Part shown: positions 1 through 64,000 of the stretch, piece after piece | Numbering within the stretch: position 1 is the first letter of the stretch | Layout: every line of letters starts with the position of its first letter | Assembly (NCBI GenBank): GCA_035315185.1 | Contig: DATFYE010000203.1 | Span: 26,101-90,100 of the forward strand | Length of the DNA: 64,000 nucleotides | From: Syntrophorhabdales bacterium | Lineage (GTDB): Bacteria > Desulfobacterota > Syntrophorhabdia > Syntrophorhabdales > WCHB1-27 | Direction: 5' to 3' | Program-made: the position numbers and the translations under genes | The notes under the pieces: model-generated | What the model saw: only the letters and a program-made list of their open reading frames with translations | The model's database searches: none | What the model was told of the DNA's origin: nothing

Positions 1-6
1 CAAAGC

Positions 7-34
7 TTGACTTCACGGTTTTTTTGGCTATAAT
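7..34 (+). promoter_or_regulatory. sigma70-like promoter upstream of rplC
   Basis: TTGACT at 7-12, 16-nt spacer, TATAAT at 29-34. A GGAGG Shine-Dalgarno at 46-50 precedes the ATG at 58. Confidence 0.4.
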
Positions 35-57
35 ATTGGGGCTTTGGAGGTGAGAGT

Positions 58-714
58 ATGGGACTTGGATTGATTGGAAAGAAGCTGGGCATGACCCAGA
101 TTTTTGCGCAAGACGGAACGATCATTCCGGTGACCGTGGTGCTGGCCGGCCCCTGCCGCGTGGTGCAGAAGAAGACTGCGGAGCGTGAGGGGTACAATTC
201 GTTTCAGGTAGGGTTTGACGAGATAAAGAAGCTTACCCGCGTAAATAAGCCGCAGACGGGCCATTTCAAGAAGGCTAATATTGCTCCGTTAAGAAAGCTG
301 GGCGAATTCAGGGTTACGGCGGAAGAATTAGGGACCTTTGACGTGGGAAGTGAAATACCTGTAGACATCTTCAAGCCGGGTGATTTCGTGGATGTTTCGG
401 GTATCTCCATAGGAAAAGGCTTTGCAGGTGTCATAAAACGACACGGCTTCGCAGGCGCTCCGGGTGGCCACGGCACTCACGAGTTCTTCAGGCACGGAGG
501 CTCCATCGGTGCCAACACGACCCCCGCGCACGTTCTGAAGGGTATGAAGATGCCCGGACATCTGGGGGCACAGAAGGTCACCGTCCAAAATCTGAAAGTG
601 GTCGAGGTGAGGGGCGACACGAACATTGTGATGATAGAAGGGGCGATCCCGGGCCCAAAACAGGGCTACATCGTCATAAGGAAAGCCGTCAAGAAACCCG
701 GTCCAGCAAAGTAG
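58..714 (+). CDS. rplC: 50S ribosomal protein L3
   Basis: 218 aa. The N-terminus [20 protein letters not shown] and the GKGF.G..KRHGF.G.P..HG block are typical of bacterial L3. Confidence 0.9.
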
Positions 715-721
715 TGCGTAT

Positions 722-2416
722 GTGTTTAAGGACCTATCCCTCCTTTTACCTTATGTAAGAAAATATAGGGGCGAGTTTACCCAGGGTGTCGTAACCCTGG
801 TACTCGCCTCCTGTTGTTCCGCCACAATCCCCTTCCTCATCAAATATGCCGTAGACGGGCTTCAGGCAGGCTTGCGCTCACAGGTGTTGCGCATCATCGG
901 GATCGCCTGCGTGCTCGCCTTCACGCAAGCAATCCTCAGATGGCGATCACGAATGAAAATCCTGAACAGCTCCCGCGAAATAGAGTATGAGCTGAGACGC
1001 GACTTTTACACCCATCTGATATCGCTCCCTTATAGCTTCTTCAAAGAGCAACACCGGGGCGACCTGATCGCCAGGATCATGAACGACATAACGAACGTGC
1101 GCCTGATGGTCGGTATGTCGATTCTCCACTTCTCCAGTACCGCAGCAACGACAATCCTGAGTCTGGTTATGATGCTACGGCTCAATGCTCTTATCGCTCT
1201 GCTGGCGATCCTTCCGCTCTGTCTCCTTTTCGTGCTCATCAAGGGCTACATGGAGAAACTCCACGGGATCTTCAAGGACGTGCAGGACACCTACGGAAGG
1301 CTTTCGAAGGGCGCCAATGAGGTGCTCAATGGCATCAGGCTGGTGAAGAACTACCTCCTGCATGCCGAGGAACAGGACCGGTTTGAGAAACTGAACCGGG
1401 AGTACATGAAAAAAAATCTCGCGTCGACGCGCCTTTGGGGCATGGTCTTCCCAGCAATCGGATTTCTCGGGGGCATGGGCACTTTGATAGTCATGTGGCT
1501 GGGCGGCTATTTTCTGATGTACGGGAGGATCACCCTGGGGGACTTCATCGCACTCAATGCATATTACACCATGCTGATGTGGCCGGTGGTGGCGCTTGCG
1601 TGGATCATGAACCTGTACCAGCGTGGTGTCGCCTCCGTCAGAAGGCTTGAAGAGATTTATGCTTATCCGGTTGAGCAGGAGGTCGGTGCCTCACCTGAGC
1701 GGATCAAGGGGCGTTTGGAATTCAGCGGTGTGAGTCTCATGAAAGGAGGGCGCCAAATACTGAAAGATATAAGCTTTACGGTGGAGCCGGGAGAGAAGCT
1801 CCTGCTCATAGGGTCCACAGCCAGCGGTAAATCGACGATCCTGAACCTGATTCTCGGTCTTGACGGAGAGTACGAGGGCGTAATAAGGATTGACAACCTG
1901 GGTGCTGATGAGATCTCCCCGATTGCCCGAAGACGGCGCATTGCCATCGTGCCGCAGGAACCCTTCCTTTACTCACTCCCGATCAGAGAGAATATTTTTG
2001 CTGATGAACGGGCGGAAGCAATGGTAGACGCTGTCCAGTTGGAGGAGGAGATCGAAAGATTTGAGAAGAAGTTGGAAACGGTTGTGGGTGAGCGAGGGGT
2101 GATGCTCTCCGGCGGCCAGAAGCAGAGGCTCACCCTGGCGCGGGCACTCGCCATGAAACCTGACGTCCTGCTCCTTGATGATCCGTTTACGCATGTGGAT
2201 GGTTACACGGAGCACCTGATCTGGGAGAAAATCTGGCCACTCATCAAAGACGTGACCGTGATTATCACATCAACGAGGCCGGTTCCGGTCACCTTCGTCG
2301 ACAAGGTGCTCGTGTTGTCTGAAGGAAGGATCATTGATGAGGGGCGGCCGGACGAGCTTCTTGAGCGAAGCCCGTATATGAAGCTGCTCTACGAGGTAAA
2401 GACAGGCCGTGGATAA
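722..2416 (+). CDS. ABC exporter subunit (fused permease + ATPase), non-canonical Walker B
   Basis: 564 aa with a GTG start and a six-helix type-I exporter TMD. Walker A is GSTASGKST and the signature is LSGGQKQR. Walker B is LLLDDP, with Asp where the catalytic Glu is expected. Confidence 0.85.
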   Translation: MFKDLSLLLPYVRKYRGEFTQGVVTLVLASCCSATIPFLIKYAVDGLQAGLRSQVLRIIGIACVLAFTQAILRWRSRMKILNSSREIEYELRRDFYTHLISLPYSFFKEQHRGDLIARIMNDITNVRLMVGMSILHFSSTAATTILSLVMMLRLNALIALLAILPLCLLFVLIKGYMEKLHGIFKDVQDTYGRLSKGANEVLNGIRLVKNYLLHAEEQDRFEKLNREYMKKNLASTRLWGMVFPAIGFLGGMGTLIVMWLGGYFLMYGRITLGDFIALNAYYTMLMWPVVALAWIMNLYQRGVASVRRLEEIYAYPVEQEVGASPERIKGRLEFSGVSLMKGGRQILKDISFTVEPGEKLLLIGSTASGKSTILNLILGLDGEYEGVIRIDNLGADEISPIARRRRIAIVPQEPFLYSLPIRENIFADERAEAMVDAVQLEEEIERFEKKLETVVGERGVMLSGGQKQRLTLARALAMKPDVLLLDDPFTHVDGYTEHLIWEKIWPLIKDVTVIITSTRPVPVTFVDKVLVLSEGRIIDEGRPDELLERSPYMKLLYEVKTGRG

Positions 2417-4166
2417 GGGCATCATAAGAGAATTTCTCTTCACGTATGTCGTCAGATTCAAGAGGATTGCGTTTCTCTCGCTCCTACTCATGCTCCTGAC
2501 CGCAATTGCAAGGATGGCGCCTCCTTACATCCTCAAAATAGCGATCGATAGATTTATTGCGCACCGGGATTTTCACGGTCTCTCGCTCATGGCAGGCTGC
2601 TATCTCGCTTTCATCGGTATGGAATACGGCGCGCTCTACTTCCAGATTTATATGACGCAGCTCTTTGGCCAAAGCGTCATAAAGGAGATGCGGCTCAATA
2701 CCTTTGCTCATCTACTGGCGCTTCCCGTGCCCTACTTTGACAAGACCCCCCATGGCAAGAGCCTCAACTATCTGACCAGCGACATGGAGAATATCAATGA
2801 GTTTATAACATCAGGGATTGTAACCACCTTTGCCGACGTCATCACCATCACCGGTATCCTCGGCATCATGATCTATCTGAGCCTTCCGCTTACAGGCGTT
2901 GTACTTCTTTTCTTTTTCATTCTCTTCCTGGTGACCAATTTTTTCAGAAAGCGCTTCTCGGCCGCGTACCGTGACACACGGGAGAGCGTCTCGGAGATGA
3001 ACGGATTTCTCCAGGAGAGTTTCGCAGGTATCTACGTTTCAAAGGCGTTCAATCGCAAGGATGCCGAAATAAGCTCGTTCGACGAAAAGAATAGACGATA
3101 TATACAAGCGTTCAAGAGGGTGATCTTCTACCTTTCTCTTTATTTTCCTTTGGTGGAATCTGTCGGCGTGCTTTCGGTTCTTGCCATTCTCTGGGCGAGC
3201 GGACAGGTACTGGCCTACGGCGTGCTCACCTTCGGTACGATAGTCGCGTTCATAGAATATTCCCAAAAGTTGTATAATCCCATCAGGGATCTGAGCGAAA
3301 AATACAACGTGTATCAGAACGCGCTTTCAAGTCTCGAAAAGCTCCACAAGCTTCACCTCATGGAAAGGGAGCATAAGGGAGGGGATGTGACGCAGGTAAC
3401 AGGTGACATAGAGTTGAAAGATGTATGGCTCTCATACGAACAAGACGACGTATACGCCCTCAAGCGGATAAACCTTACTATCAGGGAAGGGGAGCGCGTG
3501 GGCATCATAGGCCTCACCGGCTCGGGAAAAACGTCGCTCATCAACCTCCTGCTCGGTTTCTACAAGCCAACGAAGGGAGAGATCGGCATCGGTGGTAAAC
3601 CGATGGAGCGTTACTCTCTCGAATCGATACGCAAAGCTTTCGGCATCGTCTCACAGGACGTGTTCATTTTCCCGAGAAGCGTCAGAGAAAACCTGTTCAT
3701 TGACGATGAAAGTTCTCTTCCAAAAGACCTGGGTCTTGTCCTGAAGGGATTCTCTTCTGAGGAAGGCCTGAACAAGGCCATTGCAGAAGATGGTGTCAAC
3801 CTGTCTGAAGGAGAAAAACAGCTTATATCGATTGGCCGCGTCATGGCGTACAAACCGCGCTATCTGATTCTCGACGAAGCCACGAGCAGGATCGATAGGT
3901 ACCTGGAAGGACGCATAGAGGAGGCACTGAACAAGAATTTTTCTTCCACCACATGGGTTGTCATCGCCCACAGCATGGCCTTCATGGCTGAGATGGACCG
4001 GATTGTCGTGATACATGATGGCCGGCTCGCAGAAGAAGGCACACACACCCAGCTCCTGGCAAACGGAGGGATCTACAACCACCTCTACACTATTTACGCG
4101 AACCGAAAGGATCAACAGGCCTATGAAAATCTACGTAGTGAGACACGGCGAAACAACGTGGAATAA
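2409..4166 (+). CDS. ABC exporter subunit (fused permease + ATPase), degenerate signature motif
   Basis: 585 aa with a GTG start that overlaps the upstream gene by 8 nt. Walker A is GLTGSGKTS and Walker B is LILDEATS. The signature reads LSEGEKQ instead of LSGGQ. Confidence 0.85.
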   Translation: MDKGIIREFLFTYVVRFKRIAFLSLLLMLLTAIARMAPPYILKIAIDRFIAHRDFHGLSLMAGCYLAFIGMEYGALYFQIYMTQLFGQSVIKEMRLNTFAHLLALPVPYFDKTPHGKSLNYLTSDMENINEFITSGIVTTFADVITITGILGIMIYLSLPLTGVVLLFFFILFLVTNFFRKRFSAAYRDTRESVSEMNGFLQESFAGIYVSKAFNRKDAEISSFDEKNRRYIQAFKRVIFYLSLYFPLVESVGVLSVLAILWASGQVLAYGVLTFGTIVAFIEYSQKLYNPIRDLSEKYNVYQNALSSLEKLHKLHLMEREHKGGDVTQVTGDIELKDVWLSYEQDDVYALKRINLTIREGERVGIIGLTGSGKTSLINLLLGFYKPTKGEIGIGGKPMERYSLESIRKAFGIVSQDVFIFPRSVRENLFIDDESSLPKDLGLVLKGFSSEEGLNKAIAEDGVNLSEGEKQLISIGRVMAYKPRYLILDEATSRIDRYLEGRIEEALNKNFSSTTWVVIAHSMAFMAEMDRIVVIHDGRLAEEGTHTQLLANGGIYNHLYTIYANRKDQQAYENLRSETRRNNVE

Positions 4167-4776
4167 GGAAGAGGTCTTCAGAGGCAGGAAGGATATCCCT
4201 CTGAACGATACGGGTCTCTGGCAGGCCGAACGCACCGGGGCATTCTTTTCTGACAAAGGGGTCTCCGCGATCTACTCGAGCCCCCTGTCGAGGGCGCGGC
4301 AGACCGCTTCCAGAATAGGTGAGGCAAGTCGTGTGCCGGTGACGGTGGATGATGCGTTCACCGACATGGATTTTGGCCCCTGGGAGGGGCTCTCCCTTGT
4401 AACGGTTGAGGAGCGCTTCCCGCAAGCGCTCGACACATGGAGGAACCGTCCGCATCAGTTCCGTGTCGCGGGGGCAGAGACACTGGCCCGCGTGAGGAAG
4501 AGGGTGGAAAAGAGGCTCCGGGAGGCAGTTACAGATGGCCTGACAAATGGCCCGGCGGATGGCCCGGTTGTTGTCATCGTAACCCACCGGGTCATCTGCA
4601 AGCTGCTCGTCCTTCATTTCCTGGGCGTGTCGAACCGCTTCTTCTGGAAAATCAAGTGTGATCCGGCGAGCATTACCTTTGCCGAACAGACCGGGGAGGA
4701 TTACACGCTTTCCATGGTCAACCAGACGCTCCAGTTGCAGGATCGAGCCGTCTGTCGGGAGTACCGCGATTTTTGA
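4123..4776 (+). CDS. histidine phosphatase family protein (phosphoglycerate mutase-like)
   Basis: The RHGETTWN catalytic motif lies directly after the internal Met (MKIYVVRHGET). The longer ORF from 4015 overlaps the ABC gene and is probably an artefactual extension. Confidence 0.75.
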   Translation: MKIYVVRHGETTWNKEEVFRGRKDIPLNDTGLWQAERTGAFFSDKGVSAIYSSPLSRARQTASRIGEASRVPVTVDDAFTDMDFGPWEGLSLVTVEERFPQALDTWRNRPHQFRVAGAETLARVRKRVEKRLREAVTDGLTNGPADGPVVVIVTHRVICKLLVLHFLGVSNRFFWKIKCDPASITFAEQTGEDYTLSMVNQTLQLQDRAVCREYRDF

Positions 4777-4880
4777 GTCGCCCTGAAAACTGTTGACAGG
4801 GTGTATACAATAATAGTTAGATACGTAGGTATGTGAATTTTCTTGTTAGCTTCCAACAAATTTGTTTAAGGAGGTAGTAC

Positions 4881-7325
4881 ATGAGGTTCATGCAGAATCA
4901 CAAGTTCCCTATCGCCTTACTCTTTCTTTGTCTCATGGGGTTGTTCCTGGTGCCTGCAGTTTTCGCAGGTGAGGCAGATATAGTCGTGCCTGACCTGACC
5001 AAGATCCAGTTTACGGTTTTGGGGGGCTCTTTAAGCGGGATATCGATCATGTATTTCGGCCTACTCATCTGTGTCATCGGTCTTATATTCGGCTTGATCC
5101 AATCCAACCAGACTAAGAACCTGCCCGCGCACAAATCCATGCTCGATGTCTCCGACATCATATGGGAGACGTGCAAGTCGTACCTCGCTCAGCAGGGAAA
5201 ATTTCTTGTTATCCTCTGGGTACTCATCGCCCTCTGTATGGTTTATTATTTCGCCGGCCTGCAGCAGGCGCCATTCGGCAGCATTGTCCTCATTCTCTTT
5301 TGCTCAATTCTCGGTATCCTCGGCTCTTACGGTGTTGCCTGGTTCGGTATGAGGATCAACACGAGAGCGAACTCGCGAACCGCTTTCGCGGCACTGAAAG
5401 GCAGGCCGGTTGAAGTGGTGGCCATCCCTATGCGCTCTGGCATGAGCGTGGGCCTCCTTCTGGTGAGCGTCGAACTCTTCTTTATGATCTGCATTCTCGT
5501 CTTTCTGAAGGAGTTGGCCGGACCCTGCTTCATCGGTTTTGCCATCGGCGAGTCTCTTGGCGCGAGCGCGCTCAGAATCTGCGGCGGTATCTTCACCAAG
5601 ATCGCCGACATCGGCTCCGACCTGATGAAGATCGTTTTTCATCTGCCGGAAGACGACCCGAAAAACCCGGGCGTCATCGCCGACTGTACGGGTGACAACG
5701 CGGGCGACAGCGTGGGACCGACCGCGGACGGCTTCGAGACATACGGCGTCACAGGCGTTGCCTTGATCGCTTTTCTCGCACTCGCCTTGGCGACCAACCC
5801 GCTCATGGGCGGAACGTTGATCATCTGGATCTTTGCAATGCGTATCCTGATGATCCTCACGTCGCTTGTTTCCTACTTCATAAATCACGCGATCGTCATG
5901 GCCAAGTACGGGAACGCAAAGAAGTTCAACTTCGAGCACCCTCTCACCAGCCTCGTCTGGATCACCTCTGCGATCTCGATTATCGTTACATTCTGGGCAA
6001 GCTATACATTGCTCGGTGATCTGCCTGACCCGAAATATGTCTCTTTATGGTGGGCACTTGCAATCATCATCAGTTGCGGTACTATAGCCGGCGCCTTGAT
6101 CCCGGAGTTCACAAAGGTCTTCACGAGCACCAGCTCCCGCCACGTTCAGGAAGTCGTGGCCTCGGCCCGTCAGGGCGGTGCGTCCCTCGATATCCTCTCC
6201 GGTTTTGTTGCCGGCAACATGTCTGCCTTCTGGGAAGGGTTGACCATTCTGGTGCTCATGCTCATTGCCTATCTCGTATCCTTCAACCCGTCTATACAGG
6301 CCCTTATGCCCAAGGAATACGCCTTTGCTGCGCCTGTCTTTGCTTTCGGTCTCGTAGCTTTCGGTTTCCTCGGCATGGGTCCTGTAACGATCGCCGTTGA
6401 CAGCTTCGGCCCGGTCTCCGACAATGCGCAGTCGGTCTATGAGCTATCGAGAATCGAGAGTGTGCCCAACGTTGCCGCTGAGATCAAGGGACAGTTTGGT
6501 TTTGAACCTGATTTCGAGAACGGCAAGGATTACTTGGAAGAGGCCGATGGCGCTGGTAATACGTTCAAGGCCACGGCAAAGCCTGTGCTCATCGGGACAG
6601 CGGTGGTCGGCGCCACGACCATGGTCTTCGGCATCATCATCCTGCTCGAGCGCATCTTCGGCGGCGCAGTCGCAAAACTGAGCCTCGTGCAGCCGGAAAT
6701 CATTCTGGGACTTCTCATGGGCGGTGCGGTGATCTACTGGTTTACCGGTGCGGCGACACAGGCCGTTGTTACCGGTGCCTATCGTGCGGTCGTCTTCATC
6801 AAGAAAAACATCCAGCTCGACAAGGAGACCGCATCCATCCAGGACAGCAAGGAAGTCGTCAAGATCTGCACCATTTACGCGCAGAAGGGCATGATCAACA
6901 TCTTCATTGTCGTCTTCTTCATGGCGCTCTCTCTTTCGTTCTTCAACCCGTACTTCTTCATCGGGTACCTCATCGGAATCGCCTTCTTCGGACTCTTCCA
7001 GGCAATATTCATGGCGAACGCGGGCGGCGCGTGGGATAACGCGAAAAAGATTGTGGAAGTGGACCTCAAGGAAAAGAACACACCGCTGCACGAAGCAACG
7101 GTTGTCGGTGACACGGTGGGTGATCCGTTCAAGGATACCTCATCCGTTTCGATGAACCCGGTTATCAAGTTCACCACGCTGTTTGGATTGCTCGCAACCG
7201 AAATCGCCGTCACGATGCAGTCCCAGGCGCTGAAGACCGGCATCGCCATCGTCTTTTTCGTCGTTGCGCTGGTCTTTGTCTATCGTTCCTTCTACGGCAT
7301 GAGAATCGGGGAAGAGAAGCTGTAA
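4881..7325 (+). CDS. hppA: membrane-bound proton-translocating pyrophosphatase, long divergent form
   Basis: 814 aa and polytopic. M-PPase motifs are present: GGIFTKIADIGSDL, DCTGDNAGD and GDTVGDPFKDT. The GNTFKATAKP block has Lys at the position that marks K+-independent enzymes. AAGGAGG Shine-Dalgarno. Confidence 0.85.
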   Translation: MRFMQNHKFPIALLFLCLMGLFLVPAVFAGEADIVVPDLTKIQFTVLGGSLSGISIMYFGLLICVIGLIFGLIQSNQTKNLPAHKSMLDVSDIIWETCKSYLAQQGKFLVILWVLIALCMVYYFAGLQQAPFGSIVLILFCSILGILGSYGVAWFGMRINTRANSRTAFAALKGRPVEVVAIPMRSGMSVGLLLVSVELFFMICILVFLKELAGPCFIGFAIGESLGASALRICGGIFTKIADIGSDLMKIVFHLPEDDPKNPGVIADCTGDNAGDSVGPTADGFETYGVTGVALIAFLALALATNPLMGGTLIIWIFAMRILMILTSLVSYFINHAIVMAKYGNAKKFNFEHPLTSLVWITSAISIIVTFWASYTLLGDLPDPKYVSLWWALAIIISCGTIAGALIPEFTKVFTSTSSRHVQEVVASARQGGASLDILSGFVAGNMSAFWEGLTILVLMLIAYLVSFNPSIQALMPKEYAFAAPVFAFGLVAFGFLGMGPVTIAVDSFGPVSDNAQSVYELSRIESVPNVAAEIKGQFGFEPDFENGKDYLEEADGAGNTFKATAKPVLIGTAVVGATTMVFGIIILLERIFGGAVAKLSLVQPEIILGLLMGGAVIYWFTGAATQAVVTGAYRAVVFIKKNIQLDKETASIQDSKEVVKICTIYAQKGMINIFIVVFFMALSLSFFNPYFFIGYLIGIAFFGLFQAIFMANAGGAWDNAKKIVEVDLKEKNTPLHEATVVGDTVGDPFKDTSSVSMNPVIKFTTLFGLLATEIAVTMQSQALKTGIAIVFFVVALVFVYRSFYGMRIGEEKL

Positions 7326-7357
7326 GAAAAGAAAATCCGTTACGGGTTACAGGTTAG

Positions 7358-7390
7358 AAAAGAGGCGCCGCCATCCGGGCGCCTCTTTTG
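7358..7390 (+). terminator. rho-independent terminator after hppA
   Basis: Perfect 9-bp stem AGAGGCGCC (7361-7369) / GGCGCCTCT (7378-7386) followed by TTTTGTT. Confidence 0.6.
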
Positions 7391-7551
7391 TTACAGGTTG
7401 TAGGCTGCGGGTTAAGCTGAGCCCGACCTTTGATGCCTTCCACCCCTCGGATGCGATCACGCGGTTCGCCGTAAATGTGCTAAAATGAAAGCCTCAGCTT
7501 GGCCAAATAACGCCGCAGGGATTAACCTATCGTAGGAGAAGAGAAACGCGC

Positions 7552-9159
7552 GTGACAGACATCCAGTCCCCCAAGACTTCGGCATGGTCCCCTCTCCGGC
7601 ATCCCGTTTTTCGGGCACTCTGGATTGCCGCGGTCTTTTCAAATATAGGCTCGTGGATGCACGACGTGGCCGGGGCCTGGCTCATGACCTCCCTCGCACC
7701 CAAGCCTATCATGGTCGCGTTGATGCAGACAGCAACCACGCTGCCGATCTTTCTGCTCAGCCTGCCTGCAGGGGCCATGGCTGACGTTGCCGACCGCCGC
7801 CGCCTGCTTATTTTCTTCCAGCTCTGGATGACGGTTGGAGCAACCGTTATCGGCCTTCTGACGGTGACCGGGCTCACTACTCCCCTGGTTCTCCTCATCC
7901 TTACCTTTACCCTTCAGGTGGGCGGAGCTGTGTCCGGACCCGCATGGCAGGCTATTGTGCCGGAGCTCGTCTCCCGTGCTGATCTGCATGGGGCAGTGGC
8001 TTTGGGGGCCATGGGATTCAACATAGCACGAGCAGTGGGCCCTGCTCTGGGCGGCCTTGTAGCAGCTGCCTTTGGGCCGGGCGCCGTCTTCCTGCTCAAT
8101 GCCGCATCATTCCTCGGTGTGGTCGTGGTGGTATACCGTTGGCATCGCCCTGTACCCGAAAACGCGCTGCCCACCGAGCGGTTCTTGAGTGCAATACGTA
8201 CTGGCATGCGCTACGTAATTTACGCACCGGCGCTCCACGCTCTTTTTGTACGCGCGTTGCTCTTTGCCTTTTGCGCCAGTGCCCTCTGGGGCCTCCTGCC
8301 CTTGCTAGCCCGCAAGGAACTGGGGCTCAGTTCCTTCGGTTACGGTATTCTACTGGGGTGTCTGGGTACGGGGGCTGTCGTGGCAGCCCTTATTTTGCCG
8401 AGGGTGCGCCAGCGGTTTTCTGCGGAACGCGTGGTTACGCTGGCGCAGTTCCTCTTCGCTGTGGTACTTGTTGGCCTGGCGCTCCTCCAGCATGTTGTTC
8501 TGGTGGGCGTTGCTATGGGTGTGGGTGGTGTGGCATGGCTAACGCTTTTTTCCACATTGACGGGCGGAGTGCAGTTGGCTGTCCCCTCCTGGGTGAGAGG
8601 GAGAGTCATGGCCGGTTATAGCATCGTATTCTTCGGAGGATTGGCAGGAGGAAGCGCACTCTGGGGAGCCATTGCCTCGTTCGTTGACATTCCGGTCACG
8701 CTTCTCATTGCCTCCATAGCGATGGGAGCCTCTCTTCTGTTTGTATCGCGCTATCGGATGCCGGTCGCAGAAGACCTTGATCTCAGACCTTCCACGCGCT
8801 GGCCTGAGACAGAAAGAATCATGGAGCAGTGTCGGGATCAGGGGCCTGTGCTGGTAACGGTCGAGTACCGGGTTGATCCCCGTTCTGCACGAGAATTCGC
8901 GCGCGCGATGCAAGGTATGCGACGCATCCGGCTCCGGGACGGAGCGATCGAGTGGGGGCTTTTCCGTGACACTAAAGACCCCGACCGCCATACTGAGTTT
9001 TTTATCGTAGAATCATGGCTGGACCACTTGCGGCAGCATGAGCGTTTCACGGTCTCTGACCGTGAGACGGCAAAGTTCGTTCAATCCTTTCATGTTGGAG
9101 AGAAGCCACCCGTTGTTTCCCATATGCTGTACGCGTATGGGTCGGAACCAGATTCGTGA
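7552..9159 (+). CDS. MFS transporter (MFS_3/EntS-like) with C-terminal ABM (antibiotic-biosynthesis-monooxygenase-like) domain
   Basis: 535 aa with a GTG start and about 12 TM helices. The N-terminus F.ALW.A...SN.G.WM is typical of this family. The soluble tail of about 100 aa (VTVEY.V.P....F......M...R.RDGA..W.L..D..D......E.F.V.SW..H..QH.R) looks ABM-like. GC is visibly higher than in the neighbours. Confidence 0.7.
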   Translation: MTDIQSPKTSAWSPLRHPVFRALWIAAVFSNIGSWMHDVAGAWLMTSLAPKPIMVALMQTATTLPIFLLSLPAGAMADVADRRRLLIFFQLWMTVGATVIGLLTVTGLTTPLVLLILTFTLQVGGAVSGPAWQAIVPELVSRADLHGAVALGAMGFNIARAVGPALGGLVAAAFGPGAVFLLNAASFLGVVVVVYRWHRPVPENALPTERFLSAIRTGMRYVIYAPALHALFVRALLFAFCASALWGLLPLLARKELGLSSFGYGILLGCLGTGAVVAALILPRVRQRFSAERVVTLAQFLFAVVLVGLALLQHVVLVGVAMGVGGVAWLTLFSTLTGGVQLAVPSWVRGRVMAGYSIVFFGGLAGGSALWGAIASFVDIPVTLLIASIAMGASLLFVSRYRMPVAEDLDLRPSTRWPETERIMEQCRDQGPVLVTVEYRVDPRSAREFARAMQGMRRIRLRDGAIEWGLFRDTKDPDRHTEFFIVESWLDHLRQHERFTVSDRETAKFVQSFHVGEKPPVVSHMLYAYGSEPDS

Positions 9160-9261
9160 AATGGCGGGTGAACATAAGAAAGGGGCGGGCCATGCTGACT
9201 GCCGGCCAGCCCCTCAGGCAATCACAAGGTGTTTAGAATATATTACAGTGTGGCCCCGAGG

Positions 9262-9459
9262 TCAGGTTTTCCACGACTTCCTTCGCTCAGCTTTTAGCCG
9301 CCTCTTTCTTGCTTCTCTTTGCTTGCGCCGTTCCCTCTCAGAAGGCTTTTCGTAGAAACTCCTTCTCTTGATCTCCTTGAGAACACCCTCTTTCTGCATC
9401 AGGCGCTTGAGGGTTTTGATGGCTTTTTCGATGTTACCGTCGTCGACGTGTACGTACAC
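9262..9459 (-). CDS. rpsU: 30S ribosomal protein S21
   Basis: The sequence V.V...IEKA.K.LKR...KEG...E.KRR..YEKPSE...RK...A.KR matches S21. I place the start at the GTG at 9459, which is preceded by AAAGGAG. The longer ORF to 9537 overlaps the upstream gene. Confidence 0.8.
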   Translation of the reverse strand: MYVHVDDGNIEKAIKTLKRLMQKEGVLKEIKRRSFYEKPSERERRKQREARKRRLKAERRKSWKT

Positions 9460-9469
9460 AGTATCTCCT

Positions 9470-9748
9470 TTAGTATCTTCTGGGGCCGCCGCCTCTTTTC
9501 CCTCTGTCTTTATCCCGCTGTGGACGGGCCTCATCAACGTTAAGCGTGCGGCCTTGGAGCTGTGTACCGTTTAGCCCCGCTTTCGCCTTTTCAGCGCCTT
9601 CCCTTGTAGCCATTTCCACAAAACCGAAGCCCTTGCCTTCGATGACATTGACATTGGCTACTTCACCATACTCGGCAAACAATTCCCTCAGCTTTTCCCT
9701 GTCCACGGAATAACTCAGATTGCCAACAAACAGTTTGGTTCCTTGCAT
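9470..9748 (-). CDS. RRM-domain RNA-binding protein
   Basis: RNP motifs KLFVGNL and KGFGFVEM are present, with an Arg/Gly-rich tail. The start is the internal ATG at 9748. Confidence 0.8.
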   Translation of the reverse strand: MQGTKLFVGNLSYSVDREKLRELFAEYGEVANVNVIEGKGFGFVEMATREGAEKAKAGLNGTQLQGRTLNVDEARPQRDKDRGKRGGGPRRY

Positions 9749-9931
9749 TGCTGCCCCCCTTTTTCTGGTATCTCTCTGTTTGGCAGTCGCTCGTGAAGAG
9801 AAAACTGAAAGAAGCAGGAACGCTCCAGCAACAGAAGAAATATCGGATTGGTGAATATTGATACAGCCTACCACATAATCGTCCAAAAAGAAAAGGAAAA
9901 GAAGTTTTCGAAGAAGTTTTCAATGGTGTCG

Positions 9932-10945
9932 TCAAAGACCGACTCCGTCTATTCTGGCGCCACAAAACTTACAGGCACCCGCGACGATGCTGTATTCCGT
10001 TATACTGAAACCATGCCGTTTGATGACCGGTTTCTTGCACTGGTAACAGTACGTATGTTCGGCATCGAGACCAGGGATATTGCCCGTGTACACGTAGCGC
10101 AGACCCGCCTCCATTCCTATCTGGCGCGCCCTTATAAGAGTCTTGGACGGGGTGGGAGGAGCATCGGTAAGTTTGTACGTCGGATGAAAGGCGCTCACGT
10201 GCCAGGGGGTTTCTGGGCCTGCTTCATCCCTGATGAACCGTGCTATAGCCTTGAACTCCTCATCCGAGTCGTTATGAGTGGGGATAACAAGTGTTGTTAT
10301 TTCAATCCAGATACCGAGGGCCTTGTAATTCTTAATCGATTCGAGGACCCCGGCTACACGTGCGCCGCACACCTTCTTGTAAAAGTCTTCGGAGATGCTC
10401 TTCAAATCGATGTTGGCAGCATCGAGATAAGGCTGTATCGCGGTAAGAGGTTCCTTCTCTATGTATCCATTGGTAACGAAGTTATTTGAAAGACCCTGCT
10501 CCTTGGCGAGCCTTGCTATGTCAAAGGCATACTCATAAAACATGGTGGGCTCTGTATAGGTGTAGGATATACTGCGACAGCCCGTCTTTTGTGCATGCCC
10601 GACCACGTCGTCCGGAGAGAAGGCTTCGCCGTATATCTGGTCGCGGTCCCTCGGCAGCTGAGATATCTCATGATTCTGGCAATGGAGGCACCGAAAGTTA
10701 CAACCCACCGTGGCAATGGAGAAGGCCTTTGATCCCGGGAAACAGTGGAAGAGAGGCTTCTTTTCGATAGGGTCTACGTGCCAGGAACAGGGCTTGCCGT
10801 ACACGAGGGTGTAGAGGATGCCGCCCCGGTTCTCGCGCACACCACAGATACCCCGCTTGCCGTCACTGATGGTGCAGTGATGCCTGCACAGATAACAGTG
10901 TACCTTGCTGCTCTCACCTTTCTCGTAAAACGAGGCTTCTTTCAC
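9932..10945 (-). CDS. AmmeMemoRadiSam-system radical SAM enzyme (PflA-like activase fold)
   Basis: N-terminal C.LC.H.C.I..G..G.C.VR.N and the radical SAM cluster motif CNFRCLHCQN. The proposed GTG start at 10945 is preceded by AAGAGGA. The ORF is open to 10993. Confidence 0.75.
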   Translation of the reverse strand: MKEASFYEKGESSKVHCYLCRHHCTISDGKRGICGVRENRGGILYTLVYGKPCSWHVDPIEKKPLFHCFPGSKAFSIATVGCNFRCLHCQNHEISQLPRDRDQIYGEAFSPDDVVGHAQKTGCRSISYTYTEPTMFYEYAFDIARLAKEQGLSNNFVTNGYIEKEPLTAIQPYLDAANIDLKSISEDFYKKVCGARVAGVLESIKNYKALGIWIEITTLVIPTHNDSDEEFKAIARFIRDEAGPETPWHVSAFHPTYKLTDAPPTPSKTLIRARQIGMEAGLRYVYTGNIPGLDAEHTYCYQCKKPVIKRHGFSITEYSIVAGACKFCGARIDGVGL

Positions 10946-13319
10946 GATGGATCCTCTTTCTGGTGAAGCTTCGTCTTTTCGGTGATGCCGCACTGAAAAG
11001 GAGTTTCACAACATCATCCATGTCTCTGACCGGAAGGAAGGTGACCCTCTTCTTCACGTAGTCCGGGATATCTTGTAAGTCCTTCATATTCTCTTCGGGG
11101 ATGATTACCCGTTTCAAACGGGCCCGCAGCGCAGCGAGCGTCTTTTCCTTAAGGCCGCCGACAGGCAGTACCCGTCCCGTCAGAGTGATCTCGCCGGTCA
11201 TTGCTATCTTGCTGGCCACCACCCTTCGGGTGAGCGCGCTTATCATGGCAACAGCCATAGTGACACCTGCTGAAGGACCATCCTTGGGGATCGCGCCCTG
11301 CGGCACGTGTATGTGCATCTCGAGCTCGTCAAAACTGTCTTGCGGTATGCCCAGTTTCTTTGCCTTGGCCTTTATATATGTGAGTGCAGCCTGGGCTGAC
11401 TCTTTCATCACGTCCCCCATGCTCCCGGTGAGCGTGAGCTCCCTTCTCCCCTTGCGGCAAGAGGCTTCGACGAAGAGCAATTCTCCGCCCGTTTCAGTCC
11501 AGGCGAGGCCGCACGCGACCCCGGGAGTATCCGTTGAAATCGCTGTCTCAGGCGCGAATTTCAACGGCCCGAGAAAGCTGTGCAGGTTCTGAGGTGTGAT
11601 CGTCACTTTGTTTTTCTTTCCTTCGGCTAACCTCTTTGCAACCTTACGTGAGACGGATGCTATCTCCCGCTCCAGATTTCGCACACCGGCTTCTCTCGTG
11701 TAATCCCGTATGAGTTTCTCCACGGCCCTGTCGGCAAAGCTGAGCAGGCTTCTCTTCAGGCCATTCTCTTTCATCTGCTTCGGAATAAGGTACCGTTTCG
11801 CGATCATCAGCTTATCCCGTTCAGTATAGCCAGGAAGAGAAATGACCTCCATCCGGTCTTCCAGGGCCGGCGGGATCGTGTCGATCCGGTTTGCCGTGGT
11901 GATGAACATCACTTTCGAAAGATCAAAGGGCAGGTTCAGATAGTGGTCGCTGAACGCGCAATTCTGCTCCGGATCCAGGACTTCGAGCAGGGCGCTTGCC
12001 GGATCACCCCGGAAGTCCATACCGATCTTGTCTATCTCATCGAGCATAAAGACCGGATTGTTGGTGCCGGCCTGCTTGAGGCCCTGGATGATGCGACCGG
12101 GCATAGCGCCCACGTAGGTCCTCCTGTGGCCCCTGATCTCAGCCTCATCCTTCATGCCTCCCAGGGAAATCCTCAAGAAGCTACGGCCCATGGCCCTGGC
12201 AATAGAGCGTCCAAGGGAGGTCTTGCCCACACCAGGAGGACCAACGAAGCAGAGTATGGGGCCTTTCATAACGCCTTTCAGTTTGATGACGCTTAAGAAT
12301 TCGAGGATCCTTTCCTTGACCTTATCCAGGCCGTAATGGTCTTCATCAAGTATCTGCTTTACCCTGGCAATGTGAATGTTATCTTTGGTGGAGTTGTTCC
12401 ACGGCAGTTCGACCAGCCACTCGATGTAAGTCCTCAGCATGTTTGACTCGATGGCGTCGGGGTGCATCATCTCCAGGCGTTCGACCTGCTTCTTTACTTC
12501 TTTCTCCACCTCTTTGGGCATCTTTGCCTTCTTGACGCGCTTTCTGAGGTCCTTGGCCTCATCCTCACGCTCGTCCACCTCACCAAGCTCAGACCGTATC
12601 GCCTTCATCTGCTCCCTGAGGAAATAGTCCCTCTGGGTTTTGGTCATCTCCTCCTTGGCCGTTGAGAGTATCTTTGCCTGCATGTTGAGGAGCTGGATCT
12701 CCTTGCCGATGATCTCAGAGAGTTTTTTCAGCCGCTCAATCGGATCGATGATCTCCAGAATCTCCTGGGCCTTTCCTACAGGCAGCCCCAGGTTGGCACA
12801 TGCCACATCGGCAAACTTGCCCGGTTCATCGATCGTGTCGAGGACAAGAAGCACATCGGGAGAGATCATCCTTCCCATGGAGACCACCTTCTCCATCTCT
12901 TCCTTTATGTAACGCATGAGCGCTTCGATCTCCAGAGTGATCTCGGTGATGATTGGTTCCTCGATGGTCTTTGTCTCCACGAGGTACGTCGGTGTTTCCT
13001 GAACGTATTGGACGATCTGTGCCCTTTTTAGACCCTGTACGAGCACCTTGATCCTTCCGTCAGGCAGCCTCAGCATACGCATGATCTGCGAGACAACGCC
13101 CAGTGAATGGATCCTTGCTGGCAAGGGATCCTCGTCCGTCAGATCCTTCTGCGCCGCTACGAGGATGAGCCGATCCGTCGAGAGCGATTTTTCGATAGCA
13201 TTGATCGACATCTCCCGCCCTAGAAACAAGGGGAGTGTCACCGAAGGGTACATTACCATCTCCCGCACAGGGAGCAAAGGAAGTACCTTCGGTATCTTGA
13301 CCGTTTCAACTTCGATCAT
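10914..13319 (-). CDS. lon: ATP-dependent Lon protease
   Basis: 801 aa. It has the LON N-domain, Walker [10 protein letters not shown] and the protease active-site block [18 protein letters not shown] Shine-Dalgarno. Confidence 0.95.
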
Positions 13320-13339
13320 TTTTTAAAGCCTCCTAATCC

Positions 13340-14692
13340 TCACGATACCAGAAAGGCCCTGAAGGCCCGGTATGTCTCGTGAATATCGAGTTTGCTGGAG
13401 ATTTCAAAGGGGGAGTGCATTGCAAGAATGGGTGCGCCCATATCAATAATATCCATGCCGTATTCGGCAAGATACTTCGCTACAGTCCCACCTCCTCCCT
13501 CATCAATTTTTCCCAGCTCTCCTGTCTGCCAAATGATGCCTTCCCTGGAAAAAAGGCGTCTGATCTCAGCCACATATTCAGCGTGGGCATCGTTGGCCCC
13601 CACCTTGCCCATGTGGCCTGTAAACTTGGTCACGCAAATGCCGCCGCCAAGATAACAGGCGTTCTGCTTCTCGTGCACATCCTGCCAGTTGGGATTGACC
13701 GGCCCGTTCACATCCGCACTGATGGCCTTCGAATTAAAGAGTATCCGCTGCACCGTGTCGTCGGAAACGGCCTGGCCGGAAGCGCCCAGTATCTCGTGTA
13801 AGAACATCCTTATGAAACGGGACTTGGCCCCGGTATTACCCTCGGAGCCTATCTCTTCCTTATCTACGAAAATCGCCAGGGTTGCATGGAGCGGCTCTTC
13901 CGCATCGCAGATCGCTTTAAGCAGAGGGTAGGCGGACGCCCTGTCGTCCTGCCCGTATGCGCCGATCAAGCTTGCGTCCAAGCCGACATCCCTTGCCTTG
14001 AAAGCGGGGACAATCTCGATCTCAGCGCTGATGAAGTCTTCTTCCACCACGCCGTATCTGTCACTGAGGAGCCTCAAGATCTGGCTCTTGACTGCGTTTT
14101 TCTCCTCGCCGAGTAAGGGCAGGCTCCCGAAGAGTACCGTTAGCTTCTCCCCCTCGATGGCCTCTGAAAGCTTCTTCTCATCCTGGGTTTTCCTCGAGAG
14201 GTGGGGCAAAAGATCGTCGATGGCGAAGACAGGGTCCCGTTCATCCTCTCCGATAGCGAGTTCTACTTTAGTACCGTCCGTTTTCACGATAACGCCATGG
14301 ATAGCAAGGGGCATCGCCACCCAGTGGTACTTCTTGATGCCGCCATAATAGTGGGTTCGCAGAAGAGCCAGATCGATGTCTTCGTAAAGCGGGTTCTGCT
14401 TGAGATCGAGCCTCGGCGCGTCTATATGGGCGATGATGATTCTCAAGCCCTCCTTGGGATCAGCCCTGCCCGGGCGCCAAACCATGACTTCCTTACCCTT
14501 GTTAATGCGGAACGTCTTTCCCGGAGACGAACCATTGGCAAACCCTGCCTGCGTGAGGGTGCTATCTATGCATCTGGCGGCTTCCCGTTCTGTTTTTGCC
14601 CGGTCGAGGAACTCTTTGTATCCATCACAGAAAGTAAAAACCTGCTCGATTTCGTCTTTCGTCTTTTTTTTCCAACCGGATTGTCTTTCCAT
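13340..14692 (-). CDS. M18-family aminopeptidase (aminopeptidase 1-like)
   Basis: 450 aa. The AHIDAPRLDLK, EEIGSEG and SPFE blocks are typical of the M18 family. It lies 20 nt upstream of lon on the same strand. Confidence 0.7.
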   Translation of the reverse strand: MERQSGWKKKTKDEIEQVFTFCDGYKEFLDRAKTEREAARCIDSTLTQAGFANGSSPGKTFRINKGKEVMVWRPGRADPKEGLRIIIAHIDAPRLDLKQNPLYEDIDLALLRTHYYGGIKKYHWVAMPLAIHGVIVKTDGTKVELAIGEDERDPVFAIDDLLPHLSRKTQDEKKLSEAIEGEKLTVLFGSLPLLGEEKNAVKSQILRLLSDRYGVVEEDFISAEIEIVPAFKARDVGLDASLIGAYGQDDRASAYPLLKAICDAEEPLHATLAIFVDKEEIGSEGNTGAKSRFIRMFLHEILGASGQAVSDDTVQRILFNSKAISADVNGPVNPNWQDVHEKQNACYLGGGICVTKFTGHMGKVGANDAHAEYVAEIRRLFSREGIIWQTGELGKIDEGGGGTVAKYLAEYGMDIIDMGAPILAMHSPFEISSKLDIHETYRAFRAFLVS

Positions 14693-14840
14693 AGGTGGGT
14701 GAAACTATTAACATTAGATTACCAGAACTGCGCTGCCCAGTCAATCTAAGGCCAGTAATACTTAGTAATATCATCTAGTTATGATGGTAGCAGGCAGCTG
14801 ACTGCGTCAGTGGCAGGGGCGGCAAGGATGAGGGCTCTAC

Positions 14841-15185
14841 TCAGGCCCGGCCATAGTCATCTTCTGCCCGGGTGATGTCATCCTCGCCAAAATAATCTCC
14901 GGTCTGGACCTCGACAAAAATGAGCGGGACAGTTCCCGGGTTCTTGACGCGGTGCCATGCGCCCTCGGGAATGTCTATCGCCTCACCGGCCGAAAGACCG
15001 ATCTCTGCGTCGTTGCGCGTCACGACAGCCTCGCCTTCCAGTATGAACCAGTGCTCTCTTCTGTGTCCGTGTTTCTGAAGAGAGAGCCGTTGGCCGGGCT
15101 GGATGACGATCCTCTTCACCTTGTGACGCGGCGCGTCCTCGAGCACACAATAATGACCCCAAGGCCGGTAATCTTCCTCGTACAT
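14841..15185 (-). CDS. cupin-domain protein (mannose-6-phosphate isomerase type II C-terminal-like)
   Basis: 114 aa. RPWG.Y..L......KVKRI.I.PG..LSLQ.H.HR.EHW....G is the PMI type II cupin signature. Confidence 0.7.
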   Translation of the reverse strand: MYEEDYRPWGHYCVLEDAPRHKVKRIVIQPGQRLSLQKHGHRREHWFILEGEAVVTRNDAEIGLSAGEAIDIPEGAWHRVKNPGTVPLIFVEVQTGDYFGEDDITRAEDDYGRA

Positions 15186-15543
15186 TGGCTATATTCTAGG
15201 GGGAGCGACGCTGCTTGTCAATGAAGGAAGGATCAACGCTTGCGGCGGCAAGGTAGTTGCGGCGGAAGAGTAGGGATACTGTGGAGCGCATTATTGACTG
15301 TGCCACCAAGTGGAACTGGAGCCGCCTGTCCGTGGGCGAGCCGCTGGCCAAGAGAAAAGTTTTTCTTGTGAAGAGCGGAACCAAAGTTATAATGTATGAT
15401 TGGGTACATGTTTTCAAGGGTCAGAAAAGTTCGAATCCTGGGAGATGACCTGAGCGGCAAAGGGGGATGGGTTTAGCTGGCACTGGGAGTCATGAGCTGC
15501 TCTGTGATGCTTCAGGTGTGATCAGGGGATAGACAAAGCAATC

Positions 15544-16674
15544 ATGCGTCTCTGGGGTAACGAGTATAACAAAATGGAGTTTGCGGGTGCCTTCGGCGAT
15601 CTGGGTACCCTCATCCCTTTCGTCGTCGGTTACATCACCCTCAACAAAATGGACCCCGTGGGCATTCTCGTTGCCTTTGGGATCTTCAAAATCTTTGTGG
15701 GTCTTTATTTTCGGACACCTGTACCTATCCAGCCGATGAAGGCCATCGGAGGAATGGCAATTGCCCATGCTGGCACCATCACGCACGGCATGATCTGGGC
15801 CTCAGGGATTTTTACAGGAGTCTTCTGGCTTCTCATGGGGATTACCGGTGCGATAACATGGATCCAGAAGATCACCACGAAACCTGTGGTACGAGGCATC
15901 ATGCTCGGTCTCGGTCTCGGCTTTATTCGAGAGGGGCTGGGCATGATGAGGGACGAGCCGTTGTTTGCCATCGGGGGAGCGGTCTTGACACTTTTCCTCC
16001 TCAGCAGTAAACGGTACCCAGCCATGCTCGCCCTGCTTGCTTACGGGATCACGGTTGCCCTTATCCACAATCCCGCCTTGCTCCGAGATCTATCCCATAT
16101 TTCGATTCGGTTCAGGTCACCGGAGATCGGCATCCCCCGGCTCTCATGGAGTGACCTCTTGGCTGGGTTCATCATCCTCGGCCTACCTCAAGTTCCCCTC
16201 ACTCTAGGTAACGCCATCATCGGGACGGTGGCGGAGAATAACGAATATTTTCCGGACAGGCCGGTGACGGCTAAAGCGATCAGCATCGATCACGGCGTGA
16301 TGAACCTGATCAGCCCCTGTATTGGTGGTATCCCCCTGTGTCACGGGGCAGGGGGCATGGCAGGGCATATGCGTTTCGGTGCAAGAACCGGAGGGGCGCT
16401 CGTGATACTGGGCCTGATCGTGCTTTTCGCAGGGCTTTTTTTGAGCGACTCCATAGTGCTTATTTTCCAGGTTTTCCCGCGTTCCGTTCTTGGCGTAATC
16501 CTGTTTTTCGCTGGGGTAGAGCTTGCCTTGGTCGTTAAGGACGTGAGGTTGAAGGAAGAGAACCTCTTCGTTCTCCTTATCACGGCAGGGACTGCTATGT
16601 GGAATATGGGCGTGGCTTATCTGGCCGGACTTTTCATCTACTACGCCCTCAACCGCCGCTGGATCAAGCTGTGA
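15544..16674 (+). CDS. MOT1/SulP-related putative molybdate/sulfate transporter
   Basis: Polytopic protein. The N-terminal EFAGAFGDLGT.IP and PVP.QPMKAI blocks recall the MFS_MOT1 family. An alternative start is the ATG at 15574. Confidence 0.65.
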   Translation: MRLWGNEYNKMEFAGAFGDLGTLIPFVVGYITLNKMDPVGILVAFGIFKIFVGLYFRTPVPIQPMKAIGGMAIAHAGTITHGMIWASGIFTGVFWLLMGITGAITWIQKITTKPVVRGIMLGLGLGFIREGLGMMRDEPLFAIGGAVLTLFLLSSKRYPAMLALLAYGITVALIHNPALLRDLSHISIRFRSPEIGIPRLSWSDLLAGFIILGLPQVPLTLGNAIIGTVAENNEYFPDRPVTAKAISIDHGVMNLISPCIGGIPLCHGAGGMAGHMRFGARTGGALVILGLIVLFAGLFLSDSIVLIFQVFPRSVLGVILFFAGVELALVVKDVRLKEENLFVLLITAGTAMWNMGVAYLAGLFIYYALNRRWIKL

Positions 16675-16685
16675 AGGGTAAAACG

Positions 16686-18059
16686 CTAACCGTGTGAGCG
16701 ACACCTCACCCGTTCAAGGTACTCACGGTACTTCTCGGCAAAGGCCGGTGACTGTTGTGGGGTATGACATGTAACACAGGTCGACATGTCAGGCTTAGCC
16801 GGTTTTTCTTGCTTTGGATTTTTGAGATGCCCGTTAGCTCGTCCGTGACACGCATCGCACTGCACGTTGCGCAGCCCGGCCTGTTGATCGCGCATTGAAA
16901 AACCCCCTGGTGCATTAAATCTGGTCGTATGGCACCGGAGGCACTCGGGGTCGAACTCTCGACTAATCTGGACCAGAGATGTATAGGCCTTAGCGTGCGC
17001 CGTCTTTTGCCATTGCACATACTCAGGCTGGTGGCACTTCGAACACATTTCTGCCTTGAGAGTTTCGGTCTGCGCCCTTCCCAGTTTGAACAGACGGACA
17101 ACCTCCCCGTTATATTCTGCGATCATGGCCCTGATACCCGGATCTTCCCTTACGGCCTTATCCATTTCCGCCACTTCCCATCGCGGTATCCCGGTCTCAC
17201 CCCTGGCGACAGTTATCCTTCCAACGCGCTGTCCTCTGTTCCCTATCTCGAAAATACTCGTTTTCCCAACCATTATCGGATCACGTGGGTAGTCACTGCT
17301 CTTGCCTCTGAGGACGAGGTTAAGATCAGGAAAAGCCTCTGCCAGACGTCTGTCCTGAGCAGACTCTTGTTCTGTTAATGCAACCAGGAAATCGGCCTTG
17401 CCCTTTACCTGCGTAACGGCCCTCATTATTGACTCCAAGGGATCAATCGCATAAGCGGAAGCAGAATGGGGTACAGACATACGGTCTGCTATGCCGAAAA
17501 TTGCTACTCTCGTGTGTCCTACGCTCTTGAGAACATACGGCTGAAAAAGAAATCGTCCTTTTGCGTCGACCAGATTAGTCGAGATAAACCGTATCCGATA
17601 AGTTTTCTCGAGGGACTTAAGGAACCCGACTCCCAGGGCCAGATCGTACGGTCCGACGTTAACTGCGTCGTAACCCATTCTTGCGTAACTCGCGGCTATG
17701 AGGCCTGCCTTCAGTTTTTGTTGCTGCACTCCCTTTTCATCCAGATCCGATAAAGATCCGCCATCAACCAGGAGATTCCCCGAATCCGCAAGCAGAGTAT
17801 TCACGGTCCTTGTGCTCGCGAGCCATTTAGCCTTCCTGGCAAGACCGCCAAGATTTTTTCCTGTCTTCGCTCACCCGCACGGATCCACGTACCCCCTCAC
17901 ATCAGCCGAATGGATGATGTAAAAGTCCTCGCCGGCAGAGACGCTCCTCATAGCAAGAGACAAGAGCATGGCAAGCAAAACTGAGAGAATGATCTTGCCT
18001 GTCAGTTCGCTTCCTCTCGGAGAGCTACTCGCGGGTCCTGATAACAATTCTTTCTTCAT
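16686..18059 (-). CDS. candidate selenoprotein: exported degenerate UshA-like metallophosphoesterase domain fused to a tetrahaem cytochrome c, read through one in-frame TGA
   Basis: ORFs 17871-18059 and 16686-17804 are in the same frame and are separated only by the TGA at 17871-17873. My manual translation across the gap (AKTGKNLGGLARKAKWLASTRTV) has no other stop. The upstream ORF supplies the only signal peptide. The downstream part carries 4 CxxCH motifs (CSKCH, CLRCH, CDACH, CVTCH). The motif context is DPCG-U-AK. Confidence 0.6.
17835..17852 (-). promoter_or_regulatory. candidate bacterial SECIS hairpin
   Basis: mRNA CUUGGC-GGUCUU-GCCAGG begins 18 nt after the UGA. It forms a 6-7 bp stem with a G/U-containing apical loop that starts with GGUC. 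Confidence 0.4.
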
Positions 18060-18229
18060 TAGACGGACTATGAGTGGCGGAAAGTCTCTCGCATCCTCCG
18101 TGCAGTAATACGATACACATCGATATCATGTCGTGTCAACGAGCTGCTAGAGTCCTTGGTATCTCGCCATCTTGTTATGCGCAACAGGCCAACCCAGTAA
18201 CAAAGTTGTCTCCATGTCTTCTTCAAAAG

Positions 18230-18300
18230 AACTTATCGATACCATAAGAATTAATCACTTGACATATAACCGCAGCCACACAAGTATATAATCGTATCCA
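18230..18300 (+). promoter_or_regulatory. conserved promoter/operator block, copy A
   Basis: AACTTATCGATACCATAAGAATTAATCACTTGACA...TATATAATCGTATCCA. It aligns with copies at 29793, 50009 and 51114. Confidence 0.55.
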
Positions 18301-18410
18301 ACGCGACACAATAGAGCAGGCTTTGGCACAGGCGAGCCTGAGCGATAGTCTGGATAATCGTGGTTTATAAATCCGGGTTTACCCGGAAAAAAACCGGGAA
18401 GGGGGAGGGC

Positions 18411-19238
18411 ATGACCATAATAACGATTTCCAGGTTTACGATGAGTGGCGGTGAAAGGCTGGCCACGTGTCTTTCAGAGAAATTAGGCATTCCATCATTG
18501 AGTCGCGAAGTGATCATTCAGGTCGCGAATCAGTTTGGCGTTTCTGAAGCCGCGCTTTGGGAACAGCTGGAAAAAACTAAAGGCGCATCCTCCGAGCGCG
18601 CCCTCTATCTGGCAGCTCTCCAGCTTGCACTGGCCGAGAGGGCTCAGCAGGGCCCTTTCGTCTACCATGGGCTCGCCGGCCATTTCCTCCTCAAAGGCAT
18701 TCCCCGAATTCTCAAGGTGGGCATCGTAGCCCCGCGTCAGTTTCGGGCCGAGGCACTCATGAGACAGAAGAACATTAGCATGGACGAAGCTGTCCGCTCG
18801 ATTCAGCGGTGGGATGAGCGCAGCATCAAATGGGCGCGTTTCCTTTACAATGTGGACTGGCTGGACCCCTCGTTGTACGATCTGGTGCTCAATATTGCCA
18901 GCGTTAGCGTGGAGAGCGCCTGTGAGATTGTCATCTGCGCGCTGAACCAGCAGGAGTTTAAGGAATTCCCTGGAACGCAGAAGATGATCGAAGATTTTGT
19001 TCTTGCCAGTCGCGTCAAGCTTCAACTGGCCACCCACGAACGGACCAAGGGGCTGGAATTGGAAGTCTCAGCGCAAGAAGGCGTGGTAAAAATCACGGGC
19101 CAGGTCCTTATGGGCGGGATGTTCTCCTGGGGAGGAAGGGAGAGCATTCGCAATGACCTGATTGAAGTCTCCAAAACGGTTCCAGGAGTCCAGAAGGTCG
19201 TGGTTGCTGTGGAAGGAAAGGCTGTTCCTCTCGAATAG
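18411..19238 (+). CDS. cytidylate-kinase-like family protein with C-terminal BON-like domain, paralogue 1
   Basis: The N-terminus ITISR..SGGE.LA..L...LGIP resembles Cytidylate_kin2. The C-terminal V.KITG......G........V..V.GV.KV is BON-like. The start is the ATG at 18411 after GGGGGAGGG. Confidence 0.7.
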   Translation: MTIITISRFTMSGGERLATCLSEKLGIPSLSREVIIQVANQFGVSEAALWEQLEKTKGASSERALYLAALQLALAERAQQGPFVYHGLAGHFLLKGIPRILKVGIVAPRQFRAEALMRQKNISMDEAVRSIQRWDERSIKWARFLYNVDWLDPSLYDLVLNIASVSVESACEIVICALNQQEFKEFPGTQKMIEDFVLASRVKLQLATHERTKGLELEVSAQEGVVKITGQVLMGGMFSWGGRESIRNDLIEVSKTVPGVQKVVVAVEGKAVPLE

Positions 19239-19272
19239 AGGCGCAAAAAATTCCTCGGGTCGAAGGAGAGCG

Positions 19273-20208
19273 ATGAATATTTATCTGCCCATTGCGCACA
19301 TGAGCGTAAACATCTTTCTCCTGGTGGGCCTCGGTGGGTTAGTAGGTTTTCTTTCGGGTCTGTTTGGCGTAGGGGGAGGCTTCCTCTTGACTCCTCTTCT
19401 TATTTTTGCCGGAATTCCGCCGATGGTTGCTGCAGCCAGCGATTCGAATCAGATCGTGGCTGGTGCTGCGTCCGGGGCCTACGCCCACAGCCGCATGGGG
19501 AACGTGGATTTCAAGATGGGCATCACCCTCCTTCTCGGCGGGATCACAGGAGGGTCCATAGGAGTGCAGATCATCAAAGTCCTGGCTGCGCTCGGCCAGG
19601 TAGACTTTGTCATTAAGCTCATCTACGTGGTAATCCTGGGACTGATCGGCGGCTTCATGTTTATCGAGAGTCTTACAGCTTTGAGACGCACACGGGCTGT
19701 GCCGGAAAATGACTTCTTCGTGGAACCGAGGGAATCAGCCCTGCGAAAGCTCGCCGCGAGACTCCCTTTGCAGATGACGTTCGAAAAATCGCACATGACC
19801 ACATCGGCTATCTTCCCGTTCTTCCTGGGGGCTGCTGTGGGACTCCTGGCTGCCATCATGGGTGTTGGCGGAGGATTCATCATGGTGCCGGCAATGATCT
19901 ATATCCTAGGCATGCCCACGATCGTCGCCATTGGCACGGATCTGTTCCAAATTGTGTTGACCTGCATCAATGTGACTATCCAGCAGGCGATACTCAACCA
20001 CACGGTTGACCTGGTTCTGGTAGTGGTCCTCTTTTTCGGTTCAACGATCGGCGCCCAAATCGGTGCCCGGGTTGGCAGGCGCCTTCGGGGAGAGCAACTG
20101 CGTATCCTTCTCGCCATCATCGTGCTGGTGGTGATGATCAAGATGGTCTACGATTTAGTGGTGACACCTGACAACGTTATCGGCCTCGCCAGGGGAGGTG
20201 GTCACTGA
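19273..20208 (+). CDS. TSUP (TauE/SafE) family anion permease 1
   Basis: It has the two-repeat signature GLFGVGGGFLLTPLL and AIMGVGGGFIMVPAM plus GTDLFQI. The start is the ATG at 19273 after GAAGGAG. Confidence 0.8.
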   Translation: MNIYLPIAHMSVNIFLLVGLGGLVGFLSGLFGVGGGFLLTPLLIFAGIPPMVAAASDSNQIVAGAASGAYAHSRMGNVDFKMGITLLLGGITGGSIGVQIIKVLAALGQVDFVIKLIYVVILGLIGGFMFIESLTALRRTRAVPENDFFVEPRESALRKLAARLPLQMTFEKSHMTTSAIFPFFLGAAVGLLAAIMGVGGGFIMVPAMIYILGMPTIVAIGTDLFQIVLTCINVTIQQAILNHTVDLVLVVVLFFGSTIGAQIGARVGRRLRGEQLRILLAIIVLVVMIKMVYDLVVTPDNVIGLARGGGH

Positions 20209-21011
20209 TGCGGTTATTGATAGTGACCTTTCTTGTCGTGACAGCTTCTTTCATCGCTTTGGTAAGTCTGGGAGATGCGGCGCAAGGGCCATCCGGGCCC
20301 GAATGTTTGCAGATGGATCCTCCATTCCTCGAAAGGACATTATTCCTTAAAGCCGTCCATACAATGACCATAACCGGGCCACGTCCTGAAGGGTGCGACA
20401 TCATTCTCAAAATTGTTTCTCCGGTCCGCGATTTCAGGCTGAACAAGTCCGGAAAGGGTCTCGGGTTTGTCTGGTTGCCCGTAGGCCATGCCGAGGTTAA
20501 GGAGATTCCCGCGATGTATCAGGTTCTGAGCTCGGCAAAGATTACAGATATCCTTCCCCCTGCCGAACAAGAGGCGACGGGCCTGACCCTGGACTACAAG
20601 GAAGTCTATGAGCAGTGCAAGGTCCATTTTGAAAAGGATATGCCGCACAATGAAATTTCCGCCCTACGCCGGGAATACGTTTCCGGATTAATCAAGATTT
20701 TCAAAGACGCAGGACTTTATCTCAGACAGGAAGGAGCGATCCAGATCAACGGGTCTCAATTCAGCGCACGAAGCGTGCAACCCTCTGACGCCCCTCTCGG
20801 TGAATATAAGGTCTTTTGCTATGCGGTCCAGGACGGCAAGGCCCGTCTCATTTTTCAGGACAAGTTTTTGGTCAAATCAGGAACGCTGGGTCAATGGCTT
20901 GCTTACCACGCCCAGGCGAGCCCGGTGATTTATGGAGTCCTGGCAGCGGTGATCGCAGTGGCAGCTGGACTACTCGTCGGTGTCGTTTTTAGAAAAGGTG
21001 GCTCACATTAG
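20208..21011 (+). CDS. periplasmic protein with C-terminal membrane anchor (architecture resembles TIGR02186/Alph_Pro_TM), TSUP partner
   Basis: Signal peptide, a soluble region of about 220 aa, a single C-terminal TM (VIYGVLAAVIAVAAGLLVGVVF) and a short basic tail. The start overlaps the TSUP stop (TGATG). It is homologous to the N-terminus of the 22239 protein. Confidence 0.6.
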   Translation: MRLLIVTFLVVTASFIALVSLGDAAQGPSGPECLQMDPPFLERTLFLKAVHTMTITGPRPEGCDIILKIVSPVRDFRLNKSGKGLGFVWLPVGHAEVKEIPAMYQVLSSAKITDILPPAEQEATGLTLDYKEVYEQCKVHFEKDMPHNEISALRREYVSGLIKIFKDAGLYLRQEGAIQINGSQFSARSVQPSDAPLGEYKVFCYAVQDGKARLIFQDKFLVKSGTLGQWLAYHAQASPVIYGVLAAVIAVAAGLLVGVVFRKGGSH

Positions 21012-21145
21012 ACTTTGCTTGGCTATAAGTCTGCTTCATACCCTTTTTCCGCCGCTAACCTGCTTCTTGTAGAAATACCCATGGGTCTTGCTTTCATATG
21101 GTGTCTGGATGAGCGCTGGCAGCTCGCTGACCAGTCCGTAGCCTG

Positions 21146-21296
21146 TTATACCAATTCGCCTTCAAGTGTATACCTTCGTTGTCGCTGCGGCGCTTTCCTC
21201 GACGTACTGCTCAGTACGCCTGCGTCAGCTCCTCGCTGCCGCCCGGGGTACCCGGCCGAAGGCTGGGTCGTCCATCTTGAATGCAGATTGGTATTA
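21146..21296 (+). repeat. MITE-like inverted-repeat element, long form, copy 3
   Basis: Termini are TTATACCAATTCGCCTTC ... GAATGCAGATTGGTATTAG. The internal GTACTGCTCAGTAC and GGGGTACCC palindromes are shared with the copy at 61924-62095. Confidence 0.55.
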
Positions 21297-21312
21297 GATT
21301 GGAGGTAAAGCT

Positions 21313-22230
21313 ATGAATATCTTCCTACCCATCGCACAGATGAGCGTGAGCATCCCGGTAATTTTTGCTGCGGGCGGGGTCGTCGGGCTGCTGTCCGGCC
21401 TCTTCGGCGTCGGCGGTGGGTTTCTGCTCACGCCGCTGCTGATGTTTTTAGGTATATCACCCGCCGTCGCGGCAGCTTCCGACGCGGCGGCTATCGTAGC
21501 AGGATCGACAACCGGTACGCTTGAACATTCACGGGGGCGCACAGTCGACTACAAAATGGGTTTCTGGCTCTTCGTGGGCGGATCCGTCGGTAGCGTCGCC
21601 GGCGTGGAATTGATCCACTGGCTTAACCGCTTCGGGCCTGCCAACAGTGCCATTCGCATCTTGTATTTAGTCATGCTCGGGGTGATCGGTGGCATTATGC
21701 TGGTGGAGTCAATCGGGCAATGGCGGCGCGGTGCGTATATGTCCGAGAGAAGATTCGAGCCGATACGCGCGCGGAGATGGGTCGAGGCCCTGCCGTTCCA
21801 GGTTCGATTTCCAAAGTCGGATATCCAGGTTTCGTTGCTGGTTCCGATTGGCTTCGGCATGCTGGCCGGTGTACTTGCGGCGATGATGGGTGTGGGCGGT
21901 GGCTTTATCATGATCCCGCTGATGCTTTACATATTGCGCATGCGGATACACGTGGCAGCGGGCACAAGTCTTTTTCAGATCCTTTGCACCTGCATGCTGG
22001 TCACCGTGTTGCAAGCCACGAAGAACCATACAGTAGACTTCGTGCTCGCCTTCCTCTTGGCTATAGGCACGACGACCGGCGCAATGATCGGTACCAGACT
22101 CGGGCGTCGATTGCGGGCCGACCAGCTCAAGATTCTAATGGCTCTAATCATCCTCATAGTAGCCTGCCAGATAGGGTGGAATCTTTTCAGCACGCCCGCG
22201 ACCTTCCTTTCGCATGTCGCGGGCGAATGA
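21313..22230 (+). CDS. TSUP (TauE/SafE) family anion permease 2
   Basis: It is a paralogue of 19273-20208, starting MNIFLPIAQMSV where that protein starts MNIYLPIAHMSV. It has GLFGVGGGFLLTPLL and AMMGVGGGFIMIPLM. GC-rich. Confidence 0.8.
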   Translation: MNIFLPIAQMSVSIPVIFAAGGVVGLLSGLFGVGGGFLLTPLLMFLGISPAVAAASDAAAIVAGSTTGTLEHSRGRTVDYKMGFWLFVGGSVGSVAGVELIHWLNRFGPANSAIRILYLVMLGVIGGIMLVESIGQWRRGAYMSERRFEPIRARRWVEALPFQVRFPKSDIQVSLLVPIGFGMLAGVLAAMMGVGGGFIMIPLMLYILRMRIHVAAGTSLFQILCTCMLVTVLQATKNHTVDFVLAFLLAIGTTTGAMIGTRLGRRLRADQLKILMALIILIVACQIGWNLFSTPATFLSHVAGE

Positions 22231-22238
22231 GGTGAGCC

Positions 22239-25200
22239 GTGAATAAGCAAAAAGCTCATGCTCTAAGCGTCGTGAGTATTGCAATCGGGCTGGTGTGGAT
22301 ACTTACCATTCCAGTCGCGCATGCGGCTAGGTTTTCTACAGTCGAGCCCACGCGTATCTCGGCCGGCGTGTTTTATGACGGCGCCACCTTGCACGTTCGG
22401 GGCAGCATCGGTGAGGGATCTCAAGTAGTGGTCCGGATAAAAGGGGCGTCAGAGCATCATGTGTTCAACCGTCGCGGCAAGATCGGCGGGATGGTGTGGG
22501 GCGGCATCGAACATGTCACGTTCCGGAACGCACCGAGCTTTTATGCGGTTTACACCTCGGTGGCCTTAGCGACGACGGCTACCCCGGCCTTGCGCGCAGA
22601 GCTCCAGCTCGGCTATGATCCGCTGGAGGCGAAGATGGAGGTTGAAGGAACAAAGGTCGATAAACACGTGATGATCACCCACTTCGTGCGCTTCAAGGAG
22701 AGCGAAGGTCTGTACCGCATCGCATCCGGAGCGGTGCACCTCGAAGACCCTCAAGGGGGCTCTCGCTCTTTTGATGTAGCGGTACCGTTGCCTGCTAGCA
22801 CGCCCCCCGGTGATCTGGAAGTCGCTGTCTTCGAACTCGCCAATGGCGCAGTGATCCGTGAAGAGACAGCCCGCGTGAGTCTTGAGCGGGTTGGCTTACC
22901 CGCCGATCTCTTTCGCCTGGCGCATGAGAACGGTATCCTCTTTGGGCTGCTCGCACTCTTCGTCACCGTTACAACCGGAGTCGTTGTGGATTTCCTCGGG
23001 CGAGTCGGACGAAGGGGGGCATTGTATAACCGCGGTCCCATGCTGGATGTGGCGGCAGACCTGCATCGGCTGGTTGCGGAAGGCCTGTTTAGCGTTCGCG
23101 TGAGACCGCGCTCCCCCGCGGCAGTGGAGCGCCTTCACGAGAAGTACCGACTCTTCCGTAACCTTCTCACGCTGAACAACGAACTCCTCGAACTCCTTGC
23201 AGAACTGGAGGAAGAATCGTCGTGGTCTTCACTGCGCCACCCGCGGGTGCGCATGGGTATCCGGGCGCTCTTCGACGGCACCGAGGATATGGTCCAGGTA
23301 TTGAACCAGCTCACAGGAAACCGCTATTTTGACCTGAAGAATGTGATCGCGAGCGTGCGTGCCGATGTTCTGGCCTACCTCGAGAAAATGCCAGAACGCG
23401 AGGGGAACTCCCTCATGCTCCAGTTGAGGGAGATCAGCTCGAAGACCGCGGATCAGGTGGGAGGCAAGGCCGTGAACCTGGCACGCGTGGAGTGCGATCT
23501 CGGAATGCGCGTGCCCGAGTCCTTCGTGGTAACCACGGAGGCTTATCGACAGTTGCTGGAGGTTGAAGGGCTCGCAGGCAAGTTGCGCACCGTCCTTGCG
23601 CCTGCGCGCCTCGACGCGCCGGAGGACTTTCGCCGGCGCTGCGAGATGGCACAAGGTTTGGTCCAGGAGGCGTATTTGCCGCCGGCTGTAGAGGAGGCTC
23701 TTCGCGCTGGTTACCGCGCCGCAGGCATCCCAGCGGGAGAGTGCGTCGCGGTGAGATCCAGCGCGGCGGGTGAAGATAGTGAGTTGTCCTTTGCCGGCCA
23801 GTTCGAAACGCTCCTCAACGTGCCTGAATCGGAGGTGCCGGAGGCCTGGAGGCGGGTTGTGGTCAGTCGGTTTTCACCTCGGGCCGTGTTCTATCGGCGG
23901 GCAGCAGGTCTCGCCGAAGTCGACACGCCCATGGCTGCGCTCATTCAGCGTATGGTGCGCGCCACGACCTCCGGTGTAATGTTCACACGTCGGCCTGAGC
24001 ACCCGAAGGTACCCGAGCTTCTCATCACCGCTGTCCGCGGGCTTGGCCTCGAAGTATCTGCCGGCATTGCGAGCGCCGACGAATTCGTAGTATCGCGTAC
24101 TCAGCCATCGCGGATCCTGGAGCGACGCATCGCCCTGAAGCCGGATCGCCTGGTAAGCGGGGAAGCCGGCGGCGTCACCAGAGTGGAGGAAGCAGCTGAG
24201 GAACAGGATAGTGCGGCGATCACCGACGAGGAGGTTATTCGGATCGCCGACGCGGGTCTCAGTCTCGATCGCTACTTTCGCAGTCCCCAAGACGTTGAAT
24301 GGGCTATCGACAGCGAGGGCGTACTCTTTATCATGCAGTCCCGGCCGATCAGGACCGACCGGACAAAGACCGCACCTGGAGACACACCCCGCAACGCCGT
24401 GCTCCTTTTGCACGGTGGGGAGCCTGTCTGGGCTGGACGGGCCGTCGGCCCGGTCCACGTGGCGAGGAGCCCGGAAGAGGAGGACCGCACTCCGACCGGT
24501 GCCCTCCTTGTGGTTCCCCAGCTCCTGCCTGATTGCGTGCGTCTTCTTCCGCGGGTGTGCGGTATCGTGGTGGAGCGCGGAACCGTCACCGGCCACGCTG
24601 CGTCGATCTTGCGGGAGTTTCGGGTGCCGAGCCTCTTCGGCGTGACAGGCGCGCTTGATAAGCTGGTCTCCGGCCAGGTAGTGAGTCTCGACGTGGCTGC
24701 TCGCAGTCTGTTTGAGGGCGTTCTTTGGCCCGAGCTGCGCCAGCGTCTTGCTGTCAGGTTGCAGGGCCGCCGGACTACAGGATTGCCGGAGGTCCTGGCG
24801 GGAAAGCTCACGAAGCTGAGTGGGAGCGGTTTTATGGGTACCTGGGCGTGTCAGTCCCTGCATGATGTCATCCGGTTCGCCCATGAGATGGCCATCCAAT
24901 CGATGTTCGACATCGGTGACCGGCTTCTGGATTCGCCGGTTGGGGGCGTCAAGCGGCTTGATTCCCCTTCGAAGGCGTACATGCACATCGTCGATCTCGG
25001 GGGAGGGCTGCGGCCCGAGGCATTGTCGAACCAAAGCGTGAAGCCGGAGGATGTTGTATCGATTCCGTTCCAAGGACTCTGGCGCGGCTTGAGCGACCCG
25101 CGGTTCGAACGCAGCTCGGACGTCCCGGCCCAATCGATTCGGTCCGCCATCGGGACTGGCCTGGCAAGCGCAGGCCCGCGGGAGGGAAGCCCTAACTACG

Positions 25201-25616
25201 CCTGCATCACGGAGAGCTACCTTAACCTCAATTCACGGCAGGTCCACCACTTCGCGATCGTCGACGCGTTCCTTTCTGACAACCAAAATAACAACCACAT
25301 CAGTCTTCGCATGAAAGGCGGCGGCGGTGCCCCTTGGCAACGCAACCTTCGGGCAGAGTTTGTCGCAGAGGTCCTACGTTTGCACCATTTTACCGTCGAC
25401 GTCGCAGGCGATCTCGTGAATGGCTGGACCCGAGGACTCGACCTTTCCATGGGCGCTGACAAGCTGACAATGATCGGGCACTTGCTCAGCTTTTCAGCGC
25501 TGCTCGATCTCTGGATAACGGGCGAAGCCCAGATGAAACGATACGTTGCGGAATTCGTGGAAGCGGAGGCTCGCCGCTCAGCAGATGATTCTCAAGCCGA
25601 TCCAAAGGGGGTATGA
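22239..25616 (+). CDS. fusion protein: periplasmic/anchor TSUP-partner domain + dikinase core (ATP-grasp + swivel His) + family C-terminal domain (P1)
   Basis: 1125 aa with a GTG start after GAGGTGAG. Residues 1-250 are homologous to the 20208 protein (NRRGKIGGMVW vs NKSGKGLGFVW; PSFYAVYTS vs PAMYQVLSS). A TM helix follows. The remainder carries VGGKAVNL, VRSSAAGEDSELSFAGQ, DVEWAID, TVTGHAASILREF and the C-terminal NY.CI.ESYLNLNSR.VHHF..VDA block. Confidence 0.8.
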   Translation: MNKQKAHALSVVSIAIGLVWILTIPVAHAARFSTVEPTRISAGVFYDGATLHVRGSIGEGSQVVVRIKGASEHHVFNRRGKIGGMVWGGIEHVTFRNAPSFYAVYTSVALATTATPALRAELQLGYDPLEAKMEVEGTKVDKHVMITHFVRFKESEGLYRIASGAVHLEDPQGGSRSFDVAVPLPASTPPGDLEVAVFELANGAVIREETARVSLERVGLPADLFRLAHENGILFGLLALFVTVTTGVVVDFLGRVGRRGALYNRGPMLDVAADLHRLVAEGLFSVRVRPRSPAAVERLHEKYRLFRNLLTLNNELLELLAELEEESSWSSLRHPRVRMGIRALFDGTEDMVQVLNQLTGNRYFDLKNVIASVRADVLAYLEKMPEREGNSLMLQLREISSKTADQVGGKAVNLARVECDLGMRVPESFVVTTEAYRQLLEVEGLAGKLRTVLAPARLDAPEDFRRRCEMAQGLVQEAYLPPAVEEALRAGYRAAGIPAGECVAVRSSAAGEDSELSFAGQFETLLNVPESEVPEAWRRVVVSRFSPRAVFYRRAAGLAEVDTPMAALIQRMVRATTSGVMFTRRPEHPKVPELLITAVRGLGLEVSAGIASADEFVVSRTQPSRILERRIALKPDRLVSGEAGGVTRVEEAAEEQDSAAITDEEVIRIADAGLSLDRYFRSPQDVEWAIDSEGVLFIMQSRPIRTDRTKTAPGDTPRNAVLLLHGGEPVWAGRAVGPVHVARSPEEEDRTPTGALLVVPQLLPDCVRLLPRVCGIVVERGTVTGHAASILREFRVPSLFGVTGALDKLVSGQVVSLDVAARSLFEGVLWPELRQRLAVRLQGRRTTGLPEVLAGKLTKLSGSGFMGTWACQSLHDVIRFAHEMAIQSMFDIGDRLLDSPVGGVKRLDSPSKAYMHIVDLGGGLRPEALSNQSVKPEDVVSIPFQGLWRGLSDPRFERSSDVPAQSIRSAIGTGLASAGPREGSPNYACITESYLNLNSRQVHHFAIVDAFLSDNQNNNHISLRMKGGGGAPWQRNLRAEFVAEVLRLHHFTVDVAGDLVNGWTRGLDLSMGADKLTMIGHLLSFSALLDLWITGEAQMKRYVAEFVEAEARRSADDSQADPKGV

Positions 25617-25624
25617 GAGACGGC

Positions 25625-25700
25625 TTATACCAAGTTGCCTTCGTTCATATAGCTTCGTTGCCTGCGCCTCGCTCTATTTTTGAATGCAACTTGGTAATAC
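25625..25700 (+). repeat. MITE-like inverted-repeat element, short form, copy 1
   Basis: TTATACCAAGTTGCCTTCGTTCATA ... GCGCCTCGCTCTATTTTTGAATGCAACTTGGTAATAC. Both ends are near-identical to the reverse complement of the ends of 61924-62095. Confidence 0.55.
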
Positions 25701-25713
25701 AATTGTCACTCAT

Positions 25714-28305
25714 TCAGTGTGTGACTGTTTTCTTGAAAGTGTAATTCCCCTGCATGAAGGCTTTGATGTACCAATCAACTACATTGTCACTGTACATCGC
25801 CATATCGAGCTGGCGCGCGCAACACATGAGCCTGCCCAGGTAATCGAGCTTCTGTTCTATAGCCCGGCACTCGTATTTCCCTAATCGGGCCCGCAACCAG
25901 TCTCCTTTCACCTCTACATCAAAGTCCAGGTTCTTTAAAACCCCCGCAATGAAGCGGACCCTGCGGGATCTCCTTTCCGAGCTGGAGCCTCCTCCCATAA
26001 ACTGAAATGAAATATAGTTATTATTCACCTCGGGCGAGCAGTAGGCATCGACTGTGCTGAAATGATAGGCCAGACGCGAACTGAAGTTCATATATTCCTT
26101 GGAGATGATGGCGTAACTCTTTTCACCCAATGGAGTGCCCGTGCGGGCGGAATCGGAGAGTGTATTCAACATAACGGAGGCAAAGCCTTTGAGGTCAACC
26201 TCTACCATCCCAGTCCAGCAGATCTTCGGATGGGTTATTCCTCTCCACAGGGCCTGCATCGGTCTCGAAACGATCTCTTCCGGTGGTACAGAACCCCCGG
26301 CCTTGTCCGGGACAGATAAGCCCCCGCCCAGATCGATGATGTACAGATTGATAGGGATGTCGGAAACAACCTGCTTGGCCTGTTTGTCAGAAGACGTTTT
26401 CCAGTCGTGTAGATGGAACATCTCCTGGATGGCGACTTCATGCATGAAGCGGGTCAGGTCATGAAAGGTCTGGCAGTTTTCAGGTTTGAAAGAGCCTCCT
26501 TTCGTGTCCCATAAATTGAGAGATGCGGTACGCGAGAGGAGCTCCTCCACTTTTCTCACGAGGGGGGTCTCCCCACGGATTTCCACTTCTCTTCTCTTAT
26601 GGCCCCGGACCAACTCCTGCACCAATCCGTCGTAGACCTTGTTGTGGTAGGCATCTACTGTGATCATCTGGCCGTGTCGCAGCAGTTTGGTGGCATCCTT
26701 AGCATCGACGATAGTAGGGACTTGAGATTCTCTCGCGAGAGAAGCCATATGGCCGGCCACGTTACCTACCTCAGTGATGATTGCCGAGGCTTCATCCATG
26801 ACGGTGGCATATTTCGGATGGGTACTCTTAACGACCAGAACAGCCCCATGTGGAAACGGGTGCAAATCCCGGTCTTCAAGCACCATGTGGACTGGACCAG
26901 CCCCAACGCCCGGTGCAGCCGCGAGACCCCAATTGATGAGGACTCTATCTGTATAAGGATCGTGCTCGACGTCTTCCTCTTTCGTCTCCGTCGACCCCGA
27001 AGAAATTTTTAGATTGCGCGTTTGCAATATATAAATCTTCCCTTCTGAATCTATTGCCCATTCGATATCACGAGGGCTCTGATAATACTCCTCCAAGAGC
27101 ATGGCGTAGCGAAAGAGTTTTTTAATCTCGTCTTCATTGAGGCACGGCTGCTGCTGAAGTTCGTCGGGAACCGGCACTTCGGTTACGCCCCCCGAGTCCC
27201 TGCAAACGAGCATTGTCCTTTGTTCAGGGATCCTTTTTTCCAAAAGAAGGCCGTTTTCTTTGGAGACTACATAAACGTTCGGGCTGGCCCGCTCCGCAAC
27301 GAGTTCCCCCAAACCCCATATGGCGCTGATGATCACCACGTTTGGGTCGCTATGGCTGGGGTCCCGGGAGAATATCACTCCGCTGGTTCTAGCACAGATC
27401 ATGGCTTGGCAACCCACAGCCATAGGGATGTCTTCTTCGTTGAATCCTTTTTCTTTCCAATAGAAGATGGCTTCAGGCGTGAATTTGCTGGCGACAACTT
27501 CTTTGTAAGCGGAGAGGAGGCGATCGGGACGGACGTTCAACACGGTGGCGTATTGTCCTGCGAAGCTGACATCGCCGTCTTCCTTGATTGCACTGCTACG
27601 GACCGAGACAGAAATTTCTCCTTGCCCGCCTGTCCTCACGGCCGTGGATAGTCGATTGTATGCTTGGAAGATGGCTTCTTCCAATTCGAGCGGAATAGAT
27701 GCATCGTGAATGGCTTCCCGAACCTCGTGGCTGATTCGATCCAAGGCTTGCTGGTCACGAATGTCAAGGGCAGCTAATCGCTTCTTGATCTCTTTTCCGA
27801 AAACCATTTTTTCGACAAAGATTTTGTAAGCGTACGCGGAGACCGCAAACCCTTCCGGAATGGGAAGCCCGACATGGTTTCGCATTTCTCCCAGATTAGC
27901 GCTTTTGCCCCCCACTGTTTCGCCCATCTCCCTGGTAACCTCTTCCAGCGGGATAGTCAGGGGGGAGAGAGCGATCTCTCTGACACCGAAAACCTTTTCT
28001 TCAATCCCGTGGTCTATCTTTTCAAACACCTCATACAGCAAACCGTACCGATCTGGAACCATGCTGTTCAGCGCGTCGATCATCTGCAGGACCTTTTCCC
28101 GTACTTGATTGTAACTGTCCCGTATGTACCGACGGTCGAAGTGATAATCTCCCTGGGCATACTTCCCTTCCATATCACCCATGACCTCTAGGGCGGCGTT
28201 ATTCGCCTCGAGGAGGGCCTGAAACGATTGAAAGCGTTCTTTTAGACTCGGGAGTTTCTGCTTTTTAAAATATTTTTGGAGATTCAATAATCCAAAAAGG
28301 GCCAC
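25714..28305 (-). CDS. dikinase-core protein with family-specific C-terminal domain (P2)
   Basis: 863 aa with a GTG start after AAGGAG. Motifs present: VGGKSANLGEM, PEGFAVSAYAY, VRSSAIKEDGDVSFAGQ, DIEWAIDSEGKIYILQTR, NVAGHMASLARE, and C-terminal DLGGG, ALWRG, NFSSRLAYHFSTVDA, NYISFQFMGGG, RQLDM. Confidence 0.8.
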   Translation of the reverse strand: MALFGLLNLQKYFKKQKLPSLKERFQSFQALLEANNAALEVMGDMEGKYAQGDYHFDRRYIRDSYNQVREKVLQMIDALNSMVPDRYGLLYEVFEKIDHGIEEKVFGVREIALSPLTIPLEEVTREMGETVGGKSANLGEMRNHVGLPIPEGFAVSAYAYKIFVEKMVFGKEIKKRLAALDIRDQQALDRISHEVREAIHDASIPLELEEAIFQAYNRLSTAVRTGGQGEISVSVRSSAIKEDGDVSFAGQYATVLNVRPDRLLSAYKEVVASKFTPEAIFYWKEKGFNEEDIPMAVGCQAMICARTSGVIFSRDPSHSDPNVVIISAIWGLGELVAERASPNVYVVSKENGLLLEKRIPEQRTMLVCRDSGGVTEVPVPDELQQQPCLNEDEIKKLFRYAMLLEEYYQSPRDIEWAIDSEGKIYILQTRNLKISSGSTETKEEDVEHDPYTDRVLINWGLAAAPGVGAGPVHMVLEDRDLHPFPHGAVLVVKSTHPKYATVMDEASAIITEVGNVAGHMASLARESQVPTIVDAKDATKLLRHGQMITVDAYHNKVYDGLVQELVRGHKRREVEIRGETPLVRKVEELLSRTASLNLWDTKGGSFKPENCQTFHDLTRFMHEVAIQEMFHLHDWKTSSDKQAKQVVSDIPINLYIIDLGGGLSVPDKAGGSVPPEEIVSRPMQALWRGITHPKICWTGMVEVDLKGFASVMLNTLSDSARTGTPLGEKSYAIISKEYMNFSSRLAYHFSTVDAYCSPEVNNNYISFQFMGGGSSSERRSRRVRFIAGVLKNLDFDVEVKGDWLRARLGKYECRAIEQKLDYLGRLMCCARQLDMAMYSDNVVDWYIKAFMQGNYTFKKTVTH

Positions 28306-28429
28306 GCAAAGAACTCCTTGAAATCTTTGCTAGATAAGCAACTAAAGACTATTTTTCTCTCCCTGCCTGTGCGTGACAGTAGACTCCCCCGTAAACCAGC
28401 CGGTTTGAGTAGAGGAAAATTTGTAATCT

Positions 28430-28458
28430 ATTATCTCAGAGAGGGCACTGGGGGTCAA
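28430..28458 (-). promoter_or_regulatory. possible sigma70 promoter for P2
   Basis: On the minus strand: TTGACC, 17-nt spacer, GATAAT. It lies about 125 nt upstream of the GTG at 28305. Confidence 0.3.
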
Positions 28459-28580
28459 GGCAAAGGGCTAACTTTCCACCTGTGCGTCGAACGATCGGTC
28501 AGCTCGGGAGAGCGAGGGTTATAGTTGCTGACAGGTTCTTTTTTGCAGTATGCTGTGTGAAATTCACCCAGGAAGGCCTC

Positions 28581-28766
28581 ATGCGGTTTCTTGCCTATTT
28601 GAACCAGTTAGTCCGTGGCTCAGTCTCCATCGATGGGAGGTTTCATCCCCACCCAATGTATATCTTTATGAATCTTGTTGTCCCGGTCATTTTGGGGGTG
28701 CTTCTGGCAGGGGGTATCAAGATCGTGCATTGGATACTCGCTCCTCATGAAAAGAGAAACAACTGA
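28581..28766 (+). CDS. small hydrophobic protein (hypothetical)
   Basis: 61 aa from the internal ATG after AGGAAGG, with one predicted TM (LVVPVILGVLLAGGIKIV). It ends 2 nt before the next gene. No similarity recognised. Confidence 0.3.
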   Translation: MRFLAYLNQLVRGSVSIDGRFHPHPMYIFMNLVVPVILGVLLAGGIKIVHWILAPHEKRNN

Positions 28767-28768
28767 AC

Positions 28769-29743
28769 ATGGATAGCACGTCTCTTTTCCCGATCGTACA
28801 GTACTGGGCTCACGTGCAGGGCATGATAACGCATGTGACCTTGACCGGAGTAATCTTCCTGGGACTCTTCATCGGTCTCCTGGCGGGGTTCTTCGGGATC
28901 GGCGGGCAGCTTTTCATGACGCCTCTTCTCAATATCCTGTTCAACATCCCTTACAATGTGGTGGTGGGCTCTGAACTCTGCCAGATGTTGGGCCATTCTT
29001 CGATGAACGCTTTGAAATACAGACTCTCGCGTAATGTGGATTATAAGCTCGCTTTTCTCCTGGCGATCGGGGGCGCTGCCGGCGTAGAAGGCGGAGCGAG
29101 ACTACTCGAACTATTGAAATTTGCTAAAGCGGCAACATTTCTGGGCAGGCCCCTTGATCTGATGTTTGTGATAATCAGCCTCTTGAATGCAGCTCTTCTC
29201 CTCTGGATTGGTACTACGATTTACAGGGAGACAAGGGTGGCGCACCGGCGGTCCGGAGTGGGAACCATTGCCACCGTTCAGATGGATGTCACGTCCAGGC
29301 TGCAAACGATTTGTATTCGGCCAATGATATCCCTGCCTGTTTCGGGGATTGAGAATGTTTCTCTCTGGATCGTTTTGGGCGTCGGGTTTTCAGTCGGCCT
29401 GCTCGTTGGTTTTCTCGGTGTCGGGGGCAGCTTTATCGGCCTGCCGGCTCTAGTTTACATTCTCGGCTGCCCCATGGGAGTGGCGATCAGCACAGACCTT
29501 TTCCAAAGTCTCTTTGTGACGGGATACGGTGCCTATACTCACTCCTTTAAAGGGAATATCGACCTCACCCTAGCCATTGTTCTTCTCACCTGTACCACGC
29601 TCGGAACACAGGTGAGTCTTCCTTTGGCCAGGAGATACAGCGGATCGAAGGTGCGCCAGGCATTCGCTTTTCTAGCCTACCTGGTGGTGCTTCTACTGAT
29701 CATTAAGTTCTGCAGTCTTATTGGAATGATCAGGGTTTTATGA
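28769..29743 (+). CDS. TSUP (TauE/SafE) family anion permease 3
   Basis: 324 aa and polytopic. It has GFFGIGGQLFMTPLL and GFLGVGGSFIGLPAL plus STDLFQS. Confidence 0.75.
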   Translation: MDSTSLFPIVQYWAHVQGMITHVTLTGVIFLGLFIGLLAGFFGIGGQLFMTPLLNILFNIPYNVVVGSELCQMLGHSSMNALKYRLSRNVDYKLAFLLAIGGAAGVEGGARLLELLKFAKAATFLGRPLDLMFVIISLLNAALLLWIGTTIYRETRVAHRRSGVGTIATVQMDVTSRLQTICIRPMISLPVSGIENVSLWIVLGVGFSVGLLVGFLGVGGSFIGLPALVYILGCPMGVAISTDLFQSLFVTGYGAYTHSFKGNIDLTLAIVLLTCTTLGTQVSLPLARRYSGSKVRQAFAFLAYLVVLLLIIKFCSLIGMIRVL

Positions 29744-29792
29744 TTCTAAAATTCTCACACATCGAATCGTTATACTGCTATTATTGAAATAA

Positions 29793-29855
29793 AACTTATT
29801 GATACTATAACAATTAATGATTTGACTTGGTGTGGCCGGCCAATATAATTTCGGC
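29793..29855 (+). promoter_or_regulatory. conserved promoter/operator block, copy B
   Basis: AACTTATTGATACTATAACAATTAATGATTTGACT, then 16 nt, then TATAAT. Confidence 0.5.
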
Positions 29856-29884
29856 AAGGAGCTTCAACCTTAGCTGAGCCGTTT

Positions 29885-31159
29885 ATGTCCGACGGAGGAC
29901 GTTTGAACCTCGGTAGACAGGTTTTTGAGTTCTTGCAAGCTGCGTCCGTCGCCCATGCCAAGTGGGATCTGGAAGTCTCCACGAACATAATAAAAAGTCC
30001 GAAGCGACTCTTTATCCTCCTCATCCTTCTGCTCCCTATCCTTGCGGTGGCGGTCTGTGAAGCGACGATACTCGGGGGAGAAAGCGCCTATGCTCCGGCC
30101 ACGTATTCCACCAAGATATTCTTGGTTTCCATCGTGATCGGTCTTTGCGCCGGCTTGATCACCGGCTGCATCGGTGCCGGGGGAGGGTTCATTATTACCC
30201 CGGCTCTCATGGCTGCTGGTATAAAAGGTATACTCGCCGTTGGTACAGACCTCTTCCACATATTTGCCAAGGCAATCATGGGGACCGCCATTCATCGGAA
30301 GTTAGGTAACGTTTCAGTGAAGTTGGCCGCGGCCTTCCTGGTGGGGTCGGCAGTAGGCACTGTTCTTGGCGGGACTGTCAACAAGGCAATCTATAACATA
30401 AATCCCCTTCTCAGCAATCTGTTTATTAGCGTCATTTATTCTTTTCTTCTTGGATTTCTCGGGTTCTACGGGCTTTACGATTTTCTCAGGGCGACTCGCA
30501 AAACAACGAAGTCCTCGGCCAAAGACAAGGGGCAAGGAGCGCACTCGGGCCGCACGGGGATGACCGGCGTGGCAGTCAAGCTTCAGCATCTGAATATTCC
30601 GCCTATGCTCACGTTCGATGAAGACCTCGGGGGTCGTCGTATCCCTGCTGTAGTCGTGATGCTGGGAGGGCTGATAGTCGGAACTCTCGCGTCCCTCATG
30701 GGCGTGGGGGGCGGCTTTGTGACCTTTCCCATGTTCGTTTATATTTTCGGGGTTTCCTCCATGACGACGGTGGGGACGGATATCCTCCAGATCATCGTCA
30801 CAGCAGGCCTTGGCGCAATCGGTCAGTACGCCATTTACGGCTACGTTTTCTACTCCCTGGCCATGGGGATGCTTCTGGGTTCCCTGATCGGTATTCAAGT
30901 GGGAGCCTTGACCACCAAAGTGGTCAGAGGAATCCATATCAGGGGATTCTATGCTGTCTCTATTCTGGCTGGGTTCGTCAACAGGGCAGCAACTCTCCCC
31001 AAACAAGTGAACGAACTGGAGATCCTCAAGATCCCTTCCTGGATCTCAGGACCGATCGATCTCATAGGTACCATTGTTTTCTGGGCTGTAACCGGTTTCT
31101 TTGGTCTCTGGGTTTTGAGCAAGTTCTTTGGTAACCTCAAAGCCCTTCGGGAGGAATAG
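29885..31159 (+). CDS. TSUP-family permease 4, long form
   Basis: 424 aa. It has GCIGAGGGFIITPAL..GTDLFHI and SLMGVGGGFVTFPMF..GTDILQI. The start codon is uncertain. Confidence 0.75.
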   Translation: MSDGGRLNLGRQVFEFLQAASVAHAKWDLEVSTNIIKSPKRLFILLILLLPILAVAVCEATILGGESAYAPATYSTKIFLVSIVIGLCAGLITGCIGAGGGFIITPALMAAGIKGILAVGTDLFHIFAKAIMGTAIHRKLGNVSVKLAAAFLVGSAVGTVLGGTVNKAIYNINPLLSNLFISVIYSFLLGFLGFYGLYDFLRATRKTTKSSAKDKGQGAHSGRTGMTGVAVKLQHLNIPPMLTFDEDLGGRRIPAVVVMLGGLIVGTLASLMGVGGGFVTFPMFVYIFGVSSMTTVGTDILQIIVTAGLGAIGQYAIYGYVFYSLAMGMLLGSLIGIQVGALTTKVVRGIHIRGFYAVSILAGFVNRAATLPKQVNELEILKIPSWISGPIDLIGTIVFWAVTGFFGLWVLSKFFGNLKALREE

Positions 31160-31162
31160 AAG

Positions 31163-31870
31163 ATGCTGATCGCCCGAAAAGGCCCTTTCATCCTTGGTAT
31201 GTTGCTATCCCTCTCCTTCGTCGGAGTACTCGCCCTCATCTTCTCACCCGTTTTTGGAGGCAAGAACGGGCTGGATTACGCTGACGATCTCTTCAACAAA
31301 TTATCCAAAGGATCCTCTTATTTTATCCCTAAACTGGTAAAGAAGAACGAGCAGAACGTGGGCAAATCATTTCGAGCCGTCTTCACTGTGGAAAAAAGGA
31401 GCGAGCAGATTGCAGAGGTCTTTGAGGCGGCGGGAGCAAGGGTCGACTTGCAGGGGAATAGCATGACCGTAGAAGGAGACCTGGGAAAGCTCTGCCAATC
31501 TGCTCTGGAGGATGCAAACTACGTGTTTAATAATGACGGCTCCAAAGTAGCAACGAGGTACGGCCGGGACGAACGTCAGGTCATGCAAGACTGGTGGACA
31601 GGTCTCACCAGGATGGAGAAATCATTTAAGAAAAATATGCAGATCAAAGAATCGGAAGCAATCTCTGAAGTAGTTCGGAAAGCTGTTGAACCTGCTTACA
31701 ACTTTTACAACGTGGAGGCGCAGAACGTGTCCGATCGCTGGGGCCTCATGTCCCTTATGCTGATTTTTTATGTGCTCTATACATTGTGGTGGGGCTATGC
31801 GATTCTGTATCTCTTTTTGGGATTGGGTCTCAGCATGAAGAGGGCCAAGGTGAAAAAAGAAGTGGGTTGA
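31163..31870 (+). CDS. membrane protein of unknown function (TM - soluble domain - TM)
   Basis: 235 aa with a GGGAGGAA Shine-Dalgarno, tightly packed after the permease. It has an N-terminal TM and C-terminal hydrophobic helices. No family recognised. Confidence 0.55.
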   Translation: MLIARKGPFILGMLLSLSFVGVLALIFSPVFGGKNGLDYADDLFNKLSKGSSYFIPKLVKKNEQNVGKSFRAVFTVEKRSEQIAEVFEAAGARVDLQGNSMTVEGDLGKLCQSALEDANYVFNNDGSKVATRYGRDERQVMQDWWTGLTRMEKSFKKNMQIKESEAISEVVRKAVEPAYNFYNVEAQNVSDRWGLMSLMLIFYVLYTLWWGYAILYLFLGLGLSMKRAKVKKEVG

Positions 31871-31903
31871 AGACGGGCCGGAAATAATGAAAGGAGGTTA
31901 AGG

Positions 31904-32197
31904 ATGATCGCTTTTCTAAGAAGGACGTCTGTTATGGCGTTACTTATGACCGCACTCCTGTCTGGCGTGGCCTTGGCCGCAGAAGGAGGGCCCACGTTAG
32001 TAATCGTGGCAGATACCCGGGGGCTGAGCGGACCCCTGGCATGGTTGGCCAACCTGTACAATGAAAGCCATCTCTATTTTACGGTTTTCACGGCAATCGC
32101 TGTTCCGGCCATGGGCCTCATTCTAGGCCTGCTCGCAGACGTAGTGATGCGCAAGATCGGTCTCGATCTAAAGTCGAGGAAACTGGCAGAGCGCTAG
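31904..32197 (+). CDS. small exported/membrane protein of unknown function
   Basis: 97 aa with an AAAGGAGG Shine-Dalgarno, a signal-like N-terminus (ALLMTALLSGVALA) and one further TM. Confidence 0.5.
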   Translation: MIAFLRRTSVMALLMTALLSGVALAAEGGPTLVIVADTRGLSGPLAWLANLYNESHLYFTVFTAIAVPAMGLILGLLADVVMRKIGLDLKSRKLAER

Positions 32198-32226
32198 GAG
32201 TTACTTTAGCCGAAGGAGGTTCGACC

Positions 32227-33297
32227 ATGGATTTTCTCTATCTTCAATTACCCATATCAGGTGTCGTCATTTTCTGGCCAGGACTCGTTATCCTCGGCTT
32301 CGGCTGCGGAATGATCGGCGGCTTTTTTGGCATGGCCGGCGCCTGGATGGTAACTCCCGGTCTTAATATTTTGGGCCTTCCCATGGCCTTTGCCATCGGC
32401 ACCGATATCGCTCACATGGCTGGGAAGTCCATTATTTCCACCATGAGGCACGGCAAGTTCGGCAATGTCGATTACCGGATAGGGTTCATCATGGTTTTGG
32501 GCACGGTCATCGGGATCGAAGCGGGCGCCCAGATGATCATGTGGTTCGAACGAATCGGCAAAGTAGACCTTTATGTACGCTGGCTTTACGTTATTCTCCT
32601 CACCCTGATTGCCTGGATGGTTTTCGGTGACCTGGCCAAAAGAAAGAAGAAGGAACGGGAGGCTGCCGCAGCCGGAAAGACATTGGACGACCTGGCTACC
32701 GGGATCGAATGGTATAAGACCCTGCACAAAATCCGCATCCCTCCGATGATCCATTTTAAGACCGCCGGGATTTACTGCTCCATGTGGCTGCCCGTGCTCA
32801 TAGCCTTTCTTACGGGCTGGCTTGCGGGTATTCTGGGCATTGGCGGCGGCTTGATCCGGATGCCCTCCCTCGTCTATTTCATGGGATGCCCTACCCACAT
32901 AGCTGTGGGGACCGACCTTTTTGAAGTCATGATTTCCGGTCTCTATGGAGCCGCCACGTACGCGTATAAGGGTCGGGTGGAATTCGTTGCCGCAGTCATA
33001 ATGCTGCTCGGCGCTGCTGTCGGGGCTCAGATCGGAACGGTTGCAACTAAATATGTCAAGGGGTACGGGATCAGAGTTGCCTTTGGTTGGGCCGTGATCG
33101 GGTGCGGGCTCTCCGTAGTCATGAAGCTCCTTCCCACGTATTTTCCGTCCTGGAAGCCCGTCACGAACGTTGCAGCAACAATACTGATCCTTGGACTGGT
33201 AGGCAGCATATCACTCTATATCCTTGTTCGGATGCTCAGGGGCGCCGCACAGGAATTGGCAGCGAAGAAGGCGGGGGCTTTGAGCGTGTCGAATTAA
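32227..33297 (+). CDS. TSUP-family permease 5, long form
   Basis: 356 aa with a GAAGGAGG Shine-Dalgarno. It has GGFFGMAGAWMVTPGL..GTDIAHM and GILGIGGGLIRMPSL..GTDLFEV. Confidence 0.75.
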   Translation: MDFLYLQLPISGVVIFWPGLVILGFGCGMIGGFFGMAGAWMVTPGLNILGLPMAFAIGTDIAHMAGKSIISTMRHGKFGNVDYRIGFIMVLGTVIGIEAGAQMIMWFERIGKVDLYVRWLYVILLTLIAWMVFGDLAKRKKKEREAAAAGKTLDDLATGIEWYKTLHKIRIPPMIHFKTAGIYCSMWLPVLIAFLTGWLAGILGIGGGLIRMPSLVYFMGCPTHIAVGTDLFEVMISGLYGAATYAYKGRVEFVAAVIMLLGAAVGAQIGTVATKYVKGYGIRVAFGWAVIGCGLSVVMKLLPTYFPSWKPVTNVAATILILGLVGSISLYILVRMLRGAAQELAAKKAGALSVSN

Positions 33298-33331
33298 CCC
33301 CAAATCGTCTACGTATAGGGAGAGACTCTGC

Positions 33332-33943
33332 ATGAAAACAAAAAAAGCTTGGTGGATGTTCGGTGTGCTGCTCGCTTTCTTAGTGAGCGCCGGTTGTGGC
33401 AAGCAGGGCAAAGTGGACCAAGGGAGGGTGATCGACTTCGACAAGTCCAAGGGCTCAGTGACGTTGATCCACGACTCTTCACCCGATCCGAAGAACCCGG
33501 ATTACAGTACCTTGCCGCCTATTACCTATGCCATTCCTGAGGAAAAGGAAGAAATGGGCGCCGATCCCAAAGCGGGATACCGCATGAAACTGGATACCAC
33601 GAAGAATGAAATTGTGATGTTTGATCCCCTTTCCCAGACCTTCAAAACAGTCCATTACACGCTGGTGGACCAGAAGGAGAATATTGCCAAGGATGACCCC
33701 CTGGTATTTGATAAGGCGAAAAAGGAGGCGAGGAAGTTCCCGGTCGTCGATCGCGAGAAGAAGACAATCTCAATCTATTCCTCGAGACAGAAATTGCTCG
33801 TTACCTTTTCCGTTGCGGATGAATACATCGCCTTGCCCGATAAGACTTGGGACGCGGGCGATGAAGTGCGCATCTACTCCAAGGAGAAGGGGAAGGCCAG
33901 CAGGCTGATGAACATTACCAAGACCGATATCTACGGAAAATAG
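33332..33943 (+). CDS. lipoprotein of unknown function
   Basis: The signal peptide ends in the lipobox LVSAGC. The mature part of about 180 aa is hydrophilic. Confidence 0.65.
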   Translation: MKTKKAWWMFGVLLAFLVSAGCGKQGKVDQGRVIDFDKSKGSVTLIHDSSPDPKNPDYSTLPPITYAIPEEKEEMGADPKAGYRMKLDTTKNEIVMFDPLSQTFKTVHYTLVDQKENIAKDDPLVFDKAKKEARKFPVVDREKKTISIYSSRQKLLVTFSVADEYIALPDKTWDAGDEVRIYSKEKGKASRLMNITKTDIYGK

Positions 33944-33989
33944 GAGGGCGGAAGATAGAGTTGGCTTCCAGCTGTCGGCAAGAAACTCT

Positions 33990-34814
33990 ATGACTCTGCG
34001 AGGAACTTCGGCGTTCAGGGACTGGGCAGGAAGGGCGGGTGCCCTTTTCTGCATACTCTTTTTTCTTATCTTGTTCGATGGTTTCAGCGCTCGATTCCAG
34101 GAACCTCCTGACCTTCTTCTTTGTTTACGCGGCCGTTCAGCTGCGATGTCAGGATTCTTGTCTGAAAAAATCGGTAGTTCCGACGAATTAAAGTATGTGA
34201 CAAATTCAAGAGGGATTGGGCTGGTTATTGATTCCCTCCAGACGGGCTTCTGGCTGGGCCGACCCATGTGGCGCGGGAGAATCTTGGTGAGCACCGAGAC
34301 ACAGCCCGGCCAGTACGAGATAGTTCTCTTCACCCAAAAAGGAGGCAAAGAAAATTCTGTCAATTCTTTCCGCATTCGTGTATTTAGAGATGAAGCCGGC
34401 CTGAGGAAAGCTTCAGCTTCCTATATCCGGCGTTACCTTGGAATCAGCCCCTGGTGGGCCGCTCCTTTCTTCTTTCTTCTCATCGTGTTAATGTTCGGAG
34501 CTGTTTTTTTTCTTTCCCGGAAGAGAGAAGGCCTGCTGGCAAAGGACGGCAAAGCTGAAGTGTATCGGGTCTTGAAAGGAGAGGCGAGTTGCATGGTATA
34601 CTTTGGTCTGGGATCGCGTCAGGGGATCCACCCGGGAACTTCCGTGACTCTTTTAAACGTAGGAGGAGAACGCATCGGTACGGCTGTGGTAGAGGACGTT
34701 TTCGAGGACCATGCCATAGCCCGGACGGAGCGGGACTTTTCTGTATGGCCGGGCCCCATAATCGTCCGTTCCGGCCTGCCCCATGCCCATTCCGTGAATC
34801 AGGCTGCTTGTTGA
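33990..34814 (+). CDS. membrane protein of unknown function
   Basis: 274 aa with two hydrophobic helices. There is no clear Shine-Dalgarno, so the start is uncertain. Confidence 0.45.
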   Translation: MTLRGTSAFRDWAGRAGALFCILFFLILFDGFSARFQEPPDLLLCLRGRSAAMSGFLSEKIGSSDELKYVTNSRGIGLVIDSLQTGFWLGRPMWRGRILVSTETQPGQYEIVLFTQKGGKENSVNSFRIRVFRDEAGLRKASASYIRRYLGISPWWAAPFFFLLIVLMFGAVFFLSRKREGLLAKDGKAEVYRVLKGEASCMVYFGLGSRQGIHPGTSVTLLNVGGERIGTAVVEDVFEDHAIARTERDFSVWPGPIIVRSGLPHAHSVNQAAC

Positions 34815-34841
34815 GGCCTATCCACACCCGAGGAAAGTCAG

Positions 34842-36515
34842 ATGGGGGAGAAAGACTACAAAAAATTATGGTGGAAAATCGTCTTTGCCATTCTCGGTTT
34901 TTCTCTGATCCCTCTCTTTGCTCTCGGCATCGCCATTTACTACCAGTTTAGCGTCTCCTACACGGCCAAGATCATAGAAGACCTGAAGACCTTAGTGGAG
35001 AATCGCCGGAGTGCGATAGATCTTTTCTTTGATGAACGTATCTCCCAGCTGGTGACCTTAGCCCATACCCACAGCTTAAGCCTGCTGACTGATGAGACCA
35101 ACCTGAATGTAATGTTTAATACGATGCAAACCCGCTCGAAGTCTTTTATCGACATTGGCGTTATTGACTGGAAGGGTAATCACGTGGCGTATGTCGGCCC
35201 TTATCCGGAGCTTAAAGGGGTCAATTACAAGAACGAGGAGTGGTTCCAGTCGGTCCTGTCTAGAGGGGTCTACATCAGCGACGTATTTATGGGGTTTCGA
35301 AAATTTCCTCACTTCATCATCGCTGTCGCGAGTCGGCAAGGCGATAAGACGTGGATTCTTCGGGCGACGATCAACTCCGATATTATTGATCGCCTAGTCG
35401 GAGCTGCTCAAATGGGGAAACGAGGAGACGCCTTCATTATAAACAAGGATAACATGCTCCAAACAGCTCCCCGGTTCAGCGGCGATCTGCTTGGCCGACC
35501 AAAGGCACCCGATTTCTCAAAGACAGTCGAAACTTCCGTTGAAGAGATTGCATCGGGCAGCGAGCACAGCTTTTTTTCTGCCAGTGTGATCAACAACACC
35601 AGATGGATTCTGGTTGTAAAAGAGGAGTTCGGGGAACAGCTGACCCCTCTATTGAGAGCCCGCTCTATCGCCGTGGCCCTCTGCTTGGTCGGTATACTGG
35701 TCATCGTTGTAGGTACCGTGCTAACCACCCGTTCTCTGATGAAGGAATTGATCAGGGTGGACCGGGAGAAAGCTGTTTCCGATGATATGGTTATTCAATC
35801 GAGTAAAATGGCGGCACTGGGAAAGATGGCTGCCGGCATAGCTCATGAGATTAACAACCCTCTTGCGGTGATAGGGGAGAAGGTGGGCTGGATAAGAGAT
35901 CTTCTGACTGAAGAAGACCTTGGCCACAGTACCAACCTTAAGGAGATTGATGATGCGGCCCGCAGCGTGCAAGCACAAGTGGAGCGGGCGAGGAAAGTGA
36001 CGCACCGCTTCCTGGGTTTTGCCAGGCGCATGGAGCCGGTCCGCGAACAGGTTGACGTGAACAGAACCTTGAACGATACGGTTGAGCTGCTGGGCAACGA
36101 ATCCCGATATCGCAACATTGATATTCAGATGGAGCTTGATCCAAATCTGCCAAGGCTCCTGAGCGATGCGTCTCAACTGCAGCAGGTGTTTATTAACATC
36201 ATCAACAACGCAATCGATGCCATCGACGGCGTTATTGACCCTTCCCGCAGGGGTGGAAAGATCCAGATAAGAACCGCACTTCTCTCCAAGACGAACGAAA
36301 TCCTGATAGAGATTTCAGATGACGGCCCGGGAATATCCAAAGAAAATATCGGTAAGATTTTTGACCCGTTTTTTACCACTAAAGAGGTTGGAAAAGGCAC
36401 GGGCCTGGGCTTGTCCATCGTGTATAGCATTATAGAGAAACTGGGCGGCCGAGTCACCGTCGCCAGCAAGAACGGCAAAGGAACGACCTTTGCAATCTCT
36501 TTTCCAGTGATGTAA
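34842..36515 (+). CDS. sensor histidine kinase with periplasmic Cache-like domain
   Basis: Two TM helices flank a sensor domain of about 260 aa. H-box AHEINNPLAVI, N-box INNAIDA, and G-boxes DDGPGI and GTGLGLS. Confidence 0.85.
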   Translation: MGEKDYKKLWWKIVFAILGFSLIPLFALGIAIYYQFSVSYTAKIIEDLKTLVENRRSAIDLFFDERISQLVTLAHTHSLSLLTDETNLNVMFNTMQTRSKSFIDIGVIDWKGNHVAYVGPYPELKGVNYKNEEWFQSVLSRGVYISDVFMGFRKFPHFIIAVASRQGDKTWILRATINSDIIDRLVGAAQMGKRGDAFIINKDNMLQTAPRFSGDLLGRPKAPDFSKTVETSVEEIASGSEHSFFSASVINNTRWILVVKEEFGEQLTPLLRARSIAVALCLVGILVIVVGTVLTTRSLMKELIRVDREKAVSDDMVIQSSKMAALGKMAAGIAHEINNPLAVIGEKVGWIRDLLTEEDLGHSTNLKEIDDAARSVQAQVERARKVTHRFLGFARRMEPVREQVDVNRTLNDTVELLGNESRYRNIDIQMELDPNLPRLLSDASQLQQVFINIINNAIDAIDGVIDPSRRGGKIQIRTALLSKTNEILIEISDDGPGISKENIGKIFDPFFTTKEVGKGTGLGLSIVYSIIEKLGGRVTVASKNGKGTTFAISFPVM

Positions 36516-36538
36516 GAAGGAAGGGCAGAAGGGGCTGC

Positions 36539-36937
36539 ATGGCTGAGGCATTTCGAGTGCTGGTCGTTGATGACGAAGGTGATTTCAGGGAGACGCTGGT
36601 CAAGAGGCTAAAAGCGAGAAAACTGGATGTCCGCGGTAGTGAAAGCGGTCAAAGCGCCCTTGACCTGATGGAAAAGATAGCGTTTGATGTCGTGATCTTA
36701 GATATCAAGATGCCGGGTATGGATGGGATCACGGCCTTGGAAGAGATGAAAAAGAGGACGCCGTTCGTCGAGGTGATTCTCCTCACGGGCCACGCTTCTG
36801 TGGAGGCAGGGATTGAAGGGATGAAGCTCGGAGCCTTCGATTATGTGATGAAACCGGTAAACGTCGATGAGTTGCTCGAAAAGGTACGCGAAGCATACGA
36901 AAGAAAAGTCATTCGCGAGGAACAACCTGAGAGTTAG
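36539..36937 (+). CDS. stand-alone response-regulator receiver protein
   Basis: 132 aa. VLVVDDE, phospho-acceptor context LDIKMPGMDG, LTGH and KP motifs. Confidence 0.85.
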   Translation: MAEAFRVLVVDDEGDFRETLVKRLKARKLDVRGSESGQSALDLMEKIAFDVVILDIKMPGMDGITALEEMKKRTPFVEVILLTGHASVEAGIEGMKLGAFDYVMKPVNVDELLEKVREAYERKVIREEQPES

Positions 36938-39531
36938 CCGCTCCCGAGTGAATAATTCCCGGCCAGAAAATTCTTAGCAAGAGCAGGAATGCTCTCCTCA
37001 TTCTGCATGAGCATGTCCATCTGACGTGTATAGAGGAGTAGTCTTCCGATCAGGTCCAGTCTTTCAGTGATAAGATCGCATGGGTACTTTTGTATCCGCG
37101 CGTCCACTAAATCCTCGTGGACGTTCACCGCAAAATCCAACTTTTTCAAGATGAGGGCAATGGCTCGCGCCCGACGGTTGCGTCGTACATAGTCGGCAGC
37201 CCCTCCTTTAAATGAAAAGCTGATGTAGTTCGCATCGACACTCGGGCCGCAATGCGAATCAAGAGCGCTGTAATGGTAGCCCACTCTGGAACTGAAGTTC
37301 AGATAGTAGTTCGAGATGATGGCGAAACTTGCGTCTCCAAAACGGTCAGTAGTTGGTGGAGGGGCTGTTGCCTGCTCCATCATGACAGAGACAAAACCGC
37401 TGAGGCTGACCGGTCGCGGACCGGCCTGCTGAAAAGCTTCATGCATCATTCCGCTGAGAACCGCCTTAAAAGGAACGGAACCTATATCATCAACCTTGAT
37501 CTTCTTCGATTCCTCTTTGCCTGACACAATTCCGCCTCCCACGTCTATCACGTAAAGGTCCAGGGGAATTTTAGCCTCCAGTTTGACCGCAAAACCGTCT
37601 TTTCTTGAAACTAAATCACCAATCTCGAACATCTCGGCATAAGACTTTTCATGCACCAGACGGCCGATGTCATGAAGGGTCTCGCAAAACTCAGGAGCAA
37701 AGTCCGAAGCTTTTGGGTCTGTCAAGCGTAAAGGGACAATATAGTCGGCGAGCTTTCGCAAAGTCTGGTAAACCGGCGTATGCTTCATCGGGGACTCGAC
37801 CTTCTTCTGGAGGGCCAGTAACTCAATAGCCGTTCCCTGGTAGACCTTTCCGGAAAAAGCGTCTACCGTGATCTGCATTCCTGTAGGAATAGTCGCGGTA
37901 GCTATCTTTGTACCGAGGATTGTGGGAACAGCAAATTCTCTCGCTAATGAAGCCATATGCCCGGCCACGCTTCCTATATCTGTGAGAATGGCCTGCGCCT
38001 TTTTCATCACGAGAACAAACTTGGGCGAAGACTGTTTGGCGACCAGAATCGCTCCCTCGGGGAAATTCATCAAATCTTCCTCGGATTGAACTTGAAACGC
38101 AGGTCCACAGCCGACACCTGGGTAAGCCACAGTTCCATCTTTTATGAGCACTGGATAATCTGAGAGTAGAGGGATTGAATGAATGTCCGATTCCAATGAT
38201 TCCACGTGAAGAGGGCGCGATTGAAGGAGCAAGAGTTTTCCTTCTTGGTTCAATGCCCATTCGATGTCCTGGGGATTCTTATAATGTGTTTCTAACGCTA
38301 GGGCATATCCCGCCAGGGTGCTGATCTGTTCGGGAGTCAGACACGGGCTGTCCTGGTTTTCCTCTTCGACCGACAACTCCTGAAGTCCGCCTTCGGGAAG
38401 ATTGGCCAGGTATATTGGCTTATGAGAAACGACCGTACTCAGAATGTGGCTAAGATCCGTCTTGTCAACCGTGTACGAATCGGGAGTCACCCGCCCCTCG
38501 ACGGCAAAAGGGCCTAACCCCCAGACCGCCGTGATCATGATGTTGTTTTCCAGGACATTGAAGGGATGTCGCGTATAGATCACGCCGCTGGCTACCGCAT
38601 CAACCATCTGAAGACAGGCTACGCTCATAGCAATATCTTCATCCCTGATACCCTTATTCAGGCGATAGGCGATAGCCGGGGGCGTGTAAAGACTTGCGAC
38701 AACCTGCTTGTAAGCGGCGATCAACTGCTCGGGTGGCACATTGAGAACGGATAGATATTGGCCTGCAAAAGAGAGATCGCTGTCTTCTCCGGTTGCACTG
38801 CTACGGAGCGCGACCCTCAGGAAGAATGAATCATTCTCATTCGTACTCAGCCTCTGGCGCATCCGGTTATAGACTGATTGGATAGCAGATTCTAACTCCG
38901 CTGGGACTTCTGCCAGGGTGATGAGCCGCTGAATCTCTTCGCTGGATTTGGCGATAGCCTCCGGGCTGCGGGGGTCGATCTGCATTTTTGCCGCACTGAT
39001 TCTTTCAAAGAGATCATTATGCGAAAGGAACGAAGTGAAGCCCAGGGTAGTGATAGCAAACCCTTCAGGAATGGGCAAATGCAACTTGCTGTGCATCTCC
39101 CCGAGATTAGCATTCTTCCCGCCTACCCAATCGACCATCTCTTTGTTAATCTGGTCGTAGGTCAGAACTATTTCAGTGGGCGGAGGTTCTTTTCTCTTGT
39201 CCAATTCCTGCTGGATCTTGCTTTCTATCCGTTCCAGAGCTTCGAAGAGGCGGGGGTAGCGATGGTCAGACAGATCATCCAGATTCTTCACCATCCGTAA
39301 GGCATGGAATATGGCCCGGCTCGCCTGACTCCGGACATAGGCGATGCCGAAGACCTCGTCGCCGTGCAACTTTTCCTCTATGTCAGTGATGATATGGAGA
39401 AACTGAGTGTTTGATTCAAGCAGCATCCTGAAGGCAGAATATTTGAATCGAAACAGCCTTGTAAGGTAGTCCTTCCGGGTCGCCTTTCTCCTAACGATCC
39501 AGCTTCTGAAGGAATTTACATGCTTCAGCAT
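36934..39531 (-). CDS. dikinase-core protein with family-specific C-terminal domain (P3)
   Basis: 865 aa. Motifs present: VGGKNANLGEM, PEGFAITTLGF, LRSSATGEDSDLSFAGQ, DIEWALNQEGKLLLLQSRP, SVAGHMASLAREF, and C-terminal DVGGG, NFSSRVGYHYSALD, NYISFSFKGGAAD..RRNRRA, RQMDM. Confidence 0.8.
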   Translation of the reverse strand: MLKHVNSFRSWIVRRKATRKDYLTRLFRFKYSAFRMLLESNTQFLHIITDIEEKLHGDEVFGIAYVRSQASRAIFHALRMVKNLDDLSDHRYPRLFEALERIESKIQQELDKRKEPPPTEIVLTYDQINKEMVDWVGGKNANLGEMHSKLHLPIPEGFAITTLGFTSFLSHNDLFERISAAKMQIDPRSPEAIAKSSEEIQRLITLAEVPAELESAIQSVYNRMRQRLSTNENDSFFLRVALRSSATGEDSDLSFAGQYLSVLNVPPEQLIAAYKQVVASLYTPPAIAYRLNKGIRDEDIAMSVACLQMVDAVASGVIYTRHPFNVLENNIMITAVWGLGPFAVEGRVTPDSYTVDKTDLSHILSTVVSHKPIYLANLPEGGLQELSVEEENQDSPCLTPEQISTLAGYALALETHYKNPQDIEWALNQEGKLLLLQSRPLHVESLESDIHSIPLLSDYPVLIKDGTVAYPGVGCGPAFQVQSEEDLMNFPEGAILVAKQSSPKFVLVMKKAQAILTDIGSVAGHMASLAREFAVPTILGTKIATATIPTGMQITVDAFSGKVYQGTAIELLALQKKVESPMKHTPVYQTLRKLADYIVPLRLTDPKASDFAPEFCETLHDIGRLVHEKSYAEMFEIGDLVSRKDGFAVKLEAKIPLDLYVIDVGGGIVSGKEESKKIKVDDIGSVPFKAVLSGMMHEAFQQAGPRPVSLSGFVSVMMEQATAPPPTTDRFGDASFAIISNYYLNFSSRVGYHYSALDSHCGPSVDANYISFSFKGGAADYVRRNRRARAIALILKKLDFAVNVHEDLVDARIQKYPCDLITERLDLIGRLLLYTRQMDMLMQNEESIPALAKNFLAGNYSLGSG

Positions 39532-39649
39532 TTCGTTGTAGACCCTTGTCTATTATTGGGGCTCGCGTCGCCCCCTCCACTGGCCGAGCCAGTGGAGCCA
39601 CCCCCTCTCGCTCGCCGTACTCGCTAGATAGATTCCTGACGCCGGGAAT

Positions 39650-40045
39650 CTATTCGCCAGATACCTCGCGAGCCAGCTTTCTCTGGTAAGCATCTCCGAT
39701 CTTCACGACCAGGGCGTCGATGTCGCAAGGTTTCATCACATAGTCGAAGGCGCCCAGACGCATGCCCTCTATGCCTGACTCAACGGAGGCGTGTCCCGTC
39801 AGCATAATAACTTCGATGAGAGCACTTATGCTTTTCATCTCCCTCAGCGTCTCCAGTCCATCCATTCCCGGCATCTTCACGTCGATAATGGCCACGTCGA
39901 AGGCCGTCCTCTTCACTGCTTCCAGGGCCCGGTAACCGCTCTCCACATCAAGCACATCAAACGCCCTCCTCCTTAGACGGCTGGCTAAGGTAGTACGGAA
40001 GGCTTCTTCGTCGTCGACCAATAATAAGCGGATCCTTTCCGTCAT
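39650..40045 (-). CDS. stand-alone response-regulator receiver protein
   Basis: 131 aa. LLLVDDE, IDVKMPGMDG, LTGH, KP. It is a close paralogue of 36539-36937. Confidence 0.85.
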   Translation of the reverse strand: MTERIRLLLVDDEEAFRTTLASRLRRRAFDVLDVESGYRALEAVKRTAFDVAIIDVKMPGMDGLETLREMKSISALIEVIMLTGHASVESGIEGMRLGAFDYVMKPCDIDALVVKIGDAYQRKLAREVSGE

Positions 40046-40143
40046 CGTTTCTCCTCCTTACCTGTGCTGCTCTTCTTCTCTCACTCGTCTTCAGGTGTCC
40101 AGGCTCCGAGTAGCGAGCGGATCGTAGGCGGTTCGTTGCTCGG

Positions 40144-42753
40144 TCAATCCGGTACCTCCACAAACGTGGAGACTTCCCCAAGCATCTCCTCTGCATACCA
40201 CGTCACACGCGCGGGGTCCGACAGAACCATATCCAACTGCCTGGTATGTAAAATCAAATATCCCAGGACTTTTAATCCCTTCGTCATGTACTCATTCTCC
40301 TGGCGCTCAAGCCGTGCCGAAAGTGTATCGCCTTTTGTTTGGACCCAAAAATGGAACCTTCGCAGGACAGTTTCTATCAAGTCGTTTCTCCGTTCCTTGC
40401 GCTGACGATCAGCCGCACCGCCCTTAAAATAGAACCAGACATAGTTTTCAGTCACGCGCTCACCTAAGAAAGCCTCCACTGTGGAATAATGAAAACCCAG
40501 TTTCGTGCTGAGGTGGAAAAAATCCTGTGAAACAATGACGTAATTCTGACCTCCCATCGCCGATTCCCGGCCGAGTTCCAGATTGGGGTCCATCGTAGAC
40601 TCGATCACGATGGATAGAAATCCTCCTGCGTCGATTGGTGGCGGTCCTTTCCACGGGAAGGCGGTGAGCCCTTCCCACAACGCACAGAAAGGGGGAGAAA
40701 TGATGTCCTCAACACGCACCGTGTCTCCATCTGCCTTTTCTCTGATGCCTCCTCCCAGATCCAGAACCCACCATTCCATGGGGACATTGGAAACGAGTTT
40801 CCTGGCCATCTTGTGTGAAAACGGAGTCTCCTGGTATTCGTCAAACAGCTCTCGCAGAGAAATCTCATGCGCATAACGGATGATATCGTGCAGGGTTTGA
40901 CAGTCTTGCGGGGTAAAATCAGGGCCATCCGGATCTGTCAGGTGCAGCGGGGCAATATATCTGAGGACGTTTTCCAGCGTGTGGTATACAGGGCTGTTCT
41001 TTATGGGGCTGGCGCTTTCACTACTCCTGGCCAGTATGGCCTCCACCTTACCAGCATATACCTTTTGCAGATCAGCATCAACGGTGACAAGCGTTCCGGT
41101 CCCGATGGTGCTGGAGGCTACGCGAGTTCCCATCAATGCGGGAATCTTGAATTCCCTGGCCACAGCGGCCAGATGTCCCGTGAGCGTGCCCTCATCGGTT
41201 ACCACGGCAACCGCCTTATCCAGGAGAGCCGCCCATTGAGGCAAGGGATACCTAGCCAGGAGGACTGCGCCTGTTGGGAACTGCAACATGTCCACTGCGG
41301 TTTCCACGCGGAATGCAGGGCCATACGCAACTCCCGGACTCGCGGTGATGCCTTTCTCAATCAGGGTTGTATTATCGATGAGCCTTGAAGGAAGATCTTG
41401 TCTCGATCCACTCCTCGCCGGAAGAGCAAGGGGCCGGGTCTGCACAATCCAGAACGTGCCCTCATTGTCCAGGGCCCATTCTACGTCTTGGGCTCCGCCA
41501 AAATGTTCTTCCAATCGCATAGCTATTTTCGCCAGTCTTCGGGCTTGCTCGTCGCTCAAGGACGGAGCTTCCCTTTTCGCTTCATCAACGTGTTCAACAA
41601 CAACCCCTTCACGGCTGTGGCATGCTATTCTCGTAGTCTTGCTGCGAATATCCTTTTCTAATAATTGTCCCGGATCCTTCCTGCTGACGACATACAGGTC
41701 GCTGCTGAAAGTACCATCCACTACTGCCTTTCCCAGACCGAAGGCGCTATTGATGACGACCCCGCCAGGAAACGAGGCACCAGGGTCGGCAGAATAGACA
41801 ACGCCTGCAGCCTCAGCCTGAATCAGGCGCATGCACCCGACACACATCGCGATGTCCTCATCGAGAAAACCCATCCTCAGGCGATAGGTTATGGCCGGCA
41901 CCGAATATTTGCTCGCCACAACCTCCTTATAGCCAAGGAGAAGGGATTCCGGGCTGACATTCAAGATGGAACGATACTGCCCCGCAAAGGAAGCGCCTCT
42001 GGAATCTTCTCCCAGGGCGCTGCTGCGCAGACAGATGCAAGCCCCTTCGCCGACGTTTCGGATTAAGTCTTGGTACGCTGAAATGATGGTTCTTTCCAGC
42101 TCTGCGGGCAGAGGGGCCTCCACGATCAATTTCTGAAGGTCAGCGCTGACCTCATGCAATTGAGCGATGTTACCTACTTCCAGCTGTTGCAACTGCCGGT
42201 TTACTTCGTCCTGCAGCTTGCCCTCAGCCATGAAGAACTCATAGGCCGCCGAAGAGATCACAAACCCTTCCGGTACAGCCAGACCAAGACGGTTCCTTGT
42301 CTCCGCGAGAGAGGCCATCTTATTTCCGGCTTGGTCAGTCATGTTGCGGTCAATTGCTTCAAGGGGAAGAATCCATGAACCTTGTTGTGCCTCCCTCTTT
42401 CTTGTTAACTCTTGGTCGATCCTCCTCGAAATTTCATCAAAGACACTAAAAAGAGTTTGATTTCTTTGATCAGTGATATCGTTGAGGCTTTGAATAATCT
42501 TATAGACGTCGACCGAAAGGGCGGTGCATTTTGTCCGGATGAAGGCCATGTCGAAACTGACTGATCCCTCTATGGCCTCTTCCATGTTACTGATGATCTT
42601 GAGGACCTCATCATTTAGACCAAGCAGGGTCTTAAAGCTCAAGTAGCGCCTGGTAAAAGCCATGCGAAGAGCATTTCTTTCCTGCTCTTCCTTCCGCAGC
42701 CTGCCTTCCGCACGTCTTTTCAGGTAAGTTTTAATGTAAGACATAGAAAACAA
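40144..42753 (-). CDS. dikinase-core protein with family-specific C-terminal domain (P4)
   Basis: 869 aa. The nucleotide loop AGNKMASLAE is divergent. Other motifs: PEGFVISSAAY, LRSSALGEDSRGASFAGQ, DVEWALDNEGTFWIVQTRP, TLTGHLAAVAREF, and C-terminal DLGGG, ALWEG, YFKGGAAD, RQLDM. Confidence 0.8.
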   Translation of the reverse strand: MFSMSYIKTYLKRRAEGRLRKEEQERNALRMAFTRRYLSFKTLLGLNDEVLKIISNMEEAIEGSVSFDMAFIRTKCTALSVDVYKIIQSLNDITDQRNQTLFSVFDEISRRIDQELTRKREAQQGSWILPLEAIDRNMTDQAGNKMASLAETRNRLGLAVPEGFVISSAAYEFFMAEGKLQDEVNRQLQQLEVGNIAQLHEVSADLQKLIVEAPLPAELERTIISAYQDLIRNVGEGACICLRSSALGEDSRGASFAGQYRSILNVSPESLLLGYKEVVASKYSVPAITYRLRMGFLDEDIAMCVGCMRLIQAEAAGVVYSADPGASFPGGVVINSAFGLGKAVVDGTFSSDLYVVSRKDPGQLLEKDIRSKTTRIACHSREGVVVEHVDEAKREAPSLSDEQARRLAKIAMRLEEHFGGAQDVEWALDNEGTFWIVQTRPLALPARSGSRQDLPSRLIDNTTLIEKGITASPGVAYGPAFRVETAVDMLQFPTGAVLLARYPLPQWAALLDKAVAVVTDEGTLTGHLAAVAREFKIPALMGTRVASSTIGTGTLVTVDADLQKVYAGKVEAILARSSESASPIKNSPVYHTLENVLRYIAPLHLTDPDGPDFTPQDCQTLHDIIRYAHEISLRELFDEYQETPFSHKMARKLVSNVPMEWWVLDLGGGIREKADGDTVRVEDIISPPFCALWEGLTAFPWKGPPPIDAGGFLSIVIESTMDPNLELGRESAMGGQNYVIVSQDFFHLSTKLGFHYSTVEAFLGERVTENYVWFYFKGGAADRQRKERRNDLIETVLRRFHFWVQTKGDTLSARLERQENEYMTKGLKVLGYLILHTRQLDMVLSDPARVTWYAEEMLGEVSTFVEVPD

Positions 42754-42765
42754 AACACATTACGT

Positions 42766-43830
42766 TTAGGACTCCGGATTAAAGGAATAGTTGCCCCGCA
42801 GAAAGGCTTCGACATGCCAGTCTACGATCGCATCATCATCCATGACCATATCTCTTTGACGGCAACAACCCATCAACCTGCCCAGCAAATCCAGTCTTTC
42901 TTCTGTTTCCTCCAGTGGCTGCCGGCGAAAATCGGCACGCACCGAATCCCCCATCACTTCCGCTTCAAAGCCGATATTCTCCAGAACCGACCCTATAAAT
43001 CTGGCTCTACGCGCTCTCCTCAAATCGTCTGCAGCTCCTCCTTTGAACGTGAAACGGATATGGTTATTGGACGCTTGAGCGCTCGTGTTTGCGTCCACGG
43101 ACGCATAATGATAACCAAGCCGCGAACGGTAGTTCATATATTCCGAAGCGATGAGAGCGAGCGTTTTGTCCCAGAAGTCTTCTTCCGGCCGACTGGAGCT
43201 CTGGGCCATGATCACCATGAGGCCTTTCAAGTTCAAACCGATCGGCCCTGACCACGTAATACCCGGGTAGTACATCCCTCGAAACATAGCCTGTAAGGGG
43301 AGAGAGCGAATCTGATCTTTGGGAATGAGTCGTCCGGAATCTTCCGGCAGCGCTCCCTGCAGATCGAGGACATGAAGATTGATGGGTAACCCCGTCTGGA
43401 CTTTCCTCACGGAGAGTTTGTCCGTATTGTACGTGTCAAAGAGCGCGGAAAACTCCTCCACAGCAAGATCATGGATGGAGTCTAGTAAGTCATTCAGGTC
43501 CTTGTAGTCTTGGAGGGTTTGATCTTCTTTCTCGATCTGCTGAAGCCGCACAACAAGTTCCGGATGGCTGCGCTGGGCCAGGGCATCCAGGTTTTCCAGG
43601 ACCTTGCCAACGCTGGCTACGACATCTCTCAAATCAGGTTGAAGAGGGGAGGCAACTGCGTCCAATACCTCCCTCCTGGCTTCCAGGACGCTCCGGAACA
43701 CGTTGTACTTATCCCGAAGAATCTCCGCCGCGGAGGTTCTCGGCTGTGACTCAAAAGATCCGATCAGATTCTTGAACCAGCCCTTCATACTGAAATAGAT
43801 ATCCTCCCTAAGTAAAGCCGAATAGCTCAC
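42766..43830 (-). CDS. core-less family member: N-terminal helical region + family C-terminal domain, no ATP-grasp or swivel domain (P6)
   Basis: 354 aa. The GTG start overlaps the CBS gene stop (GTGA). The C-terminal 230 aa align with the P2-P5 tails (NYRSRLGYHYASVDA, NHIRFTFKGGAADDLRRARRARFI, RQRDM, GNYSF). The N-terminus LRDKYNVFRSVLEARREVL resembles the P2-P5 N-termini. Confidence 0.7.
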   Translation of the reverse strand: MSYSALLREDIYFSMKGWFKNLIGSFESQPRTSAAEILRDKYNVFRSVLEARREVLDAVASPLQPDLRDVVASVGKVLENLDALAQRSHPELVVRLQQIEKEDQTLQDYKDLNDLLDSIHDLAVEEFSALFDTYNTDKLSVRKVQTGLPINLHVLDLQGALPEDSGRLIPKDQIRSLPLQAMFRGMYYPGITWSGPIGLNLKGLMVIMAQSSSRPEEDFWDKTLALIASEYMNYRSRLGYHYASVDANTSAQASNNHIRFTFKGGAADDLRRARRARFIGSVLENIGFEAEVMGDSVRADFRRQPLEETEERLDLLGRLMGCCRQRDMVMDDDAIVDWHVEAFLRGNYSFNPES

Positions 43831-44357
43831 AAGATCAGCGCAGCGATTTCCTTGAAGACCTCCACCGAGCGCACAACCCCGACAACGACACCCTCTCGGA
43901 GGACCGGCAGCGTACTTGCGTTCTCATCTACCATCTTTGACGTGACCTGCAGCAGATGATCTTCATAATCCACCGTCGACCGGATGGGTTGCATCACTTC
44001 GCTGATAGGGCGCTCAGCCTGCGTCAGTATCTCGCGTACCAGCGAATCTGAGGATGAGGTTTCTTTAGTAGGCCCATTTTTTGCCGCAGGGAAAGTCTGT
44101 GCTTGCCTGTCAGAGTCATGCATAATATTCGCCCTCAGACCACCGAAGATATCCCGGCGTCGGATGATTCCAAGAAGGTTGTACGTTTCATTAAAGACGA
44201 GCACGGATCGAGCCCCGATTAGTCGGGAGCGCCCGTCTGACCCTTCCTCTGCCTGTTCCATGATGGCCACTGCCTGGCGAATGCTGAACCAATAGGGGAC
44301 GTGGGGATAGGCCTCCAAGGGAATCATGAGTTCTGAAGCTTTCTTCATTTTCGTCAT
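43827..44357 (-). CDS. CBS-pair domain protein
   Basis: 176 aa with two CBS-like repeats (..V.VF.....LLGIIRRRDI and ..LPVL.EG.VVGVVRSVEV). Confidence 0.65.
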   Translation of the reverse strand: MTKMKKASELMIPLEAYPHVPYWFSIRQAVAIMEQAEEGSDGRSRLIGARSVLVFNETYNLLGIIRRRDIFGGLRANIMHDSDRQAQTFPAAKNGPTKETSSSDSLVREILTQAERPISEVMQPIRSTVDYEDHLLQVTSKMVDENASTLPVLREGVVVGVVRSVEVFKEIAALIL

Positions 44358-44491
44358 ACACTCTCCTTATCCTTTCCACCGCCATGTTCGTCTCTTCCTG
44401 ATCCCAAAAGCCACCGTGTGGTTCGGTCCGTGTCTCAACCGTCTTCAGGCGGCTTTCACGCGCCCGCAGGGTTGCGTCGGGCCAGCTTGGA

Positions 44492-45061
44492 TCAGACGGG
44501 TTCTTCCGGGGCTTCCCGCAGAACCTCGGTGATTAGTTCCGGGGCCAGTCCGGATCTAGCCGTCACCTCCTGGATGTTGCCTTCGCTTCTCTGCGCCAGA
44601 TTGCGCACATACTCCCGGAGAAAGGCCTTGCTTGCTTTATCGTAGGGCTCCAGAAGAAAAACTTTTTGCATCTTCTGGGACTCCCGCTTGAGCTTCTGCC
44701 AGCGCATGGCTCGGTCCATTGTAAAGAGAATCTGTTCCTTCTTGAAAGGTTTAGTGATGTAGTCGAAGACGCCCTGCGACATTGCCTCGACAGCGGTTTC
44801 CAGCGAACCGAAGGCTGTAATGATGATCAGTTCCTCGTGCCGATTATTCTCCCGTAGCATCCGTAGAAGATCGAGGCCATCAAGCCCCGGCATCTTAAGG
44901 TCGCTGATGATAAGATCGTACTGGGTCTCCTCCAACATTTTGGGGACCATCAGTGAGTTGGAAGTCGTGGTGATGCGGTACGATGTTTTTTCCTTAATGA
45001 TCCGCTCCAGAAGCTGCAGCATGTGCGGCTCATCATCTACGGCCAGGATGCGCTGTTCCAT
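44492..45061 (-). CDS. response regulator: receiver + Fis-type HTH, lacking the AAA+ sigma54-activation domain
   Basis: 189 aa. ILAVDDE, SDLKMPGLDG and KPF motifs. The C-terminal NIQEVTARSGLAPELITEVL resembles HTH_8. There is no Walker A or GAFTGA. Confidence 0.75.
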   Translation of the reverse strand: MEQRILAVDDEPHMLQLLERIIKEKTSYRITTTSNSLMVPKMLEETQYDLIISDLKMPGLDGLDLLRMLRENNRHEELIIITAFGSLETAVEAMSQGVFDYITKPFKKEQILFTMDRAMRWQKLKRESQKMQKVFLLEPYDKASKAFLREYVRNLAQRSEGNIQEVTARSGLAPELITEVLREAPEEPV

Positions 45062-45074
45062 GTGGTTCCCTTCC

Positions 45075-47291
45075 TCATGATGTATGCTGGACCGGCATGG
45101 ACACCGTGAAATGGGTGCCGGTCGGTTTAAGGGGATTGTCCTCTGCCGAGGAACTGGAAAAGGTTATCTTTCCACCATATTTTTTTATGATACCGTAACA
45201 GAGTGACAGGCCGAGTCCAGTGCCCTCCCCCACATTCTTCGTCGTGAAGAAGGGATCGAAAATCCGGGGCTTGATGCGATCGGGAATACCGCTTCCTGTA
45301 TCGATCACGTCTACATGAACCCATTCTCCCTCTGCTCGGGCAGCGACCGTGAGCGTGTCCCCCGCTTCTCCCGTTGCCGCTATAGCATTGTTGATAAGAT
45401 TGAATATAACTTGCTGGAACTCCCGGGTATCGCCCCGAACCCGCGGCAGGTTCGCGGGGGTATCGGTGACAAGGGTAATTTTCTTAGTCATGAGCGTGTT
45501 CCGAACGATTCTGAGCACGGTGCTCACGCTGTGCTCAATATCTACCGTGTCCTCCAGGCCTTCACTAATGCGGGCAAACCCCAGTAAGTCCTGCACGACT
45601 TTCTTGGCATTGTTGGCGTTGTACTCGATGATCTTGAGGTCTTCATAGTCTGGTGAATCCGATGGGAACCGCTCTAGGAGAAGGTCAGCAAAGCCCAGGA
45701 TAACAGCCAGGGGATTATTTATCTCATGGGCCACGCCGGCTGCGAGCGTCCCGATGGAGGCCAGCTTCTCCGTGTTGTAAATCCGCTGGTCCATCTCCAT
45801 CCTTTCCGTTACATCCCGACTGATGCTGAGGAACTGATAGATCTCCTCCTTCTCATTCCGGATCGGGATGAGCTTGGTGCTAAGGTGAGTCTGACGGCCA
45901 TTGATGGTCAGAGTCTGCCCGAAGGAGATGCTCGATTGCTGTTCCAGCACCCGGTCCATCTGTTTGCGCATAAAAGCTATATCTTCAGGCCGGAGCAGTT
46001 CGTGCAGATCGCGCCCGACATAATATTCCGGCTGGCTAAGATGAGCACCTGTTGGAGCGTTTGTGTCGTCGGGCCCGGTAACTACGAGGTGCGAAAAAAC
46101 CTCTATACTATGGGGGTTCAAAAGCACTACCCGCATTTTCGTATCCAGGATGTAGATGAGGTCAGTAGCCTGCTCCACCACCCTCCGGTAGATTCTCTCA
46201 GTCTCCTCCAGGTCGGATTGCGTCCTCTCCACCCGTGCCTTCAAGTCCGTAGAGATGCGGCGCTGCTGCACAAACGCCAGGATACCAACCATAAAGACAG
46301 CGATTATCAGGGCTGTTTCAGCGATAATATGGCGGATATAGACCCAGTGGACCGTCTCAGAGACCTCGCTGATAGGCGCAGCTACTGCCACGGACCACAA
46401 GCCTCCGGGTGGCAATGCGTCACTCCTGACGGGTGTAAAGGCAATCAGTTTGGTGATGCGTCCTTCCATGCCCCGGTGCCAGCCGCTCTCATAAAGGCCC
46501 ACGCCTTCTTCACCCCGCAACATAAGTTCCTTCATGATCCGGTTAATCTCGGCGAAGCTGATGTACGGCTGCCGCTCTGCCCTGGCGGTGAAAGCATTCT
46601 TGCCGATAAAGGCCGCTTCCGGATGATAGAGGAACATCCCGCTTTGATCGATGACCCAGGCATATCCGGTCCTGCCGGAACGAATATCTCTTGTTACGCC
46701 GGCTACAAGACGAGAGACGTCCAGGCGTGCATAGAGCGCACCCTGCCCATCGACGAAGTTCATCGGCGTGTGGAACACACTCGTTACCATGACCCTTTCG
46801 TCTTCTCCGGGTTCCACCTGCAGCGGGCTAAGGTAGATTTGGCCCGAGGGGTCAGGGGGATACATCTCCGTGCTCTTTTTCAGGCGCACTTCAGTGCGGC
46901 GGCCGTCACAACAGACCTGGAGCAAATGGCGGGAAGGATCTATCACGCCGATCTCGATCAGCCCCTTATCCCTGGTCCGTTCTACCACCAATCGCATCGT
47001 CTGTTCCAAGGCGCGAACCTGCGTATACGGCTGAAGAGTCTTTAAACTCTTAACTTCGATTTGAAGATCTCTGAGGATCGCATCGATCTGGGATGCGGCC
47101 TGGCGGGCTAAGATCAACTGTTGTTGATTGAAGCTGTCATCGACCTGATGATGCATTACCCTTGAATTCGCATAGACCATCCAGAAGGCAATGGCAATCA
47201 CCGCGGCAAAGATGAGGGAACTGGCCAGGATCAGGTAGCGGGACCCGAGCAGTCTTTGAACCAGTCCGAGCACGCGGCTCGTAAGGCCCAT
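45075..47291 (-). CDS. sensor histidine kinase (Cache-like periplasmic domain, PAS, HisKA, HATPase)
   Basis: 738 aa. H-box AHEINNPLAVI, N-box LINNAIAA, DTGSGI, GTGLGLS. The ATG overlaps the stop of P5 (ATGA). Confidence 0.85.
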   Translation of the reverse strand: MGLTSRVLGLVQRLLGSRYLILASSLIFAAVIAIAFWMVYANSRVMHHQVDDSFNQQQLILARQAASQIDAILRDLQIEVKSLKTLQPYTQVRALEQTMRLVVERTRDKGLIEIGVIDPSRHLLQVCCDGRRTEVRLKKSTEMYPPDPSGQIYLSPLQVEPGEDERVMVTSVFHTPMNFVDGQGALYARLDVSRLVAGVTRDIRSGRTGYAWVIDQSGMFLYHPEAAFIGKNAFTARAERQPYISFAEINRIMKELMLRGEEGVGLYESGWHRGMEGRITKLIAFTPVRSDALPPGGLWSVAVAAPISEVSETVHWVYIRHIIAETALIIAVFMVGILAFVQQRRISTDLKARVERTQSDLEETERIYRRVVEQATDLIYILDTKMRVVLLNPHSIEVFSHLVVTGPDDTNAPTGAHLSQPEYYVGRDLHELLRPEDIAFMRKQMDRVLEQQSSISFGQTLTINGRQTHLSTKLIPIRNEKEEIYQFLSISRDVTERMEMDQRIYNTEKLASIGTLAAGVAHEINNPLAVILGFADLLLERFPSDSPDYEDLKIIEYNANNAKKVVQDLLGFARISEGLEDTVDIEHSVSTVLRIVRNTLMTKKITLVTDTPANLPRVRGDTREFQQVIFNLINNAIAATGEAGDTLTVAARAEGEWVHVDVIDTGSGIPDRIKPRIFDPFFTTKNVGEGTGLGLSLCYGIIKKYGGKITFSSSSAEDNPLKPTGTHFTVSMPVQHTS

Positions 47292-49843
47292 CAGGGAGCC
47301 TCTCCGTCGTTTGTTAAATTGAGTCTCTTTTTAAGATCTCGGATGTACCACTGGGCAATTGAGTCATCGGAAAGCGCCATATCGAGCTGTTTGGTCATCA
47401 TGCTGATCCGCCCCAGTTGCCGCAACCGCGTGAGGAGAATCGGGGCCGCTCCGTACGTGATCATGGCCTCCAGGAAGTCCCCCTTACTGGAGTTCTCGAA
47501 ACCCATCTGGGTCAGGAGCGCCGTGATTACCTTGATCCTTCGCAACCTCCTGTCGAGCGGTGCGCCTCCCGCCTTGTATTGCACGCGGATATAGTTCTTG
47601 CTTTCGGTCTCCGTGCAAAGCGCCTCGATGGTGGTAAAGTGGTAACCCATGCGAAGGCTGAGGAGCATATACTGCTTGCTTAATACGGCGTAGCTGTTTT
47701 CTGAAAACTCCGGCTTGGCTCCTTGCAGCATATTATTGGCCATGACGGTCATGAAGCCTTTCACATCCGCAGGAGGTGTTCTCGGCCAGCCTTCTTGTTT
47801 GATGCCCTCCCATAAGGCCTTCATCGGTTCGGACGCGATTTCCGAATCCTCCAGAAAGCGCGCGCCCTTGTGGTCCGGAGGCGGCTCGTCGAGACGCACA
47901 ATATCCACGGTCAATGGGATAGTACCGGTCTTCAGGCGTAAGCCCATCTGATCTTTGTGTTCGAGGTCGCGAGCCCCGCTGAACATCTCCTCCATTGCTT
48001 TCTGATGGGCGAAACGGGTCAGATCATGAAAGGTATGGCAACTTTCTACGCTGAACCCCGGGTCTGCCGGATTAAGCAGATTAAGCGGAGAGACACGCTG
48101 CAGGATTGATCCAAGCAGCATCATTATTTCCGTATCGGCCAACAATTCGAATTCCGGTTGGCGTGCCGCAATCAGGTCTTCGTGTAATCCGCTATAGATA
48201 ATAGCCTCAGTCGCATCAACGGTCACCAGCGTTCCCGAAGGCAAGTCTCCCGCCGCTTCCACTCCCGCCAGAGTGGGTACCCGGTATTCACGCGCTATGG
48301 TGGCCATATGACTGGCAGCACTGCCCACCTGGGTCACGAGAGCCTTAATCCGCCCCAACGCCGTAATGAGACCAGGGAAGGCATGGGGGGTCATCAGCAC
48401 CGCACCTTCGGGAACCAGAGCGAGATCCCTGGTAGAGGAGACATGGTAGACAGGCCCCCCACCGGCGCCGGGACAGACCGTGGTGCCGCCAGATACGAGA
48501 ACCTGCAGCCTGGATGTGTCGACGGAAGAAGATTTAGGCGCGGACTTGATGCCCAAGGTGCGCAAAGGCCGGGCCTGGAGCACGAACGGTCGGCCTTCCC
48601 TGTCGATCGCCCACTCAATATCTCCCGGGCAGCCACAATTTGCTTCGATTCTCAGCGCGAGCCTCGTGAGTGCATCGATGTCGATCTCTCGCAGCGAGGG
48701 CTTGGCCTGCTCGTCTACCGGCACGGGTTCTTCGATCAGACCCACGCCCTTCGCAGGTACGAGCCTCTTAACCTTTAGGGATGGTTTTGCGTCAAGGATG
48801 AAACCATCATTGCGGCGCACGCGGAAAAGATCGGGAGTCAGCGTTCCGTCCACGACATATGGTCCCAGCCCCCATATTGAATGAATAATGAGGGAGTCGG
48901 CTGAGCCCGAGATTGGATCCTGTGTGTAGATGACGCCGCTGGAGGATGCGTCTACCATCACCATGCAACCAACACTCATAGGCAGATCCGATTCTTTCAG
49001 ACCGTGACTCAAAAAGTAGTAGATAGCCTTCGGGCTGAATTTGCTCGCGAGTATCTCGCGATAATGGTCGAGCACTTTGTCCGCGCTTAAGTTCAAAAAG
49101 GTTGCATACTGGCCCGCGAAGCTGAAATGAGTGTCTTCACCTACTGCGCTCGAGCGCAGGGCGAACCGTTCGGCTCCGGTGCGCTTTGCCAGTTTCCCAA
49201 GTTCGGTCGTGATTGCCTCGGCTAGATCGTTGGGAACAGCACTTTCCCGAACCAGGGACTGAATCTCTTTGCTCACTTCCTCAAGCTCATCTAGGCTCTT
49301 CAAGTCGAACGACCGGAGGCGCTCAGTGATGCGATCCTGAAGCCTATTCGTCTCCATGTAGTGGAAGTACGCCCAGGCGCTGATGGCAAATCCATCGGGA
49401 ACCGGGAGCCCCATGCTTCTTAACTCACCGAGGCGCGTATTCTTACCGCCGACACTGGATGCTCTCCCACATCCAGCCTGATCCAAGGGTATTGTGAAGT
49501 GGTCGGGTACGACGGGCCGTTTCCCTGGCAGAAGCTCTTCAACCAGCCCATCGAGAAGAGCGAAACGATCCCGGAGAGGCACATAGGAAGGTCCTCCGAG
49601 GGCAATCATGTTCTCGACAATATCGGATACCCCGGCACGCATTTCTCCAACACGCGTCAGGACATAATTGAGATCAAAAAGATACTCGCCCTGTGTTTTC
49701 TCTTCCATATCGCTGATGATTTTGAGAACCTGATTGTTTTTTTCGAGGAGGGCTAAAAAATGATCAAACTTTTGCAGAAGAACTCTAAAGGCAGGCTGGG
49801 TCTCCTTTTCCCTGCCCCGGAATACTGACTGAAGCCATCTCAT
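47291..49843 (-). CDS. dikinase-core protein with family-specific C-terminal domain (P5)
   Basis: 850 aa. Motifs present: VGGKNTRLGEL, PDGFAISAWAY, LRSSAVGEDTHFSFAGQ, DIEWAIDREGRPFVLQARP, SAASHMATIAREY, and C-terminal ALWEG, NYIRVQYKAGGAPLDRRLRR, KQLDM. Confidence 0.8.
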   Translation of the reverse strand: MRWLQSVFRGREKETQPAFRVLLQKFDHFLALLEKNNQVLKIISDMEEKTQGEYLFDLNYVLTRVGEMRAGVSDIVENMIALGGPSYVPLRDRFALLDGLVEELLPGKRPVVPDHFTIPLDQAGCGRASSVGGKNTRLGELRSMGLPVPDGFAISAWAYFHYMETNRLQDRITERLRSFDLKSLDELEEVSKEIQSLVRESAVPNDLAEAITTELGKLAKRTGAERFALRSSAVGEDTHFSFAGQYATFLNLSADKVLDHYREILASKFSPKAIYYFLSHGLKESDLPMSVGCMVMVDASSSGVIYTQDPISGSADSLIIHSIWGLGPYVVDGTLTPDLFRVRRNDGFILDAKPSLKVKRLVPAKGVGLIEEPVPVDEQAKPSLREIDIDALTRLALRIEANCGCPGDIEWAIDREGRPFVLQARPLRTLGIKSAPKSSSVDTSRLQVLVSGGTTVCPGAGGGPVYHVSSTRDLALVPEGAVLMTPHAFPGLITALGRIKALVTQVGSAASHMATIAREYRVPTLAGVEAAGDLPSGTLVTVDATEAIIYSGLHEDLIAARQPEFELLADTEIMMLLGSILQRVSPLNLLNPADPGFSVESCHTFHDLTRFAHQKAMEEMFSGARDLEHKDQMGLRLKTGTIPLTVDIVRLDEPPPDHKGARFLEDSEIASEPMKALWEGIKQEGWPRTPPADVKGFMTVMANNMLQGAKPEFSENSYAVLSKQYMLLSLRMGYHFTTIEALCTETESKNYIRVQYKAGGAPLDRRLRRIKVITALLTQMGFENSSKGDFLEAMITYGAAPILLTRLRQLGRISMMTKQLDMALSDDSIAQWYIRDLKKRLNLTNDGEAP

Positions 49844-50008
49844 CGGCTTGTACCCCTTTTCTGCGGGGCGATTATGCTCCGCTGAATCCTGGCTTCGGCC
49901 TCAAACTAACGCTGTTCTTAGAAAGGGCCGACGAAGTCTTTGTCGCTTTTCCGGCACAGCCGCATCACGTTACTATACAACAGACCGCGGACAAGATCAC
50001 TTAAGAAT

Positions 50009-50070
50009 AACTTATTGATATCATAACAATTAATTATTTGACTTATGTTTGTCTGACTATATAATCGTAC
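50009..50070 (+). promoter_or_regulatory. conserved promoter/operator block, copy C
   Basis: AACTTATTGATATCATAACAATTAATTATTTGACT, then 16 nt, then TATAATCGTACCA. Confidence 0.55.
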
Positions 50071-50178
50071 CAAATTATGACATACCGTTGATGCTTGTTG
50101 CAAACAATTCTGCAAGCCGCGTTAATCAGCGGCTTCGTCGCTGGCGGGATACATATCTCAACGGAGAAGGGGGGAGCA

Positions 50179-51015
50179 ATGACCATAATAACGATTTCCA
50201 GGTTTACGATGAGCGGCGGCGAAAAGCTCGCCAAATGTCTTTCAGAGAGACTGGGTATTCCGTCCGTGAGCCGGGAAGTAATTACCCAGGTGGCGGATCA
50301 GTTCGGGATATCTGAGGCTGTTCTCGTAGAACAGCTGGAAAAGACGAAACGCGGACCATCGCCTGAACGCCGCCTTTACTTGGCATCGCTCCAGCTGGCG
50401 CTCGCCGAGAGGGCCCAGCAAGGGCCTTTTGTTTACCACGGGCTTGCCGGTCATTTTCTGTTGCGAGGCATTCCTCAGATCCTGAAGATTGGTATTGTTG
50501 CTCCGCTTAAATTGCGGGCTCAGAAATTGATGGAAGAGAAAAACATTAGCCCCGAAGAGGCGATTCGTTCTATTCAGCGGTGGGATGAAAGGCGTGCCAA
50601 TTGGGTTCGCTTTCTTTACGATGTGGATTGGCTGGACCCCTCGCTCTATGACCTCGTGATTAATATTGCCAGTGTCAGTGTAGACAGCGCCTGTGAGATC
50701 GTCATCTCCGCATTGAACCAGCAGGAGTTTAGGGAGGTTCCGGAAAAGCAGAGAATGATCGATGACTTTGTTCTGGCCAGCCGGGTCAAGGTGCAGCTGG
50801 CTACTCATGAGAGGACCAGGAGCTGGTTGGAACTGGAAGTGGAGGCTGAACAGCAGGTGGTGAAAATCACCGGCCGGGCATTAATGGGAGGAGGTATCTT
50901 CTACTGGCGTGGTGAAGACCGCGTCCGGGACGAACTCATTGAGGTGGTCAAGAGCGTACCAGGAGTAAAGAAAGTAATAATTGCCCTGGAAGGAGAGGCT
51001 GTTCCTGTCGAGTAG
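50179..51015 (+). CDS. cytidylate-kinase-like family protein with C-terminal BON-like domain, paralogue 2
   Basis: 278 aa. The first 33 nt of the CDS are identical to 18411-18443, and the protein is collinear with paralogue 1 throughout. Confidence 0.7.
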   Translation: MTIITISRFTMSGGEKLAKCLSERLGIPSVSREVITQVADQFGISEAVLVEQLEKTKRGPSPERRLYLASLQLALAERAQQGPFVYHGLAGHFLLRGIPQILKIGIVAPLKLRAQKLMEEKNISPEEAIRSIQRWDERRANWVRFLYDVDWLDPSLYDLVINIASVSVDSACEIVISALNQQEFREVPEKQRMIDDFVLASRVKVQLATHERTRSWLELEVEAEQQVVKITGRALMGGGIFYWRGEDRVRDELIEVVKSVPGVKKVIIALEGEAVPVE

Positions 51016-51113
51016 CAACAACTTGATTTCATTCCTCCCTTTCCCTGTCGTATGAATCGCATCATGCTCCCGGGCGGCCAAACCCGCAGAATCAGGGGTT
51101 CAGCATTAAGAGG

Positions 51114-51178
51114 AACTTATAGATATCATAAAAATTAATGAATTGACTTATAGGAGGGGCGAAATTATATAATCGTTC
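51114..51178 (+). promoter_or_regulatory. conserved promoter/operator block, copy D (upstream of sat)
   Basis: AACTTATAGATATCATAAAAATTAATGAATTGACT, then 19 nt, then TATAATCGTTCCA. It is followed by a leader of about 170 nt before sat. Confidence 0.55.
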
Positions 51179-51345
51179 CAGTTGTCATACAATCCTCAAA
51201 TGAGCAGGGATAAATCCATTTTGTCTGAGTTACGTGCGCGTTGTTCGGGAGCTTTGGTAGCGGTACTTACTTCATTCACGGATGGCACGGTTACACTTTT
51301 TGAACCAGCAGTGACACCTTAAACGCATGAGAAAGGAGAGAAATT

Positions 51346-52602
51346 ATGAGTGAGATTGGGCACGGTGGCAAGCAGATCGTAGAGCGCATTCTCGATCCCC
51401 AAACAGCTAAGGAAAAGATCAAGAACCTCAAGAAAGTTCCGGTGCGCGAGCAGATGGCTGTTGAGGTCATTGACCTCGCGTATGGGTTCTTTTCCCCACT
51501 CCAGGGGTTCCTCGGCAAGGCGGATGTAGAGAGCGTGTGCAAGAAGATGCGTCTCAAGGACGGGACAGTCTGGTCAATCCCTATTGTCTTCGATATCTCG
51601 GACAAGGAGATAGCCGATTACGGGGTAAAAGAAGGAGAATCAATCCTTCTGACTTACAAGGACAGCCCTGTGGCCGTCTTCGATGTAGAAGAGATCTACA
51701 GTTACAACAAGCAGGAGATGGCGAAGGATGTATATGGCACGAACGACGAAAAACATCCGGGAGTGAAGCTTACGAACAATTTTAAGGACAAGTTCCTCGG
51801 CGGGAAGATCACCATGGTCAGTAAACCGATTATCAACCCTCCCTTTACGGAATTCCTGCTCACGCCTCTCGAGATGCGAAAAAAGATCAAAGAGAAAGGA
51901 TGGGTCCGGAGCGTTGCTCACCAGACAAGAAATGTGCCCCACACAGGGCATGAATGGCTGATGAAGGGGTCATGGCTGTCAGCATATGGAGAATTACCTG
52001 TCGAGAAAATGATCGTGGGCGTCATTGTAAACGCGATCATCGGGGAGAAACGTCCCGGTGACTATATCGACGAGGCTATTGTTCTCTGCCATGACGTTTT
52101 GAGAAAGGCGGGGTACTTCCGGGAAGATGTGCACCTCACCTCCATCTCCCTGTGGGATATGCGCTATGCCGGCCCTCGCGAAGCAGTTTTCCATGCTGCT
52201 CTGCGGGCTAACCTGGGTATCACCCATCACATGTTTGGTCGGGATCATGCCGGGGTGGGAACCTACTATGATCCGTACGATGCCCACCGTATCTTTGACC
52301 AGTTTTCCGAAAAGGATCTGAACATCAAACCGGTTCGTGTTTTGGAGTGGTGGTACTGCCCGATATGTGCCGAGGTGACCTACATGGGCCTATGCAACCA
52401 CAAAGACAAGATCCAGAATTTCAGCGGGACCCTCATTCGCAGCATCATTCAGGACGGCGTGAAACCTCCAAGGCTGATCTTCCGGCCCGAGGTTTTTGAT
52501 CTCATCGAGGAATGCGCCCAGAAGTACGGGATGGGCTCGGCGTACGTCACTAAAGAGTACATCGCCAATAGGAATCCTGTTTTCACATTTCCCAAGCTTT
52601 GA
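51346..52602 (+). CDS. sat: sulfate adenylyltransferase (ATP sulfurylase)
   Basis: 418 aa. HQTRNVPHTGHEWL (Q.RN..H..H motif) and GRDHAGVG are present. AAGGAG Shine-Dalgarno. Confidence 0.9.
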   Translation: MSEIGHGGKQIVERILDPQTAKEKIKNLKKVPVREQMAVEVIDLAYGFFSPLQGFLGKADVESVCKKMRLKDGTVWSIPIVFDISDKEIADYGVKEGESILLTYKDSPVAVFDVEEIYSYNKQEMAKDVYGTNDEKHPGVKLTNNFKDKFLGGKITMVSKPIINPPFTEFLLTPLEMRKKIKEKGWVRSVAHQTRNVPHTGHEWLMKGSWLSAYGELPVEKMIVGVIVNAIIGEKRPGDYIDEAIVLCHDVLRKAGYFREDVHLTSISLWDMRYAGPREAVFHAALRANLGITHHMFGRDHAGVGTYYDPYDAHRIFDQFSEKDLNIKPVRVLEWWYCPICAEVTYMGLCNHKDKIQNFSGTLIRSIIQDGVKPPRLIFRPEVFDLIEECAQKYGMGSAYVTKEYIANRNPVFTFPKL

Positions 52603-52627
52603 TTTAACGCCTGAGAGGAGGAAAAAA

Positions 52628-52921
52628 ATGGCTGACACATTTCCAATCAATGTATGGATCAATGAAGAGCGCTACGAGAAACTGCGGGCTGCCGGTTTGG
52701 GCCAAATGGCTCAGGAAATGTTAGCGGGGCTGAAGGTCCTACGGGTCCCGACCAATGAGCAACAACGGGACGAAATTTTGAAGAAATACCCAATGGCAAA
52801 GTACGACAGTGCTACTACCAAGAGTATCGAACTCTTGCCGAGGGATGTAAAGGACAAGATCTTTGACCTGATCATCCAGAAGAAGAGTGTAGATGTGATG
52901 GGGGAATTTCTCAAGGCATAA
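52628..52921 (+). CDS. small soluble protein of unknown function between sat and aprB
   Basis: 97 aa from the ATG at 52628 after GAGAGGAGG. Hydrophilic, no motif recognised. Confidence 0.5.
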   Translation: MADTFPINVWINEERYEKLRAAGLGQMAQEMLAGLKVLRVPTNEQQRDEILKKYPMAKYDSATTKSIELLPRDVKDKIFDLIIQKKSVDVMGEFLKA

Positions 52922-53044
52922 AAAGCACTGAACCATGGAGCGAAGCGGGTGGATATCCTAGAAGGAGGTGAAGCCACGAATCAAAGAGCGCGGAAGGCGT
53001 TGAAAGCGTTATTTCAATCTAACAATTTTTATAGGAGGTAGACA

Positions 53045-53488
53045 ATGCCAAGCTATGTGATTATGGAGAAATGTGACGGATGTAAGGGGCAGGACAAGAC
53101 AGCCTGTCAGTACATCTGCCCCAATGACCTGATGGTCCTGAACAAGGACACCATGAAGGCTTACAATCGGGCGCCGGAGATGTGCTGGGAATGTTACAGT
53201 TGCATAAAGATTTGTCCGCAGCAGGCGATGGACGTCCGGGGCTATGCTGACTTCATTCCCATGGGAGCCTCGGCCGTGCCCCTGAGAAGCTCTGATTCCA
53301 TCATGTGGACAGTAAAGTTCCGCAACGGGACACTCAAACGGTTCAAGTTCCCCATCAGGACCACGCCCGAAGGTTCGGCAAAGCCTGACGGAGGTTGGGA
53401 GACCGGCTCGGATGATCTCAAGAGCCACATTCTGTTTTCAGAACCCGGCTCTTTGGGGGTAGAGGTACCGACTCTTAAGAAAAAATAA
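53045..53488 (+). CDS. aprB: adenylylsulfate reductase beta subunit
   Basis: 147 aa. The N-terminus is MPSYV....CDGCK.....ACQYICPNDLM, with a second cluster CWECYSC.K.CPQ.A and a C-terminal tail typical of AprB. Confidence 0.92.
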   Translation: MPSYVIMEKCDGCKGQDKTACQYICPNDLMVLNKDTMKAYNRAPEMCWECYSCIKICPQQAMDVRGYADFIPMGASAVPLRSSDSIMWTVKFRNGTLKRFKFPIRTTPEGSAKPDGGWETGSDDLKSHILFSEPGSLGVEVPTLKKK

Positions 53489-53514
53489 ATAATGATGTTA
53501 AGGAGGGAATTTTT

Positions 53515-55398
53515 ATGCAGCCTTTTGAAACTGTTGAGGTAACAACCGATCTTTTGATCTGTGGCGGCGGCATGGCGGCCTGCGGGGCAGCCGTAGAGGC
53601 GGCTTACTGGGCTAAGAAGAAGGGTCTGAAAGTGACGCTGGTGGACAAGGCCGCCCTGGATCGAAGCGGCGCGGTGGCTATGGGATTGTCGGCCTTGAAC
53701 CAGTATGTAGGGATTGCCGAGGGCGATAACACCGCAGAACAGTACGTGGACTATGTCAGACAGGACCTCATGGGGATCACCCGGGAGGATCTGGTGTACG
53801 ACATTGCGCGACACGTGGATTCCACGGTCCACCTGTTTGAGAAGTGGGGACTCCCCATCTGGAAGGACGCGAATGGCAAGTATGTGCACGAAGGCCGGTG
53901 GCAGCTCATGATCAACGGTGAATCCTATAAGATCGTAGTCGCGGAAGCTGCCAAGAATGCCTTGGGCATGGAGAATATTTATGAGAGGGTTTTCATCGTG
54001 GAACCTTTGATGGATGGTGATCGGGTCGCTGGCGCTGTTGGCTTCAGTACTCGAGAGAATAAATTTTACGTATTCAAGGCCAAGGCCGTGCTGGCGGCCA
54101 TGGGGGGCGCGGTTCATGTTTTCCGCCCCCGGTCGGTCGGCGAAGGCCAGGGTCGGTCCTGGTACCCGCCCTTCAACTCCGGTTCGAGCGCGTACTTCAC
54201 CATCAAGGCTGGCGCAGAGATGACCTGTCAGGAAGTACGTTTCATCCCCGTCAGATTCAAGGATGCCTACGGGCCGGTAGGTGCTTGGTTCCTCCTCTTC
54301 AAATCCAGGGCGACCAACGCCCTCGGTGAGGATTACATGGTGACCCACACGGACGAACTCCAGAAGTGGGCCCCCTACGGTCTGGGGAAGCCCATCCCGG
54401 CCAACCTGAGAAACTGGCTGGGGATGATGGACCTCTCGGCCGGGAAAGGCCCCATCTACATGAGGACGGAAGAAGCTATCGGGAAGATCGTTGCCGCTGC
54501 CGGCGACGAGAAGGCCGCTAAGAAGAAACTCAAGGAAGTTGAATCAGAGGCGTGGGAAGACTTCCTGGATATGACGATCTCCCAGGCCATCCTGTGGGCG
54601 GCCCAGAACATTCAGCCCGAAGAGACGGATTCGGAGATTATGCCGTGCGAGCCTTACTTCATCGGGTCCCACTCCGGTGCTTCCGGCGCCTGGGTCAGTG
54701 GTCCTCCGGATGTGGCGCCCCCCGAATATTTCTGGGGATATAACCGCATGTGCACAACTAAGGGCTTGTTTGCCGCAGGTGATGGCTCCGGGGCATCCAG
54801 TCACAAGTTCTCCGACGGCTCTCATGCAGAGGGAAGGATCGCCGCCAAGGGCGCCTTAGCGTATGTGGTCGACAACCCGGCACAGCCCAACGTAGACCCC
54901 AAAGCTGTCGAAGCCTTGAAGGAGCGGATCTTGCTACCCCTTGGCCTTTTTGATCAGTACAATAAAATCTCCGACAACCCGGATGTTAACCCCAACTACA
55001 TCAAGCCGAAGAGCTTCATGCTCCGGCTCCAGAAGGTCATGGATGAGTACTCCGGGGGTGTGACAGCCAACTTCACTACGAGCAAGAAGTATCTGGAAAA
55101 GGGTCTTACGCTCCTGGCCTTCCTGAAGGAAGACGCGGAGAAGTTAGCCGCCGCTGATCTGAATGAACTCATGCGGTGCTGGGAAAATGTGCAGAGGATG
55201 TGGCAGGCAGAGGCCCACGTGCGGTCGATCATGTTCCGCGAGGAGACCAGATGGCCCGGCTACTATTTCCGGTCTGACTTCCCCACCATGGATGAAAAAA
55301 ATTGGCGGGTCTTTGTAAACTGCAGGTGGGATGCGAAGACAGACAAATGGGAGATGATGAAGAAGCCCGTTCTCAACTTCATTTCGGCCAATAAATAG
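53515..55398 (+). CDS. aprA: adenylylsulfate reductase alpha subunit
   Basis: 627 aa. FAD-binding DLLICGGGMAACGAA is present, the rest is flavoprotein-like, and the gene is adjacent to aprB. Confidence 0.92.
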   Translation: MQPFETVEVTTDLLICGGGMAACGAAVEAAYWAKKKGLKVTLVDKAALDRSGAVAMGLSALNQYVGIAEGDNTAEQYVDYVRQDLMGITREDLVYDIARHVDSTVHLFEKWGLPIWKDANGKYVHEGRWQLMINGESYKIVVAEAAKNALGMENIYERVFIVEPLMDGDRVAGAVGFSTRENKFYVFKAKAVLAAMGGAVHVFRPRSVGEGQGRSWYPPFNSGSSAYFTIKAGAEMTCQEVRFIPVRFKDAYGPVGAWFLLFKSRATNALGEDYMVTHTDELQKWAPYGLGKPIPANLRNWLGMMDLSAGKGPIYMRTEEAIGKIVAAAGDEKAAKKKLKEVESEAWEDFLDMTISQAILWAAQNIQPEETDSEIMPCEPYFIGSHSGASGAWVSGPPDVAPPEYFWGYNRMCTTKGLFAAGDGSGASSHKFSDGSHAEGRIAAKGALAYVVDNPAQPNVDPKAVEALKERILLPLGLFDQYNKISDNPDVNPNYIKPKSFMLRLQKVMDEYSGGVTANFTTSKKYLEKGLTLLAFLKEDAEKLAAADLNELMRCWENVQRMWQAEAHVRSIMFREETRWPGYYFRSDFPTMDEKNWRVFVNCRWDAKTDKWEMMKKPVLNFISANK

Positions 55399-55426
55399 GG
55401 ACGGGGCAAACGTATTTGGTAGACGC

Positions 55427-55462
55427 ACAGGCTCCGGGCATGATGCCTGGAGCCTGTTTTTA
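55427..55462 (+). terminator. rho-independent terminator/attenuator between aprA and qmoA
   Basis: ACAGGCTCCGGGCA-TGA-TGCCTGGAGCCTGT forms a 14-bp stem with one G-U pair, followed by TTTTT. Confidence 0.65.
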
Positions 55463-55515
55463 AGATGTTGCAGCGCTCTGCCATGCTTTAATAATGTCGC
55501 GTAAGGGAGAGTCGA

Positions 55516-56778
55516 ATGACAGATGTGCAGAACAAGAGAGGCGCAATCCTGGTGATCGGCGGAGGAGTTGCCGGTATCACTGCGGCAGTTGAAGCAGCGG
55601 AGACTGGCTTCCCTGTATACCTTGTTGAAAAGGAAGCGTACCTCGGGGGACGCGCGGTTCGCATGAATCAGTATTTCCCCAAACTCTGTCCTCCCACCTG
55701 CGGGATGGAGATCAATTTCAAGCGCATAAAAAATAACCCGCTCATCACTTACTACACCATGGCGGAAGTGACCGAGATTCGCGGCGAGGCAGGCAACTAC
55801 ACGGTGAAAGTCACTATGAAACCGCGCTATGTGAATGAGCGCTGCACGGCCTGCGGCAAGTGCGGAGAGGTCTGTCAGACGGAGATCCCCAACTCCTTCA
55901 ACTACGGCATGGATCGCGTGAAGGCTGCGTACCTGCCCCATGAAATGTCTTTTCCAATGCGCTATGTGCTGGCACCGGACATCGTCCAGACGGAGGATGG
56001 TAAGCGTTGTCAGGCGGCCTGTGCGTACGACGCCATTGATCTAGCTATGGTGCCTCAAACCATCGAACTCAAGGTTGCCTCCGTAGTGGTGGCCACCGGC
56101 TGGGAGCCTTATGATGCGCTCAGGATTGATAACCTGGGTTTTGGCAAAGCTGCGAACGTTGTCAACAATGTCATGGTGGAACGTCTCGCTGCGGTGAATG
56201 GACCGACCGGGGGGCGAATCATAAGACCCTCGGATGGCAAAGAGATCAAGAGTATAGCTTTTTGCCAGTGTGCCGGCCAACGCGACGAGAATCATCTGCC
56301 TTTCTGCTCCCGGGTCTGTTGCCTTGCGTCGTTGAAACAGGCCCACTATGTGCGGCAACAGTACCCTGACGCCGATGTATATCTCTTCTATATCGATTTG
56401 CGGGCCATGGGACAAAACGAAGATTTTCTTACTAAGATCCAGGCGGACGAAAAGGTCCGGCTTATCAAGGGGAAAATAGCGAAAGTGGTCGAAGACCCGA
56501 GTACCAAGGACATCATCGTTGAGGCTGAAGCCACGGCCTCAGGAAAGGTCGCGCGGGTGCAGGTGGACATGCTGGTGCTTGCGACCGGAATGGTCCCTTC
56601 CACTGCTAGGGAGAAGATTCCGTTTACTACCCCACACTATGACGAGGATGGATTCACGAAGGACGCACCGGGCATTTATGGCGCCGGGTGCGTTAAGCGT
56701 CCCCTTGATGTGGCCTCATCCGTTCAGGATGCGACGGCGGCAGCTCTCAAGGCGATCCAATCAGCGGTGGGGAGGTAA
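55516..56778 (+). CDS. qmoA: quinone-interacting membrane-bound oxidoreductase subunit A (HdrA-like flavoprotein)
   Basis: 420 aa. ILVIGGGVAGITAA FAD motif, HdrA-like sequence, and position directly after aprBA. Confidence 0.85.
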   Translation: MTDVQNKRGAILVIGGGVAGITAAVEAAETGFPVYLVEKEAYLGGRAVRMNQYFPKLCPPTCGMEINFKRIKNNPLITYYTMAEVTEIRGEAGNYTVKVTMKPRYVNERCTACGKCGEVCQTEIPNSFNYGMDRVKAAYLPHEMSFPMRYVLAPDIVQTEDGKRCQAACAYDAIDLAMVPQTIELKVASVVVATGWEPYDALRIDNLGFGKAANVVNNVMVERLAAVNGPTGGRIIRPSDGKEIKSIAFCQCAGQRDENHLPFCSRVCCLASLKQAHYVRQQYPDADVYLFYIDLRAMGQNEDFLTKIQADEKVRLIKGKIAKVVEDPSTKDIIVEAEATASGKVARVQVDMLVLATGMVPSTAREKIPFTTPHYDEDGFTKDAPGIYGAGCVKRPLDVASSVQDATAAALKAIQSAVGR

Positions 56779-56782
56779 TTCG

Positions 56783-59050
56783 ATGGAAAAGAAGATTGGA
56801 GTCTACATCTGCGGAGGCTGCGGGATAAGCGGCTCGGTCGATGTTGAAAAACTTGCAGACATTGCTAAGAAGGAATATAAGGTGCCTGCTCTTGTGCACC
56901 CGTGTCTTTGCAGCGCGGAAGGGATAGCGCAGGTGCGCAACGAGATGGCCGAGGGCGGTATCAACGGCCTGGTAATTGCGGCCTGCTCTCCCAGAGCCAA
57001 GACTGAGGTATTTTCCTTCGATCCCAAGGCCACGGTCAGCGATCGCGTGAACCTGCGGGAACAGGTGGTCTGGAGCCATGAGCCAAATGTCCTTGAGGGA
57101 AAGAAGTTTGATGAAGATATCCAGATGCTGGCTGAGGACCAACTGCGGATGGGCATCGTAAGGGTGCAGAACATGGATCCGCCTGAGCCTTACCTAAGTG
57201 ATTTCAGCAAGCGTATCCTTGTTGTCGGAGGTGGCGTGACCGGCATGACCTCAGCCTTGGAAACGGCTCGCGCCGGATACGACGTTGTTCTGGTCGAGAA
57301 AGAGTCTGCTCTTGGCGGATTCAGCGCAAGGTTGTTCAAAGAATACCCCAGGGTGGCACCGTATCGCGATCCGGCCTCGCCGGTTTGCGGACCGCTGATA
57401 GAAGCTGTGCGCAAAGAACCACGCATAAAGACTTTTACTGCTGCCACCATTGAAAAAATCGATGGAGCGCCCGGACTCTTTGATGCCTCAATCCGCCAAA
57501 ACGGGAACGTCGTCACGGAGCGCATCGGCGCTATCGTTCTGGCTACTGGGTTTGAACCTTATGATCCTTCGAAGCTTGGTCATCTGGGCTTTGGTGAAAG
57601 CCCGAACGTGGTTACCACGGTCGCTATGGAGGAGATGGCGGCCAAGGGCAACGTTACCCGTCCGTCGGACGGCAAGACTGTAACGAGTGCTGCCTTTATT
57701 CTTTGCGCGGGTTCGCGTGATGCCAACCATCTCCCATACTGTTCTACCACCTGTTGCATGACCTCTCTGAAACAGGCATTGTACGTCCGGGAGCAGAATC
57801 CTGATGCCAGAGTCTACATCTTTTATAAAGACATCCGTACTCCGGGTCAATACGAAAACTTCTACCGGTGGGTGCAGGAGGACGAGGGAATATTTATGAC
57901 CAAGGGAGAGGTGGCTGCGGTAATTCCGGAGGCGGATGGGTCGGTCTCCGTGGACGTTGACGACACCCTTCTCGGCGAAAAGATCCGGGTAAAGGCCGAC
58001 CTTGTGGTTCTGGCCACGGGCATGGTTCCAAGAACCGCTCTGGGAGAAGAAGAGGTGCAGGCCATCTCTGAAGAAGACGAGAAGCAGAAAAAGGATAAAC
58101 AGGAGGACATGGCATCCCGACTTCTCATTCCCACCAGGATGATTAAGTCCAACACGCTGAACCTTGCCTATCGTCAGGGTCCTGAACTGCCCGACCTGAA
58201 ATATGGGTTTCCCGATTCTCATTTTATCTGCTTTCCGTATGAGACGCGCCGGACGGGCATATACGCTGCCGGTTCTGTTCGTCAGCCCATGGACATAGCG
58301 TTCAGCGAGGAGGATGCCGGGGGCGCCGCATTGAAGGCTATCCAATGCGTTGAGCTGACTTCAGAGGGCAAGTCAGTTCATCCTCGTGTTGGCGACATGA
58401 GCTATCCTGATCTCTTTATGCAGCGGTGCACCCAGTGCAAGCGGTGCACTGAGGAGTGCCCTTTCGGGATGTTCAACGAGGACGAAAAAGGCAATCCCCT
58501 GCCAAATCCGACTCGATGCCGCCGCTGCTCCATATGCATGGGCTCCTGTCCTGAGCGAATCATCTCCTTCAAGGACTATTCAGTACCCATGATTGGAGCG
58601 ATGATCAAAGCTATTGAAGTTCCGGAAGAAGACGAGGAAAAGCCGCGCATCCTTGTCCTGGCCTGTGAGAACGATGCCTACCCGGCTCTGGACATGGTCG
58701 GATGGCGCAGAATCAAGTATAATTCCTTTGTTCGCATCATTCCTTTGCGCTGCCTTGGGTCGCTCAACCTGATATGGGTAGCCGACACCCTCTCGAAGGG
58801 CATCGACGGGATACTCTTGCTGGGGTGCGTCCACGGGCATGATTACCAGTGCCACATGATGAAAGGGAGCGAGCTGGCCAATTACCGTTTGTCGAAAGTA
58901 CAAGAGACCTTGAACCGTCTGGCTCTCGAATCGAAACGGCTGCGCATAGAACAGATCGAGATCTCAGACTACCATCGCCTGCCGGGAATCATCGATGAGT
59001 TTCTCGAGACGATAAACGAGGTTGGACCCAATCCGTACAAAGGGTTTTAG
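56783..59050 (+). CDS. qmoB: quinone-interacting membrane-bound oxidoreductase subunit B (HdrA-like + MvhD-like)
   Basis: The start is the ATG at 56783 after GGGGAGG (MEKKIGVYICGGCG). It has VVGGGVTGMTSA, ferredoxin-type CTQCKRCTEECP and CRRCSICMGSCP clusters, and a C-terminal MvhD-like ILVLACENDAY. The ORF extension back to 56519 overlaps qmoA. Confidence 0.85.
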   Translation: MEKKIGVYICGGCGISGSVDVEKLADIAKKEYKVPALVHPCLCSAEGIAQVRNEMAEGGINGLVIAACSPRAKTEVFSFDPKATVSDRVNLREQVVWSHEPNVLEGKKFDEDIQMLAEDQLRMGIVRVQNMDPPEPYLSDFSKRILVVGGGVTGMTSALETARAGYDVVLVEKESALGGFSARLFKEYPRVAPYRDPASPVCGPLIEAVRKEPRIKTFTAATIEKIDGAPGLFDASIRQNGNVVTERIGAIVLATGFEPYDPSKLGHLGFGESPNVVTTVAMEEMAAKGNVTRPSDGKTVTSAAFILCAGSRDANHLPYCSTTCCMTSLKQALYVREQNPDARVYIFYKDIRTPGQYENFYRWVQEDEGIFMTKGEVAAVIPEADGSVSVDVDDTLLGEKIRVKADLVVLATGMVPRTALGEEEVQAISEEDEKQKKDKQEDMASRLLIPTRMIKSNTLNLAYRQGPELPDLKYGFPDSHFICFPYETRRTGIYAAGSVRQPMDIAFSEEDAGGAALKAIQCVELTSEGKSVHPRVGDMSYPDLFMQRCTQCKRCTEECPFGMFNEDEKGNPLPNPTRCRRCSICMGSCPERIISFKDYSVPMIGAMIKAIEVPEEDEEKPRILVLACENDAYPALDMVGWRRIKYNSFVRIIPLRCLGSLNLIWVADTLSKGIDGILLLGCVHGHDYQCHMMKGSELANYRLSKVQETLNRLALESKRLRIEQIEISDYHRLPGIIDEFLETINEVGPNPYKGF

Positions 59051-59062
59051 GAGGTAATCAGA

Positions 59063-60247
59063 ATGCCACAGGCGACTGTGACAGAGCCGGATCTGAAGTT
59101 TGTCAAGGAGATAAAGGGATGCGGAGGAGATGCCCTGAAGAAGTGCTTTCAGTGCGCCAGTTGCTCGACCGTGTGCAACCTGTCCCCTGACGATCATCCT
59201 TTTCCCAGAAAAGAGATGGTCTGGGCCCAGTGGGGCCTTAAGAGCAAGCTGTCGAGAGATCCTGACCTATGGCTCTGTCACCAGTGCAACGATTGCACGG
59301 AGTACTGTCCCCGCGGGGCAAAGCCCGGAGACGTTCTCGCCGCATTGCGCCGCCTGGTTATCCGGGAGAATGCCTTTCCTCGGTTTTTGGCCAGAATGGT
59401 GAACGATCCCCGGTTTCTTCCGGTGGTCTTTGCCATCCCTGTAATCCTGCTGCTCCTTTTGATGGCCAATGCAGGCACGTTGCGAATCCCCCATGGTGAA
59501 ATTATCTACCGGAACTTTATACCGCAATGGCCTGTGGTCGATGTGCTGTTTCCTCTGACCGCGATCTGGACTGTCATCTGCTCGGCCGTGGTGATTCGCC
59601 GGTTCTGGTCTGGTTTGCGTGAAGGATCGGATGGCCGACTTCTGACGCAGAGTTATTCATGGGGGCAAGTCGTTCCTTTGCTGTCGAATATTCTCCGGCA
59701 TAAATACTTTCAGGAATGCAAGGCAAGCCGGAGCAGATATCTGGCCCATTTCAACATCATGTGGGGCTTCATACTGCTCGCCGTGACCACCACGTGTGTG
59801 GCGGCCGGGGTTTACCTGTTCCACTACGAAACGCCCTATTCGTTGAGCAACCCAATTAAGTGGATCGGCAATGTGGGCGCGTTGATCTTGATCCTGGGGT
59901 CCTCTTTAGCGTTTGTCAATCGGCTTTCCAAGCCCGATGCAGTGGGAAAAGGCACCTACTTCGACTGGCTCTTTCTGTTGGTCGTCCTGGCAACAGGCGT
60001 GACAGGGCTTCTCGCGGAGATCCTTCGTCTCGCCAACGCCCCTGACGTGGCTTATCCTGTTTATTTTATCCATCTGGTTTTCGTCTGGTTCCTCTTCGCC
60101 TATCTGCCCTTCTCGAAATTTGCCCACCTCCTGTATCGGACAACTGCGCTTATGTACGCGAGCCGCATAGGAAGGGAGCTTAAAAAAGGAACGGCACTTT
60201 CATCGATCGCAGCGATACAGGCGGGCGCCCGACGAGAGATTTCCTGA
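59063..60247 (+). CDS. qmoC: quinone-interacting membrane-bound oxidoreductase subunit C (HdrC-like FeS + HdrE-like cytochrome b membrane domain)
   Basis: 394 aa. CFQCASCSTVC and CHQCNDCTEYCP are followed by about 6 TM helices. Confidence 0.85.
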   Translation: MPQATVTEPDLKFVKEIKGCGGDALKKCFQCASCSTVCNLSPDDHPFPRKEMVWAQWGLKSKLSRDPDLWLCHQCNDCTEYCPRGAKPGDVLAALRRLVIRENAFPRFLARMVNDPRFLPVVFAIPVILLLLLMANAGTLRIPHGEIIYRNFIPQWPVVDVLFPLTAIWTVICSAVVIRRFWSGLREGSDGRLLTQSYSWGQVVPLLSNILRHKYFQECKASRSRYLAHFNIMWGFILLAVTTTCVAAGVYLFHYETPYSLSNPIKWIGNVGALILILGSSLAFVNRLSKPDAVGKGTYFDWLFLLVVLATGVTGLLAEILRLANAPDVAYPVYFIHLVFVWFLFAYLPFSKFAHLLYRTTALMYASRIGRELKKGTALSSIAAIQAGARREIS

Positions 60248-60257
60248 AGGAGGCTAA

Positions 60258-61043
60258 ATGACTGCCGAAGAAAAGTTGGATGATCGCTCATCCACTCAGT
60301 TGCACAAAGGCGACAGGATCAGGTTCCGCTGTCACTCACAATTAGCCTGCTTCACTAAGTGCTGCCGTGATGTGAACATCTTTCTTTCCCCTTACGATAT
60401 TCTGCGCCTGAAGAAGAGGCTGGCTATTTCATCGGAAGATTTCCTGGAAAAATACACCATCTCTCTCATCCCCGAAGCTTCCGGATTTCCGGTCATCCTG
60501 CTGAAGATGGAGGAGGATCGAAACAGAGTCTGTCCTTTTGTTGCGTCCCAAGGATGTTCTGTCTATGAGGATAGACCCTGGTCCTGCCGTATGTTCCCGC
60601 TTGACCAGGGAAGTCGCGTCGGGGATTTTCACCTCATTGCCCCGCCATCTCTCTGTCTGGGATTGAGAGAAAGAACGGAACAGACCGTGGAGCAATACCT
60701 GGGGAGTCAGGATCTCGGATCGTATGAGGAGAATGAAAAACTCTTGGGCAATATCGCATCCAATCCTCGATTTTCCAGGACCAGCATCCAGAACCCCAAG
60801 GTTCAAGAGATGATCCGGATGGCTCTGTATGACTTGGACCGTTTCCGCAGGTTTGTTCTTGAAAGTCGATTCCTGCAGATTTTTCATGTTGAGAAAGAGA
60901 TCTCTGAAAAAATCGCAACGGATGACGTGGAATTGCTGAAACTTGCTCTGCGCTGGCTGGAATTTGGCCTGATTGCGGGAGAGACGCTCGAGATGCGAGA
61001 AGACATCGTGGCGAGAAGCAAAGAGAGTTCAGGGCAGGGCTAG
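60258..61043 (+). CDS. YkgJ/UPF0153-family cysteine-cluster protein, paralogue 1
   Basis: 261 aa. FRCHSQLACFTKCC and CPFV...GCSVYEDRPWSCRMFP are present. GAAGGAGG Shine-Dalgarno, 10 nt after qmoC. Confidence 0.65.
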   Translation: MTAEEKLDDRSSTQLHKGDRIRFRCHSQLACFTKCCRDVNIFLSPYDILRLKKRLAISSEDFLEKYTISLIPEASGFPVILLKMEEDRNRVCPFVASQGCSVYEDRPWSCRMFPLDQGSRVGDFHLIAPPSLCLGLRERTEQTVEQYLGSQDLGSYEENEKLLGNIASNPRFSRTSIQNPKVQEMIRMALYDLDRFRRFVLESRFLQIFHVEKEISEKIATDDVELLKLALRWLEFGLIAGETLEMREDIVARSKESSGQG

Positions 61044-61052
61044 GTTATTCCT

Positions 61053-61850
61053 GTGCAAGACACCTTCAGACTCACAGGCAAAAGGCAAGAGGAGATCAAG
61101 ATTCTTACCGGGGAGAAGCTCAAGTTCTTCTGCCACCGGGGAATCTCCTGTTTCACTGCCTGCTGTGCAGATCTTCAATTGATCCTGACGCCGTATGACA
61201 TCCTTCGTATGAAAAAAAGGCTTCAGCTCAGCACCAGAGAATTCATGGATCAGTACACAACGCCGGATGAGCGCAGGGAATCAATTTTTCCTTTGGTCTG
61301 CCTCAAGATGAGAGATGATGTGAAACGGCAGTGTCCTTTTGTCAGTCCGCAGGGCTGCACGATTTATGAGGATCGTCCAGGGGCTTGCCGTCTGTATCCA
61401 TTGGGCAGGGCTACCAGCAGCGATGCATCGGGAATGAAGGAGGGCGAGTTTTATTTCTTTGTGCAAGAAGCCCACTGCCTGGGATTCCTGGAGCAGAGGG
61501 AATGGACAATTGAGGAGTGGATTCAAGACCAGGGAGCAAGGCTCTACAACCAGATGAACCGGCCCTGGATGGAGATTGTTACGAGTAGGAACAGACATAT
61601 ACGAGAGCTGAACGAACAGAAGCTGGGAATGTTCCACATGGTCAGTTATAATCTGGAGCGCTTCCGGGAGTTCGTCTTCAATACTAAGTTTCTCAAGGTC
61701 TTTGACATTTCTTCGGAAGAGATCAAGAAAACGGCATCCGATGAGGTCGAACTGATGAAGCTGGGCATGCGGTGGCTGAAATTCGCGCTTTACGGGGAAG
61801 ATACTTTTGTCCCCCGGGCAGGTATGGCCGAAGGTCCAGAATCTGCGTGA
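61053..61850 (+). CDS. YkgJ/UPF0153-family cysteine-cluster protein, paralogue 2
   Basis: 265 aa with a GTG start. It has FFCHRGISCFTACC and CPFV...GCTIYEDRPGACRLYP and is collinear with the upstream paralogue. Confidence 0.65.
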   Translation: MQDTFRLTGKRQEEIKILTGEKLKFFCHRGISCFTACCADLQLILTPYDILRMKKRLQLSTREFMDQYTTPDERRESIFPLVCLKMRDDVKRQCPFVSPQGCTIYEDRPGACRLYPLGRATSSDASGMKEGEFYFFVQEAHCLGFLEQREWTIEEWIQDQGARLYNQMNRPWMEIVTSRNRHIRELNEQKLGMFHMVSYNLERFREFVFNTKFLKVFDISSEEIKKTASDEVELMKLGMRWLKFALYGEDTFVPRAGMAEGPESA

Positions 61851-61923
61851 TAGAAACTTAGTTGGTCGTCAGGGAAGCGGCGCTGAGAAGAGCAATGGAG
61901 CGGAAGGTTGGCCCTAACCGCAT

Positions 61924-62095
61924 GTAATACCAATTTGCATTCAAAAATAGAGCGAGGCGCTCAAGCCGTGGCGAACGGAGGCGTACTTAGAGTGCGTCGG
62001 AGTGAGACGGGGCGCAACACCCACTGACGTGGGTACCCGGAAGAGGGGTACCCGTGTCTAAACACGGGTCTATGAATGAAGGCAACTTGGTATAA
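61924..62095 (-). repeat. MITE-like inverted-repeat element, long form, copy 2 (inverted relative to copies 1 and 3)
   Basis: GTAATACCAATTTGCATTCAAAAATAGAGCGAGGCGC ... GAATGAAGGCAACTTGGTATAA. Its reverse complement matches both ends of 25625-25700. Confidence 0.55.
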
Positions 62096-62110
62096 AGGGA
62101 GGATGAGAGG

Positions 62111-62428
62111 ATGGATTGCCGGAACCCTTACATTGAACAATTCATAAGAAAGCTGATTGCAGAAAAAGGAGAGAAACTGGAACCGGACGCGCTGGAAAGA
62201 TTGGTTGAGGATCTCAATCGGCTGCTGGAAAATATGATTGGAAGAAATATGATCGCGGCCCTGCCGGATGCGGTGCGCGATCAGTTCGTCACCGACCACC
62301 ATAAAGGAAGCCGGGATGTGGATATCACTGAGATGTCCCAGGTGTTCGATAAATACATAGCCGATCCAACGCAGATCATGAAGAAGACGTTGAAGGAGTT
62401 TGCAGATCTCTATTTTAGAAATAGATGA
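62111..62428 (+). CDS. small helical protein of unknown function
   Basis: 105 aa with a GGGAGGATGAGAGG Shine-Dalgarno region. Hydrophilic, no motif recognised. Confidence 0.45.
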   Translation: MDCRNPYIEQFIRKLIAEKGEKLEPDALERLVEDLNRLLENMIGRNMIAALPDAVRDQFVTDHHKGSRDVDITEMSQVFDKYIADPTQIMKKTLKEFADLYFRNR

Positions 62429-62500
62429 AAAAACTGCCCATCCACGAATTTTCCATCTGAAGCAGCGAGAAAACGCCACGCAAGTAACACGAGAGCCCGC

Positions 62501-63889
62501 TCATGCGTCCTGCACGTCGACCCTAAGTTGAGCCGTAATGTCGTATTTTTTGAGTAGCTTCCAGAGGGTTACACGGCTAATACCTAGAAGGCGGGCTGCC
62601 TCTGCTTTGTTGCCTTGTGATTTTTCGAGAGCTGCCACCAGGTCTTTCTCACCAATGTGATGCACACCTCTCCCTGCGTCGCGATCGATAGAGGGTTGTT
62701 TTTTTTCGGACAGAGATGGCAGATGCTGTGGCGCAATGAAAGCATCGTGACATACCACGAACGCATATTCCAAGGCATTTATCAGTTCTCGGACGTTACC
62801 CGGCCACGCATGGGTGATGAGAGTCTTCATCGTCTCCTCAGTAATTCCCTGGATCGCTTTGTCGGTTCGCAGGCGTATGCCTCGGACCAGATGGTGCACA
62901 AGAAGGGGTATATCCTCGGGTCTCTCCCTGAGCGGTGGCACGGATATGGGTACTACATTGAGCCGGTAGTAAAGGTCTTCACGGAAGCGCCCTTCCTGGC
63001 ACATTTGCCAGAGGTTGCGGTGCGTAGCGGCGATGATACGGGTGTCAACAGGAATAGGCGTGAGATCCCCGACTTTCTCGATCTTCTTCTCCTGCAGCAC
63101 GCGGAGGAGCTTCACCTGTGTTGAAAGCGGAATATCACCTATCTCGTCCATGAACAAATCGCCGCCGTGTGATGCCTCAAAGCGTCCACGTCTGTCTCGG
63201 TCTGCTCCTGTAAACGCGCCCTTCACGTGGCCGAAGAGTTCGCTCTCGAGGAGCGACTCGCTCAGGGCTGCGCAGCTTACCTTGATGAAGGGTCCCCTGC
63301 TCCTCTTGCCAAGGGCATGGATGGCATTGGCCACCAGTTCTTTTCCGGTTCCGCTCTCTCCGTAAACGATGACCGGGACATCCGACGCTGCAGCATCCAT
63401 TATCAGATCGTATAGGGCGAGCATACTCGGGCTTCTTCCCACAATACCTTCAAACACATCCCGGCCCGGCGACACAAGGTCTGCCAACTCCTTTATAGTC
63501 TGCTCCTTTTCGACCAGGGAGGTGATATCCGTGAGCGTTTCCACGCCGCCTATCAGGGCACCATCCTTGGCTTTCAGGACAGCCGCATTCTTGAGAGCGT
63601 AAAGGGGACGGCCATCCTTTGTCTGAAGACAGCATCGCCTTCCCATTATAGATCCAGAATGGTAGAGCTCACAATTGACGTGCATATGGCCCTCCCCATC
63701 CAGAGAGAAGCATTTGTCGCACTTCAAGATGGTGCATGACTGCCCCACAAGCTCTGCTGCAGAGTATCCGGTCATCCTCTCCACAGCCTTGTTTACCGAA
63801 AGGATATTTCCCTCCGGATTGACCACAATGACGCCGTCCATGATCGTATCGATGATTGCCTCAGAATATACCCGAAGAAACGTCTTCAT
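62501..63889 (-). CDS. sigma54-dependent transcriptional activator (PAS + AAA+ + Fis HTH)
   Basis: Walker A GESGTGKE, the GAFTGA loop, an ESELFGH block and the C-terminal HTH AARLLGISRVTLWKLLKKY. An N-terminal PAS domain begins at the internal Met (MKTFLRVYSEAIIDTIMDGVIVV). Confidence 0.85.
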   Translation of the reverse strand: MKTFLRVYSEAIIDTIMDGVIVVNPEGNILSVNKAVERMTGYSAAELVGQSCTILKCDKCFSLDGEGHMHVNCELYHSGSIMGRRCCLQTKDGRPLYALKNAAVLKAKDGALIGGVETLTDITSLVEKEQTIKELADLVSPGRDVFEGIVGRSPSMLALYDLIMDAAASDVPVIVYGESGTGKELVANAIHALGKRSRGPFIKVSCAALSESLLESELFGHVKGAFTGADRDRRGRFEASHGGDLFMDEIGDIPLSTQVKLLRVLQEKKIEKVGDLTPIPVDTRIIAATHRNLWQMCQEGRFREDLYYRLNVVPISVPPLRERPEDIPLLVHHLVRGIRLRTDKAIQGITEETMKTLITHAWPGNVRELINALEYAFVVCHDAFIAPQHLPSLSEKKQPSIDRDAGRGVHHIGEKDLVAALEKSQGNKAEAARLLGISRVTLWKLLKKYDITAQLRVDVQDA

Positions 63890-64000
63890 GATGAACCCAT
63901 GAATCCCGAATACCGTTAAGGTGAACGTTAACTTAATATTAACATTAACGGTGCGACTTTGCAAGATAAAATCGTAGTTTCGGCAGCTATCTTAGCAGTT

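Follow-up and report, generated by a model that had tools for sequence, protein, structure and literature searches.

A reading frame interrupted by one TGA codon

On the minus strand of the window (the whole 64-kb stretch of DNA analysed here), 458 codons run in one frame from 18059 to 16686, and the sole stop inside this frame is codon 63, a TGA at 17873..17871. Read through this codon, the frame would form a complete coding sequence (16686..18059, minus strand) of 457 residues with selenocysteine (Sec) at position 63 and a TAG stop at 16688..16686. A match to the NCBIfam model NF041198 marks its product as a UshA-like PCGU (seleno)protein, which carries a tetrahaem domain at the C-terminus. 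The part upstream of the TGA translates as MKKELLSGPASSSPRGSELTGKIILSVLLAMLLSLAMRSVSAGEDFYIIHSADVRGYVDPCG, and the 66-nt gap that follows the TGA translates as AKTGKNLGGLARKAKWLASTRT. The initial annotation had proposed that one in-frame TGA joins two ORFs at this position; we recovered the same single frame, and re-translation of the gap gave an identical peptide.

Residues 1–42 (17934..18059, minus strand) form a predicted Sec-type signal peptide, recognised from the translation and from comparable leaders in homologues. It has a basic n-region, a hydrophobic core (IILSVLLAMLLSLAM) and VSA preceding the predicted cleavage site. Cleavage after VSA(42) would leave 20 residues ahead of the TGA rather than the 15 originally stated. 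Hydrophobic leaders comparable to this one are present at the N-termini of all the homologues, and the window protein is predicted to be exported. Assignment of the start codon to ATG 18059 is uncertain: ahead of the hydrophobic core no canonical start lies further upstream, and a TTG at codon 5 is the only alternative.

A 5'-nucleotidase/UshA/SoxB-type metallophosphatase-fold domain follows (approximately residues 45–315, 17115..17927, minus strand). A PDB profile search matched it to the N-domains of 5'-nucleotidases, UshA and SoxB with E values of 1e-21 to 1e-31. An AF2 model of the full-length Cys homologue P0028, which stood in for the window protein, matched 3ivd, 2ush and 4uwq in Foldseek (E 1e-16 to 1e-19). 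The window protein gave no match to Pfam Metallophos (PF00149).

The C-terminal portion (approximately residues 336–457, 16689..17054, minus strand) is a tetrahaem cytochrome c554-like domain, as indicated by Pfam Cytochrome_C554 (PF13435; E=4.7e-18, 66.4 bits against a gathering threshold of 20.8) and by a profile match to cytochrome c554 itself (PDB 1bvb, E=5e-18). The four CxxCH motifs already noted in the downstream part were all located on the minus strand: CSKCH (17045-17031), CLRCH (16943-16929), CDACH (16859-16845) and CVTCH (16778-16764). Their CxxCH residues are all invariant among 33 homologues; outside these motifs, only H355 and H411 are invariant histidines among the homologues aligned. 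The cytochrome c554 equivalog model NF043010 scored 34 bits against a cut-off of 400.

Decoding of codon 63

The codon in question lies in a P-C-G-U motif (residues 60–63, 17871..17882, minus strand; predicted Sec codon 17873..17871), which we delimited by homologue alignment. Read-through had been expected to create a C-G-U motif, and residues 60–63 indeed read P-C-G-UGA, with P-C-G-[U/C] invariant in 63 of 63 aligned family members. An alignment of Cys and Sec forms had been suggested at the outset. At the exact position of the window TGA, 80 related genome loci from many phyla have TGA (53), Cys (26) or a masked codon (1), and the protein is conserved on both sides. Distant full-length homologues align PCGC with PCG-TGA, and the closest relatives (L081 and L083, 66–70% identity) read YVDPCG-TGA-[AV][RK]TGK. 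This alignment establishes a Sec/Cys pair at codon 63, with Sec as the predicted reading of the TGA forms.

These data bear directly on whether the TGA is instead a genuine stop, leaving either a pseudogene or two genes that encode a 62-aa leader peptide and, from the GTG at 17804, a 372-aa cytochrome that is cytoplasmic or otherwise exported. Public gene callers agree with such an arrangement: the 100% identical P0001 is a 372-aa call, an 88-aa upstream gene is called separately in L081, and TGA is the commonest stop codon in the window. However, the 22 codons from the TGA to the GTG are conserved as protein (AKTGKNLGGLARKA.. versus ARTGKNLGGLARKA..), and the 53 loci with TGA at the same codon are independent and span several phyla, while 26 others encode Cys. 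Moreover, maturation would not be possible for a haem protein that has no signal peptide of its own, and the N-terminal beta-strand and PCGU loop belong to the metallophosphatase fold. We therefore regard a genuine stop as very unlikely. In the public protein collections that we searched, every one of the closer homologues (P0001-P0020, 36–100% identity) is mis-called as an N-terminally truncated protein that starts after the TGA.

Downstream of the TGA lies a bacterial SECIS-like hairpin, UCUUGGCG-GUCU-UGCCAGGA (17834..17853, minus strand), which we identified by RNAfold, a recoding test and conservation of its core. We found the shorter form first described, CUUGGC/GGUCUU/GCCAGG, 18 nt downstream of the UGA; RNAfold lengthens it to an 8-bp stem with the loop GUCU and an energy of -10.5 kcal/mol. 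In this form the hairpin starts 17 nt after the UGA and its apical loop is 25 nt from it. Both the MFE and the centroid structures contain the hairpin in an 81-nt context; in a 51-nt context it appears in the centroid only, the MFE being a competing fold. The underlying codons specify L-G-G-L-A-R, with the conserved Gly-Gly codons at the loop. Published bSECIS criteria comprise a loop of 3–9 nt, a stem of at least 4 bp, a G within the first two loop positions, a distance of 16–37 nt from the UGA and an energy of at most -7.5 kcal/mol (PMC13188914). The window hairpin lies within the limits for the four numeric criteria checked (loop/stem size, loop G, spacing and energy).

Its folding stability alone does not exceed chance. 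The folding energy of the hairpin region was not significantly better than that of dinucleotide shuffles (z -1.85 and -0.69), and synonymous recoding of 54 nt gave a non-significant z=-1.06 for overall folding energy in the window. Given this weak signal, the whole-region comparison was replaced by a position-specific hairpin test, in which 0.7% of synonymous recodings (n=300) were as stable as the window hairpin. A Gly-Gly-capped hairpin better than at least 95% of synonymous recodings was found in 27 of 48 Sec genes but in none of the 12 Cys genes (p=3e-7 by a Mann-Whitney comparison of Sec with Cys genes, not corrected for phylogeny). L081-L083 and L035-L038 all carry the same central 18 nt, CUUGGCGGUCUUGCCAGG (17852..17835), including relatives at 31% protein identity. 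The significance of the hairpin thus comes from the synonymous-recoding test and cross-species conservation and not from stability relative to shuffles. Taken together, these comparisons demonstrate, at the level of sequence, selection on a SECIS-like hairpin; the original proposal of a SECIS element stands on the bSECIS numbers and synonymous-site selection, but not on stability. Rfam SECIS families had no match in the whole window at gathering thresholds, and a search of 17600-18100 at E up to 10 returned a chance lncRNA match only. Bacterial SECIS elements are short and diverse, so this null result carries no information.

The UGA could also be read through without selenium, either by a near-cognate or suppressor tRNA inserting Trp or Cys or by Sec machinery inserting Cys under selenium limitation. 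The continuous frame would fit such a reading, the Cys homologues show that Cys is acceptable at codon 63, and selA, selB, selD and tRNA-Sec were not found within the 64-kb window. Against it stand the SelB-type hairpin, which is at canonical distance and is conserved and selected in the TGA forms only, and the curation of the family as a selenoprotein. Signs of TGA reassignment are also absent: TGA is the ordinary stop of 24 of the 42 window genes, which argues against genome-wide reassignment. We consider selenium-free read-through highly improbable. A scan of the window for other in-frame TGA junctions gave no further convincing candidate. A sequencing or assembly error that turned a Cys codon (TGT or TGC) into TGA would need one substitution, and Cys family forms exist, but this explanation is negligible: L081/L082 and L083, the two nearest independent assemblies, have the same TGA, as do 53 of 80 loci that are more distant, along with a hairpin that Cys forms lack.

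With Sec written as Cys, the read-through protein scored 322.8 bits (E=3.6e-96) against NF041198, "UshA_like_PCGU, UshA-like (seleno)protein", for which 275 bits is the curated equivalog cut-off; the relatives L001, L035 and L053 scored 351–484 bits. The model spans the tetrahaem domain, as L053 matches positions 4–518 of 519. A model for a CxxU-motif family (cut-off 140 bits) gave 33.7 bits for the window protein, whose motif is CxU. A UshA-like COG0737 selenoprotein with a CxU motif was listed in 2008 (Zhang and Gladyshev; PMC2398784) and again in reviews from 2022 (PMC9312934) and 2026 (PMC13188914), which bears out the mention of such selenoproteins in the initial annotation. The window gene is a further member of this catalogued family, in which the tetrahaem fusion is already curated, and the call is not new. 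The family extends over Desulfobacterota, Acidobacteriota, Latescibacterota, KSB1, TA06 and others. We found no experimental study of the UshA-like PCGU family in the literature.

Overall, the read-through interpretation put forward initially is strengthened by the Cys/TGA homologues, the SECIS-like hairpin, the family listing and the score above the NF041198 cut-off. The in-frame TGA is almost certainly the selenocysteine codon of one exported gene that combines a 5'-nucleotidase-like domain with a four-haem cytochrome. With a probability of about 0.93, 18059..16686 (minus strand) is a single gene whose product is an exported selenoprotein belonging to the curated UshA-like PCGU family. Sec would then be expected at codon 63 of the window protein itself. 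In the mechanism we propose, this UGA would be decoded during translation by SelB and tRNA-Sec, which would be recruited by the stem-loop that begins 17 nt further on; the conserved Gly-Gly codons would furnish its apical loop (G-U-C-U or GGUCUU).

From its sat, aprA and qmo genes, the host is a sulfate reducer, and sulfate reducers are a guild rich in selenoproteins. The locus adds a sulfate-reducer member to a widespread selenoprotein family; it leaves knowledge of Sec decoding unchanged and reveals no new kind of system. It should be annotated as a single selenoprotein gene of 457 residues, with codon 63 marked as a translation exception, and not as a 372-residue "hypothetical cytochrome" and a stray small ORF.

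Loss of dimetal ligands and a putative redox function

The metal-binding motifs of the metallophosphatase fold are extensively altered. Where the classical relative P0042 aligns with DVH, GGD, GNHE, THCG and GGHSH, the window protein has DVR for DxH, SGN for GD, GPYD for GNHE, TEQE for the motif IV His and RGKSS for GHxH. Across the family the His of DxH is never kept, and the Asn-His of GNH[ED] is replaced by E/P and then L/Y/K. The fold is thus accompanied by loss of the dimetal phosphatase ligands throughout the family, which makes hydrolysis unlikely. The equivalog models for the hydrolytic relatives were likewise not matched at their cut-offs. Classical UshA (NF007109) scored 19 bits against 600, with neither the dimetal motifs nor PF02872 found, and SoxB thiosulfohydrolase (TIGR04486) scored 44.2 bits against 550.

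The Cys-Gly-Sec sequence lies a few residues after the degenerate first ligand motif (DVR for DxH) and is therefore probably close to the former metal site. Ligand loss, this placement of Cys-Gly-Sec and the tetrahaem module together suggest that the mechanism is most likely redox rather than hydrolytic. We envisage a product that is exported via the Sec pathway, loses its signal peptide and acquires four c-type haems in the periplasm. Its N-terminal domain retains the 5'-nucleotidase/SoxB metallophosphatase fold with the dimetal ligands gone, and a cytochrome c554-like tetrahaem module stands where a nucleotide-binding cap domain usually forms the C-terminus. In this scheme, a thiol/selenol (selenenylsulfide) pair would work on some small substrate in the periplasm, with electrons passing to or from the Cys/Sec site through the four haems. 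With just two invariant distal histidines for four haems, a haem could have an unusual ligand or an open site.

Our best guess for the role of the PCGU protein is thus that of a redox site in the periplasm, formed by Cys/Sec and wired through the four haems. Its substrate could be a sulfur compound, in view of the kinship with SoxB and a host that reduces sulfate. A broader proposal is tentative, and we hold it to be somewhat less probable than its converse: that the PCGU family may constitute a class of periplasmic oxidoreductases in which Cys-Gly-Sec replaces the dimetal centre and is wired directly to four c-type haems, the likely substrates being inorganic species of sulfur or selenium, or some other small oxidant. 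If true, this would be a new catalytic use of the metallophosphatase scaffold. The family-wide ligand loss and fused tetrahaem module present a clear, testable case for a redox enzyme. We rejected gene neighbourhood as a functional clue since it is not conserved across the family. The arrangement Cytidylate_kin2-TauE-Alph_Pro_TM-TauE-PPDK is conserved among the closest relatives only, and the neighbours in other lineages are unrelated (AFOR/Fer4, multihaem cytochromes, or a thioredoxin-HEAT protein).

Comparison with known systems

Like other members of the NF041198 family, the window protein has a signal peptide, P-C-G-U, a degenerate 5'-nucleotidase-like N-domain and a C-terminal tetrahaem c554-like domain. 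It differs in being a short form, with 457 residues compared to a model length of 519, and matches the model in two stretches because it does not contain the ~70-residue helical insert of L053-type members. A Desulfatiglans/Acidobacteriota subgroup has THQH and GGHH where the window protein has TEQE and RGKSS, the motif IV and V histidines being gone from the latter.

The E. coli fdhF SECIS offers a reference for the hairpin. In more than 5400 E. coli genomes, fdhF contains a 46-mer comprising its UGA and SECIS at 100% identity. This 46-mer folds with GGUC as the apical loop, 18 nt downstream of the UGA, which bears out the likeness to the fdhF loop remarked on initially. Both elements are stem-loops within the coding sequence, directly downstream of the UGA, and carry GGUC(U) in the apical loop. 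Unlike in fdhF, the window loop is 24–25 nt from the UGA, a spacer 6–7 nt longer, and its stem is unrelated in sequence and has no evident bulged U.

With E. coli UshA and other 5'-nucleotidases (1ush, 2ush, 3ivd; CD73 4h2i) the window protein shares the N-domain fold (profile E 1e-22 to 1e-31) and, by prediction, a periplasmic or extracellular location, but the 5_nucleotid_C cap (PF02872) is absent and a tetrahaem domain is present instead. SoxB (TIGR04486; 2wdc, 4uwq) is among the best non-nucleotidase matches. It is also a periplasmic member of the 5'-nucleotidase superfamily and acts in sulfur metabolism; unlike the window protein, however, it is a dimanganese hydrolase and contains neither haem nor Sec. 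Finally, the C-terminal domain resembles Nitrosomonas europaea cytochrome c554 (PF13435; 1bvb, 1ft5) in its four CxxCH motifs and c554-like arrangement, although it is a fused domain here and a free electron carrier there.

Reading frame and recurrence of the internal TGA

Translation of the window DNA from 18059 to 16686 on the minus strand gave 458 codons in one frame, with a sole internal stop, the TGA at codon 63 (17873..17871). The initial annotation had proposed that this TGA joins a signal-peptide ORF to a tetrahaem cytochrome ORF in a selenoprotein gene. The finding is real, and its interpretation is supported by a Sec/Cys pair among relatives, by a downstream hairpin and by a match to the curated family NF041198. 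We put the probability that the locus is a single, Sec-decoded gene at about 93%. The 22 codons from the TGA to the GTG of the listed 372-aa ORF translate to AKTGKNLGGLARKAKWLASTRT, exactly reproducing the inter-ORF translation reported earlier. Although the single frame and lone TGA stand, the 15-residue tail assigned to the signal peptide does not, as 20 residues separate the likely signal-peptidase site (between VSA and GE) from the TGA. The N-terminal 62 residues consist of a long leader, MKKELLSGPASSSPRGSELTGKIILSVLLAMLLSLAMRSVSA, and then GEDFYIIHSADVRGYVDPCG. Four CxxCH motifs lie within the C-terminal 120 residues, and Pfam Cytochrome_C554 is matched with E=4.7e-18.

A CTG at codon 19, immediately ahead of the hydrophobic core, is preceded by a Shine-Dalgarno-like GAGAGGAAG at 18003-18020 (minus strand; codons 14-17). 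The ATG at 18059 has no clear Shine-Dalgarno sequence in front of it. Which codon truly initiates translation is uncertain, and with it the extent of the signal-peptide n-region. A MOT1-type (molybdate/sulfate-family) transporter gene at 15544-16674 (plus strand) is convergent with the selenoprotein gene, with 11 bp between the stop codons.

Queried with the read-through product, a collection of 5.8 billion proteins yielded 49 homologues. The closer ones (P0001-P0020, 36-100% identity) are all 330-400 aa long, start after the TGA position and align to just 72-85% of the query, the pattern left by gene callers that halt at an unrecognised Sec codon. Six distant homologues (P0028, P0029, P0030, P0036, P0038 and P0040) are full length and align PCGC to PCG-TGA. 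We also read the DNA of 80 related loci drawn from representative genomes in GTDB. An in-frame TGA occupies exactly the codon-63 position in 53 of these, Cys in 26 (CGC, CNC, CDC, CSC or CC variants), and the position is masked in one. Both flanks of the TGA are conserved among Sec loci, for example GYLEPCG-TGA-ADTGEMLGGLYKK and GELEPCG-TGA-KKAPLGGLARRA. In the two closest relatives with retrievable DNA (L081/L082 and L083; 66-70% identity) the corresponding sequences are YVDPCG-TGA-ARTGKNLGGLARKAQWL and YVDPCG-TGA-VKTGKILGGLARKAQWL, and P-C-G-[U/C] is invariant across 63 family members that were reconstructed and aligned. TGA cannot have been reassigned globally, since 24 of 42 window genes end in TGA as a normal stop, and a single sequencing error cannot account for recurrence at the same codon across loci.

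Sec forms occur in Desulfatiglans, Desulfobacterales, other Thermodesulfobacteriota, Acidobacteriota, Latescibacterota, KSB1, TA06 and Abyssobacteria; hosts of Cys forms are mainly Planctomycetota, Hydrogenedentota and Lentisphaerales. Motif variants (Sec forms SCGU, PCAU and KCGU; Cys forms CNC, CDC, CSC and adjacent CC) were seen at L027, L030, L031, L043, L045 and L047 and at L044, L049, L058, L062, L078 and L079. Two PCGU genes lie ~3.8 kb apart on a single contig of a TA06 MAG (L041, 3046 and 6895). Each of two Desulfatiglans MAGs holds a Sec form together with a Cys paralogue (L014/L018; L008/L022), and the Gly-Gly hairpin is weakened in these Cys paralogues.

A SECIS-like hairpin after the UGA

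The hairpin CUUGGC/GGUCUU/GCCAGG was found where the initial annotation had placed it. RNAfold lengthens it to UCUUGGCG-GUCU-UGCCAGGA (17853..17834), an 8-bp stem with a loop of GUCU, or GGUCUU with the G-U closing pair opened, 25 nt from the UGA and at -10.5 kcal/mol. The bacterial SECIS consensus comprises an apical loop of 3-9 nt on a 4-16-bp upper stem, a G among the first two loop nucleotides, most often with G or U after it, a UGA-to-loop distance of 16-37 nt and a free energy of -7.5 kcal/mol or below (PMC13188914); the window hairpin agrees on all four points. The likeness to E. coli fdhF is also valid: the fdhF element folds so that a GGUC apical loop lies 18 nt beyond its UGA, and the 46-nt UGA and SECIS sequence is 100% identical within fdhF of >5400 E. 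coli genomes. A search of Rfam gave no model matching the hairpin, which we count as uninformative.

The energy of the hairpin alone is not beyond chance (shuffle z-scores -1.85 and -0.69), and the element sits on conserved L-G-G-L-A-R codons, its loop Gs coming from the Gly-Gly codons. RNA-level constraint was distinguished from protein-level constraint by generating 300 synonymous recodings of the post-UGA segment of each gene, with codons sampled according to that gene's own usage, and scoring the best simple hairpin with a loop overlapping the Gly-Gly codons. Only 0.7% of recodings reached the energy observed in the window (control mean -1.8 kcal/mol). Among distinct Sec genes, 27 of 48 fell in the top 5% relative to their own recodings, in contrast to none of 12 Cys genes (Mann-Whitney p=3e-7, indicative rather than exact because the sequences are phylogenetically related).

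The window, L081-L083 and L035-L038 share an identical 18-nt core, CUUGGCGGUCUUGCCAGG; the last four, two of them from Latescibacterota and two from unclassified-bacterium MAGs, have only ~31% protein identity to the window protein. Other lineages retain a hairpin by different means: CUGGGA-GGUCU-UCCCAG, with an Ala-to-Pro change, CUUGGCG-GUGU-CGCCAAG, and ACAGCUC-GGA-GGGCUGU, shifted by one codon.

Fold, lost metal ligands and possible function

Against PDB sequences, the family profile matches the N-terminal metallophosphatase domains of 5'-nucleotidases (3ivd, CD73, UshA) and SoxB (E 1e-21 to 1e-31), and its C-terminal part matches cytochrome c554 (1bvb, E 5e-18). P0028, a full-length Cys homologue, was modelled with AlphaFold2 (mean pLDDT 83, pTM 0.83; N-domain mostly >90), and in Foldseek the model matched 3ivd, 2ush, CD73 and SoxB (E 1e-16 to 1e-19). 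In the alignment, PCG(C/U) lies a few residues past the classical first metal-ligand motif (DxH); judged from its place in the P0028 sequence, it falls in the model after the first strand (residues 26-31) and before the helix at 51-59.

The window protein has lost the canonical metal ligands. Where the classical relative P0042 has DVH (motif I, DxH), GGD (motif II, GD), GNHE (motif III, GNH[ED]), THCG (motif IV, His) and GGHSH (motif V, GHxH), the window protein aligns DVR, SGN, GPYD, TEQE and RGKSS. None of the 63 family members keeps the motif I His, and the motif III Asn-His is replaced by E/P then L/Y/K. Pfam Metallophos has no match in the window protein, and the 5_nucleotid_C cap domain is absent, with the tetrahaem module in its place. 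Outside the CxxCH motifs, H355 and H411 are the only invariant His residues, and the distal positions of two haems may accordingly be open or occupied by something other than His. Two homologues (P0044, P0045) fuse the UshA-like domain to an N-terminal thioredoxin/AhpC-TSA domain and have no C-terminal cytochrome, a further hint of a scaffold used in thiol redox chemistry.

The comparative and SECIS evidence suggests that UGA-63 would be read as Sec by SelB and tRNA-Sec on the downstream hairpin; no Sec machinery is encoded within the 64-kb window. Bacterial c-type cytochromes mature outside the cytoplasm, and the leader and four CxxCH motifs suggest export by the Sec pathway with haem attachment in the periplasm. 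Given the ligand loss, the invariance of PCG[U/C] and the fusion to an electron-transfer domain, the Cys-Gly-Sec pair could form a thiol/selenol redox site near the former dimetal centre position, trading electrons with partners via the four haems. The ligand-loss analysis leads us to propose, tentatively and with considerable doubt, that the family is a haem-wired Cys/Sec redox enzyme, not an esterase. A sulfur compound is a reasonable guess for the substrate, based on kinship with SoxB and the sat-aprA-qmo genes of the host; gene neighbourhoods vary among lineages and lend no support to it.

The host is recognisable as a sulfate reducer from a dissimilatory sulfate-reduction locus at 51346-61850 that encodes ATP sulfurylase (51346-52602), an AprA-like flavoprotein (53515-55398), QmoA/QmoB-like proteins (55516-56778; 56519-59050, with a FlpD/MvhD domain), a Fer4 protein (59063-60247) and two CxxCxxCC proteins (60258-61850). 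An unusual repeated cluster (18360-51015) adjoins the selenoprotein gene. It contains two Cytidylate_kin2 genes (18360-19238, 50095-51015), five TauE/SafE permeases (19162-20208, 21313-22230, 28769-29743, 29885-31159, 32227-33297), an Alph_Pro_TM gene (20208-21011), a second Alph_Pro_TM domain fused to a PPDK_N/PEP-utilizers protein (22239-25616), four more PPDK_N and PEP-utilizers paralogues of ~860 aa (25714-28305, 36934-39531, 40144-42753, 47291-49843), DUF4881 (33332-33943) and two dCache histidine kinases. In L081 and L083 the gene's homologue likewise has Cytidylate_kin2-TauE-Alph_Pro_TM-TauE-PPDK, in that order, next to it.

Relation to known selenoprotein families

The gene belongs to an already described, curated selenoprotein family, and the family itself is not new. 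"COG0737, UshA-like", with the motif CxU, was counted among the major families of selenoproteins in the GOS metagenome, with 76 Sec and 92 Cys sequences (PMC2398784). The UshA-like family is listed in prokaryotic selenoproteome reviews of 2022 (PMC9312934) and 2026 (PMC13188914), the latter citing NF041198. Identity as classical UshA, SoxB, Nitrosomonas c554 or "UshA-like family 2" was rejected, each score falling far under the cut-off. The window protein scores 322.8 bits against the curated equivalog NCBIfam NF041198 ("UshA_like_PCGU, UshA-like (seleno)protein"; cut-off 275). Since a long-form relative (L053) spans model positions 4-518/519, haem domain included, the tetrahaem fusion is already part of the known family definition. 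Compared with that family, the window protein represents a short form that lacks an insert of ~70 residues.

Follow-up and report, generated by a model that had tools for sequence, protein, structure and literature searches.

The window, by which we mean the whole 64-kb stretch of DNA analysed, contains four copies of a 34-base block, AACTTATNGATAYYATAANAATTAATNANTTGAC, all on the + strand and starting at positions 18230, 29793, 50009 and 51114. Copy 1 (18230..18263; AACTTATCGATACCATAAGAATTAATCACTTGAC) has a perfect dyad, CTTAT-N7-ATAAG, and carries TTGAC at its end. Copy 2 spans 29793..29826 (AACTTATTGATACTATAACAATTAATGATTTGAC). Copy 3 (50009..50042; AACTTATTGATATCATAACAATTAATTATTTGAC) is situated between a PEP-synthase-like gene and cytidylate-kinase-like paralogue 2, in the intergenic region from which the two diverge, and copy 4 (51114..51147; AACTTATAGATATCATAAAAATTAATGAATTGAC) precedes sat. 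A sequence-only reading of this DNA had described four copies with a shared sequence and an inverted TTAT-N7-ATAA inside it, and both descriptions are correct: the four copies match AACTTATNGATAYYATAANAATTAATNANTTGAC without a mismatch, no fifth match occurs in the window at up to 3 mismatches, and each copy has the dyad, as do all copies from the same lineage. The block never matched in 100 shuffled sequences (chance expectation 0). A weight matrix derived from these four copies gave them 63-67 bits, and the next-best position in the window, on the reverse strand of site 3, reached 11.7 bits. A composition effect is excluded, since a 34-bp block of about 80% A+T occurs four times in a window of 53% G+C. 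The spacers and flanks of the four copies cannot be aligned.

TATAAT follows each block at the previously claimed distances of 22, 16, 16 and 19 nt from TTGAC. Under a sigma-70 criterion of -35 and -10 hexamers 16-18 nt apart, promoters are predicted on the + strand at copy 2 (29822..29849), where the -35 element is the block end, and at copy 3 (50038..50065); both read TTGACT-16-TATAAT and have 11 of 12 matches. At copy 1, the TATAAT hexamer (18287..18292, + strand) comes 22 nt after TTGACA, and a standard sigma-70 promoter needs a shorter spacer; at copy 4 (51168..51173, + strand) it comes 19 nt after TTGACT. The promoter scan called no promoter at either of these two sites. The extended sequence TATATAATCGT.CCA, said to occur in three of the four copies, is exact at sites 3 and 4, and site 1 is one base longer (TATATAATCGTATCCA). 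The conserved span covers the -35 element, which at the block end is near-consensus and invariant. TTGAC is invariant even with the spacers of 19-22 nt, where it is poor as a -35. If the predicted hexamers are taken as reference, about 19 nt separate the dyad centre from the -35 downstream of it, which puts the centre at roughly -54 to -60.

The genes served by the four copies are those that had been named. Copy 1 precedes a + strand unit (18411..25616) that begins with cytidylate-kinase-like paralogue 1 (18411-19238) and continues with TauE (19162-20208), Alph_Pro_TM (20208-21011), a 97-aa ORF, a second TauE (21313-22230) and a fusion of Alph_Pro_TM with a PEP-synthase-like protein (22239-25616). 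At one related locus (L004), a TauE/Alph_Pro_TM module of this type carries its own block. The copy 2 operon (29885..36937, + strand) encodes TauE, two family-less ORFs, a further TauE, DUF4881, an ORF, a Cache histidine kinase and a receiver-only response regulator, and has orthologous blocks at L028, L020 and L031. Copy 3 targets cytidylate-kinase-like paralogue 2 (50179..51015, + strand), whose orthologues at L007 and L021 also have a block; the divergent PEP-synthase-like gene is at 47291-49843 on the - strand. The label cytidylate-kinase-like/BON is solid for Cytidylate_kin2, but the BON part is sub-threshold (Pfam 22.3 bits against a cut-off of 27). Copy 4 is followed on the + strand by sat (51346-52602), DUF6955 (52628-52921), aprB (53045-53488), aprA (53515-55398) and qmoABC (55516-60247). 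All of them run in the same direction, and the stretch from sat to the end of qmoABC (51346..60247) contains no further block. In relatives, a block precedes sat in the orthologous position at L006, L008-L010, L012, L015, L024, L027 and L029. Two histidine kinases are encoded in the window as a whole, as is a sigma-54 activator (62501-63964, - strand).

The block is conserved in related organisms. Exact-pattern scans, which detect query-like sites only and so let diverged sites or regulon members escape, found 12 further copies in seven related MAGs (1-2 exact copies per MAG) and 17 further in-lineage copies in peat and wetland metagenome contigs. Placement is intergenic in 12 of 12 and 17 of 17 cases, respectively. 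These 29 copies occur only before dsrAB, sat-DUF6955-aprBA, cytidylate-kinase-like genes and TauE/TSUP modules, which bears out the proposed tie between sat and the TSUP/cytidylate-kinase-like island and adds dsrAB to it. DsrA and DsrB pass the TIGR02064/TIGR02066 cut-offs. Random genome-wide placement, which the sequence-only reading had named as evidence against itself, was not seen, as all exact copies in the seven MAGs are at promoters of this gene set. Over 26 unique in-lineage sequences, positions between about 9 nt upstream of ACTTAT and about TTGACTTATA carry nearly the maximum information, and those outside this span are at background. The G and C positions and the dyad are invariant across species. 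Weaker sites before cytidylate-kinase-like genes at four loci keep CTTAT-N7-ATAAG and TTGAC and have lost the inner GATA. This pattern suggests that the dyad arms are the most important part of the block. The conservation of the block between species, with variable flanks and -35/-10 spacers, also agrees with the earlier proposal of a probable protein-binding operator joined to a promoter.

A LysR-family gene accompanies many of the related copies. It encodes a candidate regulator of 299 aa with HTH_1 and LysR_substrate domains. Its start codon is 11-27 bp from the block, in divergent orientation, at twelve dsrAB copies (L002, L003, L005, L011, L018, L022, L025, L026, L032, L036, L037, L052) and three sat copies (L009, L015, L029). 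There is one exception among dsrAB copies with readable upstream sequence, where the LysR gene is about 190 bp away. Beside the sat block, decayed 5′ remnants of the LysR gene are found at L012 (z=50) and L008 (z=11). A tblastn search revealed no LysR gene in the 64-kb window, so the four window copies would act in trans. We assume from relatives, of which L026 and L034 are closest, that the regulator is present in this genome.

More distant homologues of this protein have a similar arrangement. At 51-61% identity, the TTAT-N7-AT[A/G/T]A-N11-TTGAC layout is kept in all seven homologues that were looked up; in two of them, the last element is a one-base variant (TGGAT at L048 and TAGAC at L053), and the distance from operator to start codon is the same in these seven. 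Their divergent targets are unrelated: acyl-CoA synthetase, succinyl-CoA ligase, methylmalonyl-CoA mutase and carboxyltransferase. The layout is thus kept despite unrelated targets, and the block travels with the regulator. A homologue at 42% identity has a different palindrome. On the regulator strand, the promoter scan found TTGACA-17-TACTAT at L005 and L043; these elements are decayed in copies without a LysR gene, including all four window copies.

We consider it probable, at roughly 75%, that the block is a LysR-type operator that overlaps the sigma-70 -35 element and was copied to several promoters. It is directly established that the block is repeated and conserved, that its placement is exclusive, that it is linked to the LysR gene and that the same layout recurs at distant homologues; from these sequence patterns we infer that the regulator protein binds the block. 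The established model for LysR-type transcriptional regulators (LTTRs) combines tetramer binding with a T-N11-A box and with two sites, one of high affinity for recognition and one of low affinity for activation (PMC11739112). The (C)TTAT-N7-ATAA(G) dyad, which contains a T-N11-A LysR box, would be the high-affinity recognition site, and the second conserved half, AATTAAT-N3-TTGAC(TTATA), overlaps the -35 and could occupy the activation-site position. The regulator gene would lie outside the window; in related genomes it is back to back with dsrAB or sat. The ancestral module would have consisted of two opposed, fully overlapping promoters: a target promoter, TTGACT-16 to 19-TATAAT, and on the other strand a regulator promoter, TTGACA-17-TACTAT. 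The regulator mRNA would open with a read-through of the operator, which would allow the regulator to repress its own gene and one promoter to be chosen over the other. The operator and -35 would then have been copied to at least five promoter types, namely those of dsrAB, sat-aprBA(-qmoABC), the cytidylate-kinase-like genes and two TauE/TSUP modules. In this way, the entire set for dissimilatory sulfate reduction, plus candidate genes for transport and nucleotide handling, could be switched by one regulator. By analogy with CysB/Cbl, the effector might be a small molecule and perhaps a sulfur compound.

By analogy, we slightly favor activation of the targets over repression. The recognition site of an LTTR is, in textbook cases, near -65, and the dyad centre here is about one helical turn closer. 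LTTR-activated promoters usually have a weak -35, so the near-consensus, invariant -35 is atypical. The variable spacing of 16-22 nt is awkward for an activator that depends on the face of the helix, and a repressor fits equally well. A more ambitious scenario, which we regard as rather speculative, is that a LysR-family protein recruited from an acyl-CoA-linked subfamily became the dedicated master switch through which uncultured Thermodesulfobacteriota of peatlands can induce dissimilatory sulfate reduction. The regulon would have grown by copying of the regulator-linked control region, leaving fossil regulator 5′ ends beside sat.

The block could instead be a constitutive strong-promoter cassette, copied before highly expressed respiratory genes without a dedicated regulator, in which an UP-element-like A+T stretch is joined to a consensus -35. 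Its A+T-rich sequence at about -36 to -64 covers the -40 to -60 stretch typical of UP elements, TTGAC is at its end, sites 2 and 3 approach the sigma-70 consensus, and the lysR remnants indicate that copies arose through duplication. Sulfate-reduction genes are also usually strongly expressed. However, UP elements have a loose consensus and no base-by-base conservation, whereas here G and C positions and a dyad are invariant across species, the diverged sites retain precisely the dyad arms, and TTGAC persists where the spacer makes it a poor -35. Moreover, every examined homologue of one LysR subfamily has the same layout before unrelated targets. We thus regard a regulator-free cassette as improbable, but the block may contribute to contact with the RNA polymerase alpha subunit.

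An equally improbable explanation is that another DNA-binding protein, either IHF-like and nucleoid-associated or an unlinked regulator, recognizes the block and that the LysR gene is merely a regulon member. Nucleoid proteins are attracted by A+T-rich sites, and the histidine kinases and sigma-54 activator in the window could suggest other regulators. Yet all three response regulators of the island lack a DNA-binding domain, the block is not a -24/-12 promoter, and the fixed distance between block and LysR start in unrelated organisms and before unrelated targets is the signature of a cognate, autoregulated LTTR. Several near-identical copies in non-homologous contexts could also be expected of a non-regulatory dispersed repeat or miniature mobile element. 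This reading is already effectively refuted: terminal inverted repeats and target duplications were not seen, conservation is limited to 34-50 bp, each MAG has only one or two exact copies, and all 33 in-lineage copies (window included) are intergenic and co-oriented with a downstream gene from one functional set.

The kind of element proposed, a LysR-type operator, is already known, but the regulon appears to be undescribed. In uncultured bacteria of peat soil, the regulator most likely acts jointly on sat, apr, qmo, dsrAB (at another place in the genome) and a group of genes for transporters and kinase-like proteins. What is known about how dissimilatory sulfate-reduction genes are controlled comes mainly from Desulfovibrio, through Rex, and we know of nothing comparable for the uncultured sulfate reducers behind the hidden sulfur cycle in peat and wetlands. 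The regulator and operator form a concrete pair that is testable in vitro without culture. Shared control would link TauE/TSUP, the cytidylate-kinase-like protein, DUF6955, DUF4881 and PEP-synthase-like genes to sulfate respiration, making them candidates for poorly known transport or accessory steps of the pathway. If this is true, the TauE/TSUP modules would be its sulfate or sulfite transporters, the cytidylate-kinase-like protein its AMP-recycling kinase, and the PEP-synthase-like and two-component genes new accessory parts. The block would also be a clear example of regulon growth via a copied operator-promoter cassette.

In Desulfovibrio, the redox-sensing repressor Rex acts upstream of sat, qmoABCD, adenylate kinase and pyrophosphatase, and is also predicted at dsrABD and apsAB (PMC4045070). 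The Rex regulon thus places the same functional set under one motif, including a nucleotide-kinase gene, but the protein family and the motif are different. The Rex operator TTGTGAA-N4-TTCACAA has 4 matches in the window at 3 mismatches, against 2.3 expected, and all are inside genes. As for the CRP/FNR sequence TTGAT-N4-ATCAA, TTGAT occurs in sites 2 and 3 only, because the base before GAT varies (C, T, T, A), and the ATCAA partner is absent. The earlier conclusion that the block is neither Rex-type nor CRP/FNR-type is therefore sound: the Rex-like matches are at chance level, and TTGAT is not conserved.

CysB and Cbl are enterobacterial LysR-type regulators of assimilatory sulfate uptake, activation and sulfite reduction. 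Here too, sulfate transport candidates would be coordinated with ATP sulfurylase and sulfite reductase by a LysR-family protein, although the targets here are dissimilatory (sat, aprBA, qmoABC, dsrAB) and theirs are assimilatory. The CysB structure 1al3 is among the nearest solved relatives of the candidate regulator (E=4.6e-26), which nevertheless falls below the cut-off of the CysB/Cbl NCBIfam models (148 bits against 402). The closest solved structure is that of a cyanobacterial LysR regulator of the Rubisco operon (PDB 5y2v, E=1.7e-43). The two proteins share the full-length LysR architecture, but this regulator is a distant relative only, with other targets and another operator sequence. 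Compared with LysR-type operators, such as those of BenM/CatM, CbbR and OxyR, the putative operator described here, as recognized from sequence, has its dyad centre at about -55 and not -65, has a near-consensus -35 and is present at several unlinked promoters, among which the -35/-10 spacing varies. Like them, it has an interrupted dyad with T-N11-A, its conserved part, about 50 bp long, extends into the -35, and in relatives it adjoins a divergent regulator gene whose own promoter overlaps the operator.

The 34-bp block, which ends in TTGAC, has the sequence AACTTATNGATAYYATAANAATTAATNANTTGAC at 18230, 29793, 50009 and 51114 (sites 1 to 4), and direct reading of the four stretches gave 0 mismatches, always on the plus strand. 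No extra site with up to 3 mismatches occurs in the window, nor does any in 100 shuffles of it. With a weight matrix derived from them, the four sites score 63-67 bits, and the next best score is 11.7 bits (128 kb, both strands). When 140 nt around each copy were aligned, the only identical parts were the block and a downstream TATAAT; neither the flanks nor the TTGAC-TATAAT spacer could be aligned among the copies. This spacer measures 22, 16, 16 and 19 nt at sites 1-4. The sequence-only reading had claimed four copies of one shared block with these spacings, and both claims are borne out. A simple promoter scan called TTGACT-16-TATAAT at sites 2 and 3 (11/12 matches) and no promoter at sites 1 and 4, whose spacers are too long. 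The second half of the block yielded no convincing dyad of its own; the only repetition seen is a second ACTTAT, in direct orientation and 31 bp after the first.

The genes behind the four copies were checked with Pfam and NCBIfam. Downstream of site 1 come a cytidylate-kinase-like gene and, after it, a TauE / Alph_Pro_TM / TauE / Alph_Pro_TM-PEP-synthase-like module, and site 2 precedes a TauE operon whose last genes encode a Cache histidine kinase and a receiver-only response regulator. Site 3 lies before a second cytidylate-kinase-like paralogue, and site 4 before sat, which is followed by DUF6955, aprBA and qmoABC. The assignments made earlier from the sequence therefore stand, except that the BON domain of the kinase-like proteins is only a sub-threshold match. 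Both kinase-like paralogues (18411-19238 and 50179-51015) are members of the block-carrying set. Speculatively, their product might be an AMP-recycling analogue, given that the Desulfovibrio adenylate kinase gene shares the Rex regulon with sat.

The window sat protein has an identical copy on a JGI soil metagenome contig. Its gene has a leader of about 200 nt (51174-51345). In the sat leaders of four relatives (L008, L010, L012 and L027), GCGGATGGGTYYTTTAAACCGGACATYGRATGGAGCAAMAGCCCC is conserved directly before the ribosome-binding site, and the window copy of this segment has diverged. No Rfam match to a known RNA family was found in the window, long leaders included. A DUF6955 gene lies between sat and aprB (52628-52921), as it does in every related locus seen.

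The island (22239-49843) contains five paralogous PEP-synthase-like genes (PPDK_N + PEP-utilizers, about 850-870 aa). Three are at 25714-28305, 36934-39531 and 40144-42753, one is fused to Alph_Pro_TM (22239-25616), and one, on the minus strand (47291-49843), is divergent from site 3. Two Cache histidine kinase genes and three genes for receiver-only response regulators are interleaved with them. A membrane pyrophosphatase gene (4881-7325) and a MOT1/SulP-like anion transporter gene (15544-16674) lie near the island and have no block.

Scanning species-representative genomes with the exact pattern CTTATNGATANNATAANAATTAATNNNTTGAC yielded 12 matches in 11 loci; the seven MAGs concerned carry the label 'uncultured delta proteobacterium' or 'Syntrophorhabdales bacterium'. 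According to blastx and Pfam, five copies precede sat-DUF6955-aprBA, four dsrAB, two a cytidylate-kinase-like gene and one a TauE / Alph_Pro_TM module. The products of the block-served dsrAB genes exceed the curated DsrA and DsrB cut-offs. One MAG locus (L004) has the kinase-like gene and the TauE module in divergent orientation, each with a block of its own, and ~100 bp lie between the two back-to-back blocks. A relaxed pattern, in which TTGAC was not required, found 30 loci in metagenome contigs. Thirteen of these, on low-G+C contigs (G+C 0.23-0.39), lack both TTGAC and related genes and were rejected as chance or unrelated matches. Six of them (L014, L016, L023, L033, L039 and L041) share ACTTATTGATAATATAAAAATTAAT with conserved flanks, which is an unrelated conserved element caught by the relaxed pattern. 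The remaining 17 copies, from peat and wetland samples (G+C 0.47-0.59), all continue with NNNTTGA(C/A), and precede dsrAB (8), sat (4), TauE operons (3) or a cytidylate-kinase-like gene (2). The footprint derived from 26 unique sequences runs from ~9 nt upstream of ACTTAT through TTGACTTATA; within it information content is close to the maximum, and on both sides it drops to background. Random dispersed occurrence, which would speak against a promoter element, was looked for and not seen in the MAG and metagenome scans.

A candidate for the binding protein adjoins the block in relatives. At the dsrAB locus L002, the opposite strand carries a gene for a 299-aa protein with HTH_1 and LysR_substrate domains, and 18 bp separate its start from the block. 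Using tblastn and blastx, we found the same gene in the same position at every dsrAB copy with available upstream sequence except L051, where the nearest LysR gene is ~190 bp away, and at three sat copies (L009, L015 and L029). A decayed 5′ end of the gene remains beside two further sat blocks (z = 50 in L012 and z = 11 in L008, against shuffles). A similar remnant suspected by eye beside the window sat block was rejected (z ~0.2, local alignment with five lysR 5′ ends), and the 64-kb window has no LysR gene. Among the orthologues in relatives, that of L026 stands nearest to the organism of the window. Gene order in two relatives is qmoABC, two CxxCxxCC genes, DUF5663, LysR gene(s) and dsrAB-dsrN-dsrC. 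In the window, another gene set follows the CxxCxxCC genes, and a regulator-dsrAB locus in this genome would therefore have to be elsewhere. The regulator matches no named equivalog: the best, a selenium-metabolism-associated LysR family, gives 224 bits (cut-off 250), and CysB scores far below its cut-off.

Two of these dsrAB loci have further peculiarities. One MAG has two tandem LysR paralogues beside dsrAB (L051:5004-6888), the second carrying a half-decayed operator (GCTTATAGACAGCACAGGAATTGGCAGTTTGACTTATAATAGCC). In L002, dsrA (387 aa) is separated from dsrB (354 aa) by a 582-aa ORF with two NIR_SIR modules (3661-5409, minus strand), which represents either a tandem fusion of dsrB and dsrA or an artefact of assembly.

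Homologues of the regulator form a graded identity series, in which those at 67-84% are linked to sulfate reduction. We examined the neighbourhoods of seven homologues at 51-61%, which are divergent from acyl-CoA synthetase, succinyl-CoA ligase, methylmalonyl-CoA mutase or carboxyltransferase/peptidase genes. No linkage to dsrAB or sat was found at 61% or below; the targets there are acyl-CoA genes. All seven intergenic regions nevertheless keep the layout TTAT-N7-AT[A/G/T]A-N11-TTGAC with unchanged spacing, the last element being TGGAT in L048 and TAGAC in L053, and in most a TATAAT-like hexamer and GTCAA follow. For example, L043 has AATTTATGGATATCATAAATATTATCAATTTGACTTATAGTAGCC...TATATTGTCAA where a dsrA copy has AACTTATAGATACCATAAAAATTAATGATTTGACTTATAGTAGCC...TATAATGTCAA. 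Another palindrome is present at a homologue with 42% identity. In comparative genomics, an element that stays constant beside one regulator subfamily while the targets change is the standard mark of an operator belonging to that regulator. Loci with acyl-CoA-type neighbours are L043-L050, L053 and L054, and acyl-CoA (propionate/succinate) metabolism seems to be the ancestral association of the subfamily.

The block is most likely a classical LysR-type operator in kind, and we put the probability that this LysR protein binds it at roughly 75%. The LysR box, T-N11-A, is part of its TTAT-N7-ATAA. In four loci, the sites upstream of the kinase-like gene have diverged: the CTTAT/ATAAG arms and TTGAC are retained and the inner GATA is lost, which points to the arms as the probable contacts. 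On the regulator strand, the promoter scan called TTGACA-17-TACTAT in L005 and L043. The -10 of this predicted promoter overlaps the target -35, and its -35 abuts the target -10; the two promoters would therefore be mutually exclusive. The regulator transcript would start by crossing the operator, and the regulator would repress itself and control the targets. All copies that lack the regulator gene, the four in the window among them, retain the block and TTGAC; their regulator-promoter elements TAGTAGC and TGTCAA are decayed.

Two kinds of site are bound by LysR tetramers: a recognition site of high affinity and, close to the -35 element, an activation site of low affinity (PMC11739112). We somewhat favour effector-dependent activation of the targets over their repression by the regulator. 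Repression, the somewhat less likely alternative, would also fit the consensus -35 element and the variable spacing.

The proposal that the block is a promoter/operator element linking sat to the island is thus supported and can be sharpened to a probable LysR-type operator with dsrAB in the same set. This provides a testable regulator-operator pair for uncultured sulfate reducers, and shared control would link sulfate respiration with TauE/TSUP transporters, the kinase-like protein and several unknown genes. The literature searched had nothing relevant on LysR control of dsrAB or of dissimilatory sulfate reduction. One of the two nearest functional analogues is CysB/Cbl, a LysR-type regulator of the assimilatory sulfate pathway and a distant relative. 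The other is the Rex regulon of Desulfovibrio, which links sat, qmoABCD, adenylate kinase and pyrophosphatase (PMC4045070). Rex sites are absent from the window, where matches are at chance level and all inside genes, in agreement with the earlier view that the block is not a Rex site.

Follow-up and report, generated by a model that had tools for sequence, protein, structure and literature searches.

Five TSUP permease genes with conserved partner genes, and a promoter block shared with sat and dsrAB, in a Syntrophorhabdales bacterium

How sulfate enters sulfate-reducing cells is still an unsettled question. Desulfovibrio vulgaris has three SulP genes, none of which is essential, and in two of the sulfate reducers studied by Marietou et al. 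(2018) TSUP genes are the sole candidates (PMC5840216). The window analyzed here, 64,000 nucleotides from a Syntrophorhabdales bacterium (contig DATFYE010000203.1), carries five TSUP permease genes within 14 kb, in a region that also holds sat. What do so many permeases of one family do there? Canonical carriers are encoded elsewhere in this genome, nine of the DASS family and one, full-length, of the SulP family, and proteomics in Desulfobacteraceae favours these two families for sulfate uptake. The host lineage is a wetland bacterium, and close copies of the window DNA were found in low-sulfate wetlands and soils.

Five permeases of four subfamilies and their partner genes

An earlier note on this DNA described five TSUP permeases with a duplicated glycine-rich motif and a GTD-type motif, in three size classes and in unusual concentration. 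Our analysis agrees on each point. All five ORFs (T1 to T5) match the TauE model PF01925 (TSUP, TC 2.A.102) over nearly all of its 237 positions (from 1–2 to 233–237), with scores of 123–163 bits against a curated cut-off of 32.6 bits. In the alignment of the five proteins, a G-x-G-G motif followed by T or P is found in both halves, together with a GTD/GTS/STD motif. Numbered as in T1, the invariant residues are G29, G32, G35, T40 and P41 in the first half and G197, G199, G200 and P206 in the second. A crude hydropathy scan separates 6–9 hydrophobic segments per protein, in a family whose members have about eight helices. The proteins measure 311/305/324, 356 and 424 aa, and the 5.4-Mb genome has only three TSUP genes outside this 14-kb stretch (8 in total). 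They are not recent tandem copies: T1 and T2 are 51% identical, T3, T4 and T5 share 27–30% identity with T1, and the five belong to four subfamilies (27–51% identity). The features of the region are as follows.

18230–18265, + strand: promoter block copy 1, 5′ of the putative CK2a-T1-APTM-T2-fusion operon (pattern match, 2 mismatches)
18360–19238, + strand: CK2a, cytidylate-kinase-like P-loop protein with a BON domain (PF13189, E 2e-33)
19273–20208, + strand: T1, TSUP permease, 311 aa (PF01925, E 1.8e-47)
20208–21011, + strand: APTMa, Alph_Pro_TM/TIGR02186 bitopic membrane protein, T1 partner (PF09608, E 2.9e-35)
21313–22230, + strand: T2, TSUP permease, 305 aa (PF01925, E 1.5e-47)
22239–25616, + strand: fusion of Alph_Pro_TM with PPDK_N/PEP-utiliser (dikinase-like) domains, 1125 aa (Pfam: PF09608, E 8.2e-42; PF01326, E 1.1e-73; PF00391, E 1.3e-13)
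25714–28305, − strand: dikinase-like protein, PPDK_N and mobile His domain (PF01326, E 6.2e-91)
28482–28766, + strand: p94, small single-TM protein 5′ of T3, T3 partner (locus conservation)
28769–29743, + strand: T3, TSUP permease, 324 aa (PF01925, E 2.1e-35)
29793–29849, + strand: promoter block copy 2 with TTGACT-16 nt-TATAAT, 5′ of T4 (exact pattern match)
29885–31159, + strand: T4, TSUP permease with an N-terminal extension, 424 aa (PF01925, E 1.1e-35)
31163–31870, + strand: p235, two-TM membrane protein, T4 partner (locus conservation)
31904–32197, + strand: p97, small exported or anchored protein, T5 partner (locus conservation)
32227–33297, + strand: T5, TSUP permease, 356 aa (PF01925, E 9.6e-42)
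33332–33943, + strand: DUF4881 lipoprotein, periplasmic, all-beta, T5 partner (PF16222, E 4.1e-74)
33990–34814, + strand: p274, two-TM membrane protein of the T5 module (locus conservation)
34842–36515, + strand: dCache histidine kinase (Pfam)
36539–36937, + strand: stand-alone receiver, end of the T4-T5 gene string (Pfam)
50009–50044, + strand: promoter block copy 3, 5′ of CK2b at 50095–51015 (pattern match, PWM)
51114–51149, + strand: promoter block copy 4, 5′ of sat at 51346–52602 (pattern match, PWM)

Each kind of permease is accompanied by its own small gene or genes. CK2a, whose paralogue CK2b is 73–78% identical at the nucleotide level, is the first gene of the T1 string. APTMa has hydrophobic segments at its N and C termini; an Alph_Pro_TM gene lies 3′ of the T1 homologues in most Desulfobacterota loci, and the arrangement T1-APTM-dikinase-like is kept in many Desulfobacterota. 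The dikinase-like protein at 25714–28305 is one of five paralogues in the window. T3 is sparsely distributed: of 200 genomes of the phylum, 8 have it, usually near T4. Its homologues are preceded by p94 in 3 of 5 other loci (30–33% identity, E 4e-7 to 5e-11). p235 lies 3′ of T4 in other phyla and in Solidesulfovibrio. A Pfam search matched no family for p94, p235 or p274.

T5 is the most conserved class, with 60–79% identity across phyla. Among 80 T5 loci, p97 is 5′ of T5 in all, with 19 invariant residues in its alignment, and the DUF4881 gene is 3′ in 79, so that the trio is present in 79–80; p274 was found in 53, and homologues of the kinase and receiver follow the module in 38–39. The genes of the T4-T5 string are separated by 3–46 nt. 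The AF2 model of the DUF4881 lipoprotein (pLDDT 87.6) has an OB-like beta fold. Complex prediction gave 0.46 for T5 with p97 and 0.00 for the best control, with at least 83% of contacts agreeing between runs and a partner pLDDT of at least 59. Of 80 solved complexes, 58 passed the mark used, as did 2 of 110 mismatches; passes at 0.60 or under comprise 7 of the 80 solved complexes and both mismatches, so the prediction weakly supports the T5-p97 pairing.

A promoter block shared with sat and dsrAB

The earlier note also proposed that one TSUP operon shares a promoter block with sat. Our results showed that this sharing is real and wider than supposed. The 36-nt block occurs at exactly five sites in the genome, before CK2a-T1-T2, T4-T5, CK2b, sat and dsrAB. 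Four copies lie in the window, starting at 18230, 29793, 50009 and 51114 (0.00 expected by chance), and the fifth is just outside, 5′ of dsrA, with a sequence identical to that of copy 4. The five sites score 54–61 bits with the PWM (53.8 for copy 1), compared to 16.6 for the next-best site of the genome. sat itself was identified by PF01747 and PF14306. In copy 2 the block (29793–29828) runs into TTGACT-16 nt-TATAAT (29822–29849), the best sigma-70-like site within 17.8–37.2 kb (11/12), and the region upstream of T4 resembles those of CK2b and sat over 70 nt. The spacing between TTGAC and TATAAT is not constant among the copies (16 to 22 nt), so that any promoter layout read from it is tentative. 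T3 has no block of its own.

The block was also found in seven related genomes of three genera, before dsrA, sat, CK2 (G006, G011, G014 and G019), T1 orthologues (82% identity), T2 orthologues (89–92% identity; G013, G009 and G014) and APTM. In these relatives it additionally precedes fhs-cooC-folD, of the Wood-Ljungdahl pathway, and an ADP-forming acetyl-CoA synthetase/GNAT gene, which means that the regulon may be one of core energy metabolism and not specific to sulfur.

A LysR gene (PF00126 and PF03466) starts 14–28 nt from one block copy. It abuts the block in every genome examined, beside the dsrA site in four (the present one, G006, G011 and G019) and beside the sat site in G013. The gene is divergent from its target and adjoins the putative operator, as is usual in LysR-type regulons, and the block contains TTAT-N7-ATAA, which reads as a LysR-type T-N11-A box. 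The best model for the protein is a “selenium metabolism-associated LysR”, with a score below the cut-off, and not CysB. Most probably the block is the site at which the LysR-type regulator whose gene adjoins dsrA acts, in which case the cell would produce four of its five permeases here, all but T3, along with the enzymes of sulfate reduction. What is new in the TSUP/sulfate-reduction picture is this proposed regulon link.

Distribution, proposed function and alternatives

We surveyed 200 genomes of the phylum for orthologues of T1, T4 and T5. Where DsrA and AprA occur together (83 genomes), 69 have at least one; the corresponding numbers are 5 of 17 for genomes with DsrA but not AprA and 1 of 97 for those with neither, counts that overstate the significance since related genomes are not independent samples. 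T4 orthologues alone were detected in 56 genomes, 53 of which have dsrA. In Acidobacteriota, the T5 module is located inside sat/apr/qmo clusters; the gene order is qmoABC-sat-p97-T5-DUF4881-fusion-T1-T1-APTM-CK2 in Korobacteraceae and aprBA..p97-T5-DUF4881-dsrN-sat in Bryobacteraceae. Three independent lines, the shared cis-element, the restriction of orthologues to genomes with dsrA and aprA and this embedding, make the tie of the permeases to dissimilatory sulfate reduction well supported. That part of the sulfur-oxyanion role proposed in the earlier note therefore stands. Its statement that the genes adjoin the sulfate-reduction core fits this genome only loosely, with 18 kb between the last TSUP gene and the start of sat; in related genomes the T1 module does lie about 5 kb or less from sat.

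We propose that the region codes for multi-subunit TSUP secondary permeases of four kinds, which have small membrane or periplasmic proteins as dedicated partners: Alph_Pro_TM for T1 and T2 (once as the dikinase-like fusion), p94 for T3, p235 for T4, and p97, DUF4881 and p274 for T5. Two strings behind the block, CK2a-T1-APTM-T2-fusion and T4-p235-p97-T5-DUF4881-p274-kinase-receiver, would each be co-transcribed under the LysR regulator acting at the block. The permeases would move sulfate, sulfite or thiosulfate, and their likeliest job would be the uptake of electron-acceptor anions, that is sulfate and possibly thiosulfate or sulfite. The several modules may differ in affinity or specificity, and the neighbouring kinases, receivers and dikinase-like proteins may tune them. 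We hold this explanation, partnered TSUP modules for acceptor uptake in a LysR regulon shared with sat and dsrAB, to be somewhat more probable than its negation. A stronger version is possible but tentative: the TSUP modules, above all p97-T5-DUF4881 and T4-p235, would be dedicated sulfate/thiosulfate importers in many sulfate reducers, with a LysR regulon joining transport, sat and dsrAB here.

The permeases could instead supply anaerobic energy metabolism in general with a different small solute, an inorganic ion or a metabolite such as a metal, another anion or a cofactor precursor, and the block would mark highly expressed genes of core catabolism. The block copies before fhs-cooC-folD and the acetyl-CoA synthetase/GNAT gene of relatives are consistent with this, as is the T5-type cluster of Desulfovibrio, DVU0146-DVU0150, which is induced in sulfate-free syntrophy (PMC4265775). 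T1-type homologues (53–58% identity) are also found in aerobic Alphaproteobacteria, and the one locus examined there has no sulfur genes close by; NCBIfam gives T1 a weak match to the TauE domain of MamO, a magnetosome protein from a non-sulfur context, and the weak matches of the DUF4881 model include the metal/haem chaperones SilB-C and CcmE, at noise level (Z ~6). However, the near confinement of the orthologues to genomes with dsrA and aprA, when half of the sampled genomes of the phylum lack both, the Acidobacteriota T5 trio between sat and other sulfate-reduction genes, and the fact that the characterised TSUP members cited in the literature on these systems all handle sulfur oxyanions or sulfonates make such a substrate rather unlikely. 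Export is less probable again. Here the permeases would be TauE-like exporters of sulfite, or of sulfate in disproportionating or reverse operation, with a protective role or one in keeping the pathway in balance. TauE, after which the family is named, is described as exporting sulfite, and co-expression with DsrAB would fit control of its toxic substrate. In Dissulfuribacter, a TauE protein and a “co-occurring transmembrane protein” rose under thiosulfate disproportionation, and export by such a pair was proposed from this proteome (PMC13490349). Yet regulated uptake is the better match for four different multi-subunit modules, of which one has a periplasmic lipoprotein and several have sensor kinases. 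The nitrate resistance seen in Desulfovibrio argues for inward leakage through a related cluster (PMC4001038), and a T5-type cluster that is induced when sulfate is absent is at odds with sulfite detoxification.

It is very unlikely that the clustering is functionally meaningless, a simple build-up of transporter and signalling genes that were gained laterally and happen to share a variable stretch with the sulfate-reduction genes as neighbours. Some acquisition is indicated by the sequences: among 21 other genomes of the family, T4 was detected in none and T5 in one, and the nearest relatives of the T4-T5 operon (75–79%) lack the block, so this operon was probably acquired. GC content ranges from 0.49 to 0.60 across the region, and the 28–50 kb stretch is absent from the compact layout of related genera. 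Against mere accretion, the acquired operon carries the block specific to the family, the T1/T2 modules keep both their place beside sat and the block across genera, and in other phyla these modules again lie close to one another and to sat.

The locus gives a testable set of permease-partner modules whose distribution tracks the complete Sat/Apr/Dsr pathway, and a precise cis-element with a named candidate regulator linking two TSUP operons with sat and dsrAB. Should our preferred reading, acceptor uptake by partnered modules, be confirmed, the textbook pathway would gain a transporter class and a regulator, and the modules could mark sulfate reducers in wetlands and soils poor in sulfate.

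Comparison with known systems

TauE of Cupriavidus necator, a sulfite exporter, and CysZ of Corynebacterium glutamicum, a sulfate importer, are PF01925 proteins like the window permeases, and their substrates are small sulfur oxyanions, as proposed here. They have been described as stand-alone permeases whose genes belong to sulfonate-degradation or cysteine-assimilation operons, whereas the window TSUPs have dedicated partners and no such neighbours among the window's Pfam annotations. Assignment as TauE sensu stricto was rejected, as these annotations include no sulfoacetaldehyde/taurine or sulfolactate catabolic gene. In enterobacteria, the CysB/Cbl regulon places sulfate transport, activation and reduction under LysR-type control. 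The likeness lies in a LysR gene beside its target and one operator type, putative in the present genome, before transporter, ATP sulfurylase and sulfite reductase; it is an analogy only, since the pathway here is dissimilatory and the regulator is not CysB-like by model score.

Marietou et al. (2018) proposed TSUPs as candidate sulfate carriers, among them the strongly conserved “clade B” (DVU2958), present in 25 of 44 sulfate reducers from six phyla and a possible sulfate carrier. Some TSUP genes near sat and apr were already recorded there, most being far from the pathway genes (PMC5840216). The window permeases belong to the same family and invite the same idea; that study defined no partner subunits and no regulon and made no functional call (PMC5840216).

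The gene order of DVU0146-DVU0150 in D. vulgaris (small exported protein, TSUP, lipoprotein, membrane proteins) is that of the T5 module, and it is present in the window as p97-T5-DUF4881-p274. Published primers encode KFGNVDY/VRWI for DVU0149 and FSMPDHT/SLRFM for DVU0148 (PMC4641369, PMC4265775), and these peptides match invariant motifs of the T5 and DUF4881 alignments. The Desulfovibrio cluster is driven by sigma-54 with the activator DVU0151 (PMC4265775, PMC4641369), and a divergent sigma-54 activator with a −24/−12 promoter was found in 34 of 80 T5 loci. The window trio differs: it stands behind T4-p235 and the sat/dsrAB-type block, no sigma-54 activator gene adjoins the T4-T5 string, and no −24/−12 promoter was detected near 29.8 or 31.9 kb, in-window matches being as many as expected by chance. 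The earlier note expected expression to follow sulfur-anion availability; the Desulfovibrio counterpart does respond, yet in an unexpected direction, being up without sulfate (PMC4265775).

The “nitrate cluster” DVU0251-DVU0245 has the same cast as the window: a TauE permease, a small partner, a histidine kinase, a receiver and a PPDK_N/mobile-domain protein. Solidesulfovibrio sp. DCME served as a proxy for it. There, a TSUP gene precedes a kinase-receiver-dikinase-like string; its product shares 25% identity with T4 over ~100 residues (E 1.5e-5) and does not match T1, T2, T3 or T5. A window TSUP as orthologue of the nitrate cluster was therefore rejected, and the nitrate-cluster type appears to be a further subfamily. 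Mutants of DVU0251-DVU0245 are nitrate-resistant and grow slightly worse on thiosulfate, and a leaky thiosulfate importer was proposed (Korte et al. 2014, PMC4001038). Among clusters of this type, DVU0251-DVU0245 alone has a genetic phenotype.

Five TSUP permeases and their partner proteins

The earlier note described five TSUP permease genes carrying the family motifs. Our analysis bears this out: all five proteins (T1-T5) gave full-length matches to Pfam PF01925 (E 1e-35 to 2e-47), and the glycine-rich motif in each half and the GTD-type motif were both seen in their alignment, so the observation made from the sequence was correct. The permeases, the two cytidylate-kinase-like paralogues (CK2a and CK2b) and the dikinase-like paralogues are located as follows.

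18360-19238, plus strand: CK2a, PF13189, with a BON domain below Pfam's cut-off; directly behind a promoter block
19273-20208, plus strand: T1, PF01925 (TauE/TSUP)
21313-22230, plus strand: T2, PF01925 (TauE/TSUP)
22239-25616, plus strand: dikinase-like paralogue (fusion), PPDK_N and mobile His domain
25714-28305, minus strand: dikinase-like paralogue, PPDK_N and mobile His domain
28769-29743, plus strand: T3, PF01925 (TauE/TSUP)
29885-31159, plus strand: T4, PF01925 (TauE/TSUP)
32227-33297, plus strand: T5, PF01925 (TauE/TSUP)
36934-39531, minus strand: dikinase-like paralogue, PPDK_N and mobile His domain
40144-42753, minus strand: dikinase-like paralogue, PPDK_N and mobile His domain
47291-49843, minus strand: dikinase-like paralogue, PPDK_N and mobile His domain
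50095-51015: CK2b, PF13189, paralogue of CK2a; directly behind a promoter block

T1 and T2 share 51% identity, whereas T3, T4 and T5 are just 27-30% identical to T1; the cluster is therefore a gathering of four old subfamilies and no recent tandem array. It holds five of the eight TSUP genes of the 5.4-Mb genome (97% complete). The sulfate-reducer core in the window comprises a H+-pyrophosphatase gene and, between 51 and 60 kb, sat, aprBA and qmoABC; dsrAB, dsrN, dsrC and dsrMK begin 4 kb past its end.

Each permease has its own partners. T1 is followed by an Alph_Pro_TM/TIGR02186 protein (APTM), and T2 by an Alph_Pro_TM domain fused to a PPDK_N/PEP-utiliser dikinase-like protein. A 94-aa single-helix protein (p94) precedes T3, and 3 of 5 loci with a T3 homologue have it in the same place; a 235-aa two-helix protein (p235) follows T4, a pair also present in Nitrospirota, other Desulfobacterota and Solidesulfovibrio. 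The neighbours of T5 are a 97-aa exported or anchored protein (p97), a DUF4881 lipoprotein and a 274-aa membrane protein (p274). We found the p97-T5-DUF4881 trio in 79-80 of 80 T5 loci, which span Desulfobaccales, Syntrophobacteraceae, Desulfobacterales, Desulfobulbus, Solidesulfovibrio, Nitrospirota and Acidobacteriota, among others, and p274 in 53. The five dikinase-like paralogues (850-1125 aa) combine a PPDK_N ATP-grasp with a mobile His domain and have no PEP/pyruvate barrel; such proteins adjoin T1, T3 and T5 modules in many phyla, including 48 of the 80 T5 loci. In related genera the CK2 orthologue is placed with the T1 module on one side and sat on the other; in Acidobacteriota it adjoins TSUP genes.

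Conservation of T5 across phyla is unusually high (mean column identity 73%, with many charged residues invariant). A PDB search with the T5-family profile returned no chain at E <= 1, and NCBIfam assigned no subfamily to T3, T4, T5, p235, DUF4881 or p274. Complex prediction for T5 with mature p97 scored 0.46 (best control 0.00), with at least 83% of contacts agreeing between runs and a partner pLDDT of at least 59. This lends weak support to a complex: of 80 solved complexes 58 passed the mark used, as did 2 of 110 mismatched pairs, but passing scores <= 0.60 came from just 7 of those 80 and from both of the mismatches. DUF4881 was modelled with confidence (pLDDT 87.6) as an all-beta protein with an OB-like fold; Foldseek gave no match to it at E <= 0.001, and a wide structural search returned generic OB-fold matches alone (Z <= 7.0), with no substrate hint. 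No similarity of p97 to p94 or to the 97-aa ORF after sat was found. A 10-pair hairpin with a T-rich run behind it is present at 34026-34052, just within p274 as annotated from 33990; either p274 truly starts 3' of this point, or the hairpin serves the preceding DUF4881 gene as an attenuator or terminator.

A promoter block and a candidate LysR-type regulator

The earlier note also proposed that one TSUP operon shares a promoter block with sat, which proved right and understated. The 36-nt block (consensus AACTTATnGATAyyATAAnAATTAATnAnTTGAC) occurs in 4 copies in the window, with 0.00 expected, and in 5 copies in the whole genome, one of them at dsrA, all on the same strand and inside 50 kb. 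With a weight matrix these sites score 54-61 bits, and the genome's next-best site 16.6. The blocks sit 52-200 nt 5' of CK2a, T4, CK2b, sat and dsrA. CK2a heads the string CK2a-T1-APTM-T2-fusion, and T4 the string T4-p235-p97-T5-DUF4881-p274-kinase-receiver (intergenic gaps 3-46 nt); T3 has no block copy. The region's best sigma-70-like promoter is located at the T4 copy (TTGACT-16 nt-TATAAT), and the distance from TTGAC to TATAAT at the other sites is 16-22 nt. Because this distance varies, we read the block as more than a -35 element, namely as a putative operator adjoining the core promoter. No credible sigma-54 promoter was detected in the window. Sequence runs matching 29700-34800 in whole or in part were from soil, wetland and peat DNA alone, with no RNA run among them.

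Among 40 related genomes, 7 from three genera carry the block, in 1-7 copies each. It precedes dsrA, sat, the CK2 orthologue, APTM and orthologues of T1 (82%) and T2 (89-92%), as well as a sigma-54 activator divergent from T1. This activator, which has no N-terminal sensor domain, has its own block copy in the related genera (L016:177-1433, minus strand; L030:1693-2886; L010:1872-3032). One genus shows a compact order, [block]T1-APTM-T1'-(dikinase-like)-[block]CK2-[block]sat-orf-aprBA-qmoABC ... LysR/[block]dsrAB-dsrN-dsrC. Block-like sites with 2-3 mismatches in a further set of genomes (f34) are AT-rich, have no reference gene nearby and are probably chance matches.

All genomes examined have a LysR-type gene whose start is 14-28 nt away from one block copy; it adjoins dsrA in four genomes and sat in G013. 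Its position here, outside the window, is as follows.

C203:93251-94153 (L006:3251-4153), minus strand: LysR-type regulator gene, divergent from dsrA
L006:4167-4202: block beside dsrA, 14 nt from the LysR-type gene

The block holds TTAT-N7-ATAA, which is compatible with the T-N11-A box of LysR-type regulators. We infer that the LysR-type protein acts at the block, which makes it a candidate for master control of sulfate-reduction genes in this family. Rex, the known sat repressor of Desulfovibrio, is probably not the block-binding factor, as its operator (TTGTGAA...TTCACAA) would not fit.

Distribution and history

In 200 evenly sampled genomes of the phylum we searched for dsrA (TIGR02064) and aprA (TIGR02061) as markers, and for each permease at orthologue-level thresholds. 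At least one of T1, T4 and T5 was present in 69 of the 83 genomes with both markers, 5 of the 17 with DsrA only, all 3 with AprA only (all fragmented) and 1 of the 97 with neither. This lone carrier is a fragmented genome whose genus mates have both markers. Within the 83, T5 was found in 43, T4 in 51 and T1 in 35; T3 is rare (8/200). Fisher values of 1e-11 to 1e-16 ignore kinship and overstate the association since related genomes are not independent; the carriers are spread across about 18 families. Outside the phylum, the T5 trio of Acidobacteriota lies within the pathway cluster in two arrangements, qmoABC-sat-p97-T5-DUF4881-fusion-T1-T1-APTM-CK2 and aprBA..p97-T5-DUF4881-dsrN-sat.

The T3-T5 segment looks acquired, because a search of 21 other genomes of the family found no T4, and T5 in just one, the closest relatives of both (75-79%) belong to other families, and the ~28-50 kb stretch is absent from the compact layout of related genera. 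Those other families are without the block. Over 70 nt, the first promoter of the segment is similar to those of CK2b and sat; an acquired operon bearing the family's own block would fit selection for being expressed together with the sulfate-reduction genes. The T2-fusion genes (22000-26000) have a GC content of 0.59-0.60, against 0.49 for T3/T4 (28000-30000), which fits a region pieced together from parts of different origin.

Role of the permeases and comparison with known systems

Cis-element, synteny and distribution together give good support to the tie between these permeases and dissimilatory sulfate reduction suggested in the earlier note. For substrate and direction of transport, which we infer, our preferred model is that of partner-dependent TSUP modules for regulated uptake of acceptor anions under a LysR-type regulon, and we hold it to be slightly better than an even bet. 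The main rival, in which the regulon is one of general energy metabolism and the permeases carry some other ion or metabolite, appears rather unlikely to us. In relatives, the block also precedes fhs-cooC-folD (Wood-Ljungdahl pathway, methyl branch) and the gene for an 890-aa fusion of an ADP-forming acetyl-CoA synthetase with a GNAT domain (loci L238, G013:C2:2512000-2521000, and L235, G006:C2:81000-90000). The regulon may therefore exceed sulfur and cover core energy metabolism.

Other findings also count against uptake of acceptor anions. T1-type homologues (53-58% identity) are common in aerobic Alphaproteobacteria. The context of one such homologue was uninformative: ABC permease, amidohydrolase and MgtE genes alone were nearby, and the ORF after it scored below Pfam's Alph_Pro_TM threshold. 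In many Desulfobacterota, the T1 module sits in a kinase-receiver-T1-APTM-dikinase-like-receiver operon away from sat/apr/dsr. The same genome also encodes nine DASS proteins and one SulP protein, and it is these families that proteomics of Desulfobacteraceae favours for sulfate uptake (PMC11887813). Of separate interest is a 376-aa MOT1-type (SulP-related) transporter, probably a molybdate carrier, encoded at 15544-16674, 2.7 kb 5' of the first block, because molybdate is a sulfate analogue and sat inhibitor.

Marietou et al. counted TSUP genes in 44 sulfate reducers, described a clade B of high conservation (DVU2958, Adeg_0175, Dret_2118), observed that sat/apr have TSUP genes nearby in some cases, and suggested that TSUPs might be the primary sulfate carriers in some species (PMC5840216). 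DVU0150-0146 are listed as the genes that DVU0151 controls through sigma-54, and their function is given as 'transmembrane transport' (Kazakov et al.; PMC4641369). These genes are up in sulfate-free syntrophic co-culture and down once sulfidogenic growth resumes (Qi et al.; PMC4265775). The primers of that study encode KFGNVDY and VRWI for DVU0149, and FSMPDHT and SLRFM for DVU0148 (PMC4265775). These peptides are invariant motifs in our T5 and DUF4881 alignments, and DVU0149/0148 are therefore the T5/DUF4881 pair. Such expression is what a scavenging importer switched on by lack of sulfate would show, but a sulfate-independent role would fit equally well.

Mutants of a TauE-hypothetical-kinase-receiver-PPDK_N cluster are nitrate-resistant and grow slightly more poorly on thiosulfate, and a leaky thiosulfate importer was proposed (Korte et al.; PMC4001038). 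A mutant of DVU0246, a Desulfovibrio relative of the dikinase-like proteins, shows nitrate resistance (PMC4001038). In a Solidesulfovibrio cluster of this composition the TSUP is just 25% identical to T4, and thus represents a fifth subfamily that has the same kinds of partner. The TSUP family and the general idea are already known; what is new is the partner architecture as a set, the conserved block that the TSUP strings have in common with sat and dsrAB, and the candidate regulator.
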